A stretch of 43,602 bases of DNA from a virus (lineage: Duplodnaviria > Heunggongvirae > Uroviricota > Caudoviricetes). Below the pieces are notes generated by a model. The model saw nothing but the letters and a program-made list of their open reading frames with translations. It had not been told where the DNA came from and made no database searches. The stretch is taken from the IMG/VR virus record IMGVR_UViG_2541047812_000007, positions 1 through 43,602 of that record. One strand, 5' to 3'. The translations under genes and the position numbers were made by a program. This document shows positions 1 through 43,602 of this stretch, piece after piece; the stretch's first letter is position 1; every line of letters begins with the position of its first letter.

Positions 1-516
1 ATGAAATTTAAAAAATGTCTTCTGCCTGTGGCAATGTTAGCGTCATTCACTCTGGCAGGATGCCAGTCAAATGCTGATGATCATGCCGCCGATGTTTATC
101 AAACCGATCAACTGAATACCAAACAAGAAACTAAAACCGTTAATATTATTTCCATTCTTCCCGCAAAAGTTGCCGTAGACAACGCCCAAAATAAACGGAA
201 CGCACAAGCCTTCGGCGCGCTTATTGGCGCTGTCGCTGGCGGTGTTATCGGCCACAACGTCGGGTCTGGCAGCAATTCCGGAACGACGGCAGGTGCAGTT
301 GGCGGCGGAGCTGTAGGCGCGGCAGCGGGTTCGATGGTGAATGATAAAACCTTAGTGGAAGGTGTTTCTTTAACATATAAGGAAGGCACCAAAGTGTATA
401 CCTCCACCCAGGTGGGTAAAGAGTGCCAGTTTACGACAGGTTTAGCCGTTGTTATTACCACGACGTATAACGAAACGCGTATTCAGCCAAATACCAAATG
501 TCCTGAAAAGAGCTAA
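1..516 (+). CDS. Exported lipoprotein with glycine-zipper region; probable host flank
   Basis: ORF with signal peptide and lipobox LAGC; Gly/Ala-rich GxxxG-type stretch (GALIGAVAGGVIGH). Family not identified with certainty. Confidence 0.65.
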   Translation: MKFKKCLLPVAMLASFTLAGCQSNADDHAADVYQTDQLNTKQETKTVNIISILPAKVAVDNAQNKRNAQAFGALIGAVAGGVIGHNVGSGSNSGTTAGAVGGGAVGAAAGSMVNDKTLVEGVSLTYKEGTKVYTSTQVGKECQFTTGLAVVITTTYNETRIQPNTKCPEKS

Positions 517-531
517 TAATCAGGAGGAGTC

Positions 532-1071
532 ATGAAGAAAGTTTTTCTTTGCGCCATCTTAGCCTCCTTAAGCTATCCGGCTATCGCCTCATCATTGCAG
601 GATCAACTCTCGGCTGTCGCAGAAGCGGAACAGCAAGGTAAAAATGAAGAGCAAAGGCAGCATGACGAATGGGTCGCGGAGCGCAACAGGGAAATCCAGC
701 AAGAGAAGCAACGTCGCGCAAACGCCCAGGCCGCGGCTAATAAAAGAGCGGCAACGGCAGCAGCGAATAAGAAAGCTCGTCAGGATAAACTGGACGCCGA
801 AGCCACTGCGGACAAAAAACGCGATCAAAGTTATGAAGATGAGCTACGTAGCTTAGAGATTCAGAAACAAAAACTGGCGCTGGCGAAAGAAGAAGCCCGC
901 GTCAAGCGCGAAAACGAATTTATCGATCAGGAACTGAAGCACAAAGCTGCGCAAACCGATGTGGTGCAATCTGAAGCTGACGCAAACAGAAATATGACTG
1001 AAGGCGGTCGCGATCTGATGAAAAGCGTGGGCAAAGCAGAAGAGAACAAATCGGACAGCTGGTTTAATTAA
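532..1071 (+). CDS. Secreted charged coiled-coil protein; probable host flank
   Basis: SD (AGGAGG) then ATG; N-terminal signal peptide ending AIA-SS; rest is highly charged Q/E/K/R/A-rich. Confidence 0.6.
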   Translation: MKKVFLCAILASLSYPAIASSLQDQLSAVAEAEQQGKNEEQRQHDEWVAERNREIQQEKQRRANAQAAANKRAATAAANKKARQDKLDAEATADKKRDQSYEDELRSLEIQKQKLALAKEEARVKRENEFIDQELKHKAAQTDVVQSEADANRNMTEGGRDLMKSVGKAEENKSDSWFN

Positions 1072-1115
1072 TCGATGTAAGTAACTTCAAGCCTATAATT
1101 CTTGAAGATAAAAAA

Positions 1116-1141
1116 CCCTCTGTAGTAACAGAGGGTTTTGT
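1116..1141. terminator. Rho-independent terminator after the host-like gene, likely bidirectional
   Basis: Hairpin CCCTCTG-tagtaa-CAGAGGG followed by TTTTG and preceded by an A-run. Confidence 0.6.
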
Positions 1142-1267
1142 TCATTCATAGTGCAGGGATCAAAATCATTCCCACTCAATTATTTACGACAACCATAACC
1201 AATTGACTGATAACATTTTTCCAAACCTCAACTTTTCCCGTACCGTTTTATATACCGTCACCGGAAA

Positions 1268-1765
1268 TCAGTGCCACGATTTTTTCTTCTTCAGTGAATC
1301 GTATTGCTGCTCGCAGAATTCCCCTGCGATACGATACTTTTCAGCCTCAGCTGCTGTTGCGTTGTAAACTCGGTTGCTTTCTTCAAGCATGTCGGCGAGC
1401 ACACCGATGACCTTGCTGGCTGGCGTGCCAGGGGGGAAAGATCCGGTATAGTGTTCGGCGAGCCGCCTGGTTTTGTCAAGCTCGGCGCGCATGCTGTCAG
1501 CAGCGGAATTAGCATACTCAGCATCAGCACGCGCCGCATCGATACGGGATTGTGCTTCACGTTCAATTTGTGTTTTCTCCTGCTCACGCTGTGACCTTAA
1601 CTTATCATCAGCCTGTTTCTGATCTTCCTTCGCCTGCGCATACCCGGCATCGTACTGACGGATGCCGTGCACATTCCAGGCAACAACTCCTGATATGACC
1701 AGAACAGCAAGCATCGCCACGATAAGTAACTGTTTACGGTATGCTTTTACAAATGCCCAGATCAT
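1268..1765 (-). CDS. Rz-like inner-membrane spanin (i-spanin)
   Basis: N-terminal TM helix then charged coiled-coil; immediately downstream of the endolysin with a 4-nt ATGA overlap. Confidence 0.6.
1291..1539 (-). CDS. Rz1-like outer-membrane lipoprotein spanin (o-spanin), embedded in Rz in another frame
   Basis: Embedded ORF with signal peptide [16 protein letters not shown] followed by Cys (lipobox LLTAC) and a proline-rich mature part. Start chosen at the Met preceding the signal peptide. Confidence 0.5.
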   Translation of the reverse strand: MRRVLMLSMLIPLLTACAPSLTKPGGSPNTIPDLSPLARQPARSSVCSPTCLKKATEFTTQQQLRLKSIVSQGNSASSNTIH

Positions 1766-2391
1766 ACCGCCAGTACCTTACTTGCTGTGATGTACCGCGC
1801 ACGCCGGTCGTCGATACCGTTTCTGCCACCATTGATAATCAGAGTTACACGTACAATATCGCCGGTATACTTCATGCATCCTTTGCTGGCGAAGAACCAC
1901 GCCGCGCTACGAGCCGCATATTCGTCCTGCGCCAGCAGTTCAGGGCTCTCCAGCAGGTCAACCTTCAGACCGTTTCCGCAATCACGATAGTTATTCAAAC
2001 CGGTAATCTGGATAAGTCCGCGCCCTCGGTAATTCCAGCCATCACCAGGGGCATTGTTCCCCATGCGTTTGCTGTATACCAGATTTGCGATCGCGCGCTG
2101 GCGCTCAAGTGGCAATGGTGGTTCACCAGCACGGCGCCCCAGTGCATTAGCCTGCCCCTGAGTGAGACGCCCAGCCCGAACGAAGTTAGCCAGTCCGCTG
2201 ACACTGTAGTTGAAATTCTCCTGCAACCTGGTGAAGCTCCCAGACTCATGCCCGACTTGAGCAATAAACATTGCCTGATCTTCTGCTTTGCTGATACCAA
2301 ACTCTTTCATCGCAGAAGTTATATGCGAGAACCAGCGTGCGGCCAGTGCCTCGCTGATACCAGCAGCTCGCTGGAATTGTTTAATCTCCAT
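1762..2391 (-). CDS. Endolysin, glycoside hydrolase family 19 (chitinase-like lysozyme)
   Basis: Motifs QVGHESG and [11 protein letters not shown] typical of GH19 phage endolysins. Start set at internal ATG (MEIKQF...) instead of the longer ORF-track start at 2556. Confidence 0.85.
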
Positions 2392-2689
2392 GTTTAGACC
2401 TCGATACTTTAAAAATTTGAACGACGTTACCGCGCGTTTTAATAACCGCAGCCAGCATGACAGCGTTGATAATGACCTCAGATAAATCCACAGCCATTGG
2501 CGTACGTAACCAGATTGCATAGGCGACTCGAACAGGAATACTGGCCGCAGCAACAATCAGGAAATAAGCAAGCCATCCTCCCCACCTTCGATGTTGAGAG
2601 CCGTTACGCCGGAATGTGACAACGCGAATTGCTATGCCAGTGCAAATAACTGCATTGGTGATAAGCAAAAAAAACTCATGCGTTACCAT
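2381..2689 (-). CDS. Small membrane protein, holin/antiholin-like
   Basis: 102 aa with hydrophobic TM segments; overlaps the endolysin start by 11 nt and the upstream membrane protein by 14 nt. Confidence 0.5.
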
Positions 2690-3080
2690 CGTCTTTTCTC
2701 CCCGGAATTAACTCGCGTGGATTATCGGAACGGTGATAGAGCCATATACCAATACGCACAGCGACAATTGCTGACACGAATGCGCCTGCAGAGAAAACAA
2801 TCCCTTTTTCAAAAGAGTCCTGCGTGATGGTAGGGATCAGGCTGGCTATGCCGATAAGAATTGATGCTGCTGGTTTGTAAAAGAGAAGGCCACAAAGAAA
2901 GCTGAGCATCGAAAGGAGCACCCGGCGACGGATGGGGTACTCTACTGCAGAGGTAACAAAAATTACCGCCCCAGCCAAAGCCCCTAAAGCAACCTCCGGA
3001 GGGACACCTGCAATAACCGCAGCAAGAGAACCAAAACTAAGCAACTGATTTAATTGCTCACTTGTTACTTGAGCAGACAT
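2676..3080 (-). CDS. Holin-like multi-pass membrane protein
   Basis: 134 aa, several hydrophobic helices, charged C-terminus; first gene of the lysis cassette, preceded by a 300-bp AT-rich noncoding region. Confidence 0.55.
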   Translation of the reverse strand: MSAQVTSEQLNQLLSFGSLAAVIAGVPPEVALGALAGAVIFVTSAVEYPIRRRVLLSMLSFLCGLLFYKPAASILIGIASLIPTITQDSFEKGIVFSAGAFVSAIVAVRIGIWLYHRSDNPRELIPGRKDDGNA

Positions 3081-3361
3081 ACTTTCTCCTGTTTACTATC
3101 TATAAGCCAGTCAATTATTGATGACTAACCCCGCATAGTAAACCATATATGAATCATTATTGTTCCATATCATATATCTCAATAAAAGTACTAATGATTT
3201 TACAGAACGAGCCAGCAGAGTGGGGGCAGTTGTACAGGAACCATAGACTTAATTTTGTATTTAATAATGCTATGGTGTAATAAACCTGAACATGTATTTA
3301 AAATACGTACTGATTCATGATAGAATTCAAAGATAACTTTTCACAAACTCCGTTTTTGATA

Positions 3362-3390
3362 CCCGCAAAATATTGCGGGCTTTTTTTTAA
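3362..3390 (+). terminator. Hairpin plus T-run at the tailspike 3' end
   Basis: CCCGCAA-aat-ATTGCGGG followed by TTTTTTTT on the plus strand; the minus-strand version has a weaker U-tract. Confidence 0.4.
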
Positions 3391-6300
3391 CGTTCTTCCA
3401 GAGACTGAATCCGCTCTTTTATCTTATCCATTTCTCTGCGCTGCCATGCCGCCTCGATATAGAATAAGAGATCAGGTCTGACCCCCCATCTAGATCCTGC
3501 TGGCGTTATTTCAACGCGCTCAATGATGTCTTCCATTACCATCACTGGATTATCATCCTCATCAACAATGATGCTCCCGTCATTATCAGTCAGCGGCATT
3601 TCCCTTTGGCCAGTAATGACGTCATCATATACTGCGGGATAATCGTCATAGCAAAGAAAGGCATAGCGGCATGTTGTGCTTTCTTCTTCCATGAGTCCGT
3701 GAGAAATAAGAACATCACGAAGTTGCTGCGCGATTACACCATGATGTATCCTCGCTCCTTCTTCCCCCTTTATAGCGACAGCGTTCAGCCATTTATAAGC
3801 GATATACCTGACGTCACCCCAGGCATCCAGCAATGCTTCGTCAGGAGAGACCGGCTCTGTCTTTAATGTTCCGTCACTGGTAACCACAGGATTGGAGCCA
3901 AGATAAACTGTCGAGAACCTGTTTCCCGGACCACCAAGAGCATTTACATTATCAAGATAAGGTTTAACATCTCCGTTCTCAAAAAGATGTTCGAGTGCGT
4001 TATATACCGCGCGACGTGGAGTACTGCTTCCGGAACCATGCAACGTTATCATTGCACCATCTGCTGAAGACGTTGTTTCACCGCCGCTAACGATTAATCT
4101 CTGAGCGGTAACATCATCAGACGGTACTTTCTTCGCAATAATGGCGTAATTACCCTCAAGTTTGACTTCCGCGCGAACTTGTCCTGATGTACCTGCATGG
4201 ACAGTCAGTGACTGGACGGCAACATCATCTGTGAAATCAACGGGTACAGGAACCGTCCTCACGCCTGACGTCGACATAAAAGTAGGAAGCGTTCTGTTAG
4301 GAGTGGCTCCGTAGACAAAATCCCTTGAAACAAATTCTTCCTGTTTAATTTTCACCCTGAAACAATACAAATCAGCCGGGTGACCATCGTGAACATAAGG
4401 ATATTTTCTGTTGTTATCCCCTATGCTCCATGGGTTTAGAAAGTCTTCCCCACCGAAAATGTAGTACAGCCAGTTGTCTTTGATACAAACTGAACCAACA
4501 CCAACCGCAGAGTTAACTATTCCGCCCTGATAAATCTGATCAGTAACATTAACCCACTCTACATTATCCAGACTCCACTCATTGACGTTAACTCTGGTCA
4601 TAAATGTTCTTGGATAATTTCCTGCATAACGGTTATCAGGTTCTCCTCCTTCCCACTCACCAAATGCGCGCTCACTGCCAAAAATAATCAGCTCATCGCC
4701 AACTTTGGCAAAAGGAAGGTTTGAGTGATGAACATTATTTGGGAAGCGAAGAGAATTCCATGATGTACCTAAATCAGAGCTTCTGTGCAATGAACTACCG
4801 GGTTGAGTACTTAATGTCCCCCTGGTCGTCAGATACAGAATGCCATCATAATATTTTACACATGGCTCAGATGCATTCGCCTCATATTCTGCAGGTATGC
4901 GTCTGCGAACAAAGCTACCAGGAGAACCGAAAGCATCAGAGAAATAGAGTATCCCAAGCTCGCGTGGACCAATATCACCATTATGGTAGCCAACAGCAAA
5001 ACTGTTATCGCTAATCGTCGCAAAACTGTGAATCTCAGTAACAGGAGTGCTTCCGTCAACAAAAGAAGGAATAGTTCCAAGACTGGTTTTTCTCCATGGT
5101 GACGAGTGAAATGATGTACCAAAACTCCAGTATCTACCCTCGTTATTCTGATCCACATCCTGGGTATTTTGCGTCGTAACTGTAAAAGTATTTTTATCAA
5201 TAACAGTAGTCACCGTCATATTCCCGGTAACACCTGTAACACCAGAGTTTGAGAAGTTGACAAAATCACCAGCAAATAATCCGTGATCAGTAATGCGAAT
5301 ATAAGCGACTTGCTGATTTGCTGCTTTCGTTATACCACCATAAACGCGAAGGCTGCGACTCATTGGGCGATCCCACAACTCTGCAACCTGCAGTTTATTT
5401 CCTCTCACGGTCCGCGTCTCAATTACAGCAAAAAGGCGATTTCTGACAACCCCCATACTCATGCAGTGATAGTTAACTGTGGGATAGTTTTCATGTAAAT
5501 CTGTAAGCCATTCCGGCGTTGTCCAGGTCTTCCCGTCATCTCCTGAGCGAACCCATGCAACATGGAGGTTATTTACACCATGGCGGTCTCCAGCCATAAA
5601 AGGCGCATAGATGACATTGTCATATACAAACGTTTTATCCTGCGTCCAGGCGTTGTACCACGGTGTATCTGTAATTTTAAATAACTCTCCCTGGATAAAA
5701 TCTTCAGAAGCATAAAAAAGAGGCTGGCCCGGTATTCTCTCAAATAAAAAACGAGCATTTTTAAATCGACTGACATCCGGAAGAGTTGATACTTTAAAAG
5801 TAAGCCCTAATCCGTCAATTTTATAACCTGGAGATGAGGCTTCAAGGCACGCGCTTATTGCAGTGGAATCGTCATTTATACCATCACCAACAGCTCCAAA
5901 ATCTTTGGGGCTAATAGCATCACGCATTTTATCCTGGAACGTTCGGTACACAGCCCCAGAACCATACTGAATAAACCAACCAAAACCACCAACAACCCCG
6001 GCGATTGCAGCATCGACATAATTACGCATTGAGCGATTATTTACAGCGTCCTGCTCAAATGATGGATCTGCAAGGTTAGAAATTTTGTTTTGCTTTGCAT
6101 CGTAATATTTTGCAAGCAAAGATGGTTTCATCAATGCACGTCTGAACCACCCAAAACATTGCTGGATCAGCATCGTCAGGTAGTCAAAGGCATCTTCATG
6201 CACTTCGGGGAAAAATTTTCCCTGATTGCGAAGGTCTGTCTCCTGCACTACATCAAGCACACGATCTATCGTAATTCGCCATCCAGTAGCAAGCGGAGAC

Positions 6301-6506
6301 GGAAGAACCACAGAACCGCCACTATAAGTGCCCGCCCCAGTTACCGTATAACCGGTATCCAGAACCAATTCTGTTACGTTTCCGTTCAGGTCAGACACCT
6401 GAACAACCAGGTCTGATTTTCTGAAAATTCGAAAAGTATACGGAAACGATGTCGTAACGCCGTTACCGGTGTATTCGTTGTGGTCAACTTCGGTTGAGAC
6501 CGTCAT
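3387..6506 (-). CDS. Tailspike/tail fibre: T7 gp17-like N-terminal domain, sialidase-like Asp-box domain, C-terminal intramolecular chaperone-like domain
   Basis: N-terminus resembles T7 tail-fibre N-domain (YTGNGVTTSFPYTF..RKSDLVV); two Asp-boxes SGDDGKTW (nt ~5523-5546) and SSDLGTSW (nt ~4758-4781); last ~160 aa resemble the autoproteolytic chaperone domain of endosialidase-type tailspikes. SD GGAG before ATG. Confidence 0.8.
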   Translation of the reverse strand: MTVSTEVDHNEYTGNGVTTSFPYTFRIFRKSDLVVQVSDLNGNVTELVLDTGYTVTGAGTYSGGSVVLPSPLATGWRITIDRVLDVVQETDLRNQGKFFPEVHEDAFDYLTMLIQQCFGWFRRALMKPSLLAKYYDAKQNKISNLADPSFEQDAVNNRSMRNYVDAAIAGVVGGFGWFIQYGSGAVYRTFQDKMRDAISPKDFGAVGDGINDDSTAISACLEASSPGYKIDGLGLTFKVSTLPDVSRFKNARFLFERIPGQPLFYASEDFIQGELFKITDTPWYNAWTQDKTFVYDNVIYAPFMAGDRHGVNNLHVAWVRSGDDGKTWTTPEWLTDLHENYPTVNYHCMSMGVVRNRLFAVIETRTVRGNKLQVAELWDRPMSRSLRVYGGITKAANQQVAYIRITDHGLFAGDFVNFSNSGVTGVTGNMTVTTVIDKNTFTVTTQNTQDVDQNNEGRYWSFGTSFHSSPWRKTSLGTIPSFVDGSTPVTEIHSFATISDNSFAVGYHNGDIGPRELGILYFSDAFGSPGSFVRRRIPAEYEANASEPCVKYYDGILYLTTRGTLSTQPGSSLHRSSDLGTSWNSLRFPNNVHHSNLPFAKVGDELIIFGSERAFGEWEGGEPDNRYAGNYPRTFMTRVNVNEWSLDNVEWVNVTDQIYQGGIVNSAVGVGSVCIKDNWLYYIFGGEDFLNPWSIGDNNRKYPYVHDGHPADLYCFRVKIKQEEFVSRDFVYGATPNRTLPTFMSTSGVRTVPVPVDFTDDVAVQSLTVHAGTSGQVRAEVKLEGNYAIIAKKVPSDDVTAQRLIVSGGETTSSADGAMITLHGSGSSTPRRAVYNALEHLFENGDVKPYLDNVNALGGPGNRFSTVYLGSNPVVTSDGTLKTEPVSPDEALLDAWGDVRYIAYKWLNAVAIKGEEGARIHHGVIAQQLRDVLISHGLMEEESTTCRYAFLCYDDYPAVYDDVITGQREMPLTDNDGSIIVDEDDNPVMVMEDIIERVEITPAGSRWGVRPDLLFYIEAAWQRREMDKIKERIQSLEER

Positions 6507-6610
6507 GTTAAATCTCCAGATAGTCGCAGCACCCGTTGCGCCGCATATCTGGTTATTCTATTACCTGAAAAACCACATATGGATAGAAAGACTGTAAATA
6601 CGAATAGATA

Positions 6611-6625
6611 TTACCTTTCAGGTAA
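6611..6625. promoter_or_regulatory. Palindromic operator-like site TTACCTTTCAGGTAA
   Basis: Perfect TTACC-N5-GGTAA inverted repeat; identical 15-mer recurs at 26205-26219. Confidence 0.4.
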
Positions 6626-6662
6626 TTTGCAAAACGTGCTGGATAGCAAACAAATTATTTGC

Positions 6663-6682
6663 TACTGTATAAATATACAGTT
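6663..6682. promoter_or_regulatory. LexA (SOS) box
   Basis: TACTGTATAAATATACAGTT, a CTGT-N8-ACAG palindrome two mismatches from the LexA consensus, about 20 nt upstream of the ATG at 6702. Confidence 0.7.
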
Positions 6683-6701
6683 ATTGCATGGAGAAGATAA
6701 G

Positions 6702-6959
6702 ATGCAGCAGTATCACTATCCACTGGAAGACGGATTTACCGAAAGGATTCACACGCCGGGAGGCGTCAGGTCACTGGTGGAGGGATCGCACTTGATGAAA
6801 TTACTCCGGGATCTCGATAAGGATGGATTTAATGTCGATGGCCCACTTGCCGAACTGACTGCACTGATTAACTACGTCACCAGCTCACAGATGTCTATGC
6901 AGGATCTGCAAACACATCTCGACTATTGTGCCGAACAATTACGAAAACAAACCAGATAA
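6702..6959 (+). CDS. Small (85 aa) antirepressor-domain protein, predicted SOS-inducible
   Basis: SD GGAGAAG 5 nt before ATG; protein aligns with the shared C-terminal domain of the three larger antirepressors (HSPSGV / HTPGGV, DIQTHAEY / DLQTHLDY). Start moved from ORF-track 6579 to 6702. Confidence 0.6.
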   Translation: MQQYHYPLEDGFTERIHTPGGVRSLVEGSHLMKLLRDLDKDGFNVDGPLAELTALINYVTSSQMSMQDLQTHLDYCAEQLRKQTR

Positions 6960-6962
6960 GAT

Positions 6963-6991
6963 TTGAAATTACCAATAGGAGTGCTTATATT
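6963..6991 (+). promoter_or_regulatory. Sigma70-like promoter TTGAAA-17bp-TATATT
   Basis: Near-consensus -35 and -10 with 17-bp spacer; predicted start site falls inside the operator-like palindrome at 6991-7005. Confidence 0.5.
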
Positions 6992-7005
6992 TACCTTTGC
7001 GGTAA
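6991..7005. promoter_or_regulatory. Palindromic operator-like site TTACCTTTGCGGTAA
   Basis: TTACC-N5-GGTAA inverted repeat overlapping the promoter -10 and start site. Confidence 0.4.
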
Positions 7006-7118
7006 ATTTACATCGCACTCCTCTTGTGCCATAGTAATCGGGCACTGGCAAAATCCAGTGCCGGGATTGGCGTCCCGGATTACTAAAAGGCGCATTCACC
7101 GCGCAAGCGGTTTTTTTA
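6998..7118 (+). ncRNA. Candidate small RNA or terminated leader (about 120 nt)
   Basis: Runs from the predicted promoter to an intrinsic terminator (ACCGC-gcaa-GCGGT plus T7 at 7098-7118); contains nested GC-rich hairpins; the overlapping ORFs have no SD and poor context. Confidence 0.3.
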
Positions 7119-7274
7119 TGCGTATAGCACGGCCACATTCGTATTATGGTGGGCTGTGTGGGGGCACCGAAAGGTGCGCCGGGTCCTTTTAGCCGGTTAC
7201 GCCAACCCTGCACAGTTCACCACCAACCGATTGGCGTCGGTAGTGGTGATTAACCAGACTAAAAGGTAACCACT

Positions 7275-7970
7275 ATGACAGCTACAAAAAGCACGTCCAT
7301 TTTTTCTTTCGAATCCCAAGCCGATATACGGGTAATCGTCATTAATGGTGAGCCATGGTTTATCGCTTCAGATGTTTGTCGGGCTATAGGCATAGCAAAC
7401 CATCGAGATGCTGTTCGAAAACTTGATGATGATGAGAAGGGCGTCGCTTCAACCGACACCCCTGGCGGTGAGCAAGAATCGATCATCATCTCCGAGTCAG
7501 GCCTCTACACACTGATCCTCCGCTGCCGCGACGCAGTGACACCAGGCACTATCCCCTACCGCTTTCGTAAATGGGTTACAGGTGAGGTTCTTCCTCAGAT
7601 CCGCCGCACCGGAAGTTACATTAAAAACTCGCTCCCGCAGGAAGAACGCATAAAGATGGTTGCCGACCAGGTAGCCAGCGCCACAGCATCAGCAGTGATG
7701 CAGGCAATGAAGGTAGAGAACAAAACCTACAGCGCCCCGCTGAAGCCCGGCTACCGCAGCCTGATTCACTCGCCGTCTGGTGTTCTCGGCCTGACGGAGA
7801 ACTCACTGCTGATGAATCTGCTGAACCAGTTACAGGACGACGGGCACGACGTATCGGGCGCGGCGGCGGAGCTGACCACCATGTTCTGCTACATCGTCGG
7901 TGTGAGCAAATGCCTGCGTGATATCCAGACCCACGCGGAGTACATCAACGACAAGGCAGGGTTCTTCTGA
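7275..7970 (+). CDS. Antirepressor, Bro-N N-terminal domain plus shared antirepressor C-terminal domain
   Basis: N-terminus has the Bro-N pattern (IRVIVINGEPWFIASDVCRAIG); C-terminal ~80 aa nearly identical to the C-termini of 9088-10026 and 41668-42318. Confidence 0.8.
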   Translation: MTATKSTSIFSFESQADIRVIVINGEPWFIASDVCRAIGIANHRDAVRKLDDDEKGVASTDTPGGEQESIIISESGLYTLILRCRDAVTPGTIPYRFRKWVTGEVLPQIRRTGSYIKNSLPQEERIKMVADQVASATASAVMQAMKVENKTYSAPLKPGYRSLIHSPSGVLGLTENSLLMNLLNQLQDDGHDVSGAAAELTTMFCYIVGVSKCLRDIQTHAEYINDKAGFF

Positions 7971-7993
7971 CGGCGGCGGCACAGGGACGTGCC
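7729..7993 (+). repeat. Copy 1 of a ~260-bp near-identical repeat (antirepressor 3' end plus ~25 bp)
   Basis: Over 95% identical by eye to 42073-42341 (direct) and to 9064-9318 (inverted). Confidence 0.8.
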
Positions 7994-8040
7994 TTTAAAT
8001 AATTCTGTACGATTGCAGACTGGGGGTGAATAGCGTACTA

Positions 8041-8055
8041 TTACCCCAAAGGTAA
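8041..8055. promoter_or_regulatory. Palindromic operator-like site TTACCCCAAAGGTAA
   Basis: TTACC-N5-GGTAA inverted repeat about 120 bp upstream of the 8173 cassette. Confidence 0.4.
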
Positions 8056-8172
8056 GAAAGTTGATTTGTAACATTTTAGTTTGTAGTTACCGTGATGGTT
8101 TTGCTGCAGAAAGTTAACTAGTCAAAATCACACCGTATGTAAGTCACGTCTGTTCCCGTATGGGAGGATGAT

Positions 8173-8391
8173 ATGTTTAAATTTGATATGCAACTTAACC
8201 AAAACTATGCCTCTTTTTACCATCCAGAAACTGGTAAAGCTGTTTTCGTTGACTCTTTCGATAATGAAGAATTTGATATCAGAATTGGGACCCTACGCCA
8301 AAGTAAGCATGTTGCTACTGTACGTGCATCCAATGATGATGAATTAAATCAAAAAATAAGTGAGGCGACCTCCCGTTATCTATGTCTATAA
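8173..8391 (+). CDS. Hypothetical protein (72 aa), first gene of an AT-rich two-gene moron
   Basis: Strong SD GGGAGG 6 nt before ATG; low GC relative to surrounding phage DNA; no family recognised. Confidence 0.6.
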   Translation: MFKFDMQLNQNYASFYHPETGKAVFVDSFDNEEFDIRIGTLRQSKHVATVRASNDDELNQKISEATSRYLCL

Positions 8392-8759
8392 CAGAACAAC
8401 AACTCATTGATCTTGAGGATGAGATTAACGAGATCTTGCAAGAAGATGCGGCAAGAATTCACTTTTCATTTCACGCAGCATATGAACGCCTGAACGACGA
8501 GAGGAACAAACCGCCAATTACTCTTGCTGAGCTTGAAGATGTGTTTAAATCGTTTATATCTGCACATCTGCAGACTGTTTTGGATTTTGCTGAAGGTACA
8601 ACTTTCACCATAAAGTGCAACAAAAGCGCCCTTCATTTTCCTTGCGCCATTGTACACGAAAGAGAGTTTGGGAAAACGTGGGTTATCCAAAACGTCATTA
8701 CAGCCATGAGGAAAGTGGGATTCAAGTCTAAAGATTCTATTATCCTCGAAGTTAATTAA
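8382..8759 (+). CDS. Hypothetical protein (125 aa), second gene of the AT-rich moron
   Basis: Start overlaps upstream stop by 10 nt (translational coupling); followed directly by an intrinsic terminator; no family recognised. Confidence 0.6.
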   Translation: MSITEQQLIDLEDEINEILQEDAARIHFSFHAAYERLNDERNKPPITLAELEDVFKSFISAHLQTVLDFAEGTTFTIKCNKSALHFPCAIVHEREFGKTWVIQNVITAMRKVGFKSKDSIILEVN

Positions 8760-8780
8760 GCCCGCAGCGCGGGCTTTTTT
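8760..8780 (+). terminator. Rho-independent terminator
   Basis: GCCCGC-agc-GCGGGC followed by TTTTTT immediately after the stop at 8759. Confidence 0.65.
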
Positions 8781-8852
8781 GTGGACGAAACAAAAGTCAG
8801 TGCTACACTCATTGACGCCACATTGAGGTGGCTTATAGATGGAAATTTCACA

Positions 8853-9014
8853 ATGAAAAAAGCATTTGCTGCACTGTTCGTTTTGTTGTCTCTGGTAGCT
8901 TCAACTCAGGCCTTTGCCGGTCGTTGTCAGCACGACAGCGATACTGCCGCTGACGGCTCCCGCTGCGGTGGGCGTTCTGCGGATTCCCGCCCGGGTGGCG
9001 GTGGCATTCGTTAA
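8853..9014 (+). CDS. Small secreted peptide (53 aa), hypothetical
   Basis: Signal peptide MKKAFAALFVLLSLVASTQAFA; plausible promoter TTGACG-16-TATAGA upstream; weak SD. ORF-track start 8781 replaced by the internal ATG. Confidence 0.4.
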   Translation: MKKAFAALFVLLSLVASTQAFAGRCQHDSDTAADGSRCGGRSADSRPGGGGIR

Positions 9015-9036
9015 AAACAAGGCCGCGAAAGCGGCC
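9012..9036 (-). terminator. Terminator for the minus-strand antirepressor gene
   Basis: Hairpin GGCCGC-gaaa-GCGGCC (9021-9036); on the minus strand it is followed by a U-rich tract. Confidence 0.5.
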
Positions 9037-9063
9037 TGTGACATGTCACGCTAGTTTCGTTTT

Positions 9064-9318
9064 GCACGTCCCTGTGCCGCCGTTCTGTCAGAAGAACCCT
9101 GCCTTGTCGTTGATGTATTCCGCGTGCGTCTGGATATCACGCAGGCATTTGCTCACACCAACGATGTAGCAGAACATGGTGGTCAGCTCCGCCGCCGCGC
9201 CCGATACATCGTGCCCGTCTTCCTGTAACTGGTTCAGCAGATTCATCAGCAGTGAGTTCTCCGTCAGGCCGAGAACACCCGACGGCGAATGAATCAGACT
9301 GCGGTAGCCTGGCTTCAA
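9064..9318 (-). repeat. Copy 2 (inverted) of the ~260-bp antirepressor 3' repeat
   Basis: Reverse complement aligns with 7729-7993 and 42073-42341 with few substitutions. Confidence 0.8.
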
Positions 9319-10026
9319 TGGATAACCATAACATTTTGTCTGTGTTTTAATTGCCTCACGAAGCGCATCTAACATCTTGACTGCCACTTCATCATTCTCT
9401 GATGCAGATCCAGCAGGGAGATACTCCCCTTCAAGCGGAACCCGAGCAACAAGAGACAACGCTTCGGCAAATTGATCTTCACCAATTTCTTTGTACGAAC
9501 AGCCAAAATGAGATTTCAGTGACGACCACATGGTGATCATCGCCTTAGCCTGTTTTTCTTTTGGCAGAGACTGACCGCGACTCATGACGAGTTGTTTAAT
9601 GGCTTCCTGCTGTTCAGTTGTTATTTTACCCGGCAACGCCTTTTTAGCTTTGCGTGGGTTAACCACATGGCCTTTAGTCCAGTACTCGTAGAGCACATCG
9701 TCACACTCTTCCTGATACTGGATTACCTTGTCGCGGATTTCAGGGCGGACTTTGTTAGGGCTGATGCTGTTCAACCAAGCTGCCAATTTTCGTAAAGCCA
9801 TACAAATCATGGCTTGCACCCCACCGGCAGAAGGTATGGTGATTTCCACCATACCCTTCGAGAAGCGTTGAGAAATCTTCTTATGTTGAGATTTCCAGTC
9901 TAGCCCCATTCCCTCAACGATAGGTTTCATTGGGGTATACGGTTCGCCGTTGTGATTGACAACATAAAGCTCTGCGCCGTGGAATGGCACGTTGATAGTA
10001 GATACTGCTGTTGCTATACTCGTCAT
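9088..10026 (-). CDS. Antirepressor (ant-like), distinct N-terminal domain plus shared C-terminal domain
   Basis: 312 aa; SD AGGA before ATG; sits downstream of an Arc-like gene as in P22 immI; C-terminus shared with the other antirepressors. Confidence 0.8.
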   Translation of the reverse strand: MTSIATAVSTINVPFHGAELYVVNHNGEPYTPMKPIVEGMGLDWKSQHKKISQRFSKGMVEITIPSAGGVQAMICMALRKLAAWLNSISPNKVRPEIRDKVIQYQEECDDVLYEYWTKGHVVNPRKAKKALPGKITTEQQEAIKQLVMSRGQSLPKEKQAKAMITMWSSLKSHFGCSYKEIGEDQFAEALSLVARVPLEGEYLPAGSASENDEVAVKMLDALREAIKTQTKCYGYPLKPGYRSLIHSPSGVLGLTENSLLMNLLNQLQEDGHDVSGAAAELTTMFCYIVGVSKCLRDIQTHAEYINDKAGFF

Positions 10027-10098
10027 GTCGTTAATTCCTATACGTAGTTTTACGATACTGAAGCCCTGACGGTCTGGCCACCGTGGGGCTTCGCTGTT

Positions 10099-10266
10099 TT
10101 ATGCCACGCTATTCTTCTCACCAGTGAGTCCATACACTTTCCTCAGCTGATAGATAATCTCTGTATTGAACTTTCGGCATTCTTTTTCGCCATTTCTTTC
10201 AATAGCTAACTTCACATCGTCCGGAAAACGAACTCGTCGTTGACACATCTCTTTTGCTTTTTGCAT
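10099..10266 (-). CDS. Arc-like ribbon-helix-helix repressor
   Basis: 55 aa from internal ATG with SD AAGGAG 7 nt upstream; resembles P22 Arc (RFPDDVKLAIERNG...NTEIIYQLRK). Confidence 0.6.
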   Translation of the reverse strand: MQKAKEMCQRRVRFPDDVKLAIERNGEKECRKFNTEIIYQLRKVYGLTGEKNSVA

Positions 10267-10280
10267 TTCATATCTCCTTA

Positions 10281-10295
10281 GCCCCACCGTGGGGC
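10281..10295. promoter_or_regulatory. Palindrome GCCCCACCGTGGGGC upstream of the arc-like gene
   Basis: Inverted repeat next to the arc SD; core CCACCGTGG recurs at 10078-10086 and 29359-29367. Confidence 0.35.
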
Positions 10296-10386
10296 AAAAT
10301 AATTGTCACACCGTGCGTCATTGATGTCAAGCACACGGTGAGGCATACTTCAATCATTGCAAGTAACTCAATATTTGGTGAAGAAC

Positions 10387-10818
10387 ATGAGCAGAGAAGA
10401 TCCACAACTAAGGATCAGACTTCCCGTCGAAGTAAAAGAAAAAATAGAAATTTCTGCAAAAGCCAATAAGCGATCAATGAACGCTGAAATAGTACAACGT
10501 CTTGACACCAGCTTTCTGAAAGATATTCATGAAGATGACGTAATTTCTGCTTATGAAGCAAAAATCATTGCAAACAATGCACGACATGAAATATCAAATA
10601 TTATTTTCAAAAGAACCTTTAATGAAATTAATAAGAAAATAACACTTGGACATACAAGTTTTTATATAAACCTTAATGACCTTGAACTGGAATCACTTGC
10701 AGATAATGATTACCAGATCATCTTTGAAAAAACATTTAATAGGCTCAATGAACTAGGTTACATCATCTGTGAAAACTCATGGGATGCAGATGGTTTTGGA
10801 ATTGAAATACCTGAATAG
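10387..10818 (+). CDS. Mnt-like ribbon-helix-helix regulator with a ~95-aa C-terminal extension
   Basis: N-terminus resembles P22 Mnt/Arc (LRIRLPVEVKEKIEISAKANKRSMNAEIVQRL); divergent from arc/ant; AT-rich C-terminal domain of unknown family. Confidence 0.6.
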   Translation: MSREDPQLRIRLPVEVKEKIEISAKANKRSMNAEIVQRLDTSFLKDIHEDDVISAYEAKIIANNARHEISNIIFKRTFNEINKKITLGHTSFYINLNDLELESLADNDYQIIFEKTFNRLNELGYIICENSWDADGFGIEIPE

Positions 10819-10831
10819 GAAGAACAAAAGG

Positions 10832-10848
10832 CGTGTACATATTACACG
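10832..10848. promoter_or_regulatory. Perfect palindrome CGTGTA-CATAT-TACACG
   Basis: 17-bp inverted repeat between the mnt-like gene and the membrane protein gene. Confidence 0.3.
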
Positions 10849-10908
10849 TCTTTAATACAATTGAAAAACGCCACATTACTGATGTATGTTACAACAAGGA
10901 GCGATATT

Positions 10909-11472
10909 TTGAAAACCATATCTATATTAAAGGTTGCATTAGGCGTCGCTATTATTTTGACTCTCTCAATATTGTTTTATTTTTACCACAAACAAACTGC
11001 TATTGCTCTTGATAGTCACGCGGCAAACTCATTTTTCTCAGAGTACATAGTGCCGCTATCAGGAAGCGGTATAACAAATAAATATACTGACTATGACATC
11101 AAATATGGAATTGATGATGGGGAGACTATTGTATTACATGTAATCATTAAAAACCTAATGACAGTAAATAAAAATACAGACTTCAACGATAAAAATACAA
11201 TACATCACAACAACAGCAAAACATTAATTTCTTATAGTAGCAACATCTATACGGATAAATACCTAAAATACATATCAGAAGATACAATAAAAGAAACCCG
11301 CGAAAAGTTAAAAAACATATATTGTGCATCCGGCAGTTTTCACAAATTATCGCCGCAAGAGCGTTTATTCTACGAAGCAAGAAAACAACGTAAGTCAATA
11401 ATATTACATTATTATGCTGATTCAGGGGAGACACTCATATTTAATATTGGGGTTTCCCCTGAATCATGCTAA
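10909..11472 (+). CDS. AT-rich membrane-anchored protein, candidate superinfection-exclusion moron
   Basis: TTG start 7 nt after strong SD AAGGAG (ORF-track start 10861 also TTG); N-terminal TM helix; roughly 33% GC; occupies the position of sieA in P22-type maps. Confidence 0.55.
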   Translation: MKTISILKVALGVAIILTLSILFYFYHKQTAIALDSHAANSFFSEYIVPLSGSGITNKYTDYDIKYGIDDGETIVLHVIIKNLMTVNKNTDFNDKNTIHHNNSKTLISYSSNIYTDKYLKYISEDTIKETREKLKNIYCASGSFHKLSPQERLFYEARKQRKSIILHYYADSGETLIFNIGVSPESC

Positions 11473-11483
11473 AGGTGTTTAAC

Positions 11484-14400
11484 TCACCGCATCACCGGAT
11501 CCACTTGGTTTATTAGTGGCGCAATCCAGAACAGGTTATTGCCGGGTATCAGGGTTCGGACATTATGCACAATACGATCACCGGCATCACCATTCAACAC
11601 TCCTGAGGTCACATCAATGATGCTATCCGCAAGACCAAATGACGGTCCGAATAGAGATCCTACGAATCCACGACTGGCATACCTGGACTGTGTGCCAGTG
11701 CCAAATAAAGCCCCCAGCCCAACAGCACCACCAGTCGCCTTTTCAGCCATGTTGTTATATTCCATCAATGGCCCAAGAATACCGGATCTATCTATACCCT
11801 CAAGCACCAGCTTCTCTGGTGACCAGTCAACATTTTTCCCTTTCGATGCTTCTTTAAGCGCATAGACCAGTGAGCCAAGAGCAATCTGAAATGCAGTGCC
11901 ATAATAAAATTGCGCAGTTCCTTCCTGTAACCCACCAAGTAGCGCACGGTTGTATGAAGCCGTTGTGAATGATTTAAACTGAAATATCGTTCGCCCCATT
12001 GGAGTACTCGCCCATAAAGGTGTGTCACCAATACCGGGGGTGATGATAGTGTTATTAACGTCTTTCAGAACCGCTGACTGGAATACTCCGGCAACGTACT
12101 GATCGTCCCATTTATCAAAGTTACCAATGTGCCATCCATCAATTACCTCACCATGTTTCTCGAACTCACTGCGAATACGCGCAGCCATATTGTCGTTGAT
12201 ACCGAGTTTTGCCATGCGACGTGCAGAAAACGCACCAGACAAAATACCGTCTGACGTGAGCATTCCGTTCATGGATTTGTTTATGTCATTAAATCGATCC
12301 ATGAGTGTCAGCTTGCCGAAGGCATCAGTAATTCGCTCCATTCCTGCTTCGACTGCTGTTGTCCTGGAAGAACTGTCAACAAGATCACCAATTGCACGAG
12401 AACGTGAATGTAGTACAGTTTCCAATCCAATCCCCATCTTCAACATCTCTTCTTTGCTGGCCTTAAATGCCGGTGATTGGGATATCTGAGAAGCATAGCC
12501 TTTCATGGAGTTACGGAAACCATTAACCATAACCCCTCTGGCCAGATCTGGAATAGCTGATACTGTCATTCCACCGAGTTTGGTCGTGAAGTTCACATCC
12601 CGCAGAAAAGCGCCAGCACGAACAAAAAACGAAGACGGGTCATCAGGCATACCATATGTACCAACAAGACGATCGCGTAATGCTGTTATGTCTCTGAGAT
12701 CATTTGCTCTTGATTTTGAAAGTCTGGACTGTTCTTTCCGTAATTCCTTTTCGTACTTTCGCATTAATGAATCGAGTTTACCCTGAGGAACAACTTCACC
12801 ATTGCTCTCATAACGTGCTTTCAGATTTGCCACACTTTCGTCATATTTCGCCTTTATTTTTTCAGGCACTTCCCGTAACAGACTGTCATATTCGTCCTCA
12901 ATTAATTGCAGACGCTCTGTCATAGTTCGTTTGCCAAATGTTCTCGTCAACTCAATTTCTGCTGCCGCTTCACGGATATGACGTTGTAGAACGTAATTCA
13001 CATCACTTTCGAGATAATCCCTGATAAGACTATCAGGCACATTTAATGTTCTTTCTTTCGTACTACCTGCGGCTTTTACAGAAAATACGCTGACAAAATC
13101 CTGTGGAACCTTAGCACCAGTAATTTTATTAATTACGATATCCGCTGCAATTTCAGCATCCTCAGGATCCAGTGTTTTATTGCCTCTCGACCACCAGTCA
13201 ACCAAAATACGTCGAAATTTATCGCGTTCACTGATTATTTTTCCAACTTTATATATACGTGGGAAATAGCTTGCCTGGCCTAATGCTTTCAGTTCTTCAT
13301 CTGGCGGCAATAAACCAAGCTTTTGCATTTCAACCTTCACCCGATTTAATACAGTTCGCATCGCCTGCGCCGTTTCCTGAACAACAGGATTAGCATGCAC
13401 ATCACCGCTTCGCATAGCATTCCCAACCTGCTGACGAAATGAATCAAAACTCATGTCACCACCATCAGCTTTATACTTTGCGTATGCCTGTTTATTTCCG
13501 ACAACAACAGCAGCTTCTTCACGCTGCCATCCACGTGTACGGGTTTCTACAGCTACCGGTGTTTCAATCCCCCTTTCATTTCCTTTAAGGGTGAAATTAT
13601 TTTCGGCTAACTCCAGCGTTGTTTTTCGCACTGTCTTGGACGGAGACTCCATTAACCTTGTCAAAGGAGTAAGATAGCTCCCTGCTTTCCATGCAGCCTT
13701 TCCAACCACCCCACCGGAAACAGGGGTTAAATCATCCAGAGTCGCTGTATCAATTTTCATAGCACCAACACTACCACCATCAGAAAGCGAAGCGGCAGCC
13801 CTGTCAGTCGCTGATGTAATGCTCATATTATCAAGAGCATCAGCAACCTCACGCGTGGCTGCAGCCCGGACGGATGGCGAAAGCGCAACACCAGCACTGG
13901 CAAACACGCCGCTCATCATCGCACCCGCTGCAATGTGAGCGGCACTTTCACCCCATGAGCGTGTTATTTGCTGATTATTCAGCACAACCTCGCTTAATGC
14001 TGTACCGGCTGCACCAATCGCAATCTGTGAGCCAATACGCGCCAGTGCCCCTCCTTGAGCACCGGGGATAAACATTGACGCAACAGTAACCGGATCCATT
14101 CCCGCAGCAATACTGGCAAGGGTTCCAACTACGCCAGCATCAGACAATAAACGTCTGTCTTCATTTTCATCATCTATCTGCTGCTTAATCCACGCCGTTT
14201 CCTCTGGCGATCGGGAATCTGCAAATTTCGCCCCCCAGTATTCATAACCGTGCAACTCATTTTTATCAGCATATGGGTTATAACCTTCGACCGGTTCAAA
14301 CTGTCTGGCTGGTCGGAAAAAACCAGCCAGAATATTGTTCTGTCGCATTGCAGCCCCCCATACGGAAGGCTCCGGTGGCAATGGCTCAGGATTAGCCCCT

Positions 14401-14498
14401 TCCGGAAGGGCAACATCAAACCCAGTTTGTTCCGGCAAAACATTACCTGACGGGATCAGTCCGTTATTAAGATCTTCAGCTTGTGCATAAACTGGCAT
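11484..14498 (-). CDS. Large internal virion/ejection protein (1004 aa)
   Basis: Long ORF in the virion operon downstream of the transglycosylase protein; size and position like podovirus internal core proteins. Confidence 0.65.
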   Translation of the reverse strand: MPVYAQAEDLNNGLIPSGNVLPEQTGFDVALPEGANPEPLPPEPSVWGAAMRQNNILAGFFRPARQFEPVEGYNPYADKNELHGYEYWGAKFADSRSPEETAWIKQQIDDENEDRRLLSDAGVVGTLASIAAGMDPVTVASMFIPGAQGGALARIGSQIAIGAAGTALSEVVLNNQQITRSWGESAAHIAAGAMMSGVFASAGVALSPSVRAAATREVADALDNMSITSATDRAAASLSDGGSVGAMKIDTATLDDLTPVSGGVVGKAAWKAGSYLTPLTRLMESPSKTVRKTTLELAENNFTLKGNERGIETPVAVETRTRGWQREEAAVVVGNKQAYAKYKADGGDMSFDSFRQQVGNAMRSGDVHANPVVQETAQAMRTVLNRVKVEMQKLGLLPPDEELKALGQASYFPRIYKVGKIISERDKFRRILVDWWSRGNKTLDPEDAEIAADIVINKITGAKVPQDFVSVFSVKAAGSTKERTLNVPDSLIRDYLESDVNYVLQRHIREAAAEIELTRTFGKRTMTERLQLIEDEYDSLLREVPEKIKAKYDESVANLKARYESNGEVVPQGKLDSLMRKYEKELRKEQSRLSKSRANDLRDITALRDRLVGTYGMPDDPSSFFVRAGAFLRDVNFTTKLGGMTVSAIPDLARGVMVNGFRNSMKGYASQISQSPAFKASKEEMLKMGIGLETVLHSRSRAIGDLVDSSSRTTAVEAGMERITDAFGKLTLMDRFNDINKSMNGMLTSDGILSGAFSARRMAKLGINDNMAARIRSEFEKHGEVIDGWHIGNFDKWDDQYVAGVFQSAVLKDVNNTIITPGIGDTPLWASTPMGRTIFQFKSFTTASYNRALLGGLQEGTAQFYYGTAFQIALGSLVYALKEASKGKNVDWSPEKLVLEGIDRSGILGPLMEYNNMAEKATGGAVGLGALFGTGTQSRYASRGFVGSLFGPSFGLADSIIDVTSGVLNGDAGDRIVHNVRTLIPGNNLFWIAPLINQVDPVMR

Positions 14499-17215
14499 TA
14501 TTTAGATCCCCACGAAAAGTAATCTTTAAATTTGTCCATACGTTCGTTATGCAGGCGCTGATACTGCTCATCCAGAGCGCGATGCTTGTCTTTGAAGTTT
14601 CGTATAGCCTGTCCACGCATAATTTCTTCCTGCTCGTACTGCTCCCGTTCCTGCTGCATTTTCTTATAAGGTTCCCAATCTTCTAGTGATGGTTCCCAAC
14701 GCATAGGACGCCCATGTTTGTTATAAAACGGCTGGACCCGATCGATGCCATTTTCATCCTTAGTTCTTACCATAATGGCGTAATCACCATTACGAGGTGT
14801 TAACACGTCAGGGGTTATGAATAATTCTCCATTAATACGACTCTCAGGGGTTTTTGTCTCAACTACAGGAGCATTACCTGACGTGATCCCAAGCAACGTC
14901 GGACTGGTTGTTATAATCTCTTTGCGCTCACCGTACATCAGCCGTTCTTTTTCAGCTTTCCACTGCGCCGCCTGCCAGCCTGACGGCCCATATTGATAAA
15001 GCGCCTCCGGTGCATATTTCATAAACTGCGCTTCTCCGTTAACCTCGCTGATACTCCAGGTGCGGGCTATCTGCTGGTTGGTCATTTGCTTCGCTACGTC
15101 AGCGTTACCACCAGCAACGCGGTAGTTAATGTCATACAGCGTCTGATAGTCATTACGGAATCTAGCTGCTTCCGGCGTCTGGTCATCCGCAGACGGATCC
15201 CAACGGAACCACTGCGCCATATTGCTGACAGCAGAATTCATCGCCTTGCTGCGATTATTTTTGTACTCTTTTGAACTCTGCGTTGATGCCAATTGAGCTT
15301 TAAGAGCATCGGTCTGGTTGTACGTCAGGTTCTGCGCCTGCTCGATAGCCGCATCAGCAGACATGCCAGAATCTGTTAGTTGCTTAACAGTCAGATAAAA
15401 ACCCTGCATATCCTTCGGCATATTTCCAATAGATGCATTGTCTGTTTCATATAACCGACTAAACAAATTCGCTGCATTTTTAACCACTTCCTGATTGCTG
15501 GATCTGGATACTGCTGAAAGCTGCGTGATGACCTGCGAAGGCATGATGCCAGTCTGAGCCACAAGCCGAACAACCCCATCATGAGTGGAGGCATCATTAA
15601 TACGAAAGTTCTGCGCCATTTCTGTGTAATCAGCAGCTTTCTGCATTGATTTGTTGCTTGGGTCTAATTTTTCACCTATTGTCAGCGCCTCATTGAATCT
15701 GCGTGAATCACGTTGCGCCTGAATTGCTTCATTTGATCGCTGAAGCAATGCAGACAATTTTCCGTAAGCATCGAGTTTTAACGCATAGTGAGGATCGTTA
15801 ACCTCAGGCTTCACTTTCTGCATTTCTTCTTGCTGCTGAGAAGGAGGTAAATACTGAATTGCCTGGAATATTCTCGCGTTATCAATCGCTATATCCAGTT
15901 GATTGATTATTTTATCTGCATTTTTTCCATACCCCCTGATGATAGTCTCCTGAGCCGGTATATAATCTGGAACCTCACCGTTATATAGCTGGGCCATGGT
16001 GTTATTAATAGCTGGCTCAAGCTGTTCTAATATTAACTTCCTTTGCTTTTCTATCTGACTATTAGCAAGGTTATCTATTTGATAAATAGTCAGCGGATCC
16101 ATTCCAGTTTTATTTTTTCTATATCGGGAAAGCCACCCTTGTGTTTCTGATGGAAGATTTCGGATAAATTCTTCTTCTGATATTTCACCTTTACGTGGAT
16201 CACCGACTTTGGCGATCAGTTTATCCACGTTACCCATCCCCCAGTTATATGCTGCTCCGGTCAATATTTCGGAGCCGTACTTACCATACAGTTGATTTAC
16301 ATAGTCACTGGCGAGCATTTCATGCTGTTGTTCGTCCGTAGGGTTGTATTTAACGCCACGCTTGGCCGCCAGTTCTTTCCCTGTGCCCGGCATTAACTGG
16401 TATTTCCCCTGGGCTCTCTCTCCAGAAGATGTTATCGGTCCTTCAAGAAGACTACCATCAGGATTAAAATGTCGATCACCTGATTCAACAAGGCGTATGG
16501 CACGCATGTCCATGCCTCCAGAATCATTTTTCTGAAACAGACCATTTAGCCATCCTTCTGGATTGGCAGCGGCATAATTCTTCGCCCGCATTTCTGTGGC
16601 ACGGCGATCATCACTTTCTATTTCTTCCAGAATGCGTTCTTGTGACCATCCCCTGGCAGCTCCATATCTAGCAATGGCTACCATTCTGGAATTTCTGGCT
16701 AAAGTGGCAGTTTGCGGGTCATTCCAGGCATCCGCTTCATTTTGTATCCATAATTTTCTCGTTGCCTGATATTGCTCATCTTCATAGGCATTTGTCTGCC
16801 CTATCTCATGTCTGAGAACTCCAGTACTGAACTGAATTTTCTGTGTTCTGGCTTGTTGCAAAAACATATTTCTTGCTGCTTCATCAGTCAATGAAGCAGC
16901 TATTTCTTCCACATCCTGATCAAATCCAGATATGTACTCTTGCCCCTTACCAATCGCATTTTTGCCTTGTTGTGCATAAAAACCGGTTTGAGGGTTATAA
17001 AGACGTTCATTGCTGCGCTGATTAAGCTGAAGGATGGCATCCTGAGACAATGCAACATTCGCTTTCTGCCTGGCTTCACCATATGCCACCGCATACTGAT
17101 CTGCGACATTCGCCAGCACCTGACCTGCTTGAGGAACATCGAAGATCTGAAAACCACCGGTTTGCACACCACGACTTTGCACCTGGCGTCCGGATGTAGT
17201 AGGAACAACAGGCAT
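14498..17215 (-). CDS. Internal virion protein with lytic transglycosylase (SLT) domain
   Basis: SLT motifs LVESGD, AQGKYQLMPGT and AAYNWGMGNV at aa ~235-335 (nt ~16211-16515). Confidence 0.8.
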   Translation of the reverse strand: MPVVPTTSGRQVQSRGVQTGGFQIFDVPQAGQVLANVADQYAVAYGEARQKANVALSQDAILQLNQRSNERLYNPQTGFYAQQGKNAIGKGQEYISGFDQDVEEIAASLTDEAARNMFLQQARTQKIQFSTGVLRHEIGQTNAYEDEQYQATRKLWIQNEADAWNDPQTATLARNSRMVAIARYGAARGWSQERILEEIESDDRRATEMRAKNYAAANPEGWLNGLFQKNDSGGMDMRAIRLVESGDRHFNPDGSLLEGPITSSGERAQGKYQLMPGTGKELAAKRGVKYNPTDEQQHEMLASDYVNQLYGKYGSEILTGAAYNWGMGNVDKLIAKVGDPRKGEISEEEFIRNLPSETQGWLSRYRKNKTGMDPLTIYQIDNLANSQIEKQRKLILEQLEPAINNTMAQLYNGEVPDYIPAQETIIRGYGKNADKIINQLDIAIDNARIFQAIQYLPPSQQQEEMQKVKPEVNDPHYALKLDAYGKLSALLQRSNEAIQAQRDSRRFNEALTIGEKLDPSNKSMQKAADYTEMAQNFRINDASTHDGVVRLVAQTGIMPSQVITQLSAVSRSSNQEVVKNAANLFSRLYETDNASIGNMPKDMQGFYLTVKQLTDSGMSADAAIEQAQNLTYNQTDALKAQLASTQSSKEYKNNRSKAMNSAVSNMAQWFRWDPSADDQTPEAARFRNDYQTLYDINYRVAGGNADVAKQMTNQQIARTWSISEVNGEAQFMKYAPEALYQYGPSGWQAAQWKAEKERLMYGERKEIITTSPTLLGITSGNAPVVETKTPESRINGELFITPDVLTPRNGDYAIMVRTKDENGIDRVQPFYNKHGRPMRWEPSLEDWEPYKKMQQEREQYEQEEIMRGQAIRNFKDKHRALDEQYQRLHNERMDKFKDYFSWGSK

Positions 17216-17790
17216 CAGTAACCTCCTATTTTGAATCGGGAGTCAGAATTCATAAAACCTGAGTTAGATAACATTGGCGTCCCACCACTAGATGTACTTC
17301 CTTTAGAGAACGGACTCCACGTCCCACCAAACATCTGGTACGCACCGTATGCCTTCAGAGGCGCAGTGAGCAATGTTGTTGCTGCTCCCACATTCCCCTG
17401 TTTACGGGCTGAACTGGCTTCTGCTTTATAGTTGGCAGCCTGAACCTGATAACCGTAAGCCTCGCGTTGCGCGTTATTCACCGTCGTCAGAGAATCAAGA
17501 GCGCCAAACTGGGCAGTGTCGCCAAATATATCCAGCGCGTTACCTGTAGATAAATCAGCGCCGGTAGCCCCCATTGTCGCCGCCTGTGTACCAAGCCGCT
17601 GTCGGGTCTCTCTGCGCCGTTGCTCAGCTTCAGCGTTACCTCTGTTTATTGCATCATTTGCCTGAGCTGTGGCTATATCTGCGTTCGCTTCTGCAACCTT
17701 CGAGGCATACTTTCCCTGTTGGTACTGGGTGTATGCCTGAATGCCACTCATGGCGAGCATTGCGCCACCAGCAATAACCGGATCGCACAT
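17215..17790 (-). CDS. Internal virion protein (191 aa), gp14-like position
   Basis: Ala/Gln-rich protein between the small gp13-position gene and the large core proteins. Confidence 0.55.
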   Translation of the reverse strand: MCDPVIAGGAMLAMSGIQAYTQYQQGKYASKVAEANADIATAQANDAINRGNAEAEQRRRETRQRLGTQAATMGATGADLSTGNALDIFGDTAQFGALDSLTTVNNAQREAYGYQVQAANYKAEASSARKQGNVGAATTLLTAPLKAYGAYQMFGGTWSPFSKGSTSSGGTPMLSNSGFMNSDSRFKIGGY

Positions 17791-18254
17791 TATTTTCTCT
17801 CCATGTGAAATCTGTGGAAATTAAGACCAAGAGCACCATAAGGCGCGGCTTCTTCAAGCCTGAATCCAAGCCAGTGCAGCCATGCTTTGGCAACATGGTT
17901 TCGCTCGTCGACATAGTTTTCCAGGCGCGGATAAACTGCCAGCATCTGCTGCAATACAGGGCGGCAGTGGCGAAGAAATGTCTTCTGATATTTTTCGATA
18001 CGACTGGTTCCGACCAGCCAGGGCGTACCATTGCCACCGATCATTGACGCCGGAGATACGCCAAACATGGTTACCAGTTCTCCGTTCGCAAATCCTGACC
18101 AGGCCATAGTCGCAGTACGCAGACCAACACGCAGCGCATCTTCGGTAGTCATCAGTGATACCGCATACAGTTCGTCAATATCAGCCTGACGAACATCCGG
18201 CAAAATCATCTGAAGATGCTCTTCGGTTGCGGGAATAATTTGAACATCGACCAT
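17790..18254 (-). CDS. Virion-associated protein (154 aa), gp13-like position
   Basis: Position in the tail/core operon only; no family assigned. Confidence 0.5.
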   Translation of the reverse strand: MVDVQIIPATEEHLQMILPDVRQADIDELYAVSLMTTEDALRVGLRTATMAWSGFANGELVTMFGVSPASMIGGNGTPWLVGTSRIEKYQKTFLRHCRPVLQQMLAVYPRLENYVDERNHVAKAWLHWLGFRLEEAAPYGALGLNFHRFHMERK

Positions 18255-20725
18255 CAGAATCCCCCAACAGTAAGGCGAGGAATAACGGCAAGAACAGACA
18301 GCGGCAACGGATCAAGCTGACGGATTTTTACACGTCCGTTTTTGCCCCAGTTACTGTCCAGTTTCACTTCTACTTTTCCGGTAGCATCATCAACAGGATC
18401 ATCGTAGAACTCGAATTCACGCTGTGGATATTCGTACCATTTACCGCCGGGCGTAGTCGCCCAGATGCCGCGACTGGCATTCACAACCAGAGTAACGGAC
18501 GGGATCACCTGTTTTTTGTCCAGCAGCGTTTCCTGTCCGTTAATGTTGATATCCAGTGTTTCGAATTCAGCAGTTATTGGCAGGCCGATGTGCACAACAG
18601 CCCCAGGTGATTCCAGCGTGACGGCACCTCCGGAAACCACTTTCTGTGGTTCCACGTTCGCATCAGAGAGGATGTTTACGGTCTGGCCTTCAAGATGAGA
18701 CAAGCCGCCAAATGTCCGGCGCGCCATCTGCCAGTTCGTGGTGGCCACATTCCTGAGGGATGGCGGGACGTTCCTGTTAGCACGAACCACTACAGCGGTA
18801 TTGCTGGTTACAGAAATAATGTCGCAACGTAATTCTTTTGACACCTCATCGCCAGTATCAGGATCAGTTCCGGTATAAGGGAACTGTAGTTGCGCGCCGA
18901 CATCACTACTGGTGAAGTACGCACCACCAGAAACACTGATTGTATATTCCGCGCGGTAATCCCATTCGCCAGAACCACCAGTGATGGTCATCGTTCTGTC
19001 AGACGTATTTCTTCCATCATAGCTAAGGCCAGAATCAACAAAGAAAGCATCTTCATCGCTGGTAAATAAACGGCTGGACAGTCGCTCGATGTATCTCACT
19101 GTTTGCCCGTTAACGGTTCGGTTAATGACGAAATACACCGCATCTTCATTGCCTTCGCTGATACTGCATGTGCTTTCATATTTTCCGGTACTGGACTGTG
19201 GTGCCCATGCAAAAACCTGTTGATCACGCAGATAGGTCATCACCAGTAATTTACCGTCATCACGAATGCAGAAGGCGCTGGAGTAAGGGACAATAGAGAA
19301 GCACCAGTCAACAATGCTGTGCTTCTGAAAAAGATGATTGGCAAGGATAGTAAGGTCGTTCCCCTGATAGCCGTCAACATCGAATGAATAGGCCAGATCA
19401 CGGACAACACTGCCTTTCTCCTGGACGAACAGAGCAATATTCGCCACGGCAATTGGTGGGACGTTGCTTGAGCCATTTGATCCCTGAGAGCTGAATGCAA
19501 ATGATGATGGGGTTAACACTTTGTTCTGGTCGCCGGTGATGACGTACTCACCTCCGGAAGTCAGCGCCACCAGCGAACCAACATCAATCAGGTGGCGGAT
19601 CTCATTAACCTGACGCCCGGCATAGGTGTAGATAATTCTATCGTCATCCTGCGTAGGATTGCTTTTGCCAAAATCCTTATAATCCCCAGTACGGCTGGCC
19701 CAGATAGTCTGAGGGAACGCAGTCGATGCGGCGAAGTAAAGACGCTGTTGATAATAAACAACAGTGCCAGGATAACCATTAACACTGTTCCAGGCATATT
19801 TAGCCCATTTATAGCTGGCATTATCCTCGCCAACGACCTGCGAAGGGATATAGGAAATCACCTCAGCAGTTGCAGTAGTGCCATTTACAGCAGTTATACG
19901 GGCAATGCCAAAACCACTGTGCAGATACTCCCACTCAATGCCAGTATCATCATCACCGGAGCCTCCCCAGCCATCCCATGATGTGCCTTCTGTATGCGAA
20001 GGGCGCAAAGTGCCTGTTTTGCCTGCTGTAACGGCGCGATAGTAGTTACTGTCTGCACGGCGAATATCGCCAATCGACGTACTCTTACTGGTTTCCCATA
20101 CCGGTACTGAATCCACTGCTGGCTGTTCCAGATAGAACAATTTGCCTACCTGCTCCGCGCCAAAAATAGAGGCGCTTGCCGTTAACGTAATTGTCCCGGT
20201 GCTGGCGCTGGCATAAACCGTCACTGACTCGTCAATATTGATATCTTCAAATGGCCCGTTCTTCGTTACCACATCAACCAGTTGCCAGTTGTCATGCGCA
20301 TAGCGGCGCAACTCTTTCGGCGGGTATGCCGGATGAACCAGCGTAAGCACGTCTGCGCTTTGCGTGAATTTAATTCTGAACAGATCGGCTTCAGTATATG
20401 GCGTGGCAATTTCATAAATAACATTGCTGCTGTTCAGCACCAACGCACCATCTTTGATAACGCGCATGTACTGGTGTCCGAACTCCAGAGCATAAGTCTG
20501 AACCGTCGAGAACTGGAACGGGATCAGGCGGCATTTCCGATTTGGGTATTTGGCGGCACCGACAAAACGCGTACCAGGTCGACTCTCAACGCCGCCATAC
20601 TGCCGCACGATAAAGTTATCGCACTTGCGCAATGCCACCTGGTACTTCGCCATGTCGATACGACCGTACAACGACGGTCCAATCTCACCACCGGCAAAGC
20701 TGGGCTGGATCCAACTGATAGCCAT
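18254..20725 (-). CDS. Tail tubular protein B-like (nozzle)
   Basis: 823 aa; N-terminal pattern loosely resembles T7 gp12; follows the gp11-like gene. Confidence 0.6.
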   Translation of the reverse strand: MAISWIQPSFAGGEIGPSLYGRIDMAKYQVALRKCDNFIVRQYGGVESRPGTRFVGAAKYPNRKCRLIPFQFSTVQTYALEFGHQYMRVIKDGALVLNSSNVIYEIATPYTEADLFRIKFTQSADVLTLVHPAYPPKELRRYAHDNWQLVDVVTKNGPFEDINIDESVTVYASASTGTITLTASASIFGAEQVGKLFYLEQPAVDSVPVWETSKSTSIGDIRRADSNYYRAVTAGKTGTLRPSHTEGTSWDGWGGSGDDDTGIEWEYLHSGFGIARITAVNGTTATAEVISYIPSQVVGEDNASYKWAKYAWNSVNGYPGTVVYYQQRLYFAASTAFPQTIWASRTGDYKDFGKSNPTQDDDRIIYTYAGRQVNEIRHLIDVGSLVALTSGGEYVITGDQNKVLTPSSFAFSSQGSNGSSNVPPIAVANIALFVQEKGSVVRDLAYSFDVDGYQGNDLTILANHLFQKHSIVDWCFSIVPYSSAFCIRDDGKLLVMTYLRDQQVFAWAPQSSTGKYESTCSISEGNEDAVYFVINRTVNGQTVRYIERLSSRLFTSDEDAFFVDSGLSYDGRNTSDRTMTITGGSGEWDYRAEYTISVSGGAYFTSSDVGAQLQFPYTGTDPDTGDEVSKELRCDIISVTSNTAVVVRANRNVPPSLRNVATTNWQMARRTFGGLSHLEGQTVNILSDANVEPQKVVSGGAVTLESPGAVVHIGLPITAEFETLDININGQETLLDKKQVIPSVTLVVNASRGIWATTPGGKWYEYPQREFEFYDDPVDDATGKVEVKLDSNWGKNGRVKIRQLDPLPLSVLAVIPRLTVGGF

Positions 20726-21330
20726 CAGGACAACCTCGCAATGGTAAACTCGTCAACCGGTGGCTGTGGTTCCTGTGATTCATTCTGGCTATGCGAGCCA
20801 GCACTAAGAATCACGCGATTGTACATATTGAGGGCAAACGTACCGAGGTCTGCATTCCCAGTCAGCGCCATGTTAATAGCTGCCGCAAGACGCCAGGCCA
20901 ACGCCTCCATAAAAATGGCATCAAACATGTTCACATCTGTAACGCGAGAGACATACTTGAGCCATGCCTGAGGCTGGTCTGTGTAGATCAACTTTCCTGT
21001 TCCGTTGGTGTCTACACCTACTTCGTACTGAACGCGCATTGCTGCTGTTGGATTGCGTACACCAGGAAGCATAATTTCAGTAATGCGCAGACAATCGGAC
21101 GGGTACTGATACGCATATTCCCAGTCAGGCGGTGGATTGCTCGTATCTGCAAGCGCCACGCGTTTGGTAGCAAAGTTCCAGTCAAAATCAGAAAGCACAG
21201 CATCACGGCAGGCCTCAAAGTGCAGCGAACATTCCCCCGCTTCCTTGCTGGCTTCCGTCAGGCTGTTAATGCTGCGGCTGTTGCCAATATTGGACAGCGC
21301 ACGATTGCAGATCTCTACTACAGAGGCCAT
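20725..21330 (-). CDS. Tail tubular protein A-like (adaptor)
   Basis: 201 aa; N-terminus (VVEICNRALSNIGNSRSINSLTEA) resembles the T7 gp11 N-terminal pattern. Confidence 0.55.
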   Translation of the reverse strand: MASVVEICNRALSNIGNSRSINSLTEASKEAGECSLHFEACRDAVLSDFDWNFATKRVALADTSNPPPDWEYAYQYPSDCLRITEIMLPGVRNPTAAMRVQYEVGVDTNGTGKLIYTDQPQAWLKYVSRVTDVNMFDAIFMEALAWRLAAAINMALTGNADLGTFALNMYNRVILSAGSHSQNESQEPQPPVDEFTIARLS

Positions 21331-21345
21331 AAGTTTCTATACTCC

Positions 21346-21370
21346 TGCAATAAAGGGGCCGAAGCCCCTT
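21346..21370 (-). terminator. Hairpin plus U-tract between head and tail genes
   Basis: Minus-strand GGGGC-ttcg-GCCCC followed by TTTATT; comparable in position to T7 T-phi. Confidence 0.45.
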
Positions 21371-21386
21371 GTCTGATTCGCGAGGC

Positions 21387-21731
21387 TTACACGCCCAGTT
21401 CTTTACGCTTATCTGCGATCTTCTCGCGGAGCGTTTCGGCTTTGGCGTTATGGTGTGGCTTCTCGTTAAAGAGCAATTCGTACTCTTCACGGAGCTTATC
21501 CAGTTCACCATCATCTGACACATCGTTGATGATTTTGGTGCTGGTTGCTGCCATAGACACCTTTCCTGCTACCTTTGCTTTTGCCTGTCTGGCTGCATCG
21601 TTAACAGGTTCCAGTGCGCTACCAGGCTCACCTTCGTATTCGATTTCTGCCCCCTCCGGCCACAGTGTGTTATGGATATGAGAGAGGCGCAGAACGCGGT
21701 ATCTTGGTTTCTCACCTGACATCGATATCAC
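21387..21731 (-). CDS. Hypothetical virion-module protein (114 aa)
   Basis: ORF in the structural operon; charged. Confidence 0.5.
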   Translation of the reverse strand: MISMSGEKPRYRVLRLSHIHNTLWPEGAEIEYEGEPGSALEPVNDAARQAKAKVAGKVSMAATSTKIINDVSDDGELDKLREEYELLFNEKPHHNAKAETLREKIADKRKELGV

Positions 21732-21732
21732 C

Positions 21733-22170
21733 TTAACCAGTTACTTTTGAGCGGATCGGATACGGCGTATTGGCATCAACATCAAGATTGATACCCGCAG
21801 TGAATTTGCCAGCCGTTAGTGGGCCAGTTGCGACGGAGTAGTTAACACGCAGATATCGCTGAACACCGGCTGGCACCTTTGCAGAAACAACTCGCTTACC
21901 TGCTGTCAGGGTGGCCTTTGCCAGTGCGCCACTATCATAAATAGTGGTCCATGAGCTGTTATTCTCACTCGTCTGCAACTGGATGTTTACAGTTGCCTCA
22001 CCACTTGCCGTGGCGGCTTCGTTAACCAGCACCCAAAACTCAAGCGGGTAACCCACGCCGATATCACGACGTTTTCCGTCAATTGGACCGAGATCGATTA
22101 CGTCAGTAGAAGCCGCGGTATTCGTAACCGCCTGAGCTTCGGAGAACATCAACAGTTTGTCGGTGATCAT
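21733..22170 (-). CDS. Putative capsid decoration/accessory protein (145 aa)
   Basis: Immediately downstream of the major capsid gene; Thr/Ala-rich; assignment is by position only. Confidence 0.45.
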   Translation of the reverse strand: MITDKLLMFSEAQAVTNTAASTDVIDLGPIDGKRRDIGVGYPLEFWVLVNEAATASGEATVNIQLQTSENNSSWTTIYDSGALAKATLTAGKRVVSAKVPAGVQRYLRVNYSVATGPLTAGKFTAGINLDVDANTPYPIRSKVTG

Positions 22171-22221
22171 CTTCTTTCTCCATTAGTGGGTCTGTTACGA
22201 CCCACAGGTTAATAACAGGCG

Positions 22222-23208
22222 TTACACCACGCGGGCTTCTGTTTCCAGAAGCGCATCAGTTTCACGGATTGGTACACCACGGAATGAAGTCCACCACTCG
22301 CCTTCAGTCTCTTTTACGCTGATAGCCAGAGATGTTTTCTCCAGAGACTGCAGATCAAGAGCCTGGCCTACAGTGCGGTTCATGTAGAACACCGGGCGGC
22401 CCATGCCACGGTTTGGAATGCGATGTAGTGCTTTAACCATCAACTTCGCAATATTTGCGGCAGAGGAAGGTTCTGAAAGATTGCTGACATCGATATTTGC
22501 AATGCGAACAACATAACGCCAGTCACGCAGAGAAAGTCCGTTATCCCATTTGTAATGGGTACGATAGCCTTCGTACTTGCCGCCATTAGCATCTTCCAGT
22601 GTCACCTGGCCTTTATCTTCCATCTGGATGCCAGCCTTCTGCCCTTTCGGGAAGATGCCATGCACGGTGTTTTCGCCCCACACCACTAACCAGATTGAGG
22701 TGTTATCTGTACCCGTGCCACCAGCATCAATGATGTTCTGAGCATTACCCGCAGACAGGCTGGAATAGCGGGAGGACAGTCCCATAAACTGCTGAGGGTT
22801 AACGCTGGAATCACCATAAAACAGCGTCTGCGCCATCTGCTGATTCATCGCTTCAATAAATGCGCGGTCTTCAGACAGGCGGAATTCGGCGGTATTGCCG
22901 TTCAGATCAGCCAGTGACTTATCGACTTCAGCATAGGTTTCCAACATACCAATGGAATCGGTGACCTGCACTGTGGTTGATTTGCTTGGTTGTACACCAT
23001 AGTTCAACAAACGCCAGGTAGCTGAAGGTAAACCAGAACGAATGGTGGTTTTGTGTCCGGTAGGAAGGTTCCCTTCGACAAAAGGCATATCCTGAAGGAT
23101 CGGGTTAGTTTGACCGAGAAGCTCGATAATCTTATCGACTTTCCCATCTTTATCGACGCGCTTACCCCAGTCAGCCAGCGTTAGCGCAGTTAAGCCTTTA
23201 ACAGCCAT
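22222..23208 (-). CDS. Major capsid protein
   Basis: 328 aa directly downstream of scaffold and portal in the canonical order. Confidence 0.8.
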   Translation of the reverse strand: MAVKGLTALTLADWGKRVDKDGKVDKIIELLGQTNPILQDMPFVEGNLPTGHKTTIRSGLPSATWRLLNYGVQPSKSTTVQVTDSIGMLETYAEVDKSLADLNGNTAEFRLSEDRAFIEAMNQQMAQTLFYGDSSVNPQQFMGLSSRYSSLSAGNAQNIIDAGGTGTDNTSIWLVVWGENTVHGIFPKGQKAGIQMEDKGQVTLEDANGGKYEGYRTHYKWDNGLSLRDWRYVVRIANIDVSNLSEPSSAANIAKLMVKALHRIPNRGMGRPVFYMNRTVGQALDLQSLEKTSLAISVKETEGEWWTSFRGVPIRETDALLETEARVV

Positions 23209-23222
23209 TGTTATTTCCTCTC

Positions 23223-23924
23223 TTATTTGCCATAGAGCACTTCGGCCGCACTACGCTGGCCTTCATTACCACCGGTGACCATGCCATCCTCAGACATCGC
23301 CTTTCCGATTTTCACGAACGTTTTGACCAGATCAGGGTGATTACCCAGTCCGGTGGTGTTCAGATATTCTTTGAGTTCAGGTGTCCCGAACTGGTCAAGC
23401 GCACGCTGTGCGGCGCTAAGGTTAGAAATCAACTTGTCGCCACCGATTTCTTTGTCAGCTTTTACATCCGCAGCCCACTGCTCGGTTGTTTTCTGCCAGG
23501 CTTCTGCCTGGCGCTGCTGAACACCTGCCAGAATCTTCGGATAAGCATCAACCAGCTTTTGCGCTTGCTCGTTGGTCAGGTTAAGTTCTCGCGCCACCGG
23601 CTCGAATTCCTTCAACGCTTCTGTATCCAGCTCTACGCCTTCGGCTGCCTGAAACTCGTACTTCTCAGGCGCACCCTCTGGTTTATCGCCGTCCTTTTTT
23701 TCATCCTGCTTATCGTTTTCAGGCTTTTTGTCATCAGCAGGTTTATCGCCATCAGCAACAAGTTGTGGCTTATCACCTTCCTGTTGTGATGGATCACCAA
23801 CTGGAGCAGGGTTATCACCTGCAGGCGCTGACGGTTCTGACGCAGCCGGAGCTGCTCCACCATCGACTGGTTGCTCATTGCAAAGACGGCGATACAGCAA
23901 ACGCTCAAATAAATTCATGATCAC
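23223..23924 (-). CDS. Scaffolding protein
   Basis: Acidic, Pro/Ala/Asp/Lys-rich 233-aa protein between portal and capsid genes. Confidence 0.7.
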   Translation of the reverse strand: MIMNLFERLLYRRLCNEQPVDGGAAPAASEPSAPAGDNPAPVGDPSQQEGDKPQLVADGDKPADDKKPENDKQDEKKDGDKPEGAPEKYEFQAAEGVELDTEALKEFEPVARELNLTNEQAQKLVDAYPKILAGVQQRQAEAWQKTTEQWAADVKADKEIGGDKLISNLSAAQRALDQFGTPELKEYLNTTGLGNHPDLVKTFVKIGKAMSEDGMVTGGNEGQRSAAEVLYGK

Positions 23925-24217
23925 TCCTGTTCACTGGCCTCTTTGGCCATCTTCAAATACTGTTCAGGGCAATGCGCCATAACGCGCTGAAACAGTTCCA
24001 GCGCCAGATTGCGTTGCCCCTCATTAAATGCCATTGCCATAGCGTCCATCGGTGAGATAGCGGAAAACACACGGCCTTTCTCCAGCACCGACCAGACAAC
24101 GCGACGCCCCTGTTCACTGCTCATGACAAAGCGAATGTCATCAATTTCACGCTGCGCCATGTCACGTTGCTTACGGGCGTTTTCTTCTTTCAGTTGATCG
24201 TCTTCGTAATCTGTCAT
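23921..24217 (-). CDS. Hypothetical protein (98 aa) between portal and scaffold
   Basis: ORF with 4-nt overlaps on both sides. Confidence 0.5.
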   Translation of the reverse strand: MTDYEDDQLKEENARKQRDMAQREIDDIRFVMSSEQGRRVVWSVLEKGRVFSAISPMDAMAMAFNEGQRNLALELFQRVMAHCPEQYLKMAKEASEQE

Positions 24218-25893
24218 TGTGATTGCCCACCCTGACCACTAACTGCATTCGCCATAGCTGACAACACACTCGGATCCGAAGTTTTAGCTTCGCTTAGCGT
24301 CTTGGCCCCCTGTGCCGCCGCCATCCCCATCGCCATCATTTGTTGCTGCTGTTGCTGCTGTGCCCGTTGCTGGCGAGCCTGCTCAACCTGTTCCTGCGGA
24401 ACAATGACGGTTGGAGACACTCCGGACATATCAGCGAATGCATCGATCGCCTGATCAACGTTGAGTTTGTCGAGAGCTTCTGGTTTCGCTTGCGCAAGTT
24501 GACCAATGAAGTTAACCGTGGACGCCAGACTGGACAGGCCGATAGACTTCTGCGCCTGAGCCATGACGGAAATGTATTCGACCTTCAGGGGCATACCTTC
24601 CATCACGTCTGGCGGTGGCGGCAGCATGTTTTTACGCACCATCATCGAGAAAGAGCGGTCAATGAGAGGATTAAGACATTCGTCGTTCAGACGCTCCAGA
24701 ACCGGCCCCAACATCAGAAGTTTTTCTTCTTTCATTTCGATCACCGCTTCAACAGGCATCGAGCGGGTATTGATGTTCTGCAACATCATGAACAGATCGA
24801 CAAAGTAGGCGCTGTTAATGATTTGACGAGTGTCCTGAATGTCTGCCACCAAATCTGCTGTACTGGGGTTAACCAGATAAGCAGGCCTGAAACCATCCTG
24901 ACCAGTAATCTGATCGATATACGTGATGTCGCCAGGAAGAAGGGAGGCACGCTGATTCTTGAGGGAAGTCGGAGCAACCATCGGCGGATTGGTGGCTTTA
25001 TCAATCAACTGCGACTTGCGCTTCTGGAGAAGCTGCAATGCCTTAACAGGTCCAAGCGCCAGCATACCCGGGCATGATGATCCATAAACATCTTCGCCGT
25101 TAACTTCCCAGCGCGGAGCCATAATTGGAAACTCATCGAATCCGGACTCACGCAACAACTTGTCGTTATCGCCACAAACCTCGTAATAAACCGATTTGAA
25201 TGGCTTGTTCTTGCTATCCAGCTTCGATGTATCGCGGTCAATGTTCGGGTAAACCGAATGCATCACTTCAATCCACTTCTCGTAGGTTCCGCTTTCCCAC
25301 ATGCTTTTTACGGATTCGCTGACGTTATTTAGCCCGAACTCCTGAACAAGCTGACGAACAGTCATAGAGAACTTGCGAAAACAGGTGTCCACACTGCCAC
25401 GAGGTGAGTTAGCCAGGTAGTAACTGCCTATCGGGAATGGCATTGTGCGAATGATGTCCTCGTCATCCTCCAGCACCGCCATTGCACCAGTGCTGTATGT
25501 GCCGAGGCTTCCGTATAACTGCGGCAGCGACTGATAGAGATTCGACTTATTGAACATATCGTTCATGCGGTTCTGCACCGCCTCAAGCCACAACTTAACA
25601 GGGCCATAATCCATCATTTCAGGATCTGGCGTAGCCAGGCGAAACCACGGACGCGCGGGGCTTGTGATGCCTGACATCATGCCGCTGGCGAGAGTGCGCG
25701 CCGCCATAGTCCCGGTCGAATCAATAATGCGTGTATTGCGTCGATCGTTACGGTTGACCTCAGAAGTCAGAAAGCGGGAACCACGCGGGTTGATGTAATC
25801 ACTCAACTCGCGCCAGTGCGGCTCGAACGACTGACGCTCGCTTTCAAATTGTGCGAACTGTTTGTTCAATCGCTCTTTAGTTGTTTCCGCCAT
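24214..25893 (-). CDS. Portal protein, podovirus type
   Basis: 559 aa; Gln/Ala/Met-rich C-terminal tail like T7-type connectors; located between terminase and scaffold. Confidence 0.85.
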   Translation of the reverse strand: MAETTKERLNKQFAQFESERQSFEPHWRELSDYINPRGSRFLTSEVNRNDRRNTRIIDSTGTMAARTLASGMMSGITSPARPWFRLATPDPEMMDYGPVKLWLEAVQNRMNDMFNKSNLYQSLPQLYGSLGTYSTGAMAVLEDDEDIIRTMPFPIGSYYLANSPRGSVDTCFRKFSMTVRQLVQEFGLNNVSESVKSMWESGTYEKWIEVMHSVYPNIDRDTSKLDSKNKPFKSVYYEVCGDNDKLLRESGFDEFPIMAPRWEVNGEDVYGSSCPGMLALGPVKALQLLQKRKSQLIDKATNPPMVAPTSLKNQRASLLPGDITYIDQITGQDGFRPAYLVNPSTADLVADIQDTRQIINSAYFVDLFMMLQNINTRSMPVEAVIEMKEEKLLMLGPVLERLNDECLNPLIDRSFSMMVRKNMLPPPPDVMEGMPLKVEYISVMAQAQKSIGLSSLASTVNFIGQLAQAKPEALDKLNVDQAIDAFADMSGVSPTVIVPQEQVEQARQQRAQQQQQQQMMAMGMAAAQGAKTLSEAKTSDPSVLSAMANAVSGQGGQSQ

Positions 25894-25907
25894 TTCAATG
25901 ACTCCGG

Positions 25908-26114
25908 TTACTGACCAAGCAGCGTTTTACCGCTGGTATTAGCAGTTGATGTGTCGCCCTGAGAACCGGTAAGCAGCGTAGAACTACGACCAGCAGCAAC
26001 GCGACGGCGACGAGTTTCTTCGTCGCGGGCATCAACAACGGCGGCATCCTGCTCCTGTGGTGCTGCCTGAACTTCTGGTGTTGCAGGCACTGATGGTGAG
26101 CTACCCATGCACAT
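25908..26114 (-). CDS. Small low-complexity protein upstream of portal
   Basis: 68 aa with SD GGAG; could be non-coding. Confidence 0.35.
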   Translation of the reverse strand: MCMGSSPSVPATPEVQAAPQEQDAAVVDARDEETRRRRVAAGRSSTLLTGSQGDTSTANTSGKTLLGQ

Positions 26115-26204
26115 ATCAATGACTCCGTACGCAATTAAATTATTACCAATTTAACCACATATGATTTATTTATCGTAGACAGTTGACATTTAACGCGCGA
26201 ATTA

Positions 26205-26219
26205 TTACCTTTCAGGTAA
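26205..26219. promoter_or_regulatory. Palindromic operator-like site TTACCTTTCAGGTAA
   Basis: Identical to the 6611 site; 16 bp downstream of a TTGACA hexamer. Confidence 0.4.
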
Positions 26220-26541
26220 CCAAAGAGTTCATTCCGGTTACTAACCTGACTGGCTTGTCGTTAAATTGAACAGGTGGAGTGAGCTTTTATTTTGAGCAGT
26301 ACGGCGTATGGCACATGCGCCGATAGCGGTCTGGATGCGTTTAAGGGGCACCCTCCCTGGCTGTGGCAAACGAACCAGGTAGCCGGAATGTGCAAGTCGA
26401 GCGGTTTTATTCCGCGCACGGGGATTCACCATCCCGGCGATTCGGTGTGACGCCTCGGAAGAGACGAGGGTACAACGATGAGAGCATTTATGGAGCCGCG
26501 ACAAAGTGTGGCGCCTTAACAGGCTAAGTGCTCTCAGCGTT

Positions 26542-26618
26542 GTGGCATTAGCTCAGTTGGACAGAGCAACCGCCTTCTAAGCGGTTGGTCGCAGGTTCGA
26601 ATCCTGCATGCCACGCCA
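26542..26618 (+). tRNA. tRNA-Arg, anticodon UCU (reads AGA)
   Basis: 77-nt cloverleaf folded by hand: acceptor GTGGCAT/ATGCCAC, D-arm GCTC/GAGC, anticodon stem ACCGC/GCGGT with loop CTTCTAA, T-arm GCAGG-TTCGAAT-CCTGC, discriminator G, encoded CCA. Confidence 0.9.
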
Positions 26619-26787
26619 GAATCACGCCTAAGGACCGTGATGCCAGAAGTTCCAGGTGCTTGGCGGTGATGGTTTCCCTTGAAGGACTATCACCGCCCTT
26701 GCCCTTTTTACAGCAGGACGCCATTGCGATGACTTCATGCTGTAAACCAGTACAGCCACGGAAGGCATAACTCATTGCTTCCAGTTC

Positions 26788-26811
26788 GCCCGGTTCGCCG
26801 GGCATTTTTTT
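26788..26811 (+). terminator. Rho-independent terminator downstream of the tRNA
   Basis: GCCCGG-ttcg-CCGGGC followed by ATTTTTTT; a second hairpin with U-tract lies at 26662-26710. Confidence 0.7.
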
Positions 26812-26822
26812 AAGGTGAGATT

Positions 26823-27197
26823 ATGAACGACCAGCAAATCGAAAAAGAAATCGTTGAGAAAGGTAAAACGGCACCTCGTGTAACTCCTGAGAAAATTGAA
26901 GGTCTCATTTGCAGTGAGCATTTTTTTACTGCTGCGCAGGGGGATCATCAGGCTAAAGAAGATGACCTTATTTATAATCCAGAGCCTTATGTCGAAGCCA
27001 CCCCTGATGCTCTGCACCTTCTCACTTTCTGCGTCCTGGTGCTGCGCAACGGCTTCACCGTCACCGGAGAGAGCGCCTGTGCAAGCCCGGAAAACTTTGA
27101 TGCAGAAATTGGTCGGAAGATTGCCCGACAGAATGCTGTAAACAAAATCTGGATGCTTGAAGGTTACTTGCTGAAGCAGAAGTTAAGCGAGCAATAA
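26823..27197 (+). CDS. Hypothetical phage protein (124 aa), part of the plus-strand island
   Basis: SD AAGGTGAG before ATG; followed by a terminator; family not confidently recognised (possibly Gp49-like). Confidence 0.65.
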   Translation: MNDQQIEKEIVEKGKTAPRVTPEKIEGLICSEHFFTAAQGDHQAKEDDLIYNPEPYVEATPDALHLLTFCVLVLRNGFTVTGESACASPENFDAEIGRKIARQNAVNKIWMLEGYLLKQKLSEQ

Positions 27198-27217
27198 CAC
27201 CGTGACATATCACAAAC

Positions 27218-27245
27218 AGCCAGCCTATGAGCTGGCTTTGTTTTA
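27218..27245. terminator. Bidirectional hairpin between the island gene and terL
   Basis: AGCCAGC-ctatga-GCTGGCT with T-rich tracts on both sides. Confidence 0.5.
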
Positions 27246-27287
27246 TCCTCATCAGAGGATATCAACAACATTATCCCCTCAAGCGGA

Positions 27288-28763
27288 TTAAGCATAGGGA
27301 TCGTAATCTGTGATGGCCTTGCCTTGCTGGTTCTGCTGCCCGGGAATTCGCAGACGCTTAGACACAGGGAACGCAAACGTCAGCAGTAGCGCATCGCCTT
27401 TACCCGGTGAACGCCCAAGCCGCTCCTTGATATCTTCCTTCGGTTCGATAACGATTTTACCGTCCACTCGAACTTTGTACTCTGCCGCCGACAGGTCGTC
27501 TGCTGTTTCCTGGTCATCCAGCATGCCGCCCAGCCTCAGCCATGTCTTGCATGAATTGAACATCTCCCCACGCTTGTTGAGCATCTGCGGGTCAGTAGAC
27601 GCGCCACCGAACGGAACAAGTTGCCATGTACGACCCCAGCCGTCACCGATTGACTTCAAACCGGTTCCGTAACCGAAGTCGATGAACACCGCGTCAGCCT
27701 GATACTGGTCTTCAAAGTCAGCGATACGCTTCGCCATAATCAGATCGTCGGTAGTCTTGTTGCCAGTCCACAGCACCTTACTGTGTAGCCCCTGCCGCAG
27801 GTATATCACAGCGTCATCAACGCCGGAGTATGCCGGGTCAACGCCGATTATCACCGGAGCATGTGCAACCTGCGCAGCGGTTACCACCCGTTTCATTGCC
27901 TCGTCAGTAAGACCGGTAGGGATAAACTGCAATTCAGATGCATCAGGGAATATGCCACGCACACGGATTTTAACGAAGTCGCTGTCTTCCCCGTAGTCAT
28001 CAACCCATTTCTGCAACTGCTGTTTGTTAGTGCCTTCCACCGTCCGGCTGTCAATCTGCGCAGTTTTCCAGCGGTGTTTATATTTGCGGAAACATTCGCG
28101 AAAACGCCCGGTGTTACGTGTAGGGTTTCCGAACGCCACCCAAATAATCTCAGTGTCTTCGTCCGTAAGCGCACCCTCGGCAACTTCCCACACCAGATCC
28201 GCAATGTTCGACGCTTCATCAAACACCACGATGATGCGTTTGCGCTCGTTGTGTAGTCCGGCGAATGCCTCGGTGTTGTGCTCAGACCAGGGTATTGCGT
28301 CAGCCCGCCACCGCTTGTCGTGCCCTAGGTCATTGCTGTACATCGCGGTAGCGGTACAGGTAAACCAGTCTTTCGTGATAGCAAGGTTCGACCACTTGAT
28401 AATTTCCGGCCAGGTCTTCGTTCGTAGCTGGTTGTCGGTGTTGGCGGTCACCACGACCTTACAATCCTCGCAAGTGGACATGCCCCAGTTGATCAGCATT
28501 GAGATGAATGCGGATTTACCAATACCGTGACCAGAAGCGCGTGCCAGCATAAGCGGCTGATAGCGCGTCTCTGGATTCTGCAGGTGATCACGTATCTCTC
28601 GGAACGCATCAGCCTGCCACTGACGTGGGCCGGTGGCATGTGCCAGTTCAGTCCCCTCTTCCCCCCATGGGAACGCATAGAGGGCATAGCCAAGCGGATC
28701 GTGAGTGAACCCTGCAATATCCTCGATTAACTGCTCTTCAGGAGATAACGCTGTATCTGTCAC
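27288..28763 (-). CDS. terL: Terminase large subunit
   Basis: 491 aa with Walker A-like ASGHGIGKSAF; GTG start overlapping the terS stop (GTGA). Confidence 0.9.
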   Translation of the reverse strand: MTDTALSPEEQLIEDIAGFTHDPLGYALYAFPWGEEGTELAHATGPRQWQADAFREIRDHLQNPETRYQPLMLARASGHGIGKSAFISMLINWGMSTCEDCKVVVTANTDNQLRTKTWPEIIKWSNLAITKDWFTCTATAMYSNDLGHDKRWRADAIPWSEHNTEAFAGLHNERKRIIVVFDEASNIADLVWEVAEGALTDEDTEIIWVAFGNPTRNTGRFRECFRKYKHRWKTAQIDSRTVEGTNKQQLQKWVDDYGEDSDFVKIRVRGIFPDASELQFIPTGLTDEAMKRVVTAAQVAHAPVIIGVDPAYSGVDDAVIYLRQGLHSKVLWTGNKTTDDLIMAKRIADFEDQYQADAVFIDFGYGTGLKSIGDGWGRTWQLVPFGGASTDPQMLNKRGEMFNSCKTWLRLGGMLDDQETADDLSAAEYKVRVDGKIVIEPKEDIKERLGRSPGKGDALLLTFAFPVSKRLRIPGQQNQQGKAITDYDPYA

Positions 28764-29356
28764 TGATTGCCATCCTGACGTTCTTTCAGTCTCTTCCTGG
28801 CTGCCGCTATGCGATCAGCAATTGTCACATTCACATTAACATCCAGGCGTTCTTTGAATGCGTTGACGTCGACGTGCTTACCAATCAGTTCGAGGTTCTT
28901 CACCTTGTCAGGCCATTTAATTTTTTTGAGGATTGTCTCTATCGAATCCTCGTTCATGTTCATGATGGTCGATGACAGATCAAAGCCACTAAGCGTAGTG
29001 CGCCAGATTTTCGGCCACTCGCGGATTGGCTTAAGGCTCCCATCGTCGTTGAGGATGTCGATCACGTCCATCTGGTCGATCTCCACCAGGCGCATGAGAA
29101 CGTAATCAGCACTGACGCGCATTCGTTTGTTGCGCTCTTCCATCAGCTCGGCAATCCGTTTTTGAATGCGTTCATCGCGCATCATGAGACTGGCTTTAAC
29201 TGCCGCTGTATTTGGGGAGAATCCTGCGTTAATCGCAGCCTGAGTCTGGTTTTCAGGCGTTTGGATGTATGACTGGCAATAAGCCTCCTGCATTGCTGTT
29301 AGTGGCTTAAATTGCGTTGATTTGCGTTTATAGGTTTTAGGTTCAGCAGGCATCAT
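28760..29356 (-). CDS. terS: Terminase small subunit
   Basis: N-terminal pattern LTAMQEAYCQSYIQTPENQTQAAINAGFS typical of small terminase HTH; start set at ATG 29356 rather than the TTG ORF-track start at 29434. Confidence 0.7.
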   Translation of the reverse strand: MMPAEPKTYKRKSTQFKPLTAMQEAYCQSYIQTPENQTQAAINAGFSPNTAAVKASLMMRDERIQKRIAELMEERNKRMRVSADYVLMRLVEIDQMDVIDILNDDGSLKPIREWPKIWRTTLSGFDLSSTIMNMNEDSIETILKKIKWPDKVKNLELIGKHVDVNAFKERLDVNVNVTIADRIAAARKRLKERQDGNQ

Positions 29357-29363
29357 AACCACC

Positions 29364-29395
29364 GTGGTAATAGTTACCGTTGTGGTAATAGTACC
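29364..29395. repeat. Tandem direct repeat GTGGTAATAGT(T)ACC x2 just upstream of terS
   Basis: Two copies (29364-29378, 29382-29395); core CCACCGTGG at 29359-29367. Confidence 0.5.
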
Positions 29396-29430
29396 ATGCA
29401 AAATAAAGCCGCCATAGTTGGCGGCAGTAT

Positions 29431-29643
29431 TCAAAGTCCATCAAATTCATCGTAAAAACTCTCGTCAAGATACCCTTCCCATTTACCGCGAATGAAAATT
29501 ACATCCTCGCCGCAAGGGTGCTGACTGTCGATAACTATATCCCTCCTGGCGCAACCATACTTATGCATGAGAAATTTAACCTCTTTCGGAAAATTTGCTG
29601 AGTTATCTCTCATATCTTCAAGGTCGTAGCGTATTTTTGGCAT
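29431..29643 (-). CDS. Hypothetical small protein
   Basis: ORF with ambiguous start (GTG 29664 or ATG 29643). Confidence 0.4.
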   Translation of the reverse strand: MPKIRYDLEDMRDNSANFPKEVKFLMHKYGCARRDIVIDSQHPCGEDVIFIRGKWEGYLDESFYDEFDGL

Positions 29644-29660
29644 AACACCTTCGTGACATG

Positions 29661-30002
29661 TCACACTATTAATTTCGTTTCATGCCAGCCTTTAGTCACC
29701 CAGCATTGCGAGTCACCATTACACGGGCATGAATTAACGGGAACTCTCTCGCCGCACTTACCGCAAAGTTTTCTGCTGATCGATTTTATACGCCCGCGCA
29801 CACGTGCATCATCCTGGCGGATCAGCAGCGCGATGTACTCGGCCATTTCATAGGGATCGTGACCAGGGCGCCGGGCGGCGCAGTTCCGCGCCAGCATTTC
29901 CTGCTCCTGCTTATCCAGCACCAGTTCAATTTTGCGCTCACCGGCGGCGGACTGCCGAGCGCGCTGCGCGGCTTTGCGCTCTGCTGCTGATTTAGCCATC
30001 AA
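29661..30002 (-). CDS. Hypothetical Cys-rich protein (113 aa)
   Basis: Basic N-terminus; C-terminal CGKCG...CPC cluster suggests zinc binding. Confidence 0.5.
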   Translation of the reverse strand: MMAKSAAERKAAQRARQSAAGERKIELVLDKQEQEMLARNCAARRPGHDPYEMAEYIALLIRQDDARVRGRIKSISRKLCGKCGERVPVNSCPCNGDSQCWVTKGWHETKLIV

Positions 30003-30273
30003 TATTCACCTTTATCGCGAACACCTTTACCGGTTTATCACCGAAGTGCGGATGTGTGATTGTCTTGATTTCATATCCACCATACGGAACATCAATTCTG
30101 CGACTGGAATCGTCGCGCTTCGGATATCCCTTTGTGATAATCAGGCGGTCATATTCCCGGAACATAATTCGCTTATTCCAGTAGTCATTGCACAGGCGAT
30201 ACTCTTCCGTTTTCTCCCCGCGAATCATGGCATCGAAGTATTCACCTTTGACGGCAAGTTGTAGGTTAGCCAC
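29992..30273 (-). CDS. Hypothetical nin-region protein (93 aa)
   Basis: ORF with short overlaps to neighbours. Confidence 0.5.
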   Translation of the reverse strand: MANLQLAVKGEYFDAMIRGEKTEEYRLCNDYWNKRIMFREYDRLIITKGYPKRDDSSRRIDVPYGGYEIKTITHPHFGDKPVKVFAIKVNIDG

Positions 30274-31159
30274 GGTTAACCTCCTGCGGCGGTTCCGGTA
30301 GAGGCATCCAGTACAAGGCGTTCCCTAACCACGATAAAGTGCCGTCGCTCAACTCCACGTATTCCCCTTGTACCTGTCCTGCCATATACTCGCCGTGCTT
30401 TGAATAAATTAAAATCCAATCATCTTGAGCGGGCATTCGCTCACTACAGCTTATCCAACCATCCGGAGTTACCGGATAGTTGCCAGCCAGTCTACGCAAA
30501 ACAGTCTTAACCGCCTCAATACGGTCATCATCGCAACTTTCCAGCGTATCTATGCGATCGAGCATGATGATGGCGTTATCAATATCAGGATTGCCGGTCC
30601 ACTCATTACCGCGATTGGATTCGGCAGCCTGGTTGCCGCGTACTGGTTGATTCTCGGCTTTACCCTGTCTGTCGTCGCTGCATGAATGCCCTTCCAGCCA
30701 GACCAGTGCTTGTCGCATGAAATACGCAATATGCTTGCCGTGGTAATCGTCTTCATCGATGTGAAAAGCGATACTGCGGATATATTCAATTGCGTTTTCA
30801 ATGGCCTCCGGCGTTACCGGAGTTGGTCCATCGAATTCGGGCATGTCAGGACCTTTTCTGATAGCTTTAGCCAGCTCCAGCGGGTCATCGTAAAGCCAGT
30901 CGCCAGTTTGTGGGTGATTTGCTTCTGCAAGCTGCGCAGCCCATTCAAGACCATCTTTTTGACCTTGGAGATAATCAAGCGGCAACTCTTCATGATTACT
31001 TGCAGGTTCGGCACTATCAGCTTCGCGCCGCTTCTGTAGCTCTGCTGCCATTGCTCTCACGACTTCAACTGGTGCCCTTGCAGCAAACTCTATGTTGGTG
31101 ATCAGCTCATTAAGATATTGCTCGCCTGGATACTGTTTCTTATCGGTTATAGTGGTCAT
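30266..31159 (-). CDS. DUF551-like domain protein
   Basis: C-terminal motifs GWISCSERMP and YWMPLPEPP typical of DUF551; start at internal ATG with SD AAGGAG. Confidence 0.6.
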   Translation of the reverse strand: MTTITDKKQYPGEQYLNELITNIEFAARAPVEVVRAMAAELQKRREADSAEPASNHEELPLDYLQGQKDGLEWAAQLAEANHPQTGDWLYDDPLELAKAIRKGPDMPEFDGPTPVTPEAIENAIEYIRSIAFHIDEDDYHGKHIAYFMRQALVWLEGHSCSDDRQGKAENQPVRGNQAAESNRGNEWTGNPDIDNAIIMLDRIDTLESCDDDRIEAVKTVLRRLAGNYPVTPDGWISCSERMPAQDDWILIYSKHGEYMAGQVQGEYVELSDGTLSWLGNALYWMPLPEPPQEVNRG

Positions 31160-31160
31160 A

Positions 31161-31349
31161 TCACTCTCCTTTAGTGCGAAAGTGGTTTTTCCAGCGGTTT
31201 TGCGCCGCGCTGGGCTTTTTGCAAAAACCACAATCCATCATCCCGTAATGTTTCATTAACCCCATCCGTCGGTTGCTGAGTCTCACCCACTGCCAGACGC
31301 CAGGAGCGTTTCTACGAACTAACAGAATCTTTGCTTTACGGTTTTTCAT
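31161..31349 (-). CDS. Small basic protein (62 aa), third of three coupled small ORFs
   Basis: Begins MKNRKAK; ATGA overlap with the upstream small ORF. Confidence 0.4.
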   Translation of the reverse strand: MKNRKAKILLVRRNAPGVWQWVRLSNRRMGLMKHYGMMDCGFCKKPSAAQNRWKNHFRTKGE

Positions 31350-31522
31350 CTTACAGCGTACCCTTTCTTCCGCCTGTTCTGTGACGCAGTAGGCTTACGC
31401 TTTGCGGCAAAAGCCACCTGACCAAATGGATGGAGTACCGCTATCTTATGGTTGCTAATAACCAGCTCCACCACACGCACAGGTCGCTGTAAAAAAAGTC
31501 GTTTTGCCTTACGGTTTTTCAT
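31346..31522 (-). CDS. Small basic protein (58 aa), second of three
   Basis: Begins MKNRKAK; SD AGGAG; ATGA overlap; below the ORF-track size cutoff. Confidence 0.4.
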   Translation of the reverse strand: MKNRKAKRLFLQRPVRVVELVISNHKIAVLHPFGQVAFAAKRKPTASQNRRKKGYAVR

Positions 31523-31695
31523 CGCTTTGCTCTCCTGCGTCTCTTTGCTGCTCGTCGTGCCGCTGCAATACCGGTATGGCGGCGCTTTGGTGACGGGATG
31601 ATGTTGTCAGCCATCAGTACATGTGGCTTTGCAATTAGCGCAGAAGCCCAAAAACGAGTCGGGTACGGTAACAAGCCGATACATGCCACACGCAT
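31519..31695 (-). CDS. Small basic protein (58 aa), first of three
   Basis: Strong SD AGGAGG 7 nt before ATG; TAATG overlap with the upstream gene; C-terminus AKRRRRAKR. Confidence 0.4.
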   Translation of the reverse strand: MRVACIGLLPYPTRFWASALIAKPHVLMADNIIPSPKRRHTGIAAARRAAKRRRRAKR

Positions 31696-32288
31696 TACTC
31701 ACCTCCTTTGATGCGAATGCCAGCGGTGCGTGGCACATTAACTTCCACGATGCGCACAGTTGGTTTGTACATCTCAATCGCTGTCAGCCAGTCAGCGCCA
31801 GTCATGCGCTTTTCTGCATCGCCATTAGTCCAATTAACCGGTACACCAATAGCCTTCATCGCGATTTCTATTTCCCCGGCAATGGCGCTTTTTCCGCAAC
31901 CAGTAAAACCAGATACAACGACCAGAACTTCACCTTTGGCTGGTTTTATTTCCCGCGCTTCCAGTTCTGCTATGCGCTTACTTCCATCCGAGATAACACC
32001 TTCGTAATACTCACGCTGCTCGTTGAGTTTTGATTTTGTCTCCTCAAGCTCAACTCTCAGCTTCCCTACCGTTAGCGCAATATCCTCGTTCTCCTGGTCG
32101 CGGCGTTTGATGTATTGCTGGTTTCTTTCCAGTTCATCCAGCAGTGCCAGCGCGATATCTGGCGAAAAGTGCTTCATAAAATCGTTAAGCGCATTAATTC
32201 GCTGATCGAAGGGCATTACAGGTGCTTCACCAGCAATTTTTGTTTTTTCAGCGATTTCACGAAGCTTTTGATAATCAATCTTGCTCAC
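31695..32288 (-). CDS. Hypothetical coiled-coil protein (197 aa)
   Basis: Coiled-coil middle section; possibly Ead/Ea22-like, not verifiable here. Confidence 0.55.
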   Translation of the reverse strand: MSKIDYQKLREIAEKTKIAGEAPVMPFDQRINALNDFMKHFSPDIALALLDELERNQQYIKRRDQENEDIALTVGKLRVELEETKSKLNEQREYYEGVISDGSKRIAELEAREIKPAKGEVLVVVSGFTGCGKSAIAGEIEIAMKAIGVPVNWTNGDAEKRMTGADWLTAIEMYKPTVRIVEVNVPRTAGIRIKGGE

Positions 32289-32986
32289 TGGTTGCCTCCT
32301 TTGCGAAGCTGGGCAGCAAAGTCAACTAACCACTCAGTCATTTCAACCTTCCCTACCAGGTCTGAACCAGGGTGCATACAGCAATCACTCTGCGCCGCTT
32401 TGAAATCCTTATACTCATATTCTTGGGCCACCAGATTTTTTGCAGCTTCTATAGCAGCATCCACGCCCTGCGCCCGCACTTCAGCCAGGCATTTGCGAAA
32501 CTCGGAAACGTACTGTTCGACGCTCATTCCCCAGCTAAGTGGACATTCATTGAATGTTTCGCCTTCGTGCTCTTCATCAGGTAGCTCTTTGGTAAAGAAC
32601 TCACGTTCAATGGCGTGGAGTGTGTCAGCAAAACGACGTAAGTTACTCAAACCTGTCGTAATGGAGAATTCAGGAGCATCACATCCGACGCCCATCTGCT
32701 GATAAACGGCGGTTTTGAAGGCCTTCAGCCCCGCATTCTCCGCCGCCAACGCCGAAAACTTCTCGTGTGCCAACTTAACAGCCGCATCAGCCTGCTTAAT
32801 TGACTCAATCGCTTTCTGCTGGTCTTCGGCCAGCGCATTAGCACGCACCAGTTGCACTTCCAGTTGCGTTGCCAAATCGCTGATCAGCTTTGCCACACTG
32901 CGCATATCAACGGCACCACATTCTGCTTTCAGTTCCGAAGCCATCTCATGCCCGGCGGAAACTAACCCTTTGATATTACTTTCCAT
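32285..32986 (-). CDS. Hypothetical coiled-coil protein (233 aa)
   Basis: ORF with 4-nt overlap to the downstream gene. Confidence 0.55.
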   Translation of the reverse strand: MESNIKGLVSAGHEMASELKAECGAVDMRSVAKLISDLATQLEVQLVRANALAEDQQKAIESIKQADAAVKLAHEKFSALAAENAGLKAFKTAVYQQMGVGCDAPEFSITTGLSNLRRFADTLHAIEREFFTKELPDEEHEGETFNECPLSWGMSVEQYVSEFRKCLAEVRAQGVDAAIEAAKNLVAQEYEYKDFKAAQSDCCMHPGSDLVGKVEMTEWLVDFAAQLRKGGNQ

Positions 32987-33047
32987 CTTTACCCTCGCTT
33001 ATCCACATAACTTATTGATTACATTGATAACTAAAAAGATCGTCGAT

Positions 33048-33392
33048 TCAGAACTCTTCGATGTTCCAGCCGCCACCTGCTTTCTTTGGTTTAACCGTTA
33101 CCCCGATTATTCGGAACGGATACTGATCTGCGGCGACTTTTGTTTTCACTCTGGCGTCGTCGGTCCAGAAACCTTTCACTTCGTGCAGTTCCATCTCGCC
33201 GGTAGCGAGCATCACAGCAAAATCGGGCGTATAGAACGTGTTGTCAGCTAACCGCAGCTTGATACCCTCGAATCGATACCAAGCGATTTCCCCTGCACGT
33301 TTACGCTGCTCAAGGTGCTGGCAATACGCAGATTCTGTTTTGTTCATCTGGCCTGTTTTGAGTCGACCAAGAGCCTGTATCTGTTTTCTCAT
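33048..33392 (-). CDS. Putative PD-(D/E)XK-type nuclease (114 aa)
   Basis: Motif YTPDF...ELHEVKG consistent with a PD-(D/E)xK site. Confidence 0.5.
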   Translation of the reverse strand: MRKQIQALGRLKTGQMNKTESAYCQHLEQRKRAGEIAWYRFEGIKLRLADNTFYTPDFAVMLATGEMELHEVKGFWTDDARVKTKVAADQYPFRIIGVTVKPKKAGGGWNIEEF

Positions 33393-33395
33393 GAT

Positions 33396-33472
33396 TTACC
33401 TCTGAGGTAATTAAAAACCACATAAGACACGAAATCAATAGATTTTAGAATATTTTATTACCCATCAGGTAA
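33396..33472. promoter_or_regulatory. Two palindromic operator-like sites
   Basis: TTACCTCTGAGGTAA (33396-33410) and TTACCCATCAGGTAA (33458-33472) in the 117-bp gap between the P-like gene and the nuclease gene. Confidence 0.4.
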
Positions 33473-33509
33473 TCATTGAGACGTAAAAAAATGCGCTATC
33501 GCGCTGGTA

Positions 33510-34286
33510 TTACTTGATAAATCCTGCCGCCTTTCCCCGCCTGTATTCCTCCATCAGCCACTGCGCCGGTGTTATTCCCCCTAGGGTGGCGGCGTTAGGC
33601 ATGCACCCGAAACTTCGCCCTGGTGGATGGTAAACGTCTCTCCCTGTGTCCGGAGGTGTACTCATGGGCTCTGGCTTTGCCTGTATGCTGATCACCGGAT
33701 CGGGTATCTGCTGTCCGGAAGCCACCTTTTTCGCCCAATCATCGAGCAGCCTGCGCGCGTGTTTCTCAACCTCACTCTCGCTAAGCTGGCGCTGATACAT
33801 TGCACGACGGGTATCACATACGACCCAGTACATAACCGGATGCCGCCACGGGAATCTTTCGGGACCACCAGGATATAAACTTTTTTCCTTGCTGTACCGG
33901 TGAAACTCCGCCATCACATCGTCAATGGTGACGCCAAGAACCATCTTGCTGTCTTTGCACCACTTGATGAATTGCCCTGGCGACGGCCAGAACGGAGATT
34001 CACTGGCGCGGGCGTGGCGCATACCAGCGTTAACCTGTTCCATTGTAGTGATCCCATTCTCCAGAAACGCAAGCATCCATTGCTTACGGAATTCATTAAG
34101 TTTGTTCTGCTCACTTATGGTCGAAACGCTTGCAGGAAATGCAGCCTGTAACTGGACAAATAGTTCATTGAAAATTCTAGCAACCTGCTCCTTTTTGCCA
34201 TTGCTGTCACGCCGCTCTTCATGCACAGCAACACCATGCTCACGTAAGCGATCGTACTCATTGAGAAGTTCTGGAGTTGATTTCAT
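33510..34286 (-). CDS. Replication protein P-like (helicase loader)
   Basis: Blocks RKQWMLAFLENGITTMEQVNAGMRHAR and FPAS match lambda P as recalled. Confidence 0.8.
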   Translation of the reverse strand: MKSTPELLNEYDRLREHGVAVHEERRDSNGKKEQVARIFNELFVQLQAAFPASVSTISEQNKLNEFRKQWMLAFLENGITTMEQVNAGMRHARASESPFWPSPGQFIKWCKDSKMVLGVTIDDVMAEFHRYSKEKSLYPGGPERFPWRHPVMYWVVCDTRRAMYQRQLSESEVEKHARRLLDDWAKKVASGQQIPDPVISIQAKPEPMSTPPDTGRDVYHPPGRSFGCMPNAATLGGITPAQWLMEEYRRGKAAGFIK

Positions 34287-35088
34287 CCCACACCCCTTCT
34301 ATCCAGTCAGTGTTATTCCAGTCAAGCCCATCGCTTTTCCCGGCATTTTTTGATTTTCCCCTGATATGATTTACGTGCCTGGCGAATTTTTGTTCCCACT
34401 GAACCTGCGTGAACACTTTGCCCTCAGCCATCCAGTAATCCCGGAATGCAGCAAGTTCAGCAGGTGTAAATTCCGGTTCCGGCAGGGCCGTTCCCCACAG
34501 CGCAGCACGCCGCCGAAAATCTGGCGACGGTAGCCAGCCATCTGTCATCGGAAATTTCCCGATGGGTTCACTCAGGCCATCCAGAAATTCAGGTTCTGCC
34601 ACCTGCAACGGCGTACTGTTCGCTTCACTGGTCGGAGCACCCTCGCGCACGTGCGCTATGTGTGGGGTTTTATATATATCTTCCTCTTCCTCTTCCTCTG
34701 GTAACTCCTTTTGTAACGCTGTTGGCGTTACTTTTTGCGTTACTCGTTTTCGATGCTCTGCCACTCTTCTATTCGTAAGTGCACGTTTTTTCGATGATTC
34801 TCCATTGTGTCGCTCAAAGTTTGGAAGAATTAGTTTGCCGTCATGATAAGCAAGCCATCCGACGCTAATGAGGGCGTCAGCAAATCCTGTAATAAAAGCG
34901 AGTCTATCAAGTACTCCTTTTGTAACGCTGCCAGCGTTACCGTCTATTGTTTGCTGGTCAGCCCATGCCCATATACGAACCAGCTTTCCAAGAACAGCAT
35001 CTGGATCAATACCCAGAATTTCTGCTATCTGAAAAATTTCAGGTTTATCAGGAGTGATAACTTCAACCTTAATCCAGCTGCTTGCCAT
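34258..35088 (-). CDS. Replication initiator O-like
   Basis: Immediately upstream of the P-like gene; acidic linker; start set at internal ATG 35088 after SD. Confidence 0.65.
   Translation of the reverse strand: MASSWIKVEVITPDKPEIFQIAEILGIDPDAVLGKLVRIWAWADQQTIDGNAGSVTKGVLDRLAFITGFADALISVGWLAYHDGKLILPNFERHNGESSKKRALTNRRVAEHRKRVTQKVTPTALQKELPEEEEEEDIYKTPHIAHVREGAPTSEANSTPLQVAEPEFLDGLSEPIGKFPMTDGWLPSPDFRRRAALWGTALPEPEFTPAELAAFRDYWMAEGKVFTQVQWEQKFARHVNHIRGKSKNAGKSDGLDWNNTDWIEGVWDEINSRTSQ
34705..34940. repeat. Candidate replication origin: two iteron-like inverted repeats with an AT-rich stretch, inside the O-like gene
   Basis: CTCCTTTTGTAACGCTGTTGGCGTTAC (34705-34731) and ACTCCTTTTGTAACGCTGCCAGCGTTAC (34912-34940), plus a TATATATA run near 34665. 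Confidence 0.35.
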
Positions 35089-35281
35089 AGGTTTCCCCTC
35101 TTGCACTCTTTAGTGCACAAGCAAATTCATTACGATGGCGGTTGGCGCTATTCATTGCACATTCAACACATGTTCCGTTCAGAACATACCTTTCAGAGAG
35201 ATGGCCGTGACGGCACCGCTTTCCTGTGAAATAGCGATTTAACCCGGCTTTTGCGGCCTCCATTCTGGTTACTATCTTCAA
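35069..35281 (-). CDS. Small zinc-ribbon-like protein (70 aa)
   Basis: Cys/His cluster CRHGH...CVEC; lies between the cro-like gene and the O-like gene. Confidence 0.45.
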   Translation of the reverse strand: MKIVTRMEAAKAGLNRYFTGKRCRHGHLSERYVLNGTCVECAMNSANRHRNEFACALKSARGETYGKQLD

Positions 35282-35358
35282 TTTTTCCGCCCCTTTTTGT
35301 TATTGATATTGGCTATTTTGCACAATTGGAAAATTTGATCAACCAGATTTGGTTTTTT

Positions 35359-35373
35359 ATTACCTTTGAGGTA
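35359..35373. promoter_or_regulatory. Operator-like site TTACCTTTGAGGTAC
   Basis: 14/15 match to TTACC-N5-GGTAA. Confidence 0.35.
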
Positions 35374-35429
35374 CGAATAGATATGAAAAGACCGCCGGGT
35401 GGCGGTCTACAGAGGGTTGTAGCTGGATA

Positions 35430-35660
35430 TCATGAGTAGAAGAAGTATGCCAGTTCTGCTTTTGAGCGCAGCCATTGTCTTGTTTTACAGGCTTTAAAAA
35501 GCCCATTCATCAATACCTTACCTGGCATTTTGCGCTTGCCTGTTAAGTGAGTCTGGATATAGTGACTCGTCGTTCCGGCTTCCTGTGCGAAGGCTTCACG
35601 CTCATCCGGAGTAAGTGCAAGCCAGTGCTTTTTGAAATCGAAATGTCCGTTATCGCTCAT
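35430..35660 (-). CDS. Cro-like small HTH regulator
   Basis: 76 aa, divergent from the repressor gene across the operator cluster. Confidence 0.55.
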   Translation of the reverse strand: MSDNGHFDFKKHWLALTPDEREAFAQEAGTTSHYIQTHLTGKRKMPGKVLMNGLFKACKTRQWLRSKAELAYFFYS

Positions 35661-35695
35661 AGCTATTGCCTGATATTTATTTCAGATAATAAATA

Positions 35696-35759
35696 TTCAC
35701 CCATAAGGTAACAAAAATCAAGGATGGTTACCTATGAGGTGCATTTACCTGTTGGGTAA
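35696..35759. promoter_or_regulatory. Tripartite operator cluster in the divergent cro/repressor intergenic region
   Basis: TCACCCATAAGGTAA (35696-35710), TTACCTATGAGGTGC (35728-35742), TTACCTGTTGGGTAA (35745-35759). Confidence 0.5.
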
Positions 35760-35814
35760 TATTGCTTTAAATTGAATCATCTACTGATTCATATATGAGG
35801 CGATTTTCCAGAAA

Positions 35815-36399
35815 ATGAAAAGTATCCAGGACGTCCGCAGGCAAAATCTCAACGACTTGATCGACCGTGAATTCAATGGTGTTCAGACGCGGATGGCAGA
35901 AAAACTTGGAACTCAGGCAAATCTGGTAAACCGCTGGGCTCTTGGCAAGAAGGTTATCGGCGACCAGGTTGCGCGAAAAATTGAAGCTGCCGCCAATAAA
36001 CCCCGTAACTGGCTTGATATCGATCGCTCGCTTTCTCAGGAAGGTTTTCAGCCTGTCGGCCCAAGCGACATTGGTCAGCTGGCGGCTCACAACCTGGAAC
36101 GCTGGATGAGCGAAAGCCGCGACCTTTCAACACAGGGAAAACTTCACCGCGCATCCGGCGTCGCCCAGGTGACAATCAGCCGCCTGTTAAACAATGAGGT
36201 CAGCGTTTCCATTTCCACCCTGGAGAATGTTGCATCCGCATTCGGGCGTCACGGATATGAACTACTGATTCACCCGCACGACCCTGCGACTATCAACTAT
36301 GACCGCTCACGCTACGCATTGTTACCCGAAACCGAGAAAGCAAAGATCGAAAGTTACATTGAATTTGTCATCAACCAGAACGAAAAAAGCAAACAATAA
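35815..36399 (+). CDS. Prophage repressor with two HTH motifs and no peptidase domain
   Basis: 194 aa; two XRE-type HTH segments; no S24-like autocleavage motifs seen in the C-terminal part. Confidence 0.7.
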   Translation: MKSIQDVRRQNLNDLIDREFNGVQTRMAEKLGTQANLVNRWALGKKVIGDQVARKIEAAANKPRNWLDIDRSLSQEGFQPVGPSDIGQLAAHNLERWMSESRDLSTQGKLHRASGVAQVTISRLLNNEVSVSISTLENVASAFGRHGYELLIHPHDPATINYDRSRYALLPETEKAKIESYIEFVINQNEKSKQ

Positions 36400-36419
36400 A
36401 ACTATATTTTTCAGTAAGT

Positions 36420-36446
36420 AAGCCGCCTCATGGCGGCTTTTTTATT
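36420..36446 (+). terminator. Rho-independent terminator after the repressor gene
   Basis: AAGCCGCC-tcat-GGCGGCTT followed by TTTTTATT. Confidence 0.7.
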
Positions 36447-36456
36447 GCCATCAAGA

Positions 36457-36533
36457 TTACCTTATGGGTAATTTTTTTAACTCATATCTATTGACATCAA
36501 ACCAAATACGCATAATCATTACCTCAACGGTAA
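36457..36533 (+). promoter_or_regulatory. Early promoter region with two operator-like palindromes (PL-like)
   Basis: TTACCTTATGGGTAA (36457-36471), TTGACA at 36491-36496, CATAAT near 36511, TTACCTCAACGGTAA (36519-36533). Confidence 0.45.
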
Positions 36534-36552
36534 CAAGCCGAGGTAACAAGTT

Positions 36553-36702
36553 ATGCAGTGGAAAATCATCAACGGTTGGTACTGCGTTACTGCATGCGGA
36601 TTCATGAGCTGGAAGTTCCGCACCTTACAGGAAGGCATCAAGTGGGCTTTCGTCAGCAAAGAAGCTCGCGATGTGGCAAACGATAACGAGATATGGGAGT
36701 AG
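36553..36702 (+). CDS. Small protein (49 aa), first gene of the rightward early operon
   Basis: ATG downstream of the promoter/operator region; ends 8 nt before the next gene; below the ORF-track cutoff. Confidence 0.35.
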   Translation: MQWKIINGWYCVTACGFMSWKFRTLQEGIKWAFVSKEARDVANDNEIWE

Positions 36703-36710
36703 GTTAGCAA

Positions 36711-37745
36711 ATGAGTGAATTATCAATCATCGAAATCACACCAGACATGGCACCAAGAATTTACGTTGAAAAAGGGCTGGAAAAGTTTCTCGAGCAGATC
36801 CGTGAAGGTGTTAATGAAGTGCCTGACATTAGCACAGACAAAGGCAGAAAGCGCATTGCATCTCTGGCTGCGAAGGTTTCAAGAAGTAAAACAGCGGTAG
36901 AAAAACCAGGACGTGATTATCTGAAACGCCTGAAAGAACAGCCGAAAGTAGTTGAAGCAGAGTTACGACGCTTCGTAACCGAATGCGATCGGCTTCGTGA
37001 TGAAGTACGCCGCCCACTCACCGAGTGGGAAAATGCTGAGAAATTACGCACTGAAGCACTGCAACAACGCCTGACAAATTTGCGAGCACTAGCTGACGTG
37101 ATCGATCTCTCCGGAAACTACTTGCCATCATCTGATATTCAGGAACGAATTCAAGAGGCTAAATCAGTAGCACTTGATGAAAGTTGGCAGGAGTACGCAG
37201 CAGAAGCTGGAGTAGCCAAGGATTCAACCATCAAGAAACTGGAAGAATCACTCGCAGTAGCTCAAAAACGCGAGCATGAAGCCGCTGAGCTGGAGCGACT
37301 TCGCAAAGAAGCGGAGGAAAAAGCGCGCATTGAGCGAGAAGAGAATATCCGACGGGAAGCTGCTGAACAGGCCAGGCTCGAAGCTGAACAAAAAGCGAAA
37401 GCTGAAATTGAGGCTGCGGCACGCCTGGCGGCGGAAGAAAAAGCACGTGCTGAAGTAGCAGAACGTCAGCGAATTGAAGCAGAGCAGCGTGCACGACGCG
37501 AAAAAGAAGAAGCCGTTGCCGAGGAACGCCGACGCCAAGAGGCGGCAGAAAAAGCCCGCCTTGACGAACAGAAGCGTATCGCCGACGAAGAAGCGCGCCG
37601 AGCTGCAGATAAAGAGCATCGCCGTACCGTTAACCGCAGAGTAATCGCAGATCTGATAGCCCAAGGCATTCACGAAGAATTCGCGCAGAAAGCAATGTTG
37701 GCTATCGCTGGCGGCAAAGTGCAGGACGCGTATATCAAATATTGA
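36711..37745 (+). CDS. Hypothetical coiled-coil protein with E/A/R/K-rich repeats
   Basis: 344 aa; long charged segment; upstream of the exonuclease/RecT pair. Confidence 0.6.
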   Translation: MSELSIIEITPDMAPRIYVEKGLEKFLEQIREGVNEVPDISTDKGRKRIASLAAKVSRSKTAVEKPGRDYLKRLKEQPKVVEAELRRFVTECDRLRDEVRRPLTEWENAEKLRTEALQQRLTNLRALADVIDLSGNYLPSSDIQERIQEAKSVALDESWQEYAAEAGVAKDSTIKKLEESLAVAQKREHEAAELERLRKEAEEKARIEREENIRREAAEQARLEAEQKAKAEIEAAARLAAEEKARAEVAERQRIEAEQRARREKEEAVAEERRRQEAAEKARLDEQKRIADEEARRAADKEHRRTVNRRVIADLIAQGIHEEFAQKAMLAIAGGKVQDAYIKY

Positions 37746-37752
37746 GGTGGGT

Positions 37753-38052
37753 ATGAACGTTAATCAGCAGAAAAATCTTCAAAAAATCATGCTGGCATTC
37801 GACAAGGACTACCGCCTGTCAGAACAGCTATATGACCGACAAGTTGAACTGATCGATAGCATCCGGCTTCATCAACTGGCCTCAACTTTTGACGCTGTAA
37901 CAGGCAAAGGAGTTCGCCAGGAAGTACTGGAGGCTGCTAAAGACAGCCCTGAGTTCGAAGAACTGATGGATGCCTACCGGCGAGAGGCAATGGCAATTAT
38001 CGCCCGCTGGGATCTGGCGGATCGGATTGATGGGCAGAGGGAAGCGGCATGA
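37753..38052 (+). CDS. Hypothetical protein (99 aa)
   Basis: ATG after SD GAGGTGG; ATGA overlap with the exonuclease gene. Confidence 0.5.
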   Translation: MNVNQQKNLQKIMLAFDKDYRLSEQLYDRQVELIDSIRLHQLASTFDAVTGKGVRQEVLEAAKDSPEFEELMDAYRREAMAIIARWDLADRIDGQREAA

Positions 38053-38870
38053 AACCGGGAATTTATTTCGACATCAGCAATGAGGACTACCACGCCGGTG
38101 ACGGCGTGAGTAAGTCGCAACTGGACATGGTTGCCAAGAATCCGGCGCTTCTTAAATGGGTTCAGGCAGCACCAGAAGACGAAGAGAAAAAGTCTGCACT
38201 GGATATGGGAACCGCATTGCACTGCCTGCTTCTGGAGCCTGGAGAGTTCGACAAACGCTTCATTGTTTCACCGAAATTCGATCGTCGGACGAAACAAGGT
38301 AAAGCTGACGAAGAAGCATTTCTTCGTGATGTAGCGGATATGGGGATTACGGTACTTGATGCCGAGCAGTGGCGGAAACTGGAGCTGATGCGTGATAGCG
38401 CAATGGCTCACCCGGCGGCACGCTGGATGCTGGAAGCACCTGGTTACTGCGAAGCATCAATGTACTGGAATGATGAAGAGACTGGTGAGTTGTGCCGCAT
38501 TCGTCCAGACAAATGGCTGAACGAGCACAACGTGATCGTCGACGTGAAAAAGGTTGCAGATATGGACCGTTTTGCACGCCACATCGAGGAATTCCGCTAC
38601 CACGTGCAGGACGCAATGTACCGCGAAGGCGCAATGAGGGTTACTGGTCAGCCGCATGGTTTTTTCTTTCTTGCCGTGAGCGAAAGCATTGATTGTGGTC
38701 GGTATCCGGTACGCGTGTTCGAGCTGGATGCGCCGGATGTCGATGCCGGGCACGCTCTGTTCCGCCGGGATCTGAATACCTATCACGAATGCCGCATCAA
38801 CGATGAGTGGGGCGGAGTGGAAATTATTAAACGCCCTGACTGGGCACGTAAACAGGATATGTACGTATGA
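38049..38870 (+). CDS. PD-(D/E)XK recombination exonuclease (RecE-like)
   Basis: Pattern MKPGIYFDISNEDYH...ALHCLLLEPGEF...DVKK typical of phage PDDEXK exonucleases paired with RecT. Confidence 0.75.
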   Translation: MKPGIYFDISNEDYHAGDGVSKSQLDMVAKNPALLKWVQAAPEDEEKKSALDMGTALHCLLLEPGEFDKRFIVSPKFDRRTKQGKADEEAFLRDVADMGITVLDAEQWRKLELMRDSAMAHPAARWMLEAPGYCEASMYWNDEETGELCRIRPDKWLNEHNVIVDVKKVADMDRFARHIEEFRYHVQDAMYREGAMRVTGQPHGFFFLAVSESIDCGRYPVRVFELDAPDVDAGHALFRRDLNTYHECRINDEWGGVEIIKRPDWARKQDMYV

Positions 38871-39748
38871 GCAATGATATCGCAATCACATCACAACCAG
38901 GCGCAACTGTAGGTACTGCTGCGGCAATCTTCAGCCCGGAGGGCATGAATCAACTGGTGCGTTTCGCGGAGTTGATGTCACAAAGCAAAGCGACTGTACC
39001 GAAACATCTTGAAGGCAAACCTGCCGATTGTCTGGCGGTGACCATGCAGGCGGCACAGTGGGGAATGAACCCTTTCGCCGTGGCGCAGAAAACGCATGTG
39101 GTAAACGGAACGTTAGGCTACGAAGCACAGTTGGTAAACGCGGTCGTATCCTCTTCCAGCCTGCTAGCGACACGCCTGAATTATCGCTGGAGCGGTGACT
39201 GGTCGAATGTTAACGGCAAAACAGATAAATCACCGAATCTGACGGTAACTGTGTCAGCAGTTCTTAAAGGAGAAGCAGAACCCCGTGAGCTTACCATCAG
39301 TATGGCGCAAGCCGGAGTGCGTAACTCTCCATTGTGGGAACAGGATCCGCGCCAGCAGCTTGCCTATCTTTGCACGAAACGATGGGCTCGCCTGCACGCT
39401 CCTGATGTGCTTCTCGGTGTTTACACCCCTGACGAATTACAGGAAACGGCACCGCGCGTTGAGCGAGACATTACTCCGCAAACGACTACTGCTGCGGGAA
39501 TGAACAGTCTGATCAACGCTAAACCAGTGAAAAAGCATGATGAGCAAACGCGTAAAGCGGATAGCCGTGATCCAGAAGAAATGCTGATGGCCTTTACCAG
39601 CGCAGCGATGAATTACAGCACTGTCTCCGAACTGGATAAGGCTTACAAATACATTGCACAAAAACTTTCAGATGATGACGAACTGCTGGCAAAAGCCACC
39701 GACGTTTACAGCGTTCGTCGGGAAGAATTAAACGAAACATCTATGTAA
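38867..39748 (+). CDS. recT: RecT-family single-strand annealing protein
   Basis: RecT-like blocks (MNPFAVAQKTHVVNG, YEAQLVNAVV); coupled to the exonuclease gene. Confidence 0.8.
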   Translation: MSNDIAITSQPGATVGTAAAIFSPEGMNQLVRFAELMSQSKATVPKHLEGKPADCLAVTMQAAQWGMNPFAVAQKTHVVNGTLGYEAQLVNAVVSSSSLLATRLNYRWSGDWSNVNGKTDKSPNLTVTVSAVLKGEAEPRELTISMAQAGVRNSPLWEQDPRQQLAYLCTKRWARLHAPDVLLGVYTPDELQETAPRVERDITPQTTTAAGMNSLINAKPVKKHDEQTRKADSRDPEEMLMAFTSAAMNYSTVSELDKAYKYIAQKLSDDDELLAKATDVYSVRREELNETSM

Positions 39749-39797
39749 CCACCACCGCGGCGCCACACGCGCCGCACTGCAACCAAGAGAGGTATTT

Positions 39798-40046
39798 ATG
39801 AAAGGTGCATTAGGTAAGAAGGAACTCCTGGCGGTGGTGCCACTGTCATGGAGCACTATCGACCGTATGGAGCGCGCAGGGGAATTTCCTAAACGCTGGT
39901 ATATCACTGACAAACGCTGCGCATGGAACCGTGACGAAGTTGAGCGTTGGCTTGATGAACGTCAGGCAGCAAGCCCGGCAGAGTTCCAGGGTAAAAAACC
40001 TCCTGTTCAGCAACGTGTATATCGTCCCGTGAGCAACGCTGCATGA
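39798..40046 (+). CDS. AlpA-family HTH protein (regulator or excisionase-like)
   Basis: 82 aa with AlpA-like pattern GEFPK...W...EVERWL. Confidence 0.65.
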   Translation: MKGALGKKELLAVVPLSWSTIDRMERAGEFPKRWYITDKRCAWNRDEVERWLDERQAASPAEFQGKKPPVQQRVYRPVSNAA

Positions 40047-40155
40047 GTGCGCTGCTAAGGCACTGGATCAAATGGTCAGGATGGTACTTATTCCTGGCCT
40101 CTGTTTCAGCATGGCTTTATCTGCTGGCATTAATTTTCAGAGAGGGTTGGATTAA

Positions 40156-40455
40156 GTGAGAAAGTTAAGCCGACTTGAAAAATATCACATGAATAAGGTT
40201 TCAATGCGCAGTCCGTCAAAGATTGTCGCCGTTACTCCTGCGGCGATAGAGATCGAAAAACGCGCGATTGAAAGAGAGAAAAAAGGGCAGTTCCGCATTG
40301 CCGCTCACCTTTGGCTTCAGTGTATGGATGTTGCTTCTGGTGATGTTGAGCGTGCAAGGATCGCGGTTCGCAGGGACCAATGTATCACAAAAGGTAACGG
40401 CCTTCGCCGTGGAGACTATAGCGGTATAGGATGTTGCGGGGTGGTTTATGACTAA
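40156..40455 (+). CDS. Hypothetical protein, possibly PerC-like regulator
   Basis: GTG start after SD GAGGG; segment GQFRIAAHLWLQCMDV resembles the PerC-family core; weak assignment. Confidence 0.4.
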   Translation: MRKLSRLEKYHMNKVSMRSPSKIVAVTPAAIEIEKRAIEREKKGQFRIAAHLWLQCMDVASGDVERARIAVRRDQCITKGNGLRRGDYSGIGCCGVVYD

Positions 40456-41098
40456 GAAATACACACTAATCTATGCAGATCCACCCTGGGTATACCGGGA
40501 CAAAGCCGCAGATGGTAATCGCGGTGCCGGTTTTAAATATCCGGTTATGAGTGTGATGGATATCTGCCGCCTTCCTGTGTGGGATTTGGCCGATGAAAAC
40601 TGTCTGTTGGCCATGTGGTGGGTGCCAACACAACCACTCGAAGCACTAAAAGTTGTTGAAGCCTGGGGGTTCCGTCTGATGACCATGAAGGGCTTCACGT
40701 GGATAAAATGTGGTAGTCGACAACCAGATAAACTGGTTATGGGTATGGGACACATGACTCGCGCCAATAGTGAAGATTGCCTGTTTGCAGTTAAGGGAAA
40801 ACTACCTCCGCGCATTAATGCAGGGATCGTTCAGTCATTTACCGCACCGCGGCTTGAGCATTCAAGAAAACCAGATGTCGTTCGTGAAAAACTTGTGCAA
40901 TTGTTAGGCGATGTTTCTCGCATTGAACTGTTCGCCCGCCAGACGTCTCATGGCTTCGATGTTTGGGGTAATCAGTGCGAAGACCCGGCAGTGCAACTAC
41001 ACCCCGGATACGCGTTGGATATTGGCGGATTAACAAATGCATTCAGCAATGCTCCGCTGTCACCAACAGACAACCAGGGACGGGAGCGTGCAGCATGA
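40448..41098 (+). CDS. MT-A70 family N6-adenine DNA methyltransferase
   Basis: Catalytic DPPW motif in IYADPPWVY; typical size. Confidence 0.85.
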   Translation: MTKKYTLIYADPPWVYRDKAADGNRGAGFKYPVMSVMDICRLPVWDLADENCLLAMWWVPTQPLEALKVVEAWGFRLMTMKGFTWIKCGSRQPDKLVMGMGHMTRANSEDCLFAVKGKLPPRINAGIVQSFTAPRLEHSRKPDVVREKLVQLLGDVSRIELFARQTSHGFDVWGNQCEDPAVQLHPGYALDIGGLTNAFSNAPLSPTDNQGRERAA

Positions 41099-41343
41099 AG
41101 CAGATTATGGTTGCACACAACGGCGTCAGGTTTGAAGTCGTCATGGTTTTGACTAAGTTCCACAATGATGAGGTATTGCACAGAAAAGAAACTGTAACTT
41201 ACCGTTATAAACACCGCAGTTCAGCTGTTAGAAAATTACGGAAGATTGCGGAAGAACTAAAAAATGATCCTCATCGTGTTATTGAGGTAAAAGGCAACCC
41301 ATATAAAATCAAAACTTCAGTGGAGCTAAGACATATGCAATAA
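41095..41343 (+). CDS. Hypothetical protein (82 aa)
   Basis: ATG overlapping the methyltransferase stop (ATGA). Confidence 0.5.
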   Translation: MKQIMVAHNGVRFEVVMVLTKFHNDEVLHRKETVTYRYKHRSSAVRKLRKIAEELKNDPHRVIEVKGNPYKIKTSVELRHMQ

Positions 41344-41667
41344 AATCACGCCTGACGAATCGCGATTATCTCGCTATTGGTATTGCAGAGATTGCTGGAC
41401 TCAATGGCGCATGATTTGACAATGCCGCCAGAGCTATCGCATACTGACCGCACTAGAAAACAAACAGCGGTCATCCGCACCCGATAGCTTTGCGGCTTTT
41501 TTATGCCTGCAATCTGGCATAGTCACATCCGTACAAAGGTCGGGTGGAGAGGCGTAATACAACACCCGAAAGGGGAATATGCCCGGAGCTACTGTTTGTG
41601 CTCTAGTTGACACCCGATCACCAGCTACTAACTGGTTTTCGTAACTAAAAACAAACAGGAGGTCATC

Positions 41668-42318
41668 ATGACCAGTCAACTCATCCCCGTATTCAACGGC
41701 ACTATATCCAACGAAACCGCTCTTCTCGTTAATGCCCGTGATTTACACACTTTCCTCGATGTGGGTAAGCGATTTGCTTCGTGGATTGTCGAACGAATTG
41801 CTGAATATGGTTTCGTTGAAAATCAAGACTTTATGATTATTTCCCAAGTTCGGGAAAAAATAGGCAGAGGCCGTCCTGCAAAAGACTACCACCTCACCCT
41901 CGATACAGCCAAAGAGCTGGCGATGGTCGAGCGTAATGAAAAAGGTCGTCAGGTACGACGCTACTTCATTGAATGCGAGAAACGTTTAAGACAACAAGAA
42001 ACAAAAGTGGAGAAGGTCTTGTCAGGCTTCATGCCCGCCATTATGGAGGCGATCAAGCTGGAAGACAAAAAAGAATACAGTGCCCCACTGAAGCCCGGCT
42101 ACCGCAGCCTGATTCACTCGCCGTCTGGTGTTCTCGGCCTGACGGAGCGCTCACTGCTGATGAATCTGCTGAACCAGTTACAGGACGACGGGCACGACGT
42201 ATCGGGCGCGGCGGCGGAGCTGACCACCATGTTCTGCTACATCGTCGGTGTGAGCAAATGCCTGCGTGATATCCAGACTCACGCGGAGTACATCAACGAC
42301 AAGGCAGGGTTCTTCTGA
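41668..42318 (+). CDS. Antirepressor, AntA-like N-terminal domain plus shared C-terminal domain
   Basis: Strong SD AGGAGG; N-terminal pattern DLHTFLDVGKRFASWIVERIAEYGFVENQDF; C-terminal ~80 aa shared with 7275-7970 and 9088-10026. Confidence 0.8.
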   Translation: MTSQLIPVFNGTISNETALLVNARDLHTFLDVGKRFASWIVERIAEYGFVENQDFMIISQVREKIGRGRPAKDYHLTLDTAKELAMVERNEKGRQVRRYFIECEKRLRQQETKVEKVLSGFMPAIMEAIKLEDKKEYSAPLKPGYRSLIHSPSGVLGLTERSLLMNLLNQLQDDGHDVSGAAAELTTMFCYIVGVSKCLRDIQTHAEYINDKAGFF

Positions 42319-42341
42319 CAGAACGGCGGCACAGGGATGTG
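42073..42341 (+). repeat. Copy 3 of the ~260-bp antirepressor 3' repeat
   Basis: Differs from copy 1 at only a few positions. Confidence 0.8.
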
Positions 42342-42351
42342 TCGGGCAAAA

Positions 42352-43602
42352 TTATTCCCCCGCTATCCACTTCTCAAACTTCGACGGGGAGAACGGAATC
42401 AGATCTGTATGCTCCCCGTTAATCCAGGAATCAATCATATCGGCCCACTGCTGCAACATGTAGGCGCGCTGTCTGGCGTATTCCGCTTTGTTATATACGG
42501 CGCGCACACCTTTCTGCTCATGTGCCAGAGCCTTTTCAATCCAGTCTGAAGGATAACCAGCCTCATGCAACAACGTACTGGCTGTACGGCGCATATCATG
42601 TACAGTGAAGTCCTGAATATGCTCACCATCTTCATTTATTATTTTCACCGTTCTGTCGATCAGAGAGTTCAGCGCGGCATTAGATAATGGCTTCCGGAAA
42701 TTGTAACGACCAGGAACCAGATATTCACTTCCACCAGCGCACATCTGCAACCCGACCAATATATCCTGTGCCTGTTTAGGCAGGTAAATAACGTGCGCCC
42801 GGCTTCCCTTCATGCGGTCTGGAGGAATTGTCCATGTCCATTTTTTAAAATCTATTTCATCCCACGTTGCATTGGTGAATTCGCCCTTACGAACCATAGT
42901 GATAAGCACCAGTTTTAAAGCCATTTTCATAGTGCCCATAGCACCAATGGCATCCAGCGTACGGAAGAACAGGCCAATTTCTTCTGGTGTCAGTGTTCGC
43001 TCTCGTGGTTTAAATATGGCGATAGACGAAGGTTTAATGTCAGCCGCAGGATTAAACAAACCATGACCACGGTCATTGGCGTGACGGTATACGCTGCTGA
43101 TGATCTCCCTTGCCTGTACTGCTGTTGCCCGACCACCGCGTTCGACAATCCGGTCACACAAATCACGAACCATCGATGTGGTAATTTCAGCCATCATTTT
43201 GTTGCCAAGAACCGGAAGTATGTCACGGTCGATCACTGCCTGCTTCATTGCGCGGGTACTTTCAGCCAGGATGACGTGTTTCATATAACTGTCGGTATGT
43301 ACCGCAAACGTCTCGGCACCACGAATCTTTTTGATACCGTCACGTTTAGCCGCAGCCGGCGACTGGCCTGCTTTAAGCAGCTTCTTTGCAGCAATCAGTT
43401 CTTCTCGCGCTTCTGCCAGGCTGATACCGTCACGCCCATACTGCCCGATTACCAGTGTTTCGCGGCGACCGTTGATACGGTAGTCATAGCGAAACGAGAC
43501 CGTGCCTGACGTAAGCACAGCTACATACAGCCCGTCACGATCGGAGACCTTGTACAGTTTGTCCTGCGGCTTGAGGTTTTTTAATTTTGTATCGGTAAGC
43601 AC
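42352..43602 (-). CDS. int: Tyrosine integrase (P4-type)
   Basis: C-terminal catalytic residues (HDMRRT, LAHE, conserved Tyr region); start codon sits at the window edge, so the true start may lie outside. Confidence 0.9.
   Translation of the reverse strand: MLTDTKLKNLKPQDKLYKVSDRDGLYVAVLTSGTVSFRYDYRINGRRETLVIGQYGRDGISLAEAREELIAAKKLLKAGQSPAAAKRDGIKKIRGAETFAVHTDSYMKHVILAESTRAMKQAVIDRDILPVLGNKMMAEITTSMVRDLCDRIVERGGRATAVQAREIISSVYRHANDRGHGLFNPAADIKPSSIAIFKPRERTLTPEEIGLFFRTLDAIGAMGTMKMALKLVLITMVRKGEFTNATWDEIDFKKWTWTIPPDRMKGSRAHVIYLPKQAQDILVGLQMCAGGSEYLVPGRYNFRKPLSNAALNSLIDRTVKIINEDGEHIQDFTVHDMRRTASTLLHEAGYPSDWIEKALAHEQKGVRAVYNKAEYARQRAYMLQQWADMIDSWINGEHTDLIPFSPSKFEKWIAGE

What the first reader, a model, noticed from the sequence alone, without database searches (positions are those of the whole stretch)
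8041..8780. AT-rich two-gene moron (72 aa + 125 aa) with its own operator and terminator: candidate toxin-antitoxin or defence/counter-defence cassette
The two ORFs are translationally coupled, far lower in GC than the surrounding phage DNA, preceded by a TTACC-N5-GGTAA palindrome and a strong SD, and closed by a clean intrinsic terminator. They sit between two antirepressor genes inside the inverted ~260-bp repeats. I recognise neither protein. Compact, compositionally foreign, self-contained modules in prophage accessory regions frequently encode exclusion systems.
Basis: inference. Interest (0 to 1): 0.6.

Follow-up and report, generated by a model that had tools for sequence, protein, structure and literature searches.

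The report
Swappable two-gene cargo in prophage slot
Two small, tightly linked genes of unknown function sit as exchangeable cargo in a repressor-controlled expression slot of an epsilon15-like E. coli prophage; they most likely form a new toxin/inhibitor-type pair, but this is inferred from context only.

Summary
These are two overlapping ORFs (72 aa at 8173..8391, 125 aa at 8382..8759), a GC dip, a TTACC-N5-GGTAA palindrome, a strong SD, a terminator and flanking inverted repeats. However, the operator and terminator do not belong to the cassette. The palindrome is the genome-wide operator of the epsilon15-type phage repressor: 13 sites in the window against 0.75 expected, and the motif is annotated as a repressor site in phage epsilon15. 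Promoter, operator and terminator are kept in relatives whose slot holds other cargo: a 210-aa gene, a YafO-family toxin pair, or DUF2335/DUF4760 proteins. The true cassette is about 8060-8759.

ORF1 and ORF2 are real genes (dN/dS about 0.09 and 0.03). They are always adjacent across Proteobacteria, in prophages, chromosomes and a plasmid. Neither matches any Pfam, NCBIfam, PADLOC or PDB family.

ORF2 carries a widespread, undescribed phage domain with an invariant H/R/R/N/P/T/R/F set. Lytic marine phages have this domain without ORF1. Best reading (about 0.4): a new effector plus inhibitor (toxin-antitoxin-like) module, probably silent in the lysogen and expressed on derepression. Function is unproven.

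The parts
7275..7970 (+). BRO-N antirepressor gene (context, left border of the slot). Its last ~270 nt form the left arm of the inverted repeat.
   Evidence: Pfam Bro-N 2.5e-21; phrog_130 anti-repressor Ant; inverted repeat I1.
7978..7996 (+). Hairpin GGCAC-AGGGAC-GTGCC followed by TTT, just after the ant stop codon. It lies within the 19-nt perfect inverted-repeat arm (7974-7992). Conserved slot sequence.
   Evidence: Read; inverted repeat I2; conserved columns in alignment A6.
8013..8041 (+). Putative slot promoter: TTGCAG (-35, 8013-8018), 17-nt spacer, TACTAT (-10, 8036-8041).
   Evidence: TTGCA, the TA of the -10 and the operator half-sites are the invariant columns in an alignment of six loci with four different cargos. 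The operators at 6991, 33396 and 36519 show the same arrangement, with the -10 abutting the operator. It scores 8/12, below the 9/12 threshold of the consensus scan, which found no promoter here.
8041..8055 (.). Operator TTACCCCAAAGGTAA of the epsilon15-type phage repressor. It overlaps the -10 and the +1 region.
   Evidence: 13 sites in the window against 0.75 expected. Sites flank the HTH repressor gene at the OR and OL positions. ATTACC-N5-GGTAAT is annotated 'protein_bind: repressor' at equivalent positions in epsilon15, NC_004775.
8056..8172 (+). Cassette-specific leader of ~115 nt, with SD GGGAGG at 8162-8167.
   Evidence: Homology with alternative cargos ends at about 8060. No significant RNA structure: z = -0.39. 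The only conserved structure is a 4-bp hairpin over the SD. No credible Rfam hit.
8173..8391 (+). ORF1: 72 aa, acidic (pI 5.2), four beta-strands plus a C-terminal helix, invariant VDSFDN-EF motif. Proposed inhibitor or partner of ORF2.
   Evidence: phrog_14630, 9.5e-50; 30 homologues; alignment A2; AlphaFold2 pLDDT 90.9; dN/dS ~0.09; always directly upstream of ORF2.
8382..8759 (+). ORF2: 125 aa, N-terminal helix plus a ~100-aa alpha/beta domain with invariant H31, R36, R41, N42, P87, T107, R110 and F114. Proposed effector.
   Evidence: phrog_14518, 5.6e-78, and the C-terminal module of phrog_23027; 654 cluster representatives at E<=1e-3; alignment A4; dN/dS ~0.03.
8758..8781 (+). Intrinsic terminator AAGCCCGC-AGC-GCGGGCTT followed by a T-run. 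Part of the conserved slot.
   Evidence: Terminator scan. The same hairpin follows the 210-aa, YafO and DUF2335 cargos and the Klebsiella and Salmonella copies of the pair; only loop bases differ.
8853..9014 (+). 53-aa protein with a signal-peptide-like N-terminus (context, right border of the slot). It has a separate putative promoter (TTGACG-N16-TATAGA) with no operator.
   Evidence: phrog_14503 'membrane associated protein', 2.3e-40; 100% conserved next to all E. coli cargos; promoter read.
9088..10026 (-). Second antirepressor gene of the P22_AR_N type (context). Its 3' end is the right arm of the inverted repeat.
   Evidence: Pfam P22_AR_N 5.9e-45; inverted repeat I1.

Best explanation
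The window is an epsilon15/phiV10/TL-2011b-like (Uetakevirus-type) E. coli prophage.

Downstream of its BRO-N antirepressor gene lies a fixed expression slot. The slot has a sigma-70-like promoter (8013-8041) whose -10 and +1 region is covered by one operator of the phage's main HTH repressor (8041-8055). A shared intrinsic terminator (8758-8781) closes it. Between these two fixed parts, related phages carry different cargo, presumably exchanged by recombination in the conserved flanks.

Here the cargo is a two-gene module, ORF1-ORF2. It is found as a unit in many Proteobacteria. I propose that ORF2 is an effector, probably an enzyme or ligand-binder that acts on a nucleotide or nucleic acid through its invariant His/Arg/Asn/Thr residues. 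I propose that ORF1 is a small acidic protein that binds ORF2 and holds it in check. That makes the pair toxin-antitoxin-like, used in conflicts between phages, or between phage and host.

ORF1 is translated first and ORF2 only by coupling, so the inhibitor would be made in at least equal amount.

In this prophage the operator should keep the pair silent while the repressor is active. It should switch on together with the early genes after induction, antirepressor action or infection. In non-phage locations the same pair sits behind ordinary TATAAT-type promoters.

Shown: the anatomy, the conservation, the linkage and the identity of the operator with the sites annotated as predicted repressor-binding sites in epsilon15. 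Inferred: repression in the lysogen, ORF1-ORF2 binding, and toxicity or effector activity.
For: Slot:
- Flanks are conserved and the cargo differs in about 300 E. coli genomes. Only 4 of 5426 carry this pair.
- Alternative cargos are a 210-aa protein, a 59-aa gene plus a YafO-family toxin, a DUF2335 pair and DUF4760.
- The cargos are not homologous to one another.
- Promoter, operator and terminator are invariant across cargos.

Operator:
- 13 sites against 0.75 expected.
- Pairs of sites flank the HTH_3 repressor gene 35815..36399.
- The same motif is annotated as a repressor-binding site in epsilon15 at matching genome positions.
- The -10 hexamer abuts the operator at several sites.

Module:
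- An ORF1 homologue lies directly upstream of ORF2, overlapping or abutting it, in all 30+ close loci.
- The same holds in 12 of 12 distant loci from Marinomonas, Proteus, Erwinia, Rahnella, Pseudomonas, Pseudoduganella and others.
- Contexts are unrelated: the epsilon15-like slot; a lambda-like tail-region insertion; the deo locus; a site next to a transposase; a megaplasmid; and an integrase island next to HicAB.
- Non-phage copies have their own TATAAT-type promoters and lack the phage operator.
- Both genes are under purifying selection.
- ORF1 folds confidently as a small beta-sheet plus helix. Its best, weak fold matches include immunity proteins and phage-encoded protein inhibitors.
- ORF2 has an invariant polar constellation.
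- Distant ORF2-like domains are abundant in lytic marine myoviruses and in multidomain phage proteins, and there they have no ORF1. This fits a partner that is needed only where the host must survive.
Against: - Neither protein hits any toxin, antitoxin or defence family in Pfam, NCBIfam, PADLOC or PDB sequences, singly or as a profile.
- ORF1 has no RHH, HTH or AbrB DNA-binding domain, so classical type II autoregulation is unlikely.
- ORF2 is acidic (pI 5.2), unlike most RNase toxins.
- The ORF2 structure model is poor (pLDDT 51.6). Its fold search is uninformative.
- A repressor-silenced promoter is an odd place for a module that has to be pre-loaded in the lysogen in order to abort infections.
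- The pair is rare on plasmids (2 of 72,556 records).
- In some marine myoviruses the ORF2-like gene sits in the baseplate cluster, which suggests a virion-associated rather than a toxic role for the wider domain family.
Confidence: 0.4

Rival explanations
1. Early-expressed counter-defence or host-takeover pair. ORF2 is an effector that the phage deploys against a host or rival system once the repressor is lifted. ORF1 is its chaperone, adaptor or timing regulator, not an antitoxin.
For: - The operator of the lysogeny repressor covers the promoter, so expression is predicted with the early lytic genes.
- The wider ORF2-like domain family is mainly a lytic-phage family. It occurs in early-region gene arrays of marine T4-like phages and is fused to cytidylyltransferase-like and P-loop kinase domains.
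- ORF1's weak fold neighbours include phage-encoded inhibitors: T7 Gp1.2, AcrIF24 and PsiB.
Against: - The same pair sits in ordinary chromosomal loci and on a megaplasmid, behind constitutive-looking promoters and far from any phage genes. That is unusual for anti-defence genes.
- The strict ORF1 requirement in resident elements, but not in lytic phages, fits neutralisation better.
- A YafO-type toxin pair occupies the same slot in sister phages.
Confidence: 0.25
2. Virion-associated or injected accessory proteins. The ORF2 domain is a module that attaches proteins to the tail or baseplate, or to the packaged DNA, and ORF1 is its assembly partner.
For: - The ORF2-like gene lies between gp53 and the gp5/PAAR/gp25/gp6 baseplate genes in marine myovirus contigs of ~100-135 kb.
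- The domain sits at the N- or C-terminus of large multidomain phage proteins.
- In this window the slot lies between the tailspike gene and the large internal-virion/ejection-protein genes.
Against: - The cassette is transcribed opposite to the structural genes, from an early-type, repressor-controlled promoter.
- It is dispensable: most relatives carry other cargo.
- It also occurs in non-phage chromosomal loci.
Confidence: 0.1
3. Modulator of the antirepressor / lysis-lysogeny circuit. The pair works with the neighbouring Ant proteins or the repressor.
For: - In E. coli, Salmonella and Klebsiella epsilon15-like prophages the pair always follows the BRO-N ant gene.
- It shares the same repressor operator as the ant unit.
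Against: - The adjacency is a property of the slot, not of the cargo. Unrelated cargos occupy the same position.
- The pair occurs without any ant gene in Pantoea, Proteus, Erwinia, Marinomonas, Rahnella and others.
Confidence: 0.07

Closest known systems
Type II toxin-antitoxin modules, such as the YafO-family pair that occupies the same slot in phage TL-2011b, and epsilon/zeta-type pairs whose antitoxin does not bind DNA
   Same: - Two small, co-directional, overlapping genes, with the smaller one first.
- Patchy, mobile distribution across prophages, chromosomes, an integrase island and a plasmid.
- The same genomic slot is used by a recognised toxin family in sister phages.
   Different: - No sequence or profile similarity to any known toxin or antitoxin.
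- ORF1 has no DNA-binding domain.
- Both proteins are acidic.
- In the prophage the promoter is governed by the phage repressor, not by the pair itself.
Prophage and satellite hotspots of accessory or defence genes (P2/P4 hotspots, Rousset et al. 2022, PMC9122126; listed, not read here, cited from my own knowledge) and classical lambdoid 'morons'
   Same: - A fixed position in a conserved phage backbone where unrelated, compositionally distinct cargo genes replace one another.
- Cargo is bounded by a promoter and a terminator.
   Different: - Promoter, operator and terminator are part of the backbone and are reused by every cargo.
- The promoter carries the lysogeny repressor's operator. This predicts lytic-phase rather than lysogen expression.
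- None of the cargos tested matches a PADLOC defence model.
Scattered-operator regulons of temperate phages (P1 C1 with its dispersed operators, including Op51 in front of immI c4-icd-ant; the epsilon15 repressor sites annotated in NC_004775)
   Same: - One repressor recognises single or paired operators in front of many separate transcription units.
- These units include the c4-RNA/ant unit next door.
   Different: - The motif here is a symmetric 15-bp TTACC-N5-GGTAA, not the asymmetric 17-bp P1 site (the P1 details are from my own knowledge).
- Binding has not been shown experimentally for this prophage.
PHROG families phrog_14630 (ORF1), phrog_14518 (ORF2) and phrog_23027 (a 602-aa protein with an ORF2-like C-terminus)
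   Same: Full-length, highly significant matches: 9.5e-50 and 5.6e-78. The ORF2 domain matches positions 488-600 of phrog_23027.
   Different: These families carry no functional annotation, so membership names the proteins but does not explain them.

Membership tests
Type II toxin-antitoxin system | Two adjacent, co-transcribed small genes, usually overlapping, inherited as a unit | tested here: met
   10-nt overlap in the window. ORF1 lies directly upstream of ORF2 in 30+ close loci and 12 of 12 distant loci.
Type II toxin-antitoxin system | Toxin belongs to a recognised toxin superfamily (RelE/ParE, MazF, VapC, HicA, Doc, YafO, zeta and others) | tested here: not met
   No hit in Pfam, NCBIfam, PADLOC or PDB sequences, with single sequences or with a 45-member profile. 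hhalign against the YafO-like cargo gave probability 0.2%. A RelE/DUF4258-like look of the 'F-x-H-A-x-x-x-R' segment is my recollection only and no search supported it.
Type II toxin-antitoxin system | Antitoxin with a DNA-binding domain that autoregulates the operon | tested here: not met
   ORF1 has no Pfam domain. Its confident model is four beta-strands plus one helix. Upstream palindromes differ completely between loci while ORF1 is conserved. In the prophage the operator is the phage repressor's.
Type II toxin-antitoxin system | Toxin arrests growth and the cognate antitoxin neutralises it by direct binding | not testable with these tools
   Needs expression and toxicity assays and co-purification.
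Known anti-phage defence systems (PADLOC-DB v2.0.0) | At least one protein matches a model of a described or candidate defence system | tested here: not met
   No families at E <= 1 for ORF1, ORF2 or the 53-aa neighbour. None for the alternative cargos.
Moron (autonomous extra gene unit in a prophage) | Compositionally distinct insert, absent from close relatives, bounded by a promoter and a terminator | tested here: met
   GC 0.395 against 0.482. Present in 4 of 309 E. coli genomes that have the slot. Promoter and terminator are present, but they are shared slot elements.
Moron (autonomous extra gene unit in a prophage) | Expressed from the repressed prophage, independently of phage regulation | tested here: inconclusive
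   The repressor operator overlaps the -10 and +1 region, which predicts the opposite. No expression data are available.
Epsilon15-type repressor regulon | Promoter overlapped by the (A)TTACC-N5-GGTAA(T) operator that also forms OR and OL | tested here: met
   Exact match at 8041-8055. 13 sites in the window against 0.75 expected. OR and OL pairs lie at 35697/35745 and 36457/36519, around the HTH repressor gene. The same motif is annotated 'repressor' in NC_004775. Actual binding was not tested.
PHROG phrog_14630 / phrog_14518 | Full-length significant match to the family profile | tested here: met
   9.5e-50 (positions 1-72 of 72) and 5.6e-78 (1-125 of 125).

The most novel reading that the evidence does not exclude
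ORF1-ORF2 founds a new effector/inhibitor (toxin-antitoxin or abortive-infection) family with no detectable relative among described protein families. Its effector domain, with its invariant His-Arg-Arg-Asn-Thr-Arg residue set, is also a common but undescribed weapon or host-takeover module of lytic marine phages, either alone or fused to nucleotidyltransferases and kinases. The epsilon15-like slot would then be a repressor-gated 'plug-in socket' that lets temperate phages swap such modules and fire them only on derepression.
Probability: 0.3. Interest if true: 0.7.

Novelty: new member of a known kind. Interest (0 to 1): 0.45.

Why it matters
If the pair is an effector/inhibitor module, it adds a new protein family to the toxin-antitoxin and phage-conflict repertoire. 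It would also give a first functional handle on a domain present in about a thousand 90%-identity protein clusters from phages and metagenomes that have no annotation.

The slot is of practical interest in its own right. It is a fixed promoter-operator-terminator frame in a common family of E. coli, Salmonella and Klebsiella prophages, into which unrelated cargos are exchanged. It is therefore a ready-made list of candidate conflict genes (the 210-aa protein, the DUF2335 pair, DUF4760, the YafO-like pair and this pair). All of them are predicted to be expressed only when the repressor is lifted. That regulatory class differs from the usual lysogen-expressed defence morons.

Tried and rejected
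- **Family searches.** Pfam, NCBIfam and PADLOC found nothing for ORF1 or ORF2. PDB sequence searches found nothing, either with single sequences or with a 45-sequence profile of the ORF2 domain. Scanning every member of that alignment against Pfam at E <= 10 gave only scattered chance hits.
- **RelE/DUF4258 idea.** My recollection that ORF2 resembles DUF4258/BrnT/RelE-type toxins got no support from any search. I do not claim it.
- **Leader RNA.** A regulatory RNA in the ~115-nt leader is rejected. The fold z-score is -0.39, the consensus fold has a single 4-bp hairpin, and the only Rfam hit in the finding interval (Leu_leader, 21.7 bits against a gathering score of 50) lies over the ORF2 3' end and terminator, not the leader.
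- **Private operator.** The idea that the palindrome is a cassette-private operator, or is bound by ORF1/ORF2, is rejected. The same sites exist in phages that lack the pair.
- **Related cargos.** Alternative cargos as distant homologues of the pair is rejected.
- **Hidden ORF1 in large proteins.** An ORF1-like domain hidden in the large ORF2-domain proteins was not found.
- **Nine-repeat hit.** The 5704-aa protein reported with nine stretches did not reach E <= 1e-3 with the broader profile, so I ignored it.
- **Tool failures.** The search for related loci with the broad alignment failed for lack of a conserved stretch. The Kropinski 2007 epsilon15 paper could not be read. No paper mentions the protein accessions or the PHROG ids.
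Full report
**What the window is.** Megablast of the first 25 kb finds Escherichia phage TL-2011b (82% covered, 97% identity), phiV10 and other epsilon15-like podoviruses. The window is therefore an epsilon15/Uetakevirus-type prophage, here with an endosialidase tailspike at 3387..6506. The finding lies in the accessory region between the tailspike and the internal-virion genes. Three regulatory features surround it:
- a BRO-N antirepressor gene (7275..7970) preceded by a P1-type c4/isrK antisense RNA;
- a P22-type antirepressor gene (9088..10026, minus strand) with a sar RNA;
- Arc- and Mnt-like repressor genes.

**Checking the observation.** All the described features are there.
- ORF1 (8173..8391, 72 aa) and ORF2 (8382..8759, 125 aa) overlap by 10 nt, and ORF2 has no SD of its own.
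- GGGAGG lies 5 nt upstream of the ORF1 ATG.
- The palindrome TTACCCCAAAGGTAA is at 8041-8055.
- A clean intrinsic terminator is at 8758-8776 plus a T-run.
- GC is 0.395 against a window mean of 0.482 (sd 0.040) and 0.54-0.60 in the direct flanks.
- The inverted repeats are 270 nt at 90% complementarity plus a perfect 19-mer. They are the shared C-terminal domain of the two convergent antirepressor genes plus about 20 nt beyond each stop codon.

Both ORFs are real genes.
- They match full-length PHROG families of unknown function.
- They have homologues of constant length in Escherichia, Salmonella, Klebsiella, Enterobacter and Pantoea.
- dN/dS is about 0.09 for ORF1 and about 0.03 for ORF2.
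- ORF1 folds with pLDDT 90.9.

**The operator and terminator are not the cassette's own.**

TTACC-N5-GGTAA occurs 13 times in the window at up to one mismatch. Shuffles give 0.75 on average, and none of 100 reached 13. The sites are placed as follows:
- two between the cro-like gene and the 194-aa HTH_3 repressor gene 35815..36399 (the OR position);
- two just downstream of that repressor gene, in front of the exo/recT operon (the OL position);
- others in front of terS, in front of the head genes and after the replication genes;
- three in the accessory region, at 6611, 6991 and 8041.

The RefSeq record of phage epsilon15 annotates ATTACC-N5-GGTAAT as 'protein_bind: repressor' at the equivalent genome positions. 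So the palindrome is the operator of the phage's main repressor.

I aligned the region from six loci that carry four different cargos. The invariant columns are exactly a -35 TTGCA(G) at 8013-8018, the TA that starts a -10 TACTAT at 8036-8041, and the two operator half-sites. Similarity between cargos stops at about 8060. On the other side, similarity resumes exactly at the terminator hairpin, which is shared by all cargos and differs only in loop bases. The arrangement in which the -10 abuts the operator recurs at other sites in the window.

The true cassette is thus about 8060-8759. It sits in a backbone 'socket' made of promoter, operator and terminator.

**The slot is a cargo-exchange site.** Of 5426 complete E. 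coli genomes, 309 contain the flanks but only 4 contain this pair; ETEC H10407 is one of them. The others carry:
- a 210-aa protein;
- a 59-aa gene plus a YafO-family toxin;
- a 108-aa gene plus a 167-aa DUF2335 protein;
- DUF4760, or other hypothetical proteins.

These cargos are unrelated to ORF1 and ORF2, and none matches a PADLOC model.

**The pair is an autonomous two-gene unit.**
- In every locus recovered, an ORF1 homologue lies immediately upstream of ORF2, overlapping or abutting it. This holds for 30+ close loci from E. coli, Salmonella, Klebsiella and viral contigs. The Klebsiella version alone is indexed in 3112 blocks of the assembly collection.
- It also holds for 12 of 12 distant loci, where ORF2 identity is 37-49%. 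These come from Marinomonas, Proteus, Erwinia, Rahnella, Pseudomonas, Pseudoduganella and uncultured Gammaproteobacteria.
- The contexts are unrelated: the epsilon15-like slot; a lambda-like tail-gene region; between deo genes; next to a DDE transposase; on a 953-kb plasmid; and on a small integrase island beside HicAB.
- Outside epsilon15-like phages the pair has ordinary TATAAT-type promoters and no TTACC motif.
- It is rare in sequenced phage isolates (2 of 50,697 records) and on plasmids (2 of 72,556 records).

**What the proteins look like.**

ORF2 could not be modelled well (pLDDT 51.6). A profile search of 1.84 billion cluster representatives found 654 relatives at E <= 1e-3, and a second search found 996 at E <= 1e-5. 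Eight positions are invariant over a 45-sequence sample: H31, R36, R41, N42, P87, T107, R110 and F114. That set looks like a catalytic or phosphate-binding site; this is an inference.

The distant relatives are phage proteins of three kinds:
- stand-alone ~130-aa genes among early-type small genes of marine T4-like phages;
- a gene between gp53 and gp5/PAAR/gp25 in other myoviruses;
- N- or C-terminal modules of large proteins. Among 64 such proteins, 18 also carry a cytidylyltransferase-like domain, 13 DUF5824 and 6 Zeta-toxin/AAA_33 kinase domains; one carries HNH.

None of these has an ORF1-like partner or domain.

**Most likely mechanism.**

I read the pair as an effector (ORF2) held in check by a small partner (ORF1), that is, a toxin-antitoxin-like module. 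The arguments are:
- obligate linkage with translational coupling;
- selfish-element-like scatter across unrelated contexts;
- constitutive promoters outside phages;
- a YafO-family toxin pair, as annotated by RefSeq and just above the Pfam cut-off, in the very same slot of sister phages;
- ORF1 is present wherever the carrier must coexist with a living host and absent from the lytic-phage relatives sampled here.

In this prophage the repressor operator over the -10 and +1 region predicts silence in the lysogen. It predicts expression together with the early genes after derepression. The repressor lacks a self-cleavage domain and the phage carries three antirepressors, so derepression is presumably Ant-driven.

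Against this reading:
- there is no match to any known toxin, antitoxin or defence family;
- ORF1 has no DNA-binding fold;
- ORF2 is acidic;
- a silenced promoter is an odd setting for an abortive-infection module;
- the baseplate-cluster relatives point elsewhere.

I put the reading at about 0.4. The rivals are an early counter-defence or host-takeover pair (0.25), a virion-associated pair (0.1) and a modulator of the antirepressor circuit (0.07).

**Comparison with what is known.** The kind of thing is familiar: exchangeable accessory cargo at a prophage hotspot, very possibly a toxin-antitoxin-like pair. The two protein families and the wider ORF2 domain are undescribed, and the reuse of one repressor-gated promoter and one terminator by all cargos is an unusual layout for such a hotspot; I did not find it described. 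I file it as a new member of a known kind, of moderate interest. The interest would rise if ORF2 proves to be a new enzymatic effector.

Noticed in passing
window 6991-7227 (+): There is a P1/P7-type immI arrangement in front of the BRO-N ant gene. It starts with the repressor operator at 6991-7005, which has a TTGAAA-N17-TATATT promoter. Then come Rfam c4-a1b1 (7029-7081), isrK (7042-7117, 77.9 bits) and C4 antisense RNA (7142-7227, 77.7 bits).
   Followed up: partly
window 10028-10818: The same prophage also has a P22-type immI. It consists of sar antisense RNA (10028-10095, 44.8 bits against a gathering score of 43), an Arc-like gene 10099..10287 (-) and a Mnt/Arc-domain gene 10357..10818 (+) next to the P22_AR_N antirepressor. 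A third antirepressor (AntA/AntB) is at 41668..42318. The 194-aa repressor (35815..36399) has an HTH_3 domain but no peptidase S24 domain.
   Followed up: partly
window 6611, 6991, 8041, 26205, 29356, 29374, 33396, 33458, 35360, 35697, 35745, 36457, 36519: Thirteen TTACC-N5-GGTAA sites (0.75 expected) head most transcription units of the prophage. Their positions match the sites annotated as repressor-binding in epsilon15 (NC_004775). The layout is a scattered-operator regulon, reminiscent of P1 C1.
   Followed up: yes
window 6702..6959 (+): An 85-aa ORF consists only of the C-terminal domain shared by both Ant proteins (phrog_450, 1.1e-47). It has its own repressor operator at 6611-6625. It may be a stand-alone Ant-domain protein or a remnant.
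   Followed up: no
window 7702-7992 and 9064-9356: The ~290-nt inverted repeat is made by the 3' ends of the two convergent ant genes. It brackets the slot and the 53-aa gene, so it could allow inversion or cargo exchange by homologous recombination. I did not look for an inverted arrangement in other genomes.
   Followed up: no
window 8853..9014 (+) and 9020-9037: A 53-aa protein with a signal-peptide-like N-terminus and a Gly/Arg-rich tail (phrog_14503, 'membrane associated protein') is 100% conserved next to every E. coli cargo. It has a putative promoter of its own, TTGACG-N16-TATAGA, with no operator. It therefore looks like the lysogen-expressed moron of this region. A terminator-like hairpin on the minus strand follows at 9037-9020.
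   Followed up: partly
window 10357-11472: This is the most AT-rich stretch nearby (GC 0.33). It includes a 203-aa ORF (10861..11472) with no Pfam hit, another likely foreign cargo.
   Followed up: no
L011 (Pantoea coffeiphila PDET01000018.1, locus 4255-8940): A ~4.7-kb integrase island carries HicB/HicA, a 178-aa gene, the ORF1-ORF2 pair and a 156-aa gene. TTACC-N5-GGTAA sites lie in front of hicBA, in front of the pair (two sites) and next to the integrase gene. No epsilon15-like phage genes are in the 12 kb. It may be a satellite-like element wired to a helper phage's repressor.
   Followed up: partly
L058/L059 (marine myovirus contigs, locus 3001-3393): A distant ORF2-like gene (130 aa) sits between gp53 and the gp5(OB)/PAAR/gp25/gp6 baseplate genes. 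In other marine T4-like contigs (L050-L052, L056-L057) it sits among early-type small genes near a T4-type spanin, a lipase and ribonucleotide reductase.
   Followed up: partly
L001 (E. coli ETEC H10407, locus 189-2804): In ETEC H10407 the tailspike gene of the related prophage is interrupted by an IS66-family element (ISCro1), so that copy of the prophage is probably defective although the pair is intact.
   Followed up: no

What the first reader, a model, noticed from the sequence alone, without database searches (positions are those of the whole stretch)
10060..11472. immI-like module (mnt-like, arc, ant) joined to an AT-rich membrane protein where P22 carries sieA
Arc-like and ant genes are co-oriented and divergent from an Mnt-like gene, mirroring P22 immI. 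Here the Mnt-like protein carries an unrecognised ~95-aa C-terminal domain, and directly downstream is a 187-aa, ~33% GC protein with a single N-terminal TM helix, separated by a perfect 17-bp palindrome (10832-10848). The position between the ejection-protein genes and immI matches that of the superinfection-exclusion gene sieA in P22. The pair could be a DNA-entry exclusion or abortive-infection system with a dedicated regulator.
Basis: partly seen in the sequence, partly recalled or inferred. Interest (0 to 1): 0.65.

Follow-up and report, generated by a model that had tools for sequence, protein, structure and literature searches.

The report
Periplasmic candidate exclusion gene beside immI
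An E. coli prophage carries a complete P22-type antirepressor switch, and next to it sits an uncharacterised exported protein that always lies beside the phage's last DNA-ejection gene, which makes it a good but untested candidate for blocking infection by related phages.

Summary
The window is a TL-2011b-like podovirus prophage of E. coli. The immI reading holds and is strengthened. The module contains ant (39% identical to P22 Ant), a sar antisense RNA (Rfam, above threshold), arc, three conserved CACNGTG operators and a divergent Mnt-like gene.

The "perfect 17-bp palindrome" is really a hairpin with 6-bp arms and a 5-nt loop, most likely the mnt terminator.

The 143-aa Mnt-like protein is not a dedicated regulator. 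With arc and an antirepressor, it forms a mobile cassette found in Yersinia, Enterobacter and Salmonella prophages that lack the 187-aa gene.

The 187-aa protein is not a SieA homologue. It belongs to a small unannotated family with these features:
- an N-terminal anchor or signal peptide;
- two invariant cysteines;
- a predicted periplasmic fold closest to the pilotin AspS and PA3611.

In 43 of 43 loci (nine or more lineages, down to 28% identity) it lies 13-41 bp from the convergent terminal ejection-protein gene, whatever lies upstream. One member is fused to a copy of that ejection protein's conserved N-terminal motif.

Best reading: a periplasm-acting functional analogue of SieA. This is untested.

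The parts
9088..10026 (-). ant antirepressor, 312 aa
   Evidence: Pfam P22_AR_N 5.9e-45. 39% identical to P22 Ant over 217 aa, E 2e-37.
10028..10095 (+). sar antisense RNA, between the arc stop and the ant start
   Evidence: Rfam RF00262, 44.8 bits against a gathering score of 43; full-length model match, E 5.8e-8 in the local search. Same position as in P22.
10099..10266 (-). arc-like ribbon-helix-helix repressor, 55 aa
   Evidence: 33% identical to P22 Arc over 40 aa, E 4e-5. PHROG Arc-like repressor 3.4e-5. A 55-aa gene sits in the same place in the cassettes of other genera.
10281..10345 (.). Operator region: three CACNGTG-cored palindromes at 10281-10295, 10304-10320 and 10334-10345, spaced 23-25 bp apart
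   Evidence: Conserved in the Y. pestis, Enterobacter and Salmonella cassettes. Their position matches Omnt and Oarc of P22. Binding was not tested.
10302..10330 (-). Pant-like sigma-70 promoter reading into arc and ant
   Evidence: TTGACA, 17-nt spacer, GACAAT with an upstream TG; 10 of 12 matches. This is a consensus match only.
10387..10818 (+). Mnt-like repressor, 143 aa: ribbon-helix-helix domain (aa 2-46) plus a conserved C-terminal domain of unknown fold (aa 47-143)
   Evidence: Pfam Arc 1.1e-14. 44% identical to the P22 Mnt N-terminal domain, hhalign probability 97.5%. Full-length phrog_1388. 261 full-length relatives at 60-70% identity.
10827..10853 (.). Hairpin with an 11-bp stem (one G-U pair) and a 5-nt loop, probably the mnt terminator (possibly bidirectional)
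   Evidence: Terminator-like on the minus strand. Other cassettes have a hairpin directly after the mnt-like stop codon. P22 has a terminator before PsieA.
10909..11472 (+). 187-aa exported protein: TM anchor (aa 3-27) and predicted AspS/PA3611-like periplasmic domain (aa ~30-187), with invariant Cys139 (11323-11325) and Cys187 (11467-11469). Candidate superinfection-exclusion gene.
11484..14498 (-). Terminal ejection (internal virion) protein, 1004 aa, convergent with the 187-aa gene
   Evidence: Homologues at 42-100% identity lie next to every family member.
14166..14303 (-). Conserved N-terminal motif of the ejection protein (aa 66-111: FEPVEGYNPYADKNELHGYEYWGAKFADSRSPEETAWIKQQIDDE)
   Evidence: It holds the 13 invariant columns of the nine aligned N-terminal ejection-protein segments. 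A diverged copy is fused to family member P0145.
14498..17215 (-). Ejection protein with an SLT lytic-transglycosylase domain, 905 aa
   Evidence: Pfam SLT 3.9e-7. RefSeq annotation.

Best explanation
Two separable things lie side by side.

1. A complete P22-type immI switch (ant, sar RNA, arc, operators, Mnt-like repressor). It is carried as a mobile cassette. The Mnt-like protein keeps ant off in the lysogen, and its extra C-terminal domain most likely provides oligomerisation for cooperative binding to the three operators (inferred).

2. An independently promoted, AT-rich accessory gene. Its 187-aa product is inserted in the inner membrane by an N-terminal anchor and displays a disulfide-stabilised, AspS/PA3611-like protein-binding domain in the periplasm. 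I propose that in the lysogen this domain meets the ejection proteins of a superinfecting related podophage. The periplasm during infection is the only place where an exported protein and the ejection proteins can meet. I propose that it binds them, probably at the conserved N-terminal motif of the terminal ejection protein, and so blocks assembly or function of the trans-envelope DNA conduit. That would make it a functional analogue of P22 SieA, with a different fold and acting from a different compartment.

Shown here: gene anatomy, family, linkage and the fusion. Predicted here: export signals and fold. Inferred: periplasmic location, expression in the lysogen, binding target and exclusion phenotype.
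For: immI module:
- Homology of ant, arc and the Mnt N-terminal domain to P22; sar RNA; conserved operators; order identical to P22.

187-aa protein:
- The family has only about 18 representatives among 1.8 billion proteins, and all members that carry a name are called hypothetical.
- Most members have a positively charged N-terminus followed by a hydrophobic segment. Some have signal peptides that look cleavable (..AFA|S). Two cysteines 48-50 residues apart are present in every full-length member. No member has a lipobox.
- In 43 of 43 loci from E. coli, Serratia, Providencia, Proteus-type (by protein name) and metagenomic lineages, the gene lies 13-41 bp from, and convergent with, the homologous terminal ejection gene. 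The upstream neighbour varies: Mnt-like, another Arc protein, a divergent Bro-N gene, ORF6N, a 175-aa gene on the opposite strand, a 98-aa membrane protein or terminase genes.
- Identity of the family member falls together with identity of the ejection protein: 48%/69%, 28%/50%, 29%/42%.
- P0145 is TM + family domain + a 60-aa copy of the ejection protein's N-terminal motif, with all 13 invariant residues, + a C-terminal TM followed by KKKH. This places the motif in the periplasm.
- E. coli prophages with a 99% identical ejection gene carry a different protein with a single N-terminal TM at the same spot. A locus that swaps unrelated membrane proteins in this way is what one expects of an exclusion locus.
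- Within E. coli, dN/dS is about 0.7-0.8 for this gene against 0.04-0.26 for its neighbours, but this rests on only 8 substitutions.
- P22 SieA sets the precedent for exclusion encoded at this position and acting on ejection proteins (PMC10883804).
Against: - There is no phenotype, expression, localisation or binding data.
- No sequence similarity to SieA or to any known exclusion or defence protein.
- Adjacency could simply reflect an old insertion at the end of the late operon. The linkage can be broken by replacement: about 8 of 44 E. coli prophages with this ejection gene lack the family member.
- Relatives such as Klebsiella phage ST512-KPC3phi13.3 and phage EC.W1-9 have no such gene.
- The fusion protein comes from a single metagenomic contig.
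- Whether the N-terminal motif of the ejection protein is ever exposed in the periplasm is unknown.
Confidence: 0.45

Rival explanations
1. It is a lysogenic-conversion gene with an envelope function unrelated to phage entry. For example, it could be a pilotin-like binder of a host secretin or other periplasmic or outer-membrane protein, affecting secretion, adhesion or fitness. On this view it sits at the end of the late operon only because that is a permissive insertion site.
For: AT-rich composition typical of a moron. The closest folds are a secretin pilotin and a secreted Pseudomonas protein of unknown role. Neighbouring genes are accessory cargo, including a YafO toxin-antitoxin pair in TL-2011b and a small secreted peptide. 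No known exclusion family matches.
Against: A random moron site does not explain 43 of 43 adjacency through different genome architectures, including loci where terminase genes lie upstream. It does not explain the parallel fall in identity with the ejection protein, or the fusion to an ejection-protein motif. There is no lipobox and no sequence similarity to pilotins.
Confidence: 0.25
2. It is a periplasmic inhibitor of the lytic-transglycosylase (SLT) domain of the 905-aa ejection protein. This would be a T4 Spackle-like mechanism: exclusion by stopping incoming phage from cutting peptidoglycan.
For: The domain is predicted to be periplasmic. An SLT-bearing ejection protein is encoded two genes away. 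The Spackle precedent is from my own knowledge and was not tested here.
Confidence: 0.1
3. One reading: the Mnt-like protein and the 187-aa protein form a two-gene abortive-infection or toxin system, in which the ribbon-helix-helix protein is the dedicated regulator or antitoxin acting at the 10832-10848 repeat.
For: The two genes are co-oriented, adjacent and similarly AT-rich. They are always together in E. coli (36 of 36). In L004 an Arc-family gene overlaps the start of the homologue. PADLOC gives a weak ThsB/TIR hit, E 0.005.
Against: Each gene is found widely without the other. In L004 the upstream Arc protein has an unrelated C-terminus. No operator core lies near the 187-aa gene. The repeat is imperfect and sits at the terminator position. 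The model is not TIR-like. An exported, disulfide-bonded domain fits poorly with a cytoplasmic toxin.
Confidence: 0.05

Closest known systems
P22 immI region (mnt, arc, sar RNA, ant)
   Same: Same gene order and orientation. Ant is 39% identical, Arc 33%, and the Mnt N-terminal ribbon-helix-helix domain 44%. A sar RNA is present above the Rfam threshold. Palindromic operators lie between divergent promoters. The module sits between the ejection genes and the tailspike side of the genome.
   Different: The Mnt-like protein is 143 aa, not 83. Its C-terminal 95 aa are unrelated to the Mnt tetramerisation helix and contain an internal repeat (IIFKRTFN / IIFEKTFN, 39 aa apart). There are three operators with a CACNGTG core. 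The cassette is also found inside the tail regions of siphovirus- and lambda-like prophages.
P22 SieA superinfection-exclusion protein (PMC10883804; phrog_7745)
   Same: Same genomic position: downstream of mnt, after a hairpin or terminator, convergent on the last ejection-protein gene with a gap of about 10-20 bp. It is small and membrane-associated, and the locus shows unrelated sequence types at one position.
   Different: No homology (hhalign probability 0.6%). One TM or signal peptide instead of 3-4 TM segments. No FxRYPxEAxxFNK motif. The bulk of the protein is predicted to be periplasmic, not in the membrane or cytoplasm. The host phages have T7-core-like rather than P22-like ejection proteins.
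AspS/EpsS type II secretion pilotins and P. aeruginosa PA3611 (PDB 4ftf, 6i2v, 3npd; PMC3542185)
   Different: No detectable sequence similarity. No lipobox. The protein is anchored by a TM helix or is soluble. The E. coli clade has a 29-aa insertion. It is encoded by prophages with no secretin gene nearby.
Other systems that block phage DNA entry from the envelope: the HXS periplasmic effector (PMC13128918), and HK97 gp15, TP-J34 Ltp and Tuc2009 Sie2009 as listed in PMC10883804
   Same: The concept: a host- or prophage-encoded envelope protein that stops genome delivery after adsorption.
   Different: The proteins are unrelated. HXS needs rSAM maturation and is proposed to act on DNA. The others target long-tailed phages. 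None is linked to a podovirus ejection gene.

Membership tests
P22-type immI module | Ant antirepressor with a P22_AR N-terminal domain | tested here: met
   Pfam 5.9e-45. 39% identity to P22 Ant.
P22-type immI module | Arc ribbon-helix-helix repressor immediately upstream of ant and co-oriented with it | tested here: met
   55 aa, 33% identical to P22 Arc, E 4e-5. PHROG Arc-like.
P22-type immI module | sar antisense RNA across the arc-ant junction | tested here: met
   RF00262, 44.8 bits against a gathering score of 43, at 10028-10095 on the strand opposite to ant.
P22-type immI module | Divergent Mnt repressor: N-terminal ribbon-helix-helix domain | tested here: met
   hhalign probability 97.5%, 44% identity over 43 aa. 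PDB 1mnt hit, 2.9e-7.
P22-type immI module | Mnt C-terminal tetramerisation helix | tested here: not met
   The alignment to P22 Mnt stops at residue 43. The C-terminal domain has no PDB or Pfam match.
P22-type immI module | Repressor binding to operators overlapping the divergent promoters | not testable with these tools
   Conserved palindromes lie at the right positions. Binding needs EMSA or footprinting.
SieA family | Sequence homology to SieA types A-C | tested here: not met
   hhalign probability 0.6%. The two proteins fall in different PHROGs, 8033 and 7745.
SieA family | Three or four transmembrane segments | tested here: not met
   One hydrophobic segment only. The SieA description is from PMC10883804.
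SieA family | Conserved motif FxRYPxEAxxFNK | tested here: not met
   Absent from all 18 family members scanned.
SieA family | Position next to and convergent with the last ejection-protein gene, on the immI side | tested here: met
   True of 43 of 43 family loci.
SieA family | Blocks DNA injection by related phages | not testable with these tools
   Needs plating, K+ efflux and DNA-entry assays.
AspS/PA3611 fold group | alpha1, beta1-3, alpha2, alpha3, beta4-5, alpha4 topology | tested here: met
AspS/PA3611 fold group | Conserved disulfide linking alpha2 to the C-terminal helix | tested here: inconclusive
   Two invariant cysteines lie at the end of alpha2 and at the C-terminus. The distance in the model and the redox state could not be checked.
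AspS/PA3611 fold group | Sequence-family membership, lipoprotein signal and secretin S-domain binding (pilotin function) | tested here: not met
   No Pfam hit for any of 12 members and no lipobox. Binding is not testable here.
Thoeris ThsB (TIR) | TIR / flavodoxin-like fold | tested here: not met

The most novel reading that the evidence does not exclude
The 187-aa family is a new class of superinfection-exclusion protein for podoviruses with T7-core-like ejection proteins. On this reading it is a pilotin-like periplasmic domain that captures the conserved N-terminal motif (EGYNP...GYE...SPEET..IK..ID) of the incoming phage's terminal ejection protein and so prevents conduit assembly. The fused variant would carry its own copy of the motif as a tethered decoy or autoinhibitory ligand. 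This would be the first ejection-protein-directed exclusion mechanism acting from the periplasm, and it would give a handle on how these ejection proteins cross the envelope.
Probability: 0.3. Interest if true: 0.75.

Novelty: new variant of a known kind. Interest (0 to 1): 0.58.

Why it matters
[quoted passage not shown] Here an unrelated protein family sits at the equivalent locus of a different podovirus group. It has a predicted periplasmic protein-binding fold and a natural fusion that points to a specific 46-residue target motif. That gives a concrete, cheap set of experiments (plating, escape mutants, pull-down with one peptide). These could show how ejection proteins assemble in the periplasm and how prophages protect E. 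coli from related phages, which matters for phage therapy host range. The exact protein occurs on more than 700 public contigs, in strains that include EHEC O103:H25 and an APEC O2:K1 isolate. The work also shows that the arc/sar?/mnt-like/antirepressor unit is a mobile cassette with a conserved, uncharacterised Mnt C-terminal domain; sar itself was checked only in this window.

Tried and rejected
- TIR/Thoeris reading: the weak PADLOC ThsB hit is not backed by the fold.
- SieA homology: rejected.
- First AF2 model from a 2-sequence alignment: too weak to use (pLDDT 58). It was replaced by a model from an 11-sequence alignment.
- BFVD viral structure library: no match. The afdb50 library was unavailable.
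- Pfam, NCBIfam and PADLOC: nothing for the 187-aa protein or its relatives.
- The search for related loci with the broad alignment failed because it had no sufficiently conserved stretch. A scan with Serratia P0142 found nothing in IMG/VR.
- The hairpin as an operator for the Mnt-like protein: rejected as the leading reading. It has no CACNGTG core, it sits at the terminator position, and it is absent from other family loci.
- Homology between the 187-aa family and the alternative 175-aa protein at the same locus: none.
- Literature search for the accessions and for TL-2011b: no functional work on these genes.
Full report
**Context**
- The window is a TL-2011b-like podovirus prophage of E. 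coli. The region 10000-11500 is 99.5% identical to Escherichia phage TL-2011b.
- The region 9900-12900 is 100% identical to the chromosome of APEC O2:K1:H7 strain E18055. There RefSeq annotates the same ORFs.
- The neighbouring late genes encode a T7 gp14-family core protein, a 905-aa protein with an SLT domain and a 1004-aa terminal ejection protein.

**Checking the observation**
- The ORFs, orientations and composition are as described. The Mnt-like gene is at 10387-10818 (143 aa). The second gene is at 10909-11472 (187 aa), with a TTG start preceded by AAGGAG.
- GC is 32.6% and 32.4% for these two genes, against 48.2% for the window.
- The 187-aa protein has one hydrophobic segment, at residues about 3-27.
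- The palindrome at 10281-10295 is real (7+1+7).
- The "perfect 17-bp palindrome" at 10832-10848 is not perfect. It has 6-bp arms around a 5-nt loop, extendable to an 11-bp stem with one G-U pair.

- Ant is 39% identical to P22 Ant.
- The 55-aa protein is 33% identical to P22 Arc.
- The N-terminal 43 residues of the Mnt-like protein are 44% identical to P22 Mnt.
- Rfam finds a full-length sar antisense RNA, above the gathering score, exactly between arc and ant on the opposite strand.
- Three palindromes with a CACNGTG core lie between the divergent genes. A fourth CACNGTG at 10079 lies inside the sar terminator stem and should not be counted as an operator.
- The annotated P22 locus has the same order and orientation throughout: ant, sar, arc, operators, mnt, terminator, PsieA, sieA, then the convergent gene 16.

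**The Mnt-like protein is not a private regulator of the 187-aa gene**
- Full-length relatives at 60-70% identity, including the C-terminal domain, number in the hundreds. They occur across Yersinia (including Y. pestis), Enterobacter, Salmonella, Citrobacter and Proteus.
- In nine loci examined they sit with a 55-aa gene in the arc position and a Bro-N antirepressor, inside the tail regions of siphovirus- or lambda-like prophages. The Mnt-like gene there converges directly on tail genes and no 187-aa homologue is called beside it.
- The arc-mnt intergenic region, including all three operators, is conserved at the DNA level in these cassettes.
- The C-terminal domain (aa 47-143) has no Pfam, NCBIfam or PDB sequence relative. 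It contains an internal repeat 39 residues apart (D2). I infer an oligomerisation role by analogy with the Mnt tetramerisation domain, but this is untested.
- The hairpin after the Mnt-like stop codon sits where the Y. pestis and Enterobacter cassettes carry GC-rich hairpins and where P22 has a terminator before PsieA. I read it as a terminator rather than an operator. Two promoter-like sites follow it.

**The 187-aa protein: family and sequence features**
- Word-indexed searching found only close E. coli copies and one 48% relative.
- An exhaustive profile search of 1.8 billion representatives found 18 proteins. A second profile search added named hypothetical proteins from Serratia, Providencia and Proteus.
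- The exact sequence is on 767 contigs. Every listed member of its cluster that carries a name is called hypothetical.
- Most family members have a positively charged N-terminus followed by a hydrophobic segment. In some clades this segment is a signal peptide that looks cleavable.
- All members share the motifs LSGxxAxFFxxYxVP and YYDxxGxxLxFxxGxxPxxC.
- Every full-length member has two cysteines 48-50 residues apart. No member has a lipobox or the SieA motif.
- These features point to an exported, disulfide-bonded periplasmic domain. In the E. coli clade it is tethered to the inner membrane.

**The 187-aa protein: predicted fold**
- With an 11-sequence alignment AlphaFold gives pLDDT 75 and pTM 0.68. 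The core blocks score 81-95, and a disordered insertion specific to the E. coli clade lies at residues 86-109.
- Foldseek independently puts AspS, PA3611 and EpsS on top.
- The published AspS topology and its conserved alpha2-alpha4 disulfide, shared with PA3611 (PMC3542185), correspond to the model's order of elements and to Cys139 and Cys187.
- P22 SieA is unrelated (hhalign probability 0.6%, a different PHROG, 3-4 TM segments).

**Linkage to the ejection gene**
- In every locus recovered, the family member is followed within 13-41 bp by a convergent homologue (42-100% identical) of the 1004-aa ejection protein. This covers 39 loci and four more. They represent at least nine lineages, from E. 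coli, Serratia fonticola, Providencia, Proteus-type (by protein name) and metagenomes.
- The upstream neighbour changes freely. It is the 143-aa Mnt-like gene only in the E. coli clade. Elsewhere it is a different Arc-family protein that overlaps the start codon (L004), a divergent Bro-N gene (Serratia), a 175-aa gene on the opposite strand (Providencia), ORF6N, a 98-aa membrane protein, or terminase genes.
- Identity of the family member falls in step with that of the ejection protein, and faster than it.
- The linkage can be broken. Of the 44 complete E. coli genomes with this ejection gene, 36 have the family member. The two of the others that were examined carry, at exactly the same place and in the same orientation, an unrelated 175-aa protein with a single N-terminal TM (phrog_21690). 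The breakpoint lies at the end of the ejection gene.
- More distant phages have a co-directional gene there instead.

**A natural fusion**
- P0145 (264 aa, one metagenomic contig) has four parts: the N-terminal anchor, the family domain, a 60-residue segment, and a C-terminal TM helix ending in KKKH.
- The 60-residue segment is 38% identical to residues 46-106 of its own phage's terminal ejection protein (E 9e-14). It is 50% identical to residues 66-111 of the window's protein (E 3e-13).
- The segment keeps all 13 invariant residues of the N-terminal part of these ejection proteins that was aligned. It is somewhat closer to the motif of a different ejection-protein type, 47% against 37%.
- The predicted topology places the copied motif in the periplasm.

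**Interpretation**
- An exported protein can meet ejection proteins only in the periplasm of a cell that is being infected.
- This fits with the sieA-equivalent position, the fusion, the swapping of unrelated membrane proteins at the locus, and a suggestive but statistically weak excess of amino-acid changes within E. coli.
- Together these make a superinfection-exclusion role the best explanation. The protein would engage the incoming ejection proteins, probably the N-terminal motif, through a pilotin-like binding domain.
- This is an inference. There is no evidence on expression, location, binding or phenotype, and I put it at about 0.45.
- The main rival is an unrelated envelope function of a moron.

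**Verdict**
The immI part is ordinary and known.
- The "pair with a dedicated regulator" idea is not supported.
- The 187-aa gene represents a previously uncharacterised family. It is a credible, experimentally tractable analogue of SieA, not a homologue.

Noticed in passing
window 7042-7227 (+) and 7275-7970 (+): isrK (77.9 bits) and C4 antisense RNA (77.7 bits) lie directly upstream of a Bro-N antirepressor gene. This is a second, P1/P7-c4-type antirepressor module in the same prophage, alongside the P22-type immI.
   Followed up: partly
window 7702-7971 and 9087-9356: A 270-bp inverted repeat, 90% complementary. The two antirepressors (231 aa and 312 aa) share about 80 C-terminal residues, and the repeat brackets a 1.1-kb cargo segment. 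In TL-2011b and the APEC strain that segment carries a YafO toxin-antitoxin pair; here it holds two unknown genes (phrog_14630 and phrog_14518). It may be a recombination or inversion cassette.
   Followed up: partly
window 8850-9014 (+): A 54-aa secreted or anchored peptide (phrog_14503, WP_000708858.1) with a signal peptide and a Gly/Arg-rich tail. It is conserved in this accessory region across related prophages. The hit to HxsA3 is only faint, E 0.07.
   Followed up: no
L023 4448-4975, L024 4448-4975 (E. coli MS8345, CE0007a): An unrelated 175-aa protein with one N-terminal TM helix (phrog_21690, function unknown) replaces the 187-aa gene and the Mnt-like gene next to a 99% identical ejection gene. 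It may be a second exclusion type at the same locus.
   Followed up: partly
L057 2958-3752: P0145 is a family member fused to a diverged copy of the ejection protein's N-terminal motif plus a C-terminal TM helix. It comes from a single Logan contig, so it needs confirmation in other assemblies.
   Followed up: yes
window 11490-11534: A 45-bp stretch at the 3' end of the ejection gene recurs at 97.8% identity in about 36 other E. coli genomes. In the one examined it is unannotated DNA inside a related prophage with a different (DUF919-type) ejection protein, between a 98-aa gene and a 283-aa gene. It looks like a module-boundary recombination sequence.
   Followed up: partly
window 10600-10623 and 10717-10740: An internal direct repeat in the Mnt-like C-terminal domain (IIFKRTFN / IIFEKTFN, 39 residues apart) suggests the domain arose by duplication of a helix-strand unit.
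   Followed up: no
L001 6479-6820 / L042 (TL-2011b): In the TL-2011b record the Mnt-like gene is annotated as a 113-aa protein that lacks part of the ribbon-helix-helix domain. tblastn covers residues 10-143, and the nucleotide alignment shifts upstream. So the reference phage may carry an indel or a miscalled start.
   Followed up: no
window 41538-41627 (+) and 26542-26615 (+): An sRNA-Xcc1 match (64.8 bits) and a tRNA gene elsewhere in the prophage. The APEC copy annotates a tRNA-Arg in the corresponding part of the prophage.
   Followed up: no

Follow-up and report, generated by a model that had tools for sequence, protein, structure and literature searches.

Does a nine-letter word that recurs near arc, ant and terS mark one shared regulatory switch, or do separate control elements merely have it in common? 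The window (the whole 43,602-nucleotide stretch of DNA analysed here) is an epsilon15-like (Uetakevirus-type) prophage with a P22-type immI module, and is 97% identical to phage TL-2011b over the 3 kb compared. An initial annotation had proposed that the word, CCACCGTGG, might be a binding site for the Arc-like or Mnt-like protein, linking immI to the control of packaging genes, or part of a packaging recognition site. Its gene labels (ant, arc-like, mnt-like and terS) agreed with Pfam domains and homologues, and are listed here with the prophage repressor:

9088-10026, minus strand: ant; P22_AR_N domain, with homology to the SPC32H anti-repressor in the C-terminal domain (5d50_E, E 1.3e-14)
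10099-10266, minus strand: arc-like gene; 55 aa, a ribbon-helix-helix being indicated by alignment with the N-terminus of the Mnt-like protein
10387-10818, plus strand: mnt-like gene; 143 aa, N-terminal Arc/Mnt ribbon-helix-helix domain (PF03869, Pfam Arc, E 1e-14)
28760-29353, minus strand: terS, small terminase subunit; PF03592 (Terminase_2), 76% identity to epsilon15 terS
35815-36399, plus strand: rep, main prophage repressor of the SPC32H/epsilon15 type (5d50_A, E 3.5e-42)

The top PDB match of the Mnt-like protein is Mnt itself (1mnt_A, E 3.4e-7), and the protein is 30% identical to P22 Mnt (E 8e-7). The Arc-like protein, which RefSeq names 'Arc-like repressor' in TL-2011b, gave no match of its own in Pfam and PDB searches; it aligns with the Mnt-like protein without gaps (BLASTP E 1e-5), and the two have a Q-x-R-x-R-x-P beta-strand in common. 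The start of terS is likely the second ATG, at 29353.

Scanning the whole window, we found three exact copies of CCACCGTGG, all on the plus strand (10078-10086, 10284-10292 and 29359-29367), against 0.20 expected from shuffles; none of 100 shuffles reached three. The initial annotation was thus right that the word occurs at three sites where chance predicts less than one copy. A one-mismatch scan returned 10 matches against 7.25 expected, and six of the 10 were the three exact sites, each read on both strands; near-copies are at background level. Also present as described were the palindrome around the arc copy (GCCCCACCGTGGGGC, 10281-10295) and the tandem direct repeats before terS (GTGGTAATAGT, 11 nt each, at 29364-29374 and 29382-29392, 18 bp start to start). 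The two immI copies have a longer word in common, the 12-mer CCACCGTGGGGC. If one copy is real, two further exact copies would arise by chance with a probability of ~0.02 (shuffle mean 0.2). The count is statistically unusual, and the excess becomes smaller after allowing for local constraints: at terS, operator half-sites and the Shine-Dalgarno sequence fix seven of the nine bases, and at the ant leader the word is a P22-type terminator stem with three substitutions and a one-base deletion. This explanation of the extra copies is, however, a post hoc argument. We consider it likely that the three copies belong to three separate, known kinds of phage control element that share a word by accident.

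The copy at 10284 lies between arc and mnt, among the following elements:

10281..10295, no strand assigned: box O3, the 15-bp palindrome, at the predicted +1 of the arc/ant promoter; includes the second copy of CCACCGTGG
10302..10330, minus strand: Pant-like promoter; TTGACA, 17 nt, GACAAT, with TG before the -10; 10/12 matches
10305..10319, no strand assigned: box O2; CACCGTG core within the arc/ant promoter spacer, at the position of P22's Oarc
10321..10349, plus strand: putative Pmnt-like promoter; TTGATG, 17 nt, CATACT
10330..10344, no strand assigned: immI box O1; CACGGTG core, abutting the arc/ant -35 and filling the spacer of the putative mnt promoter

O1 and O2 are thus CACSGTG boxes in the spacers of divergent promoters, which stand back-to-back with -35 hexamers overlapping by 2 bp. 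The promoter scan made no call for the Pmnt-like promoter, which we read from the sequence and from an alignment in which the relatives have TTGATG, 17 nt, CATAAT; the hexamers of the Pant-like promoter do not vary in alignment A1. In six diverged modules (arc 67-81% identical) the three boxes hold their position and their flanks vary; O2 shows almost no variation across seven aligned modules, and O1, degenerate in the window, is a perfect CCCCACGGTGGGG in relatives. A matrix built from 15 related sites in conserved immI boxes, with the window's own sites left out, ranked O3 first (24.7 bits), O2 second (17.2) and O1 third (14.1) among 43,588 positions in the window, although it over-weights flanks, and P22 Omnt itself scores just 1.9.

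The curated P22 record gives 'Mnt protein; mnt operator' as CTCAATAGGTCCACGGTGGACCT, directly after the Pant -10, and in the window GCCCCACGGTGGGGC begins 6 nt after the arc/ant promoter's own -10. The P22 Mnt operator, AGGTCCACGGTGGACCT, and O3 occupy equal positions and have their central 9 bp in common, and a P22-type E. coli prophage (L026) has its Mnt operator arranged as in P22. The surroundings agree as well: gene order is that of P22 immI (mnt, divergent promoters, arc, sar, ant), both modules have a palindromic operator centred on CCACGGTGG at the start of Pant, sar has a promoter of its own within the 5' end of ant and a terminator in the arc-ant spacer, and Ant has a P22_AR_N domain. 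Judged by sequence, O3 is a predicted Omnt-type operator, like that of P22. One or both of the ribbon-helix-helix proteins (Mnt-like and Arc-like) would bind O3 at the arc/ant start site and so block antirepressor transcription. The proposal of Arc- or Mnt-like binding sites therefore stands for the arc-proximal palindrome, the counterpart of the P22 Mnt operator beside a divergent mnt homologue, and is not supported for the ant-leader and terS copies.

The two modules also differ. The operator flanks are GCCCC in the window and GGTCC in P22; the window has three boxes with one common core, whereas P22 has one Omnt and a dissimilar Oarc; and the promoters are back-to-back in the window but overlapping and face-to-face in P22. 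The Mnt-like protein has a different C-terminus, the Arc-like protein lacks a Pfam match, and the C-terminal domain of Ant is of the SPC32H type, all unlike P22. The host phage is epsilon15-like rather than P22-like. A likeness is found in the setting of the module, a block of virion-protein genes close to the tail-fibre gene, which resembles that of the 'ant moron' described for P22-like phages (PMC2629481).

The palindrome at 10281-10295 could instead serve chiefly at the RNA level, as a stem-loop at the 5' end that makes the arc-ant mRNA more stable, a role that might coexist with that of an operator. The predicted start site is the first G of the palindrome, the RNA hairpin is stable (-11.8 kcal/mol), three relatives (L009, L011 and L012) with a left arm of UCUCA or CCUCA still pair by G-U wobble in the sense RNA, and a fourth (L015) has an altered loop and an intact stem. 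However, the fold is no better than that of shuffles (z -1.6), the stem is broken in L013, O1 and O2 have the same core yet cannot form 5' hairpins of the arc-ant transcript, and the curated record places a proven operator at the matching position in P22. We regard a mainly RNA role as unlikely, and keep to the operator reading of O3.

The copy at 10078, in the ant leader, belongs to an antisense RNA:

9992..10020, plus strand: Psar-like promoter (TTGATA, 17 nt, TATACT, with TG) in the 5' end of ant, positioned as the annotated P22 sar promoter
10028..10095, plus strand: antisense RNA sar (RF00262; 44.8 bits, gathering score 43), with complementarity to the leader and ribosome-binding site of ant

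Its terminator hairpin (10060-10092, followed by GCTGTTTTAT) folds at -24.1 kcal/mol, and CCACCGTGG takes in two bases of the loop, then the inner 3' arm and the first part of the outer one. The inner stem, ACuG/CaGU in the Rfam/P22 consensus, has become ACGG/CCGU, a compensatory change. A relative 95.6% identical and with the same arc module (L027) has CAACGGTGG, which breaks CCACCGTGG and keeps the stem; another (L023) has the same type of terminator beside a LexA-family regulator in place of arc/mnt; and in the remaining arc modules the inner stems are unrelated. These observations speak against an Arc or Mnt site in the ant leader. The copy would be constrained as RNA, by pairing in the terminator hairpin whose 3' arm it forms, and not as a protein site; sar itself would pair with the ribosome-binding site of ant. 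As the copy scores 7.8 bits (rank 9) in the box matrix, weak binding by the immI box protein is conceivable.

The third copy lies in the terS leader, where the control region would comprise:

29355..29371, minus strand: weaker candidate Rep operator O2 (terS), minus strand ATTACCACGGTGGTTAT; 1 mismatch, 9.8 bits
29373..29389, minus strand: candidate Rep operator O1 (terS), minus strand ATTACCACAACGGTAAC; 1 mismatch, 15.6 bits
29388..29396, minus strand: putative terS extended -10, TGGTACTAT; overlaps terS O1 by 2 bp
29408..29425, minus strand: intrinsic terminator, GCCGCCAACTATGGCGGC then TTTATTTT; ends the operon upstream, directly ahead of the terS control region

The direct repeats are, by their sequence, two adjacent palindromic ATTACC-N5-GGTAAT operators predicted to bind Rep, 18 bp centre to centre. 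The centre of terS O2 is the third CCACCGTGG copy, and its right half runs into both the Shine-Dalgarno GGTGG (29363-29359) and the first ATG, so that the word is composed of CC (half-site), ACGGT (spacer, whose GGT begins the Shine-Dalgarno) and GG (half-site). At 9.8 bits this second site is near background when taken alone, with 1-3 chance matches expected. The first is homologous to epsilon15's annotated repressor site at 12-27 and is kept in E. coli, Salmonella, Enterobacter and Klebsiella relatives, across which the half-sites of the leader are constant and the spacers variable. The adjacent site is kept in epsilon15, PAT1 and BUCT554 and missing from the Klebsiella phages; the epsilon15 record annotates only the first, whereas the window has both, the second over the Shine-Dalgarno. 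TGnTAnTAT is retained in four sequence variants among relatives; the putative terS promoter has no -35 and drew no call from the promoter scan. The stem-loop of the terminator is annotated in the epsilon15 record too (39646-39672). The terS operators would thus lie just downstream of the terminator and the extended -10 and extend over the Shine-Dalgarno.

Binding of one Arc-like or Mnt-like protein to all three copies, by which immI would repress terS directly and act in the ant leader too, seems very improbable. In its favour, CCACCGTGG matches the core of the P22 Mnt operator exactly and is in excess in the window, the terS copy covers the Shine-Dalgarno in a promoter-proximal leader, and the ant-leader copy has its 12 nt in common with O3 and its rank of 9. 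Against it, neither outer half-site flank is present at the terS copy, which the box matrix places 248th in the window with a score of -2.9; PAS61, a phage with neither an arc nor a mnt homologue, has the identical terS leader, CCACCGTGG included; DNA of the immI module was found among phage records only in TL-2011b; in PH444, CCAAGGTGG breaks CCACCGTGG and leaves the Rep half-sites intact; and the ant-leader copy, broken in L027, is missing from other arc modules.

The reading of the terS repeats as Rep operators is consistent with the distribution of the motif. The epsilon15 record annotates seven 'repressor' sites of the form ATTACC-N5-GGTAAT, and with at most two mismatches we found 13 in the window against 1.3 expected, a number reached by none of 100 shuffles; the consensus is thus the same in the two phages and enriched ~ten-fold here. 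A matrix trained on epsilon15 found eight sites of at least 15 bits against 0.13 expected. Outside terS, the candidate operators include:

36456-36472 and 36518-36534, no strand assigned: pair 62 bp apart, between rep and the leftward early genes
33395-33411 and 33457-33473, no strand assigned: pair 62 bp apart, the proximal one over the ribosome-binding site of the gene starting at 33392
26204..26220, no strand assigned: upstream of the gp3/portal operon, homologous to epsilon15 site 2931-2947
6610..6626, no strand assigned: between the tail-fibre gene and the stand-alone ant gene, homologous to epsilon15 site 19895-19911

Operators thus stand at homologous places in window and epsilon15: upstream of terS, upstream of gp3, in the tail-fibre/ant region and around rep. 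The homology of Rep to the epsilon15/SPC32H repressor extends along the whole protein, although identity to epsilon15 gp38 is just 43%; Rep matches the PAS61 repressor at 193 of 194 residues. The stand-alone Ant is a close homologue of the SPC32H anti-repressor (E 4e-47), with a LexA box upstream of its gene. The cited summary of the SPC32H work describes Rep as a tetramer on DNA that Ant disassembles, and in the related phage ZX5 over-expression of the repressor lowered lysis-gene transcripts by >99.9%. A literature search returned no mapped operator binding for this E. coli lineage.

A pac site bound by TerS is a second reading of the terS repeats. They adjoin terS, consist of short repeated motifs, and the GenBank records of several relatives begin within ~50 bp of them. 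However, the motif occurs ~12 times in the window, mostly in intergenic DNA just upstream of genes, which fits a transcription factor and not a unique pac site; the epsilon15 record annotates it as a repressor site; record starts vary between phages; and opening the genome at terS is an arbitrary convention for P22-like phages (PMC2629481), which also counts against pac. Virion end-mapping data were not found in the literature search. The packaging recognition site of the initial annotation thus gained no positive support, and we give it very little credence.

Least plausible of all is that sar acts in trans, its CCACCGUGGGGC pairing with the 5' hairpin of arc mRNA and the terS Shine-Dalgarno and coupling ant control to arc and terS translation: the complementarity is exact (12 nt for arc; 9 nt for terS, with a target containing GGUGG), but within sar the segment is already paired in the -24 kcal/mol terminator stem, the arc target also folds into a hairpin, the sar CCACCGTGG is not retained in L027, L023 or other arc modules, and the terS sequence also occurs in phages without sar.

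The candidate Rep operators recall the C1 repressor of phage P1, whose many operators are scattered over the genome and are asymmetric. Here too, one repressor would act directly at many separate operators, several near gene starts, beyond an early-promoter switch. However, Rep and C1 come from unrelated families, their operators are unrelated in sequence, and those of the window are palindromes. As in P1, an antirepressor operon controlled by an antisense RNA (C4) is also present in the window.

CCACCGTGG is no new shared switch; the elements that contain it are of already-known kinds. Because the terS leader is identical in PAS61, which lacks arc and mnt, any route from immI to terS is probably indirect, by way of Ant and its action on Rep; the C-terminal domain of Ant has a homologue in the SPC32H anti-repressor, which was crystallised together with Rep (5d50). 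In the lysogen, Rep would silence the packaging operon directly, as it may do at ~10 other operators, several of them close upstream of gene starts. Mnt, Arc and sar would hold down Ant; Ant, once made, would inactivate Rep, and the loss of Rep would open the terS promoter.

An exact scan of the window located CCACCGTGG at 10078, 10284 and 29359, where 0.20 copies were expected, and none of 100 shuffles contained three copies. With one mismatch allowed the count was at background (10 matches against 7.25 expected), six of the ten being the three exact sites read on both strands. The direct repeats noted before terS by the initial annotation are likewise real (GTGGTAATAGT at 29364 and 29382, 18 bp apart), and the two immI copies have 12 nt, CCACCGTGGGGC, in common. 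The statistics are real; the biology is that of three different, already-known kinds of phage control element, in a prophage not yet characterised.

The Salmonella phage epsilon15 is colinear with the window in reverse orientation (tblastn), and the window is in prophage order, with the lysis genes at its start and the integrase at 43602. An immI-like module is placed between the virion-protein genes and the tail-fibre gene. Over the 3-kb immI stretch compared, the E. coli phage TL-2011b is 97% identical, and it was the only match to the module DNA among 50,697 phage records; among complete E. coli genomes, 38 of 5,426 carry the module at 80% or more of its length. The module genes are:

9088-10026, minus strand, ant
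10099-10266, minus strand, arc-like gene
10387-10818, plus strand, mnt-like gene

In TL-2011b (about 2895-2990 of comparison locus L001) the frame corresponding to 10387-10818 seems disrupted near its 5' end: the tblastn match runs from residue 10 only, and RefSeq gives a shorter 'hypothetical protein' with a later start. The mnt-like copy in the window may be the intact form. Elsewhere in the window, a tRNA-Arg gene (anticodon TCT; 26542-26618, plus strand) separates the portal operon from terL and runs opposite to the structural genes.

Copy 2 (10284) is predicted to be an operator of the P22 Mnt type. A strong arc/ant promoter was found on the minus strand at 10330-10302 (TTGACA, 17 nt, GACAAT, with TG upstream), and the near-perfect palindrome GCCCCACGGTGGGGC, with central CCAC(G/C)GTGG, starts 6 nt past its predicted -10 GACAAT, overlapping the predicted arc/ant transcription start and leading on the same strand into AAGGAG and then the arc ATG. 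In the curated P22 record the feature 'Mnt protein; mnt operator' is CTCAATAGGTCCACGGTGGACCT, directly past the Pant -10, and the central nine bases of that operator are exactly the repeated 9-mer. GCCCCACGGTGGGGC and P22 GGTCCACGGTGGACC agree at 9 of 9 central bases and at 11 of the full 15. The layout of P22 recurs in an E. coli prophage whose Arc is genuinely that of P22. The adjoining divergent gene encodes a Mnt-family ribbon-helix-helix protein (PF03869, E 1e-14), whose best PDB match is Mnt itself (1mnt_A, E 3.4e-7) and which matches P22 mnt by tblastn (E 8e-7).

The palindrome has two sister boxes. In six modules compared (from Raoultella, Citrobacter, E. coli and metagenomes, their Arc-like proteins 67-81% identical), three boxes with a CAC-N-GTG core hold position in all six, abutting the -35, within the Pant spacer and at +1, while the neighbouring sequence diverges. 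In the window these are:

10330-10344, box abutting the -35
10305-10319, box in the Pant spacer
10281-10295, box at +1

A weight matrix built from the other modules alone, small and harsh on flanks (the P22 Omnt scores 1.9), placed these boxes first, second and third among 43,588 positions (10281-10295, 24.7 bits; 10305-10319, 17.2 bits; 10330-10344, 14.1 bits). On the other strand, the box at 10330-10344 fills the 17-nt spacer of TTGATG-17 nt-CATACT, likely the mnt promoter, which the promoter scan did not call. In P22 (1445-1478 of comparison locus L028) the annotated Pant and Pmnt overlap almost completely and have one Arc operator in common, whereas at 10302-10349 of the window the arc/ant and mnt promoters stand back-to-back, their -35s overlapping by 2 bp, with a box in each spacer. 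BLASTP aligns the Arc-like with the Mnt-like protein gap-free (E 1e-5), and both contain Q-x-R-x-R-x-P; the strand bearing this motif contacts bases in the Arc and Mnt structures. This similarity fits one shared box core, at which either protein may act. The ribbon-helix-helix assignment of the Arc-like protein is based on this alignment and on NCBI naming; its 55 aa, searched against PDB, Pfam and NCBIfam, returned spurious TAL-repeat matches or none. The arc palindrome was also considered as an arc-ant terminator and rejected, its T-run lying upstream rather than downstream on the minus strand and the terminator scan finding none.

Copy 1 (10078) lies in the arc-ant spacer, within a sequence that matches the antisense RNA sar (Rfam RF00262) at 10028-10095 on the plus strand over the complete model (positions 1-68 of 68), with a score of 44.8 bits against a gathering score of 43 and a two-hairpin structure. 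Its promoter is inside the 5' end of ant (9992-10020: TTGATA, 17 nt, TATACT), as annotated in P22. The predicted RNA begins on the strand opposite to ant, 2 nt from its ATG, is antisense to the ant ribosome-binding site, and ends in the spacer at an intrinsic terminator formed by hairpin 10060-10092 and the GCTGTTTTAT after it; an interrupted T-run kept the terminator scan from calling this terminator. The same hairpin had been a candidate terminator of the arc-ant transcript, a role we rejected, since it terminates the plus-strand sar RNA instead.

Within this hairpin, copy 1 runs from the loop (two bases) through the inner 3' arm into the outer 3' arm (its first two bases). The inner stem, ACuG/CaGU in the P22/Rfam consensus, reads ACGG/CCGU here; the two substitutions keep the pairing and happen to produce the 9-mer. 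In L027, a relative at 95.6% identity that shares the arc module and +1 palindrome of the window, the word reads CAACGGTGG, the change falling at a wobble/bulge position; L023 has the same sar terminator type beside an unrelated LexA-family regulator; and the inner stems of the remaining arc modules are quite different from that of the window. Copy 1 scored 7.8 bits in the box matrix (rank 9), where about 5 chance matches of at least 8 bits are expected. These comparisons argue that copy 1 is RNA structure, the word not being conserved where a protein site should be. Covariation of the arc-leader box with the sar terminator across modules, had it held, would have argued for a functional link; it was rejected, as L009, L011, L012 and L016 (diverged arc modules) had none and L027 breaks the 9-mer, while L013, another such module, showed a partial resemblance (CCCGACAGTG vs CCCCACAGTG).

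As a separate observation, the sar terminator (10060-10092; about 2140-2170 in the CUS-3 locus; L027; L023) behaves as a recombination junction: L027 shifts to a P22-type ant leader right past the sar hairpin, and L023 joins a window-type hairpin to a different regulator module. The idea that the two 12-mers are recombination scars around the arc cassette was unsupported: CUS-3 homology stops at 10092, inside the sar terminator, and CUS-3 has its own different arc-like region beyond, so that no deletion product was seen.

Both copy 3 and the direct repeats are predicted to be operators of the main repressor, Rep. Along the minus strand, the order in the terS leader is terminator, TTTATTTTGCA, TGGTACT ATTACCACAACGGTAAC T ATTACCACGGTGGTTAT GATG. 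In the epsilon15 record, seven sites of consensus ATTACC-N5-GGTAAT carry the annotation 'repressor', and one of these (12-27) lies shortly upstream of terS. We found that ATTACCACAACGGTAAC (terS O1, 29373-29389) and ATTACCACGGTGGTTAT (terS O2, 29355-29371) each have one mismatch to this 17-bp palindrome, and score 15.6 and 9.8 bits, respectively, in a matrix trained on epsilon15. The 'direct repeat' is thus the 18-bp register of two adjacent palindromes. Across the window the palindrome occurs 13 times with at most two mismatches (1.3 expected), and the epsilon15-trained matrix found eight sites of at least 15 bits (0.13 expected). Sites lie at the homologues of epsilon15 sites 12-27, 2931-2947, 19895-19911 and 32479-32632 (upstream of terS, upstream of gp3, in the tail-fibre/ant region and on both sides of rep), and a few more lie elsewhere. 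The rep product (35815-36399) is homologous along its whole length to the crystallised SPC32H Rep (5d50_A, E 3.5e-42), with the N-terminal 'NLVNRW' segment conserved.

Copy 3 is CC + ACGGT + GG at the centre of terS O2. The terS leaders compared retain the half-sites and GGTGGT, which combines Shine-Dalgarno and half-site, and differ in the two remaining bases of the 9-mer: AC in the window, AA in PH444, TC in epsilon15 and PAT1, CA in BUCT554. Only about two of its nine bases thus appear free, which would explain the coincidence. The second site is absent in two Klebsiella relatives, and we hold terS O2 with less confidence than terS O1. Directly upstream of terS O1, overlapping it by 2 bp, is TGnTAnTAT, kept in four sequence variants, which may be the extended -10 of a putative terS promoter; it is without a -35, and the promoter scan did not call it.

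Other Rep operators showed two further arrangements. Pairs exactly 62 bp apart, start to start, occur in the window at 33395-33473 and 36456-36534 and likewise at two loci of the relative PAS61 (5729-5807 and 8834-8912), a spacing that suggests cooperative or looped binding by a Rep tetramer. At 33392-33411 the right half of the operator also serves the downstream gene as its Shine-Dalgarno (ATTACCTCAGAGGTAAAtcATG), a design shared with terS.

The initial annotation had offered two other readings of the terS copy. By the first, binding of the Arc-like or Mnt-like protein would link immI to control of packaging genes. PAS61, a complete 39.3-kb relative whose Rep is identical at 193 of 194 residues, has an identical terS leader, 9-mer included; in tblastn it gave no homologue of the Arc-like or Mnt-like protein or of P22 Mnt (best E 0.03). 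The terS copy can therefore occur without the immI module, and in the immI box matrix it scored -2.9. These results do not support the proposed link. We consider it very improbable that the Mnt-like tetramer, with its operator core CCACGGTGG, also binds, weakly, the identical 9-bp core of terS O2, and perhaps the 12-bp match in the sar terminator. For this, a chance match in the ancestral terS leader would have been co-opted later, in a TL-2011b-type lineage that gained immI; if true, terS O2 would lock the packaging genes a second time, independently of Rep. The second reading, a packaging recognition site, fails on uniqueness, with about 12 copies of the repeat motif across the window, and has nothing in its favour beyond position; the records of relatives begin at differing bases near terS, opening annotated genomes there is an arbitrary convention, as stated for P22-like phages (PMC2629481), and the literature on Uetakevirus packaging ends yielded nothing useful.

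Rep operators at terS probably connect with the immI module by another route. In its C-terminal domain, immI Ant is a homologue of the SPC32H anti-repressor that was crystallised together with Rep (5d50_E, E 1.3e-14). A secondary summary describes SPC32H Rep as a tetramer on palindromic sites that is dismantled by tetrameric Ant (PMC9638917), and in the related phage ZX5 over-expression of the repressor abolished lysis-gene transcription and an anti-repressor favoured lytic growth (PMC9782041). We infer a chain in which Mnt, Arc and sar would restrain Ant, Ant would remove Rep, and Rep would leave its operators, including the pair at terS.

We also noted the 5d50_E-like domain in four genes, one stand-alone and three fused to differing N-terminal domains, Bro-N, P22_AR_N and AntA, respectively:

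6705-6953, plus strand, antirepressor-domain gene
7275-7970, plus strand, antirepressor-domain gene
9088-10026, minus strand, antirepressor-domain gene (immI ant)
41668-42318, plus strand, antirepressor-domain gene

Upstream of the stand-alone gene, at about 25 bp, is a perfect LexA-box-like palindrome, CTGTATAAATATACAG (6665-6680), with a perfect Rep operator (6610-6626) 40 bp from it; the box is consistent with SOS control of this antirepressor. Shortly before the Bro-N/Ant fusion, Rfam matches to isrK (7042-7117, 77.9 bits) and C4 antisense RNA (7142-7227, 77.7 bits) stand in tandem on the plus strand, preceded by a weak Rep operator-like site (6990-7006), an arrangement resembling P1/P7-type immI antisense control. 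Immediately upstream of the AntA/Ant fusion at 41668, a match to sRNA-Xcc1 (41538-41627, plus strand, 64.8 bits) may be yet another RNA-based antirepressor control. A different control region before each gene suggests several independent inputs converging on one repressor.

The case is mainly a caution that one exact short word, though repeated far above chance, can still stand for three unrelated signals. What is understood of the families involved does not change, and the by-products of most use are the maps of operators and the multiple antirepressors observed. The analysis maps the regulation of a TL-2011b-type prophage of pathogenic E. coli in usable form: an immI variant of P22 type whose three boxes have one core in common, the Rep operators as a full predicted set, with the terminase operon among the targets predicted to be under direct Rep control, and a likely route by which antirepressors would turn the packaging genes on.

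Follow-up and report, generated by a model that had tools for sequence, protein, structure and literature searches.

Judged on its sequence, the region from position 11484 to 28763 of the window (the whole stretch of DNA analysed, 43,602 nt) is the block of genes that an ordinary E. coli prophage of the epsilon15/phiV10 type uses for head, tail and DNA injection. Very probably, it represents the late operon, encoding the virion, of a temperate podovirus that looks intact, is akin to epsilon15, phiV10 and TL-2011b, and resides as a prophage in an E. coli K1 strain. The central claim of the first-pass annotation, that a T7-type tail and internal core are combined with lambdoid early genes and with a terminase unlike that of T7, is supported by both fold and profile tests. 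The association of a T7-like tail and core with lambdoid early genes is real, but is already in print, as Hardies et al. (2016) published that the epsilon15 tail and core are T7-type, and the terminase is of other origin. Escherichia phage TL-2011b (NC_019445) aligns with 97% of the region, at 98% nucleotide identity. Phages phiV10 and ZX5 are 98% identical to about two thirds (65%) of it, and the similarity ends around position 17309, within the IVP-B gene. The orthologues found in epsilon15 are 85% (adaptor, gp11), 88% (nozzle, gp12) and 94% (large terminase subunit, TerL) identical. The same prophage is carried by 28 complete E. coli genomes, among which O2:K1:H7 APEC.

All ORFs described by the first-pass annotation were recovered at their positions, every virion gene lying on the minus strand. 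The order is TerL, portal, a Bbp19-like gene, the putative scaffold, major capsid protein, a Bbp16-like gene, a gp9-like gene, a hairpin, and then ORFs of 201, 823, 154, 191, 905 and 1004 aa. The small terminase subunit (28760..29434, minus; Pfam Terminase_2 1.8e-29, phrog_51) starts just past 28763. Early genes encode an integrase, RecT, a PDDEXK exonuclease, an HTH repressor, an initiator with a DnaT domain, and lambda P. An immI-like block, including a P22 antirepressor N-domain and an Arc-domain protein, comes after the last core gene and before the tailspike. Several elements had escaped earlier listing: the small Bbp19-, Bbp16- and gp9-like genes, a tRNA-Arg with anticodon TCT (26542..26618, plus, hence opposite to the virion genes; found by ARAGORN, Rfam tRNA 73 bits), and an opposite-strand gene at 26823-27197. 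Only four ORFs exceed 800 aa (tailspike, two core proteins, nozzle); none of them is a phage-encoded single-subunit RNA polymerase, and none is annotated as a polymerase in TL-2011b. Membership in the Autographiviridae, the T7-like phages proper, fails on the absence of this enzyme.

TerL (27288..28763, minus) is of the epsilon15 type, and best matches phrog_2 (8e-53), whereas the best PHROG of T7 gp19 is phrog_38; the terminase is thus non-T7, as had been proposed. No match to it was found in Pfam, or by sequence in the PDB. According to its GenBank note, the epsilon15 terminase is a relative of the one found in Sf6, a P22-like phage. The portal (24214..25893, minus) belongs to the T7 gp8 family (Pfam PF12236 Head-tail_con, 5e-186), and matches phrog_332 and phrog_449; T7 gp8 matches both too, in reversed order. 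The head genes, by contrast to those of T7, are of the epsilon15/BPP-1 type at the level of sequence. They include a 98-aa Bbp19-like protein at the position of epsilon15 gp5 (23921..24217, minus; Pfam PF25181, 2.8e-17), the major capsid protein, a member of the epsilon15 gp7 family (22222..23208, minus; Pfam PF20911 GP7, 2.8e-149), and a Bbp16-like protein at the position of epsilon15 gp8 (21733..22170, minus; Pfam PF21190, 5.9e-49). A homologue of epsilon15 gp9 (21387..21731, minus; 40% identity, E 4e-19) comes next; it does not match epsilon15 gp10. The 233-aa product of 23223..23924 (minus) had been called the scaffold. Its position, and an acidic, proline/alanine-rich N-terminal half, make this role probable, but the only family match is to phrog_458, labelled 'protease', and nothing was retrieved from Pfam, NCBIfam or the PDB. 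The database label is old and given on weak grounds, and no protease motif is seen in the sequence.

The hairpin at 21346..21370 (minus) resembles an intrinsic terminator. Read directly from 21370 to 21347, its sequence is AAGGGGC-UUCG-GCCCCUU and then UAUUGC, which gives a GC-rich stem, a UUCG loop and a short U-rich tail (UUUAUU). TL-2011b and ZX5 have exactly the same hairpin, and epsilon15 features at the same site a hairpin of other sequence, annotated as a rho-independent terminator. The 65-nt local fold is not exceptional relative to shuffled sequences (z -1.2), and the hairpin is not among the sites listed by a consensus terminator scan. The parallel drawn with T7 T-phi holds for position only: the element has the look of a common intrinsic terminator of the host type, and what follows it in relatives is the gene for the gp10 capsid staple, not gp11. 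By analogy with T7, epsilon15, Carin-1 and LME-1, the hairpin following the gp9-like gene is most likely a partial terminator for the host RNA polymerase, and would lower the expression of tail and core genes relative to that of head genes.

The gp10 staple gene is absent from the window, where the hairpin directly precedes the adaptor gene. The gene is found in epsilon15, TL-2011b and ZX5, and the TL-2011b version, gp32, is a homologue of epsilon15 gp10 (42% identity). Since gp10 is missing, the capsid may differ from the epsilon15 model. It could be argued that the prophage is defective, loss at this junction of a gene kept by all three relatives having left the virion module unable to make stable particles. 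This is quite unlikely. All other virion ORFs are full length, and 69 complete E. coli genomes show the identical junction without gp10. Phage EC.W1-9, which also has this junction, is plaque-forming, with a head of 60 nm, and its titre drops only at 70 degrees C (bioRxiv 10.1101/2024.06.28.601134). An intact-looking temperate phage is the reading followed below.

The 201-aa product of 20725..21330 (minus), an orthologue of epsilon15 gp11, had been tentatively assigned to gp11, and the 823-aa product of 18254..20725 (minus), an orthologue of epsilon15 gp12, to gp12. Both assignments are confirmed by AF2 models (pLDDT 86 and 90.6, respectively) compared by Foldseek to known structures. The adaptor model has the fold of T7 gp11/tail tubular protein A (7box; E 1.7e-6, probability 1.0, TM 0.58-0.60), and matches the connectors of Carin-1 (1.5e-16) and LME-1 (5e-9); a shallow adaptor profile did not find T7 gp11. 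The nozzle model has the fold of T7 gp12/tail tubular protein B: T7 gp12 nozzles are matched along the whole protein with E values from 1e-24 to 5e-21 (best 1.3e-24; TM 0.50-0.55), the Carin-1 nozzle at 3e-87 (TM 0.91). For Carin-1 and LME-1, tail structure and gene order have been described as like those of T7 (PMC12407071).

Might the tail be a P22-type machine, made by a gp4 adaptor, a gp10 hub and a gp26 needle, and its likeness to T7 be superficial? In P22, too, the immI block sits between the core genes and the tailspike. The nozzle model, moreover, also matches P22 gp10 and Sf6 gp8, and the Sf6-related terminase of epsilon15 points in the same direction. Yet P22 gp10 ranks only 20th (E 2e-8, TM 0.30), 13 to 16 orders of magnitude below T7-type nozzles, which are matched at full coverage. 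P22 gp4 is not in the list of adaptor matches, and the portal falls in the Pfam family of T7 gp8. A P22-type tail is therefore highly improbable, and tail proteins were placed in neither P22-type nor siphovirus families, the outcome that would have overturned the annotation. The tail is best regarded as T7-type.

Four putative internal proteins are encoded downstream. The 154-aa internal virion protein A (17790..18254, minus) is gp13-like, as anticipated, being member of phrog_308 (1.2e-62) together with T7 gp13 (1.1e-42), but the match to Pfam Phage_T7_Gp13 is below threshold (E 0.088). The 191-aa internal virion protein B (17215..17790, minus) is gp14-like (Pfam PF24072 T7_gp14, 4.4e-8; 33.7 bits, against a cut-off of 27 bits). 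The 905-aa protein (14498..17215, minus) occupies the gp15 position, and carries at residues 263-342 the SLT domain (Pfam 3.9e-7) that had been noticed in one of the two very large internal proteins. It resembles epsilon15 gp15 in the first ~250 aa only (42% identity), and recalls T7 gp15 (phrog_1339) in position and size only, no link by sequence or shared family being detectable; IVP-C could not be confirmed in the epsilon15 group by Hardies et al. either. The 1004-aa internal protein D (11484..14498, minus) is gp16-like. It matches phrog_342 (6.4e-210) over profile positions 203-1225; T7 gp16 matches this family over positions 4-1227. The two proteins are colinear in BLASTP (E 8e-4), and weakly aligned by hhalign (probability 17%, E 0.0015), and no BLASTP match to epsilon15 gp16 or gp17 was better than E 0.01. 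The 1004-aa protein lacks the N-terminal transglycosylase domain of gp16; the SLT domain is found instead on the preceding 905-aa protein. A T7-like core stack has been reported in epsilon15 (Swanson and Cingolani 2022, PMC8954989).

Pairwise sequence comparisons revealed no direct similarity to T7 gp11, gp12, gp14 or gp17. That folds and gene order converged, rather than descended from a common ancestor, would fit the 11-14% identity to T7 proteins in structural alignments, and BLASTP scores not significant for most pairs, but is very improbable, since at least six neighbouring genes match at family or fold level in the T7 order 8, 11, 12, 13, 14, 16, the T7_gp14 hit exceeds the curated Pfam cut-off, and the hhalign match of the nozzle to T7 gp12 (E 1e-4, T7 residues 350-466) falls in the same central domain as reported by Hardies et al. 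(354-556).

There is about an even chance that the window exemplifies a naturally occurring subtype of virion structure among epsilon15-like phages, lacking the gp10 staple, and in which a set of two ejection proteins, a transglycosylase at the gp15 position and a T7 gp16-like protein, replaces the three large epsilon15 proteins. Should particles of this subtype be as stable and infectious as those bearing gp10, the staple would not be needed, and ejectosome modules could be exchanged for one another on a single tail chassis.

The tailspike (3387..6506, minus), encoded outside the region, combines an epsilon15-type N-terminal anchor, a K1 endosialidase and an S74 chaperone domain (Pfam End_N_terminal, End_beta_propel, End_beta_barrel, End_tail_spike and Peptidase_S74). 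It is 100% identical to the tailspike of phage ZX5; identity to CUS-3 is 95% over residues 193-1039, and identity to epsilon15 gp20 is 72% over residues 1-165. An N-terminus like that of T7 gp17 had been suggested. A faint likeness exists, as Pfam Phage_T7_tail (PF03906) is matched at E 0.011, but the 15.9 bits are below the 25.2-bit cut-off, and the anchor is rather that of epsilon15 gp20 and of the Carin-1 fibre N-domain (1.5e-32), itself called T7-like (PMC12407071).

Homology, fold and gene order are the direct results of this work; how the virion is assembled, and in which stoichiometry, can be sketched by analogy with T7, epsilon15, Carin-1 and LME-1. The epsilon15-type capsid protein would form a T=7 head with the HK97 fold, and the epsilon15-type terminase would package DNA via a dodecameric portal of the T7 type. 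A T7-type adaptor ring (201 aa) and a hexameric nozzle (823 aa) would close this portal, and six trimeric endosialidase tailspikes may dock on ring and nozzle via their epsilon15-type N-terminal anchor. The core inside the head would include the gp13-like and gp14-like proteins, the 905-aa protein with the transglycosylase domain and the 1004-aa gp16-like protein, all encoded after the nozzle gene. On infection, the four proteins would be ejected to cleave the peptidoglycan and build a trans-envelope channel like that of T7.

In hundreds of E. coli prophages, roles can now be fixed for genes which RefSeq names 'hypothetical protein', 'endolysin' or 'protease'. Modern structure prediction confirms what had been published, namely that temperate phages of the epsilon15 kind join a T7-type tail and ejection core to a head and terminase of another origin. 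Importance past annotation is small, and the side observations overturn nothing. The lineage without gp10, the alternative ejection modules and the K1 endosialidase mounted on an epsilon15 anchor may be of use in capsid-stability and phage-engineering work.

Among known systems, T7 (genes 8, 11-17) shares with the window the portal family, the adaptor and nozzle folds, the gp13, gp14 and gp16 families, gene order and a terminator-like hairpin before the adaptor gene. The window differs in that it lacks a phage RNA polymerase, has a terminase of another type, and capsid, decoration and scaffold genes not T7-like by sequence. In addition, the transglycosylase domain is on the protein at the gp15 position, not on gp16, ~5 kb of accessory genes part the tailspike from the core genes, and the phage is temperate. 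Carin-1 (a Cobetia marina phage, PDB 8CK1) and LME-1 (a Legionella phage, PDB 9EFK) provide the nearest solved adaptor, nozzle and fibre N-terminal anchor, but identity in Foldseek alignments is 32-44% and 17-19%, respectively, and hosts and receptor-binding domains are not those of the window. Salmonella phage epsilon15 and the Escherichia phages phiV10 and vB_EcoP_ZX5 (genus Uetakevirus) have orthologous TerL, portal, capsid, gp8, gp9, adaptor, nozzle, IVP-A and IVP-B, and the same tailspike anchor. In contrast to the window, they encode gp10, and three large proteins (gp15, gp16, gp17) after IVP-B, where the window has two, of the TL-2011b type. TL-2011b has the same gene order, two large internal proteins (905 and 1004 aa) and hairpin, and differs in carrying a gp10 staple gene (gp32, 324 nt) between hairpin and adaptor gene, another tailspike, and an O-acetyltransferase.

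The window represents an E. coli prophage, a temperate podovirus. In a megablast search of phage genomes, the virion gene region (11484-28763) is matched best by Escherichia phage TL-2011b (98.0% identity, 97% of the query). Identity of 98% over 64-65% of the region was seen with several phages, among them phiV10, vB_EcoP_ZX5 and the O157 typing phages 9 and 10; Salmonella phage epsilon15 (eps15) shows about 75% nucleotide identity. Gene order is common to the ORF list of the window, the RefSeq annotation of TL-2011b and the annotation of eps15. Of the complete E. coli genomes searched (5426), 28 carry a prophage closely resembling the window, an O2:K1:H7 APEC strain among them. E. coli FDAARGOS_1300 and APEC E18055 are carrier strains. 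In the former, window 1-25000 is best matched by a chromosomal stretch of 37 kb (NZ_CP069996.1, 3691631-3728631), and a TrbL conjugative-transfer gene is among the underlying features; a 25-kb query spread over 37 kb, together with this gene, suggests the insertion of about 12 kb of foreign DNA in that copy.

The first-pass annotation had read the virion genes as a mosaic, in which T7-like tail and core proteins are found alongside a non-T7 terminase and lambdoid early genes. This interpretation is supported with minor corrections, and the observation itself is confirmed. All its ORFs were found on the minus strand, at the same positions. It left out three small head genes, which encode Bbp19-like (23921-24217) and Bbp16-like (21733-22170) proteins, both recognized by Pfam, and a homologue of eps15 gp9 (21387-21731). 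Also left out was a plus-strand tRNA-Arg(TCT) gene (26542-26618), located between the terminase and portal genes. The same interval (26134-27288) hosts a plus-strand gene of the N4 gp49/Sf6 gp66 family (26823-27197), and a minus-strand ORF (26548-26805) overlaps the tRNA gene. Megablast of 11484-28763 returned also 64 Synechococcus phage matches, which may be due to this tRNA.

The portal protein belongs to PF12236 (5e-186 in Pfam), and PHROG cross-matches place it in the family of T7 gp8, to which BLASTP detected no significant similarity. The capsid protein is a member of the eps15 GP7 family (PF20911, 2.8e-149), and the small terminase subunit was identified in Pfam as Terminase_2. The large subunit, TerL (27288-28763), is 94% identical to its eps15 counterpart, which is related to the Sf6 terminase according to a note in the eps15 GenBank record. 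No model for TerL was found in Pfam or NCBIfam, and sequence search retrieved nothing from PDB. The terminase is indeed not of T7 type, as TerL falls in phrog_2, whereas the best terminase family of T7 is phrog_38. The 233-aa protein encoded at 23223-23924, regarded as scaffold in the first reading, is labelled protease in PHROGs and RefSeq. It has no match in Pfam, NCBIfam or PDB, its N-terminal half is acidic and proline/alanine-rich, and no protease motif was seen in the sequence; a role as scaffold is plausible but unproven.

The T7 likeness of the tail emerges from structure. The putative adaptor, a 201-aa protein (20725-21330), has no model in Pfam or NCBIfam, and direct BLASTP to T7 gp11 gave nothing; nor did hhalign comparison of a 30-sequence alignment, a profile too shallow (Neff 2.1). 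An AlphaFold2 model (pLDDT 86) was compared by Foldseek to PDB. Its top matches were the Carin-1 connector (1.5e-16), the LME-1 adaptor (5e-9), the PhiM1 adaptor and T7 gp11 (1.7e-6, probability 1.0, TM about 0.6), ahead of tail tubular protein A from KP32, Kp7, Kp9, HRP29 and P-SCSP1u. The proposed gp11 assignment is thus borne out by the predicted fold, and the eps15 GenBank record reports an HHpred match of its gp11 to T7 tail tubular protein A. The 823-aa nozzle protein (18254-20725), also missing a model in Pfam and NCBIfam, and a direct BLASTP match to T7 gp12, belongs to a very large family (18,269 cluster representatives, E up to 0.001). The structure modelled from 40 diverse members (pLDDT 90.6) matched the Carin-1 nozzle (3e-87, TM 0.91), that of LME-1 (6e-42), and then a series of nozzles of T7 type, among them T7 gp12 (1.3e-24 to 5e-21, TM 0.50-0.55; 1.3e-24 for the T7 gp12 fold). 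Sequence profiles agree with structure on the identity of the nozzle: the 40-sequence profile aligned residues 350-466 of T7 gp12 (E 1e-4), and matched the solved phage nozzle in PDB 23sh chain T ("nozzle gp13", 2.3e-5). The gp12 assignment therefore holds. A tail of P22 type, or of siphovirus families, would have told against the mosaic. P22 gp10 does match the nozzle model, but lies far behind the T7-type nozzles (2e-8, TM 0.30), and P22 gp4 is not in the list of PDB structures matched by the adaptor model; neither tail protein was assigned to a P22-type or siphovirus family, and a P22-type tail was rejected. Convergence as the source of the T7 likeness was considered, and rejected as well.

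The internal proteins extend the T7-type series. The 154-aa protein (17790-18254) and T7 gp13 belong to one family, phrog_308, in line with the earlier gp13 assignment. The 191-aa protein (17215-17790) matches the Pfam model PF24072, T7_gp14, above the curated cut-off (4.4e-8), and BLASTP to T7 gp14 itself found nothing significant. The 905-aa protein (14498-17215) occupies the position of gp15, and carries a transglycosylase (SLT) domain at residues 263-342; no link to T7 gp15 could be detected. The 1004-aa protein (11484-14498) shares phrog_342 with T7 gp16. Since it matches profile positions 203-1225 only, it lacks the part which in T7 gp16 holds the N-terminal transglycosylase domain. BLASTP aligned the protein colinearly with T7 gp16 (E 8e-4), in agreement with the phrog_342 result; hhalign of a shallow alignment gave a weak match (probability 17%), and sequence search in PDB nothing. 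The C-terminus matches phrog_684, "virion structural protein". eps15, phiV10 and ZX5 encode three large ejection proteins, the window and TL-2011b only two, of 905 and 1004 aa in the window. The former is similar to eps15 gp15 only in the first 250 residues or so, and the latter gave no BLASTP match to eps15 gp16 or gp17 below E 0.01; on these comparisons, 11484-17309 is a TL-2011b-type ejection module, in which two proteins stand in for the three large ones of eps15 type. Similarity to phiV10 and ZX5 ends at about 17309, within the gp14-like gene.

The tailspike (3387-6506), which lies outside the region, is a K1-capsule endosialidase, with End_* domains and Peptidase_S74 in Pfam. It is 100% identical to the tailspike of phage ZX5. 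Residues 1-165 share 72% identity with eps15 gp20, and from residue 193 on the protein is 95% identical to the tailspike of the P22-like phage CUS-3: an endosialidase grafted on an eps15-type anchor, it clearly shows that podovirus lineages have exchanged receptor-binding domains. The N-terminus had been described as T7 gp17-like. The anchor is rather of eps15 type, and homologous to the N-domain of the Carin-1 fibre (1.5e-32); BLASTP to T7 gp17 found nothing significant, and the T7 gp17 N-domain model was matched only faintly, below threshold (E 0.011). An immI-like accessory block (7275-10818) separates the tailspike from the last core gene, and encodes a Bro-N protein (7275-7970), a P22 antirepressor N-domain protein (9088-10026) and an Arc-domain protein (10357-10818). 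A similar arrangement is found in P22, between gene 16 and gene 9. The early genes encode integrase, RecT, a PDDEXK exonuclease, an HTH repressor, a DnaT-domain initiator and a lambda P homologue, and with such a set lambdoid is a fair label.

The minus-strand hairpin at 21346-21370, located between the gp9-like and adaptor genes, consists of a perfect 7-bp stem and a UUCG loop, followed by UAUUGC. It had been paralleled to T7 T-phi; the parallel is valid for position, and goes no further. The sequence is identical in TL-2011b and ZX5, whereas the hairpin at this site in eps15 differs in sequence, has a better U-tract and is annotated as a rho-independent terminator. Maintenance of the position while the sequence changes supports a function. 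The next gene after the hairpin in eps15, TL-2011b and ZX5 is that of the gp10 capsid staple; its TL-2011b product, gp32, shares 42% identity with eps15 gp10, and PGAP annotates the gene in E. coli genomes as "gp10: capsid staple protein". In the window the adaptor start codon lies 16 nt after the hairpin, and no gp10 gene is present in between (21331-21345). An earlier 250-nt query was uninformative, as its flanks were joined across the 324-nt insertion; with an asymmetric 83-nt query, coverage of at least 80% is possible only in gp10-less genomes. Of the 508 region-carrying genomes among 5426 complete E. coli genomes, 69 showed the gp10-less junction by this query; so did one isolated phage, EC.W1-9. 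The plaques of this phage are clear, its head measures 60 nm, and its titre falls only at 70 degrees C (bioRxiv 10.1101/2024.06.28.601134). Absence of gp10 might denote a defective remnant, but the junction is shared by 69 genomes and EC.W1-9 forms plaques. The gp10-less state thus occurs as a natural and viable variant, and does not indicate decay.

The T7-type tail and core fit what is known of related phages. Hardies et al. 2016 (PMC4819975) found by HMM-HMM comparison that the tubular tail B groups of eps15 and T7 match strongly, in a central domain corresponding to T7 gp12 residues 354-556, and were unable to confirm IVP-C among eps15-group phages. In the same study, terminase and capsid of eps15 cluster with those of siphoviruses, a pattern read as interfamily horizontal transfer. 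Tails of Carin-1 and LME-1 resemble that of T7 in structure and gene order, although the sequences show no similarity (LME-1 paper, PMC12407071), and a T7-like core stack is described in eps15 (Swanson and Cingolani 2022, PMC8954989). According to these works and the eps15 GenBank record, the mosaic reading is correct and the feature already known; for this group of phages it is the textbook view.

Follow-up and report, generated by a model that had tools for sequence, protein, structure and literature searches.

Phages are known to encode several kinds of structured RNA. The put sequences of phage HK022 (putL and putR) mediate processive antitermination by RNA only, via the zinc-binding domain of the RNA polymerase β′ subunit. 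GOLLD and ROOL are large orphan structured prophage RNAs that are often located beside tRNA genes. In phage T4, species 1 and 2 (rnaC and rnaD) are small stable RNAs of unknown function, which are co-transcribed with tRNAs and cut out by tRNA-processing enzymes. Few genomes are as thoroughly annotated as those of E. coli, the lambdoid phages and P1, yet the RNA described here is unannotated in them or called a small 'hypothetical protein'.

The DNA analysed (IMGVR_UViG_2541047812_000007:1-43602; 43,602 nt, referred to as the window) is, on the basis of its ORF map and Pfam matches, a phiV10/epsilon15-like podovirus (Uetakevirus) prophage. The genes terS (28760-29434), terL (27288-28763), a gp3-like gene coding for 68 aa (25908-26114), portal (24214-25893; Pfam Head-tail_con) and major capsid GP7 (22222-23208) are on the minus strand, and a plus-strand island lies between terL and gp3/portal. 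A sequence-only reading had described this island as an insertion that interrupts the virion operon. The parts it named (an operator palindrome, a structured region, a tRNA-Arg, terminators and a 124-aa ORF) are all present, but the island is not a one-off: the same plus-strand slot was found in all Uetakevirus examined (phiV10, typing phages 9/10, ZX5, TL-2011b, SPN1S and epsilon15). Megablast matches to 26100-27290 at 94-98% identity were obtained with phiV10, O157 typing phages 9/10, ZX5, TL-2011b and others. A comparison with related phages lacking the island had also been proposed; the slot is kept in all those examined and only its content varies, epsilon15 being without the tRNA and without most of the structured RNA. 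The slot is already partly annotated in GenBank. We conclude that the plus-strand island as such is a known, genus-wide conserved feature, and that the tRNA-Arg, the terminators, the dispersed operators and the gp49/66 ORF are of known kinds; all of these are ordinary. A consensus promoter scan returned no minus-strand promoter for portal. The novelty appears to lie in the RNA encoded at 26302-26541, which by the tests run is a member of neither put, GOLLD/ROOL, a riboswitch nor any other Rfam family.

The G+C content of 26300-26500 is 59%, versus 37.5% in the promoter region, and the fold is more stable than that of shuffled sequences, both over 26215-26545 (z=-2.9) and over 26470-26545 (z=-6.0). 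An additional non-coding RNA had been guessed to lie in this ~300-nt region, and homologues and covariation strongly bear out that guess. Homologues of 26302-26541 with 70-98% identity are present in lambdoid phages, in P1/P7/D6, and in Klebsiella and Enterobacter phages. By blastn, 26301-26545 is ~81% identical in the unrelated lambdoids cdtI, mEp460, 2H10, Ayreon and the Stx2c, Stx2a and Stx2k phages; the first 165 nt of the element are matched with ~79% identity in P1, P7, D6, SJ46 and RCS47; and parts of it also occur in Klebsiella, Enterobacter and 'Stenotrophomonas' phages. About a third of complete E. coli genomes (1840 of 5426) carry the element, at 1920 chromosomal and 554 plasmid places. 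Its invariant 19-mer GGTAGCCGGAATGTGCAAG is carried by at least 120 IMG/VR contigs, representing 108 distinct variants. When a stricter three-block pattern was applied to a one-genome-per-species collection, 23 DNA stretches matched, all from Enterobacteriaceae or Erwiniaceae with the exception of one short MAG contig. Among the matches listed, each phage record has a single place, and nhmmer found one copy in the window. The family is shared by podo-, sipho- and myoviruses, and no protein neighbour is conserved.

No Rfam 15 family was matched by the plus strand of 26302-26541 (window searched at the gathering threshold; 26050-27300 searched permissively, with E up to 10), and five other members of the RNA family gave no Rfam match to the element at E up to 0.5. 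The annotations at the element were 'none' or 'hypothetical protein', once 'RNaseIII' (epsilon15) or an edge-overlapping tRNA-Arg, and never the RNA in question. The invariant core sequence, searched as DNA, RNA and reverse complement, was found in no open-access full text, and no description of the element was found in open-access text or Rfam 15, although one may stand elsewhere. On these comparisons, the 26302-26541 RNA is a member of a large, widespread and previously unannotated phage RNA family. Like GOLLD/ROOL, its members are orphan, phage-borne RNAs with a complex fold and frequent tRNA neighbours, but the element is far smaller, is confined to phages of Enterobacterales and has no Rfam match to either. 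With T4 rnaC/rnaD it shares the status of an orphan phage RNA beside tRNAs; however, the phage type is unrelated, no homology is evident, and movement between families of phages is not known for the T4 RNAs.

The fold was read and counted on 44 non-redundant sequences less than 90% identical (alignment A2); the alignment was seeded by an exact motif, and hence divergence inside that motif would go unseen. The predicted core (26302-26469, plus strand) consists of four helices, P1 (26302-07:26317-22), P2 (26331-34:26375-78), P3 (26421-24:26432-35) and P4 (26453-57:26465-69), and two pseudoknots, PK1 (26311-16:26388-93) and PK2 (26427-30:26444-47), and contains an invariant strand of 19 nt, GGUAGCCGGAAUGUGCAAG (26378-26396). 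In the 44 sequences, 96.5% of the core cells were paired, versus 26-49% after the partners were slid, and compensatory double changes were observed at 14 of the 29 core pairs (92 cells). None of 500 shuffles attained any of the four measures; this control overstates significance because the aligned sequences are related, a problem from which the slid-partner control is free. Helices P1, P2, P3 and P4 have 3-4 covarying pairs each. For PK2 the figure is one (C-G replaced by A-U, both in the lambdoid copies and in one Kosakonia copy), and PK1 (GCACAU:AUGUGC) is invariant over the 44 sequences, so that the data agree with this pairing but do not prove it. RNAalifold, in which pseudoknots cannot be drawn, independently yielded PK1, P2, P3 and P4, as well as a long-range pairing that competes with helix P1. 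G-U pairs are frequent (at one pair of helix P1, 22 GU versus 17 GC), and therefore only the plus strand fits the structure.

GenBank ORFs that overlap the element (mEp460 gp37, phiV10p04, and 'hypothetical proteins' in Tyrion and BUCT554) would be in keeping with a small protein gene on either strand. This explanation, or that of a DNA-level site that involves no RNA, is hardly credible. Stop codons interrupt every frame in at least 31 of the 44 representatives and none is open in more than 13, hence no conserved reading frame was found in the element and protein coding was rejected. Furthermore, the substitutions in the helices are compensatory, and include G-U pairs that are valid on one strand only. 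We conclude from the covariation that the element is a structured RNA.

The core is followed by P5, a long 3′ hairpin (26471-26544, plus strand; inverted repeat I1) of ~16 bp with one conserved mismatch and a variable insert, which in the window spans 26489-26526. P5 has an MFE of -37.4 kcal/mol (z=-6.0). In 36 distinct sequences 95.7% of the P5 cells were paired and 8 of 15 pairs were compensatory, counts that are favoured by the location of the 3′ strands by complementarity. The inserts measure 24-160 nt and fall into discrete unrelated types, some T-arm- or tRNA-like in shape. The closing pairs of P5 take in the first 3 nt of the tRNA-Arg, and the structured RNA adjoins nucleotide 1 of the tRNA (26541/26542). 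The junction, GUUGUGG/CAUUAGCUC, is identical in every tRNA-Arg-linked copy, regardless of the P5 insert.

Core and P5 are separable. The copies of phage P1 type consist of the core only, LLS and epsilon15 have a P5-type hairpin without the core, and the order in the window is a P5-type leader hairpin (26223-26288), the core and P5. What stands 3′ of P5 is the tRNA-Arg, a short covarying hairpin, or other modules; in other loci an RprA-like sRNA 3′ half with its terminator lies 3′ of the element (50 and 41 bits, E ~1e-3, below the Rfam gathering score of 70). Epsilon15 retains just helix P1 and the start of P2 of the core, a deletion read from BLAST and by eye, since a global MAFFT alignment with the window misplaces the middle. 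In LLS, where the core was expected and would have tied the element to the proposed put-like mechanism, it is entirely absent; the LLS CI is reported to be 89% identical to the CI of mEp460_4F5, a phage that itself falls outside those compared. Since the close relatives epsilon15 and LLS are without the core, this is an accessory, mobile and dispensable module. The sequence-only reading had called the region a structured leader. It is structured, but is an independent module rather than a tRNA leader, and is also found where there is no tRNA at all.

It could be argued that the element is a mere precursor scaffold or processing cassette, with RNase III and RNase P sites, that serves the adjoining tRNA or sRNA modules: it abuts tRNAs in two arrangements, and the epsilon15 homologue of the leader hairpin is annotated as an RNase III site. 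We give this explanation little credence. Over half of the copies lack a tRNA in the neighbouring 1.5 kb, the epsilon15-type phages retain the hairpin and not the core, and the constraint (an invariant strand of 19 nt, two pseudoknots, and compensatory changes spread over more than 100 variants) far exceeds what such a cassette needs.

Upstream of the leader hairpin, a sigma-70-type promoter candidate was located at 26183-26211 on the plus strand (-35 TTGACA at 26183-26188, 17-nt spacer, -10 TACCTT at 26206-26211), from which transcription would start near 26218-26220. Its -35 and flank are conserved in epsilon15. A consensus scan prefers an overlapping, weaker pair, TAGACA/AATTAT; the TTGACA-17-TACCTT candidate is presumed to be active. 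The -10 is overlapped by a repressor operator palindrome, TTACCTTTCAGGTAA (26205-26219, both strands). With up to 2 mismatches, the motif TTACCT-N3-AGGTAA has 14 copies in the window versus 0.93 expected (0 of 100 shuffles), and these are concentrated in regulatory regions. The epsilon15 annotation marks the counterpart of the 26205 operator as a site of repressor binding and places an IHF site beside it. The arrangement is reminiscent of the dispersed operators of P1, in that a scattered 15-bp palindrome (14 copies) covers the promoter of the RNA operon as C1 operators do over Pban, but the operator sequence of the window differs. The P5-type leader hairpin (plus strand; MFE -22.9 kcal/mol, z=-2.0) is homologous to the epsilon15 hairpin mentioned above, and its sequence is similar to that of the epsilon15 leader and also to P5 hairpins found in LLS and at the L120-type loci; this homology was judged by eye and is weaker than that of the core.

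Downstream of the tRNA-Arg, a strong hairpin at 26662-26697 (about -23 kcal/mol in a custom scan; inverted repeat I4) is followed by a 7-nt gap and a U5 run, making 26662-26709 of the plus strand a non-canonical terminator candidate. Next is an sRNA-like 3′ module (26707-26811, plus strand) with hairpins at 26707-26746 and ~26760-26782 and an intrinsic terminator (stem-loop 26788-26803, 6-bp all-GC stem and UUCG loop, then U7, to 26811). This module is conserved in epsilon15 with a compensatory terminator stem (GCCCGG/CCGGGC versus GCCCAC/GUGGGC), and against Rfam it gave chance-level matches only (RyhB, E=2.2). Its end lies 12 nt from the start of the 124-aa ORF (26823-27197, plus strand), which belongs to the N4 gp49/Sf6 gp66 family (Pfam PF13876 Phage_gp49_66; E=1.8e-34, 118.5 bits versus a cut-off of 27, the full profile 1-82 being covered) and to PHROG 322, listed there with unknown function. 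Between the ORF and terL, a bidirectional terminator-like hairpin (27218-27237, both strands) has z=-4.5 on each strand; its counterpart in the phiV10 record is annotated as a putative rho-independent terminator.

The context of the element in other phages was then considered. In mEp460, the terminator of cI, two 15-bp palindromes that match the cI-cro operator, and a promoter precede the element, which begins about 25-40 nt after the promoter flanked by both palindromes. Because cI terminator, operators and promoter directly precede it, the element would be the first feature of the mEp460 PL transcript. A strong terminator follows ~190 nt past it, and then the early-left operon yfdP-yfdQ-...-xis. 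Of the 141 loci, 63 have a gene for one cI-type repressor as their upstream neighbour on the same strand; a second S24/HTH repressor was found in the group of loci denoted L014. In P1, P7 and D6 the element is located directly after a tRNA-Ile and before ban; in P1, where the element belongs to the C1-controlled ban operon, this tRNA and the start of the core are 14 nt apart. The 3′ neighbours vary wholly by context (tRNA, RprA-like module, ban, a Tad2-like gene, yfdP). Neighbours sampled with Pfam and PHROGs, from representatives of the largest clusters, comprised repressors, SieB, Tad2-like proteins, yfdP/Q and virion genes; no RT, as would adjoin a retron RNA, and no TnpB, as would adjoin an omega RNA, was among them. 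Where the promoter is readable or annotated (Uetakevirus, mEp460-type lambdoids, P1), the element thus appears to sit in a repressor-controlled early transcript. The first transcript after loss of the repressor is the usual phage site for host-takeover and counter-defence functions, and it is also where an RNA replacing N would be expected in N-less lambdoids.

By its position, the element is reminiscent of put. Both are phage-encoded structured RNAs, and the lambdoid copies of the element lie just after PL, in phages without N, ahead of terminators. An N gene was neither annotated nor found in mEp460 or 2H10, PHROGs show no antiterminator, and gp35/yfdP, considered as an N-like protein, was discarded as it is not arginine-rich. 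A nut-like reading was likewise set aside: the P5 3′ strand contains a boxA-like string, UGCUCUUU, followed by a covarying hairpin, GCGC-AGGCUGAU-GCGC, but that string is sequestered within a covarying helix, and there is no N. By contrast with the element, which has 170-240 nt, five helices, two pseudoknots and one copy, put has ~70 nt, two stem-loops and two copies (at PL and PR); the element also occurs in phage P1 and in podoviruses, and the P1 copy is away from the promoter. Homology to put was rejected, since no HK022 is present among the 60 listed of 104 matching phage records and putL (L154 4330-4240) is unrelated.

The element, or P5, might nevertheless be a cis-acting, put-like antiterminator that binds its own RNA polymerase and passes the terminators before the first ORFs. 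It has been reported that put remains polymerase-bound even when untethered (PMC9378689). In the lambdoid copies the element comes first after PL/OL, the strong terminator is next, and the entire early-left operon then follows with no N gene. A strong terminator-like hairpin is present within 500 nt downstream in 98 of 118 distinct contexts, and in the window the 124-aa ORF begins 12 nt past the U7 terminator. P5-type hairpins are found where terminators follow (LLS, epsilon15, mEp460 and the window) and are lacking in phage P1, which has no terminators at that place; the odds ratio for this contingency is ~5, but it is confounded by phylogeny, and the P5 detector misses some types. However, in LLS a comparable early-left operon and a terminator are present without any core, which weakens the antitermination idea for the core, and epsilon15 retains terminator and ORF after the loss of its core. 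The put-like placement, just past an early promoter in an N-less lambdoid, is that of mEp460 and not that of phage P1, in which 2.3 kb separate the copy from its promoter and ban is not preceded by a strong terminator. Among the phage matches listed, and in the window by nhmmer, there is no second copy that could be the analogue of putR. In Uetakevirus, read-through would gain only the 124-aa ORF before entering terL in antisense, and neither the sequence nor the size resembles put. We therefore regard antitermination as rather unlikely, though as the main rival to our preferred reading, and give it better chances for the P5 hairpin than for the core.

An invariant unpaired core with a variable periphery is the usual conservation pattern of aptamers. 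The element has a compact core with two pseudoknots, long invariant single-stranded stretches and variable peripheral hairpins, and the RNAalifold pairing that competes with helix P1 could be a switch. It might then be a ligand-sensing RNA, namely a riboswitch aptamer or a 'sponge', whose core would hold some small molecule, for instance a second messenger of nucleotide type, in a pocket; the RNA would either regulate genes downstream or titrate this ligand. One variant that resembles the phage P1 copy has a Tad2-like anti-Thoeris gene next downstream, but this neighbour is confined to a single downstream-gene cluster of 5 loci. The downstream genes and 3′ modules otherwise differ wholly by context, unlike the fixed regulon of a riboswitch, no expression platform directly overlaps the core, and no Rfam riboswitch was matched. 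On balance, we consider ligand sensing to be unlikely.

Our preferred reading, which we hold tentatively and with somewhat less than even confidence, is that the plus-strand segment forms an early 'RNA operon' under repressor control, yielding a trans-acting accessory RNA that is freed by RNase P. A single precursor would be transcribed on induction or infection, and RNase P would cut at 26541/26542, freeing the tRNA and leaving a structured RNA that ends in a protective P5. The tRNA-Arg would supplement AGA decoding in the tail genes. The freed RNA would act in trans as an accessory early factor, and some conserved component of the host would be the binding partner of its invariant pseudoknotted core; the putative targets that we prefer are the transcription/termination machinery, or a tRNA-directed defence or processing enzyme. 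A precedent for the processing step is MALAT1-mascRNA, in that a downstream tRNA would let RNase P set the 3′ end of a non-coding RNA that ends in a stabilising structure; this precedent is eukaryotic, however, and the window has a genuine tRNA whose processing is only inferred. Most lambdoid copies are without a tRNA, and therefore the 3′ end of their RNA would have to be made some other way.

Action in trans is a best guess from modularity and context. In its favour we count that the element is exchanged among podo-, sipho- and myoviruses irrespective of protein neighbours, that it is present in one and absent from another of close relatives, that it travels in arrays of other RNA modules, that tRNA ends mark its own ends in two independent arrangements, and that the invariant pseudoknotted core has the look of a surface for binding a host component. 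The position after PL in N-less lambdoids, ahead of strong terminators, would suit a role in cis at least as well. More speculatively, and with a probability that we judge to be rather low, the core could be a new functional RNA class traded by temperate enterobacterial phages as an early accessory weapon, either a decoy or sponge against a host defence or processing factor or, together with P5, a means of protein-independent antitermination, unrelated to put, in N-less lambdoids. The alignment, the structure and the natural presence/absence pairs (phiV10 versus epsilon15; mEp460 and 2H10 versus LLS) make the function directly testable.

The tRNA-Arg (26542-26618, plus strand; anticodon UCU, CCA encoded) of the sequence-only reading was called both by ARAGORN, as tRNA-Arg (tct), and by the Rfam covariance model for tRNA (RF00005; 73.3 bits versus a gathering score of 29). 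The same tRNA is annotated in O157 typing phages 9/10 and absent from the phiV10 RefSeq annotation. The att core reported for phiV10/epsilon15/ZX5 (PMC9782041) has a single occurrence in the window, at 1164-1180, and the tRNA-Arg is therefore not the attachment site, in agreement with what had been proposed. Compared with other phage tRNA-Arg(UCU) codon supplements, this is a canonical tRNA that reads AGA, with nothing unusual. The E. coli average for this codon is ~2 per 1000 codons. In keeping with a codon supplement, AGA accounts for 12.5% of the Arg codons of the prophage (7.7 per 1000 codons), and the AGA codons are concentrated in the tail and tailspike genes.

The 15-bp putative operator TTACCT-N3-AGGTAA occurs at 14 sites dispersed over the prophage, a scatter that resembles the pattern seen in phage P1. 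Perfect copies lie at window positions 6611, 26205 and 33396, and copies with one mismatch at 6991, 8041, 33458, 35360, 35745, 36457 and 36519. The copies at 6611, 6991 and 8041 flank a region (window 7042-7227, plus strand) in which Rfam matches to isrK (77.9 bits) and to the C4 antisense RNA (77.7 bits) stand side by side. This pair looks like an immI antirepressor control region of the P1/P7 type. Phage mEp460 also carries an isrK and C4 pair (L004, its locus in our comparison, 206-394).

In the P1 ban operon, where P1 carries its copy of the structured RNA core, a sub-threshold match to STnc100 (33 bits, E = 6e-4) was found between upl and tciA (P1 locus L006, 2058-2177, plus strand), and a dicF-like region is annotated at the same place in the P1 record. 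The P1 ban operon is rich in putative RNA modules. A P1-like IMG/VR contig (L043, 741-1317) has, directly 3′ of the RNA core and in place of ban, a gene for a Tad2-like (anti-Thoeris) protein (PF11195, E = 1e-9).

The PL leaders of lambdoid phages that lack N contain an RprA-like module, located in phage LLS (L156) at 31893-32029 on the minus strand and in locus L010 at 2131-2250 on the plus strand, and present also in loci L015, L042 and L120. Its 3′ half (AUUGCUGUGUGUAGUCUUUGCCC plus terminator) matches, almost base for base, the segment of the host sRNA RprA that comprises seed and terminator; the module's RprA hits score 41-50 bits, under the gathering score of 70, with E of about 1e-3. 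The PL-leader module may be a phage mimic of RprA.

Within the insert of P5, the long hairpin 3′ of the core, there is a 13-codon ORF (MRAFMEPRQSVAP; window 26479-26520, plus strand), which is retained in mEp460 with mostly silent changes. Since it lies inside a covarying helix and no clear Shine-Dalgarno sequence was found for it, this ORF is probably not translated. Immediately 3′ of P5, in mEp460 (L004, 2745-2770) and in many lambdoid copies, follows a short hairpin, GCGC-AGGCUGAU-GCGC, with the compensatory variants GCAC/GUGC and GCCC/GGGC. This hairpin is preceded, within the 3′ strand of P5, by a string that resembles boxA (UGCUCUUU); the layout is nut-like, but the N gene is absent.

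Megablast with the window tRNA-Arg (26542-26618) returned matches of 80-90% identity in 64 Synechococcus phage records, probably because tRNA-Arg(UCU) is conserved among phages. AGA codons cluster in minus-strand genes at window 3387-6506 and 11484-17215, which encode the tailspike (17 codons) and a pair of large proteins for tail or injection (24); the capsid, portal and terminase genes contain none.

Two further plus-strand Rfam matches in the window barely exceeded their thresholds: sar RNA (10028-10095; 44.8 versus 43) and sRNA-Xcc1 (41538-41627; 64.8 versus 53), the latter adjoining the integrase end.

Follow-up and report, generated by a model that had tools for sequence, protein, structure and literature searches.

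The nin region of lambda carries small open reading frames (ORFs), among them NinD, NinE, NinF, and NinH, that encode ~57 to 68 amino acids (aa), pack tightly or overlap, and are dispensable; some of their products are basic. Small ORFs are also found in the exo-xis region of lambda and the Stx phages (orf60a, orf61, orf63, and Ea8.5), and these affect the choice between lysis and lysogeny in lambda and phi24B (PMC8614690, PMC7093339). In addition, an ORF of phage origin, X015, is among the 72 novel translated ORFs reported for Escherichia coli O157:H7 EDL933 (Neuhaus et al. 2016; PMC4765031).

Here, we analyze three small genes, designated A, B, and C, in a window of 43,602 nucleotides (nt), which is the whole stretch of DNA under study (IMG/VR virus record IMGVR_UViG_2541047812_000007). 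The right-hand 20 kb of this window is 95 to 98% identical to the epsilon15/phiV10-type phages HEMP4, vB_EcoP_ZX5, TL-2011b, and phiV10. Orthologs of the genes are present in phiV10 (p49/p50/p51), TL-2011b (gp16), 933W (L0068 and X015), and VT2-Sakai (orf7), where they follow the same order as in the window, namely, an Ead/Ea22-like gene, A, and one or two B/C-type genes, with the same overlaps and a DNA identity of 85 to 98%. Whereas the window carries A-B-C, 933W and VT2-Sakai carry A-C, and the Stx-phage module is located in the exo-xis (ea) region rather than beside terminase. A, B, and C are ordinary, already catalogued accessory genes of E. coli temperate phages. Our overall explanation for them, which we consider probable, is that they are accessory coding genes of an epsilon15/phiV10-like prophage that are translationally coupled, behave as cassettes, and encode proteins that may bind nucleic acid.

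Three small overlapping ORFs fill 535 nt between replication and terminase genes

The minus-strand segment from 31161 to 31695 (535 nt) is tiled exactly by three ATG-initiated ORFs. The features of the segment and its flanks are as follows.

31695-32288, minus strand: Ead/Ea22-like gene, 197 aa (Pfam Ead_Ea22, E = 6.9e-28)
31702-31708, minus strand: Shine-Dalgarno sequence (SD) of A, AAGGAGG, strong, within the 3' end of the Ead/Ea22-like gene
31519-31695, minus strand: ORF A, 58 aa, full sequence MRVACIGLLPYPTRFWASALIAKPHVLMADNIIPSPKRRHTGIAAARRAAKRRRRAKR
31503-31523, minus strand: 21-nt repeat, copy 1, ATGAAAAACCGTAAGGCAAAA, covering MKNRKAK of B and the stop of A
31346-31522, minus strand: ORF B, 58 aa, full sequence MKNRKAKRLFLQRPVRVVELVISNHKIAVLHPFGQVAFAAKRKPTASQNRRKKGYAVR
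31330-31350, minus strand: 21-nt repeat, copy 2, ATGAAAAACCGTAAAGCAAAG, covering MKNRKAK of C and the stop of B
31161-31349, minus strand: ORF C, 62 aa, full sequence MKNRKAKILLVRRNAPGVWQWVRLSNRRMGLMKHYGMMDCGFCKKPSAAQNRWKNHFRTKGE
30266-31159, minus strand: DUF551-domain gene, 297 aa from the ATG at 31159 (Pfam DUF551, E = 6.7e-11)

Chance alone would seldom lead three ATG-ORFs, each at least 50 aa long, to tile all 535 nt. When the segment was shuffled with its dinucleotide composition preserved, at least 95% tiling by such ORFs on either strand was reached in 4 of 5,000 shuffles, and 100% tiling was reached in none.

The start codon of B overlaps the stop codon of A in an ATGA, as does the start codon of C with the stop codon of B. 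An earlier reading of this DNA, made from the sequence only, had described both TAATG and ATGA overlaps among the three ORFs; the ATGA overlaps stand, but the TAATG joins the stop of the Ead/Ea22-like gene to the start of A. At the other end of the array, the TGA stop of C is followed after 1 base by the ATG (31159) of the DUF551 gene, the SD of which is carried by the last codons of C (AAAGGAGAG; anti-SD duplex of -9.1 kcal/mol). Overlaps of stop and start codons are the rule across the whole early operon. The sequence-only reading had also given each of the three ORFs an SD, which is accurate for A (anti-SD duplex of -12.9 kcal/mol, strong) and B (-7.4 kcal/mol, moderate), whereas the SD of C is weak (-4.5 kcal/mol). 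From the geometry of the junctions, we infer that translation of A, B, and C is coupled. Ribosomes would load at the strong SD of A, and B and C would be translated mainly by termination-reinitiation at the ATGA overlaps, because their own SDs are moderate and weak, respectively. The 21-bp repeat noticed at first inspection was recovered by a repeat search at the two positions listed above, with 20 of 21 positions matching (95% identity) and a spacing of 173 nt; the copies differ by synonymous changes.

On the minus strand, A, B, and C are preceded by genes for a DnaT-domain replication protein, a lambda-P-like protein, a DUF1064 protein, a 233-aa hypothetical protein, and the Ead/Ea22-like protein, and they are followed by the DUF551 gene, two small genes, a terminator-like hairpin (29425-29408), and the small terminase gene. 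Given this order, which places the array between the replication genes (DnaT-domain and lambda-P-like) and the gene for the small terminase, the label "nin-like" that the region had received is correct by position. A consensus scan, albeit a crude one, detected no sigma-70-like promoter between 31100 and 32300, and no terminator-like site was found inside the same interval; a search of positions 30900 to 32000 against Rfam gave no match at E ≤ 1. Because the array holds neither a promoter-like nor a terminator-like site, A, B, and C would lie within a long early operon, which extends from the replication genes to terminase, as three accessory genes without a promoter of their own.

The Ead/Ea22-like protein itself has a Walker-A-like GFTGCGKS motif in its C-terminal ~85 residues, with weak matches to APS_kinase and AAA_16. 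In a Salmonella-type phage (locus L252), a different N-terminal half precedes this C-terminal domain, which moves together with A and C as a single module; there, the Ead C-terminal domain, A, and C are located directly upstream of the lysis genes.

Elsewhere in the window, we observed a phage-borne tRNA-Arg(TCT) gene (26542-26618, plus strand). A connection between this tRNA and the rare arginine codons of A, B, and C was considered and rejected, as AGR (AGA/AGG) accounts for a fraction of 0.26 of their Arg codons and 0.20 of those in the window's long genes, which is no meaningful difference; the tRNA suits the entire prophage rather than A, B, and C specifically. Rfam matches above the gathering score were obtained on the plus strand for isrK (7042-7117), C4 antisense RNA (7142-7227), and sar RNA (10028-10095), which suggests that the prophage has a P1/P22-type antisense-controlled immunity or antirepressor region. 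A further Rfam match, to sRNA-Xcc1 (41538-41627, plus strand; 64.8 bits against a gathering score of 53), lies near the right-end ORF at 42352-43602 on the minus strand.

Frame conservation and footprints on an A ortholog mark the ORFs as genes

A, B, and C are very probably real, translated genes. In all 163 loci of our first analysis set, as well as in all the array variants found among ~250 loci, the frames were intact and the ATGA junctions were kept. The pooled pN/pS of A was 0.30 in the annotated frame and 1.16 to 1.43 in four of the five other frames; for the B/C family, the corresponding values were 0.57 and 0.99 to 1.25. The fifth frame was low as well (0.37 for A and 0.68 for B/C), but this frame is antisense, has its wobble positions in common with the annotated frame, and is broken by stop codons. 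When the distinct single-base variants within each near-identical set were compared with expectation by a binomial test, synonymous changes were in excess in all three genes.

A: 18 of 33 variants synonymous, 26% expected, P = 5.6e-4
B: 10 of 16 variants synonymous, 24% expected, P = 1.2e-3
C: 15 of 33 variants synonymous, 19.5% expected, P = 6.4e-4

Indels also kept the frame, as illustrated by a variant of A in which an in-frame deletion of 21 nt leaves a 51-aa protein. Conservation of the three frames in related prophages, which the sequence-only reading had named as a check, was thus found together with purifying selection in all three genes. The description of three small basic overlapping ORFs likewise held up, given that the frames tile the region, pN/pS is low, and synonymous changes are in excess.

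Independent evidence for translation comes from X015, which we recognized as an A ortholog through the sequence in the supplement of the published study (PMC4765031). X015 (MRVACIGLLPYPTRFWASALIAKNIIPTPKRRHTGIAAARRAAKRCRRAKR) is the 51-aa A variant of 933W and VT2-Sakai, with 49 of 51 aligned residues identical and 7 residues deleted. Its footprints had an RPKM of 35, a gene coverage of 0.84, and a footprint-to-transcript ratio (RCV) of 0.32, which is modest; mass spectrometry peptides were not found (PMC4765031). Ribosome profiling had been proposed as a further check on the ORFs, and the footprints on X015 thus already provide it, with a positive result, for one of the three genes, the A ortholog alone. 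With conserved frames, in-frame indels, and footprints on the A ortholog, the claim that small genes had been passed over because of a size cutoff was supported.

A and the B/C genes form two families

A matched phrog_13831 over its full length (E = 2.2e-41; residues 1 to 58 on positions 1 to 58 of the 58-position profile). B and C both matched phrog_1380, B with residues 1 to 58 on profile positions 1 to 60 of 62 (E = 6.5e-23) and C with residues 1 to 62 on profile positions 1 to 62 of 62 (E = 9.2e-40). In a BLASTP comparison, B and C aligned as full-length paralogs, with 37% identity across 54 residues (E = 6e-10). The common N terminus MKNRKAK that had been pointed out for two of the ORFs is therefore present, but it belongs to a much wider likeness. 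The possibility that A is a divergent member of the B/C family was considered and rejected, with an hhalign probability of 0.2%.

ORF A carries a conserved GLLPYPxRFW motif near its N terminus, and an arginine-rich helix (KRRHTGIAAARRAAKRRRRAKR) is predicted at its C terminus. The B/C family is defined by three motifs, M-[KN]-N-R-K-A-K, [VI]-S-N-[RH]-[RK], and [KR]-x-S-A-A-Q-N-R-W-K-N-H, which surround a core that is variable in sequence and length; MKNRKAK, SN[RH][RK], and SA[AS]QNR are present in both B and C. As judged from the alignments, the B/C motifs are conserved as protein, beyond the DNA level; at the motif ends of diverged members, pS was 0.76 to 0.77 and pN was 0.00 to 0.07. Constraint on the core was weak (pN/pS of 0.5 to 1.0 between types), and positive selection on the core was not detected, with pN/pS at most 1 and synonymous sites saturated.

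We also observed a divergent B/C member, P0046, that stands by itself. This 79-aa protein has a GTG start and is encoded by an isolated plus-strand gene (positions 3486-4240 of locus L248), which is located behind an ~500-nt AT-rich intergenic region and between minus-strand capsid-type genes of an unrelated phage, a moron-like placement. In P0046, KNRKAK and KPSAAQNRWKNH are retained although many codons differ synonymously. This placement shows that the B/C family works without A.

B/C-type genes are probably gained, lost, and exchanged as cassettes

The most frequent arrangements were Ead-A-C-DUF551 (56 loci) and Ead-A-B-C-DUF551 (48 loci). Further forms were C alone, A-C'-C'', and, at one locus, two modules in the order A-B-C-x-x-A-C. 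Although a B/C-type gene came directly after A in each of the complete loci examined, B/C-type genes occurred without A at 9 loci and as the stand-alone gene described above, and their copy number ranged from one to three. Some pairs of genes were mosaic, with 3' ends that were identical (pS of 0.00) beside cores that were saturated (pS of 0.75), while reverse mosaic pairs had near-identical cores and different tails. The tail read ...KGYAVR* when another cassette came next and ...NHLRTKGE* when a DUF551-type gene came next. Similarity to other phages extended from ~35 nt upstream of the start of A to just beyond the stop of C, where the next gene starts.

Paralogy of B and C, together with their recombination as cassettes, is highly probable on the evidence of these comparisons. 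Units would be added, removed, and recombined by unequal or illegitimate recombination inside the conserved coding segments at the 5' and 3' ends, which include the 21-nt repeat, a step that we infer from the array and mosaic patterns. The locus offers a clean small example of cassette gain and loss and of intragenic mosaicism at conserved coding ends.

Composition and motifs point to possible nucleic acid binding

The net charge is +14 for A, +15 for B, and +14 for C, with pI values of 11.6 to 12.0. Almost every invariant position is occupied by Lys, Arg, Asn, Gln, or Ser, whereas hydrophobic positions vary. Since the net charge is so high (+14 to +15) and the conserved residues are polar or basic, nucleic acid binding is our best guess for the activity of these proteins. 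On this basis, it is possible, and we tentatively propose, that A, B, and C are small nucleic acid-binding proteins made early after induction or infection. The earlier suggestion of nucleic acid-binding regulators is plausible to the same extent, being compatible with the composition and the conserved motifs.

AlphaFold2 models were of low confidence for both families. In the model of C (pLDDT of 65.8), three strands are accompanied by a helix at the C terminus (residues 48 to 59), and that of A shows a short stretch of helix in addition to an Arg-rich helix at residues 42 to 57 (pLDDT of ~72 for the helix and 63.6 overall). A would bind nucleic acid through this arginine-rich C-terminal helix; for B and C, the contacts would be made by a basic arm at the N terminus, a small beta-sheet, and a polar, basic helix at the C terminus; and all three would act early after induction or infection. 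Searches for related proteins of known function returned little. No Pfam match at E ≤ 1 was obtained for A, B, or C except for one chance-level zinc finger, NCBIfam and PADLOC gave no match for any of the three, and sequence and profile searches of the PDB yielded nothing meaningful, with no known nucleic acid-binding fold tied to either family. A relationship between B/C and the stationary-phase ribosome-associated protein Sra (RpsV) was tried and rejected; using a sequence that we take to be that of Sra, the hhalign probability was 0.8% over only 12 columns around ISN.

The main alternative, which we regard as doubtful, though worth weighing, is that the genes are real but that their products target a host or phage protein or the envelope, for example, as small inhibitors of a host protein that acts in defense or division or as a nuclease. 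In that case, the variability of the core would mirror adaptation to variable targets, and the contrast between conserved termini and a highly variable, mosaic core, the variation in copy number, and the lack of a detected nucleic acid-binding fold all speak for this explanation, as do the moron-rich sites at which the genes are found (nin-like here, exo-xis in the Stx phages, and between structural genes for the stand-alone member). However, invariant Lys, Arg, Asn, Gln, and Ser residues and a charge of +14 to +15 are more typical of contact with nucleic acid than of a protein interface, no match to a PADLOC or anti-defense-related family was obtained, and a dN/dS of >1 was not detected in the core.

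A bolder proposal, which we consider improbable, is that A and the B/C proteins form a new class of small basic phage effectors carried in a recombination-driven variable cassette of early operons. If so, the fixed terminal motifs would bind one target (RNA, a DNA structure, or the ribosome), the exchanged cores and variable copy number would diversify a second specificity, and a role in counter-defense or superinfection control would be possible.

The proposal that the trio is an addiction-type module, with A as the antitoxin and a B/C-type protein as the toxin, or the reverse, was not borne out, and we consider it very unlikely. The genes are indeed small, overlapping, and cotranscribed, and A always directly precedes a B/C-family gene in the complete loci, as would suit a toxin-antitoxin pair. 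The variation of the arrays nevertheless argues against such a pair, since B/C-type genes occur without A at the 9 loci and as the stand-alone moron and are present in one to three copies; so do the absence of a promoter of their own in the crude consensus scan and the absence of toxin, antitoxin, or defense family matches in Pfam, NCBIfam, and PADLOC. In addition, both would-be partners are strongly basic.

We give equally little credence to the idea that conservation resides in the DNA or RNA itself, with the 21-nt repeats and conserved 3' segments serving as sites of recombination or regulation and with ORFs that are incidental or in decay. Mosaic pairs with identical ends and diverged cores, module boundaries at conserved segments, and weak constraint on the core would fit this idea. 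Within the motifs, however, the amino acids are unchanged despite an accumulation of synonymous changes, every variant retains the frame, footprints are reported on the A ortholog (PMC4765031), and Rfam gave no match across 30900 to 32000. Our preferred reading remains that of coupled, cassette-like accessory genes whose basic products would bind nucleic acid.

The module is widespread in E. coli and inconsistently annotated

A 661-nt region matched 141 phage records and was present in 931 of 5,426 complete E. coli genomes, at 1,123 places (790 chromosomal and 333 on plasmids). Protein sequences identical to A were found on 160 contigs and those identical to B on at least 1,000 contigs, each as "hypothetical protein [Escherichia coli]"; C corresponds to WP_032150727.1, with the same annotation, and together with close variants is found on at least 1,000 contigs. 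Both families are nonetheless narrow, being confined to Escherichia and Salmonella prophages with marginal matches in Klebsiella and Citrobacter. A search of 1.84 billion representative proteins with the B/C profile found only 47, none of them annotated, and the family A profile returned enterobacterial hypothetical proteins only. Among species-representative genomes, the one match was a 228-bp contig of an Acinetobacter idrijaensis assembly (JQCU01000388.1; locus L166), 37% identical to C, and this contig probably represents contamination or a stray phage read. When viral sequences were scanned again with the alignment, the same close loci came back, and literature searches with peptide strings of the ORFs or the accession gave no match.

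The block is also carried outside the phages named above. A lambdoid "ea"-type block with Ead/Ea22-like, DUF4752, A, B, C, and DUF551 remnants was observed on plasmid p1303_95 (positions 1592-5554 of locus L001), and the same block occurs in P1-like phage-plasmids (RCS47 and records named Punavirus P1); many 90- to 100-kb E. coli plasmids carry a lambdoid "ea"-type block with A, B, and C.

Annotation of the trio varies between records. In phiV10, all three genes are annotated, as p49, p50, and p51, and the likeness of p50 and p51 was noted by its annotators. By comparison, PGAP calls C alone on plasmid p1303_95, and B alone (gp16) is annotated in TL-2011b. In 933W (locus L002, 4306-4593) and VT2-Sakai (locus L251, 1109-1793), L0068 and orf7 are 95-aa ORFs that correspond to C extended upstream via an alternative frame of the 51-aa A, and both are probably overextended. 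VT2-Sakai orf8 overlaps the ea22-like gene, and A is unannotated in 933W and VT2-Sakai, although X015 was reported as translated (PMC4765031). These inconsistent calls (C only, B only, or C extended through A) are what could be said for the view that the ORFs are spurious or that the true gene is one longer frame, as in the 95-aa L0068 and orf7, but this view is scarcely credible, given that shifted A frames have a pN/pS of ~1.2, that upstream extension of the C frame is closed by stop codons in this window, and that the X015 footprints were assigned to the A frame (PMC4765031).

The three-gene reading is thus to be preferred; A and B are often missed across phages and RefSeq. With PHROG families, identical NCBI proteins, the phiV10 trio, and footprints on the A ortholog already on record, the value of these genes as a discovery is small. 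The module is nevertheless widespread, in 931 of 5,426 genomes, in Stx phages, and in P1-like phage-plasmids, and a functional test would therefore annotate many genomes.

Comparison with known systems

Like type II toxin-antitoxin pairs, A and the B/C-type genes are small, overlapping, and cotranscribed, and A is always followed by a B/C-type gene. Unlike such pairs, they do not form an obligate couple, as B/C-type genes are also found by themselves and in several copies; the proteins of both types are basic; and neither a promoter of their own, in the crude consensus scan, nor family matches were found.

A second comparison is with the arginine-rich motif (ARM) RNA-binding peptides of lambda N and HK022 Nun, as A ends in a predicted Arg/Ala-rich helix of ~16 residues. 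The composition of this helix resembles that of ARMs. Its position is C-terminal, however, whereas that of the ARM in lambda N and HK022 Nun is N-terminal, and no sequence match to N-type families was obtained; no boxB-like target was identified, and the Rfam search over 30900 to 32000 was blank.

The small ORFs of the lambda and Stx-phage exo-xis region show no homology to A, B, and C, and the exo-xis literature that we found does not mention A or the B/C genes. They resemble A, B, and C in that they are neighbors of an Ea22-type gene and are transcribed early. The lambda nin proteins have no sequence relationship to A, B, or C either: the Pfam models of NinD, NinE, NinF, and NinH gave no match to the three proteins at E ≤ 1, nor to 17 B/C-family members at E ≤ 10. 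What the nin genes share with A, B, and C is a small size, tight packing, accessory status, and a position between the replication genes and the late genes.
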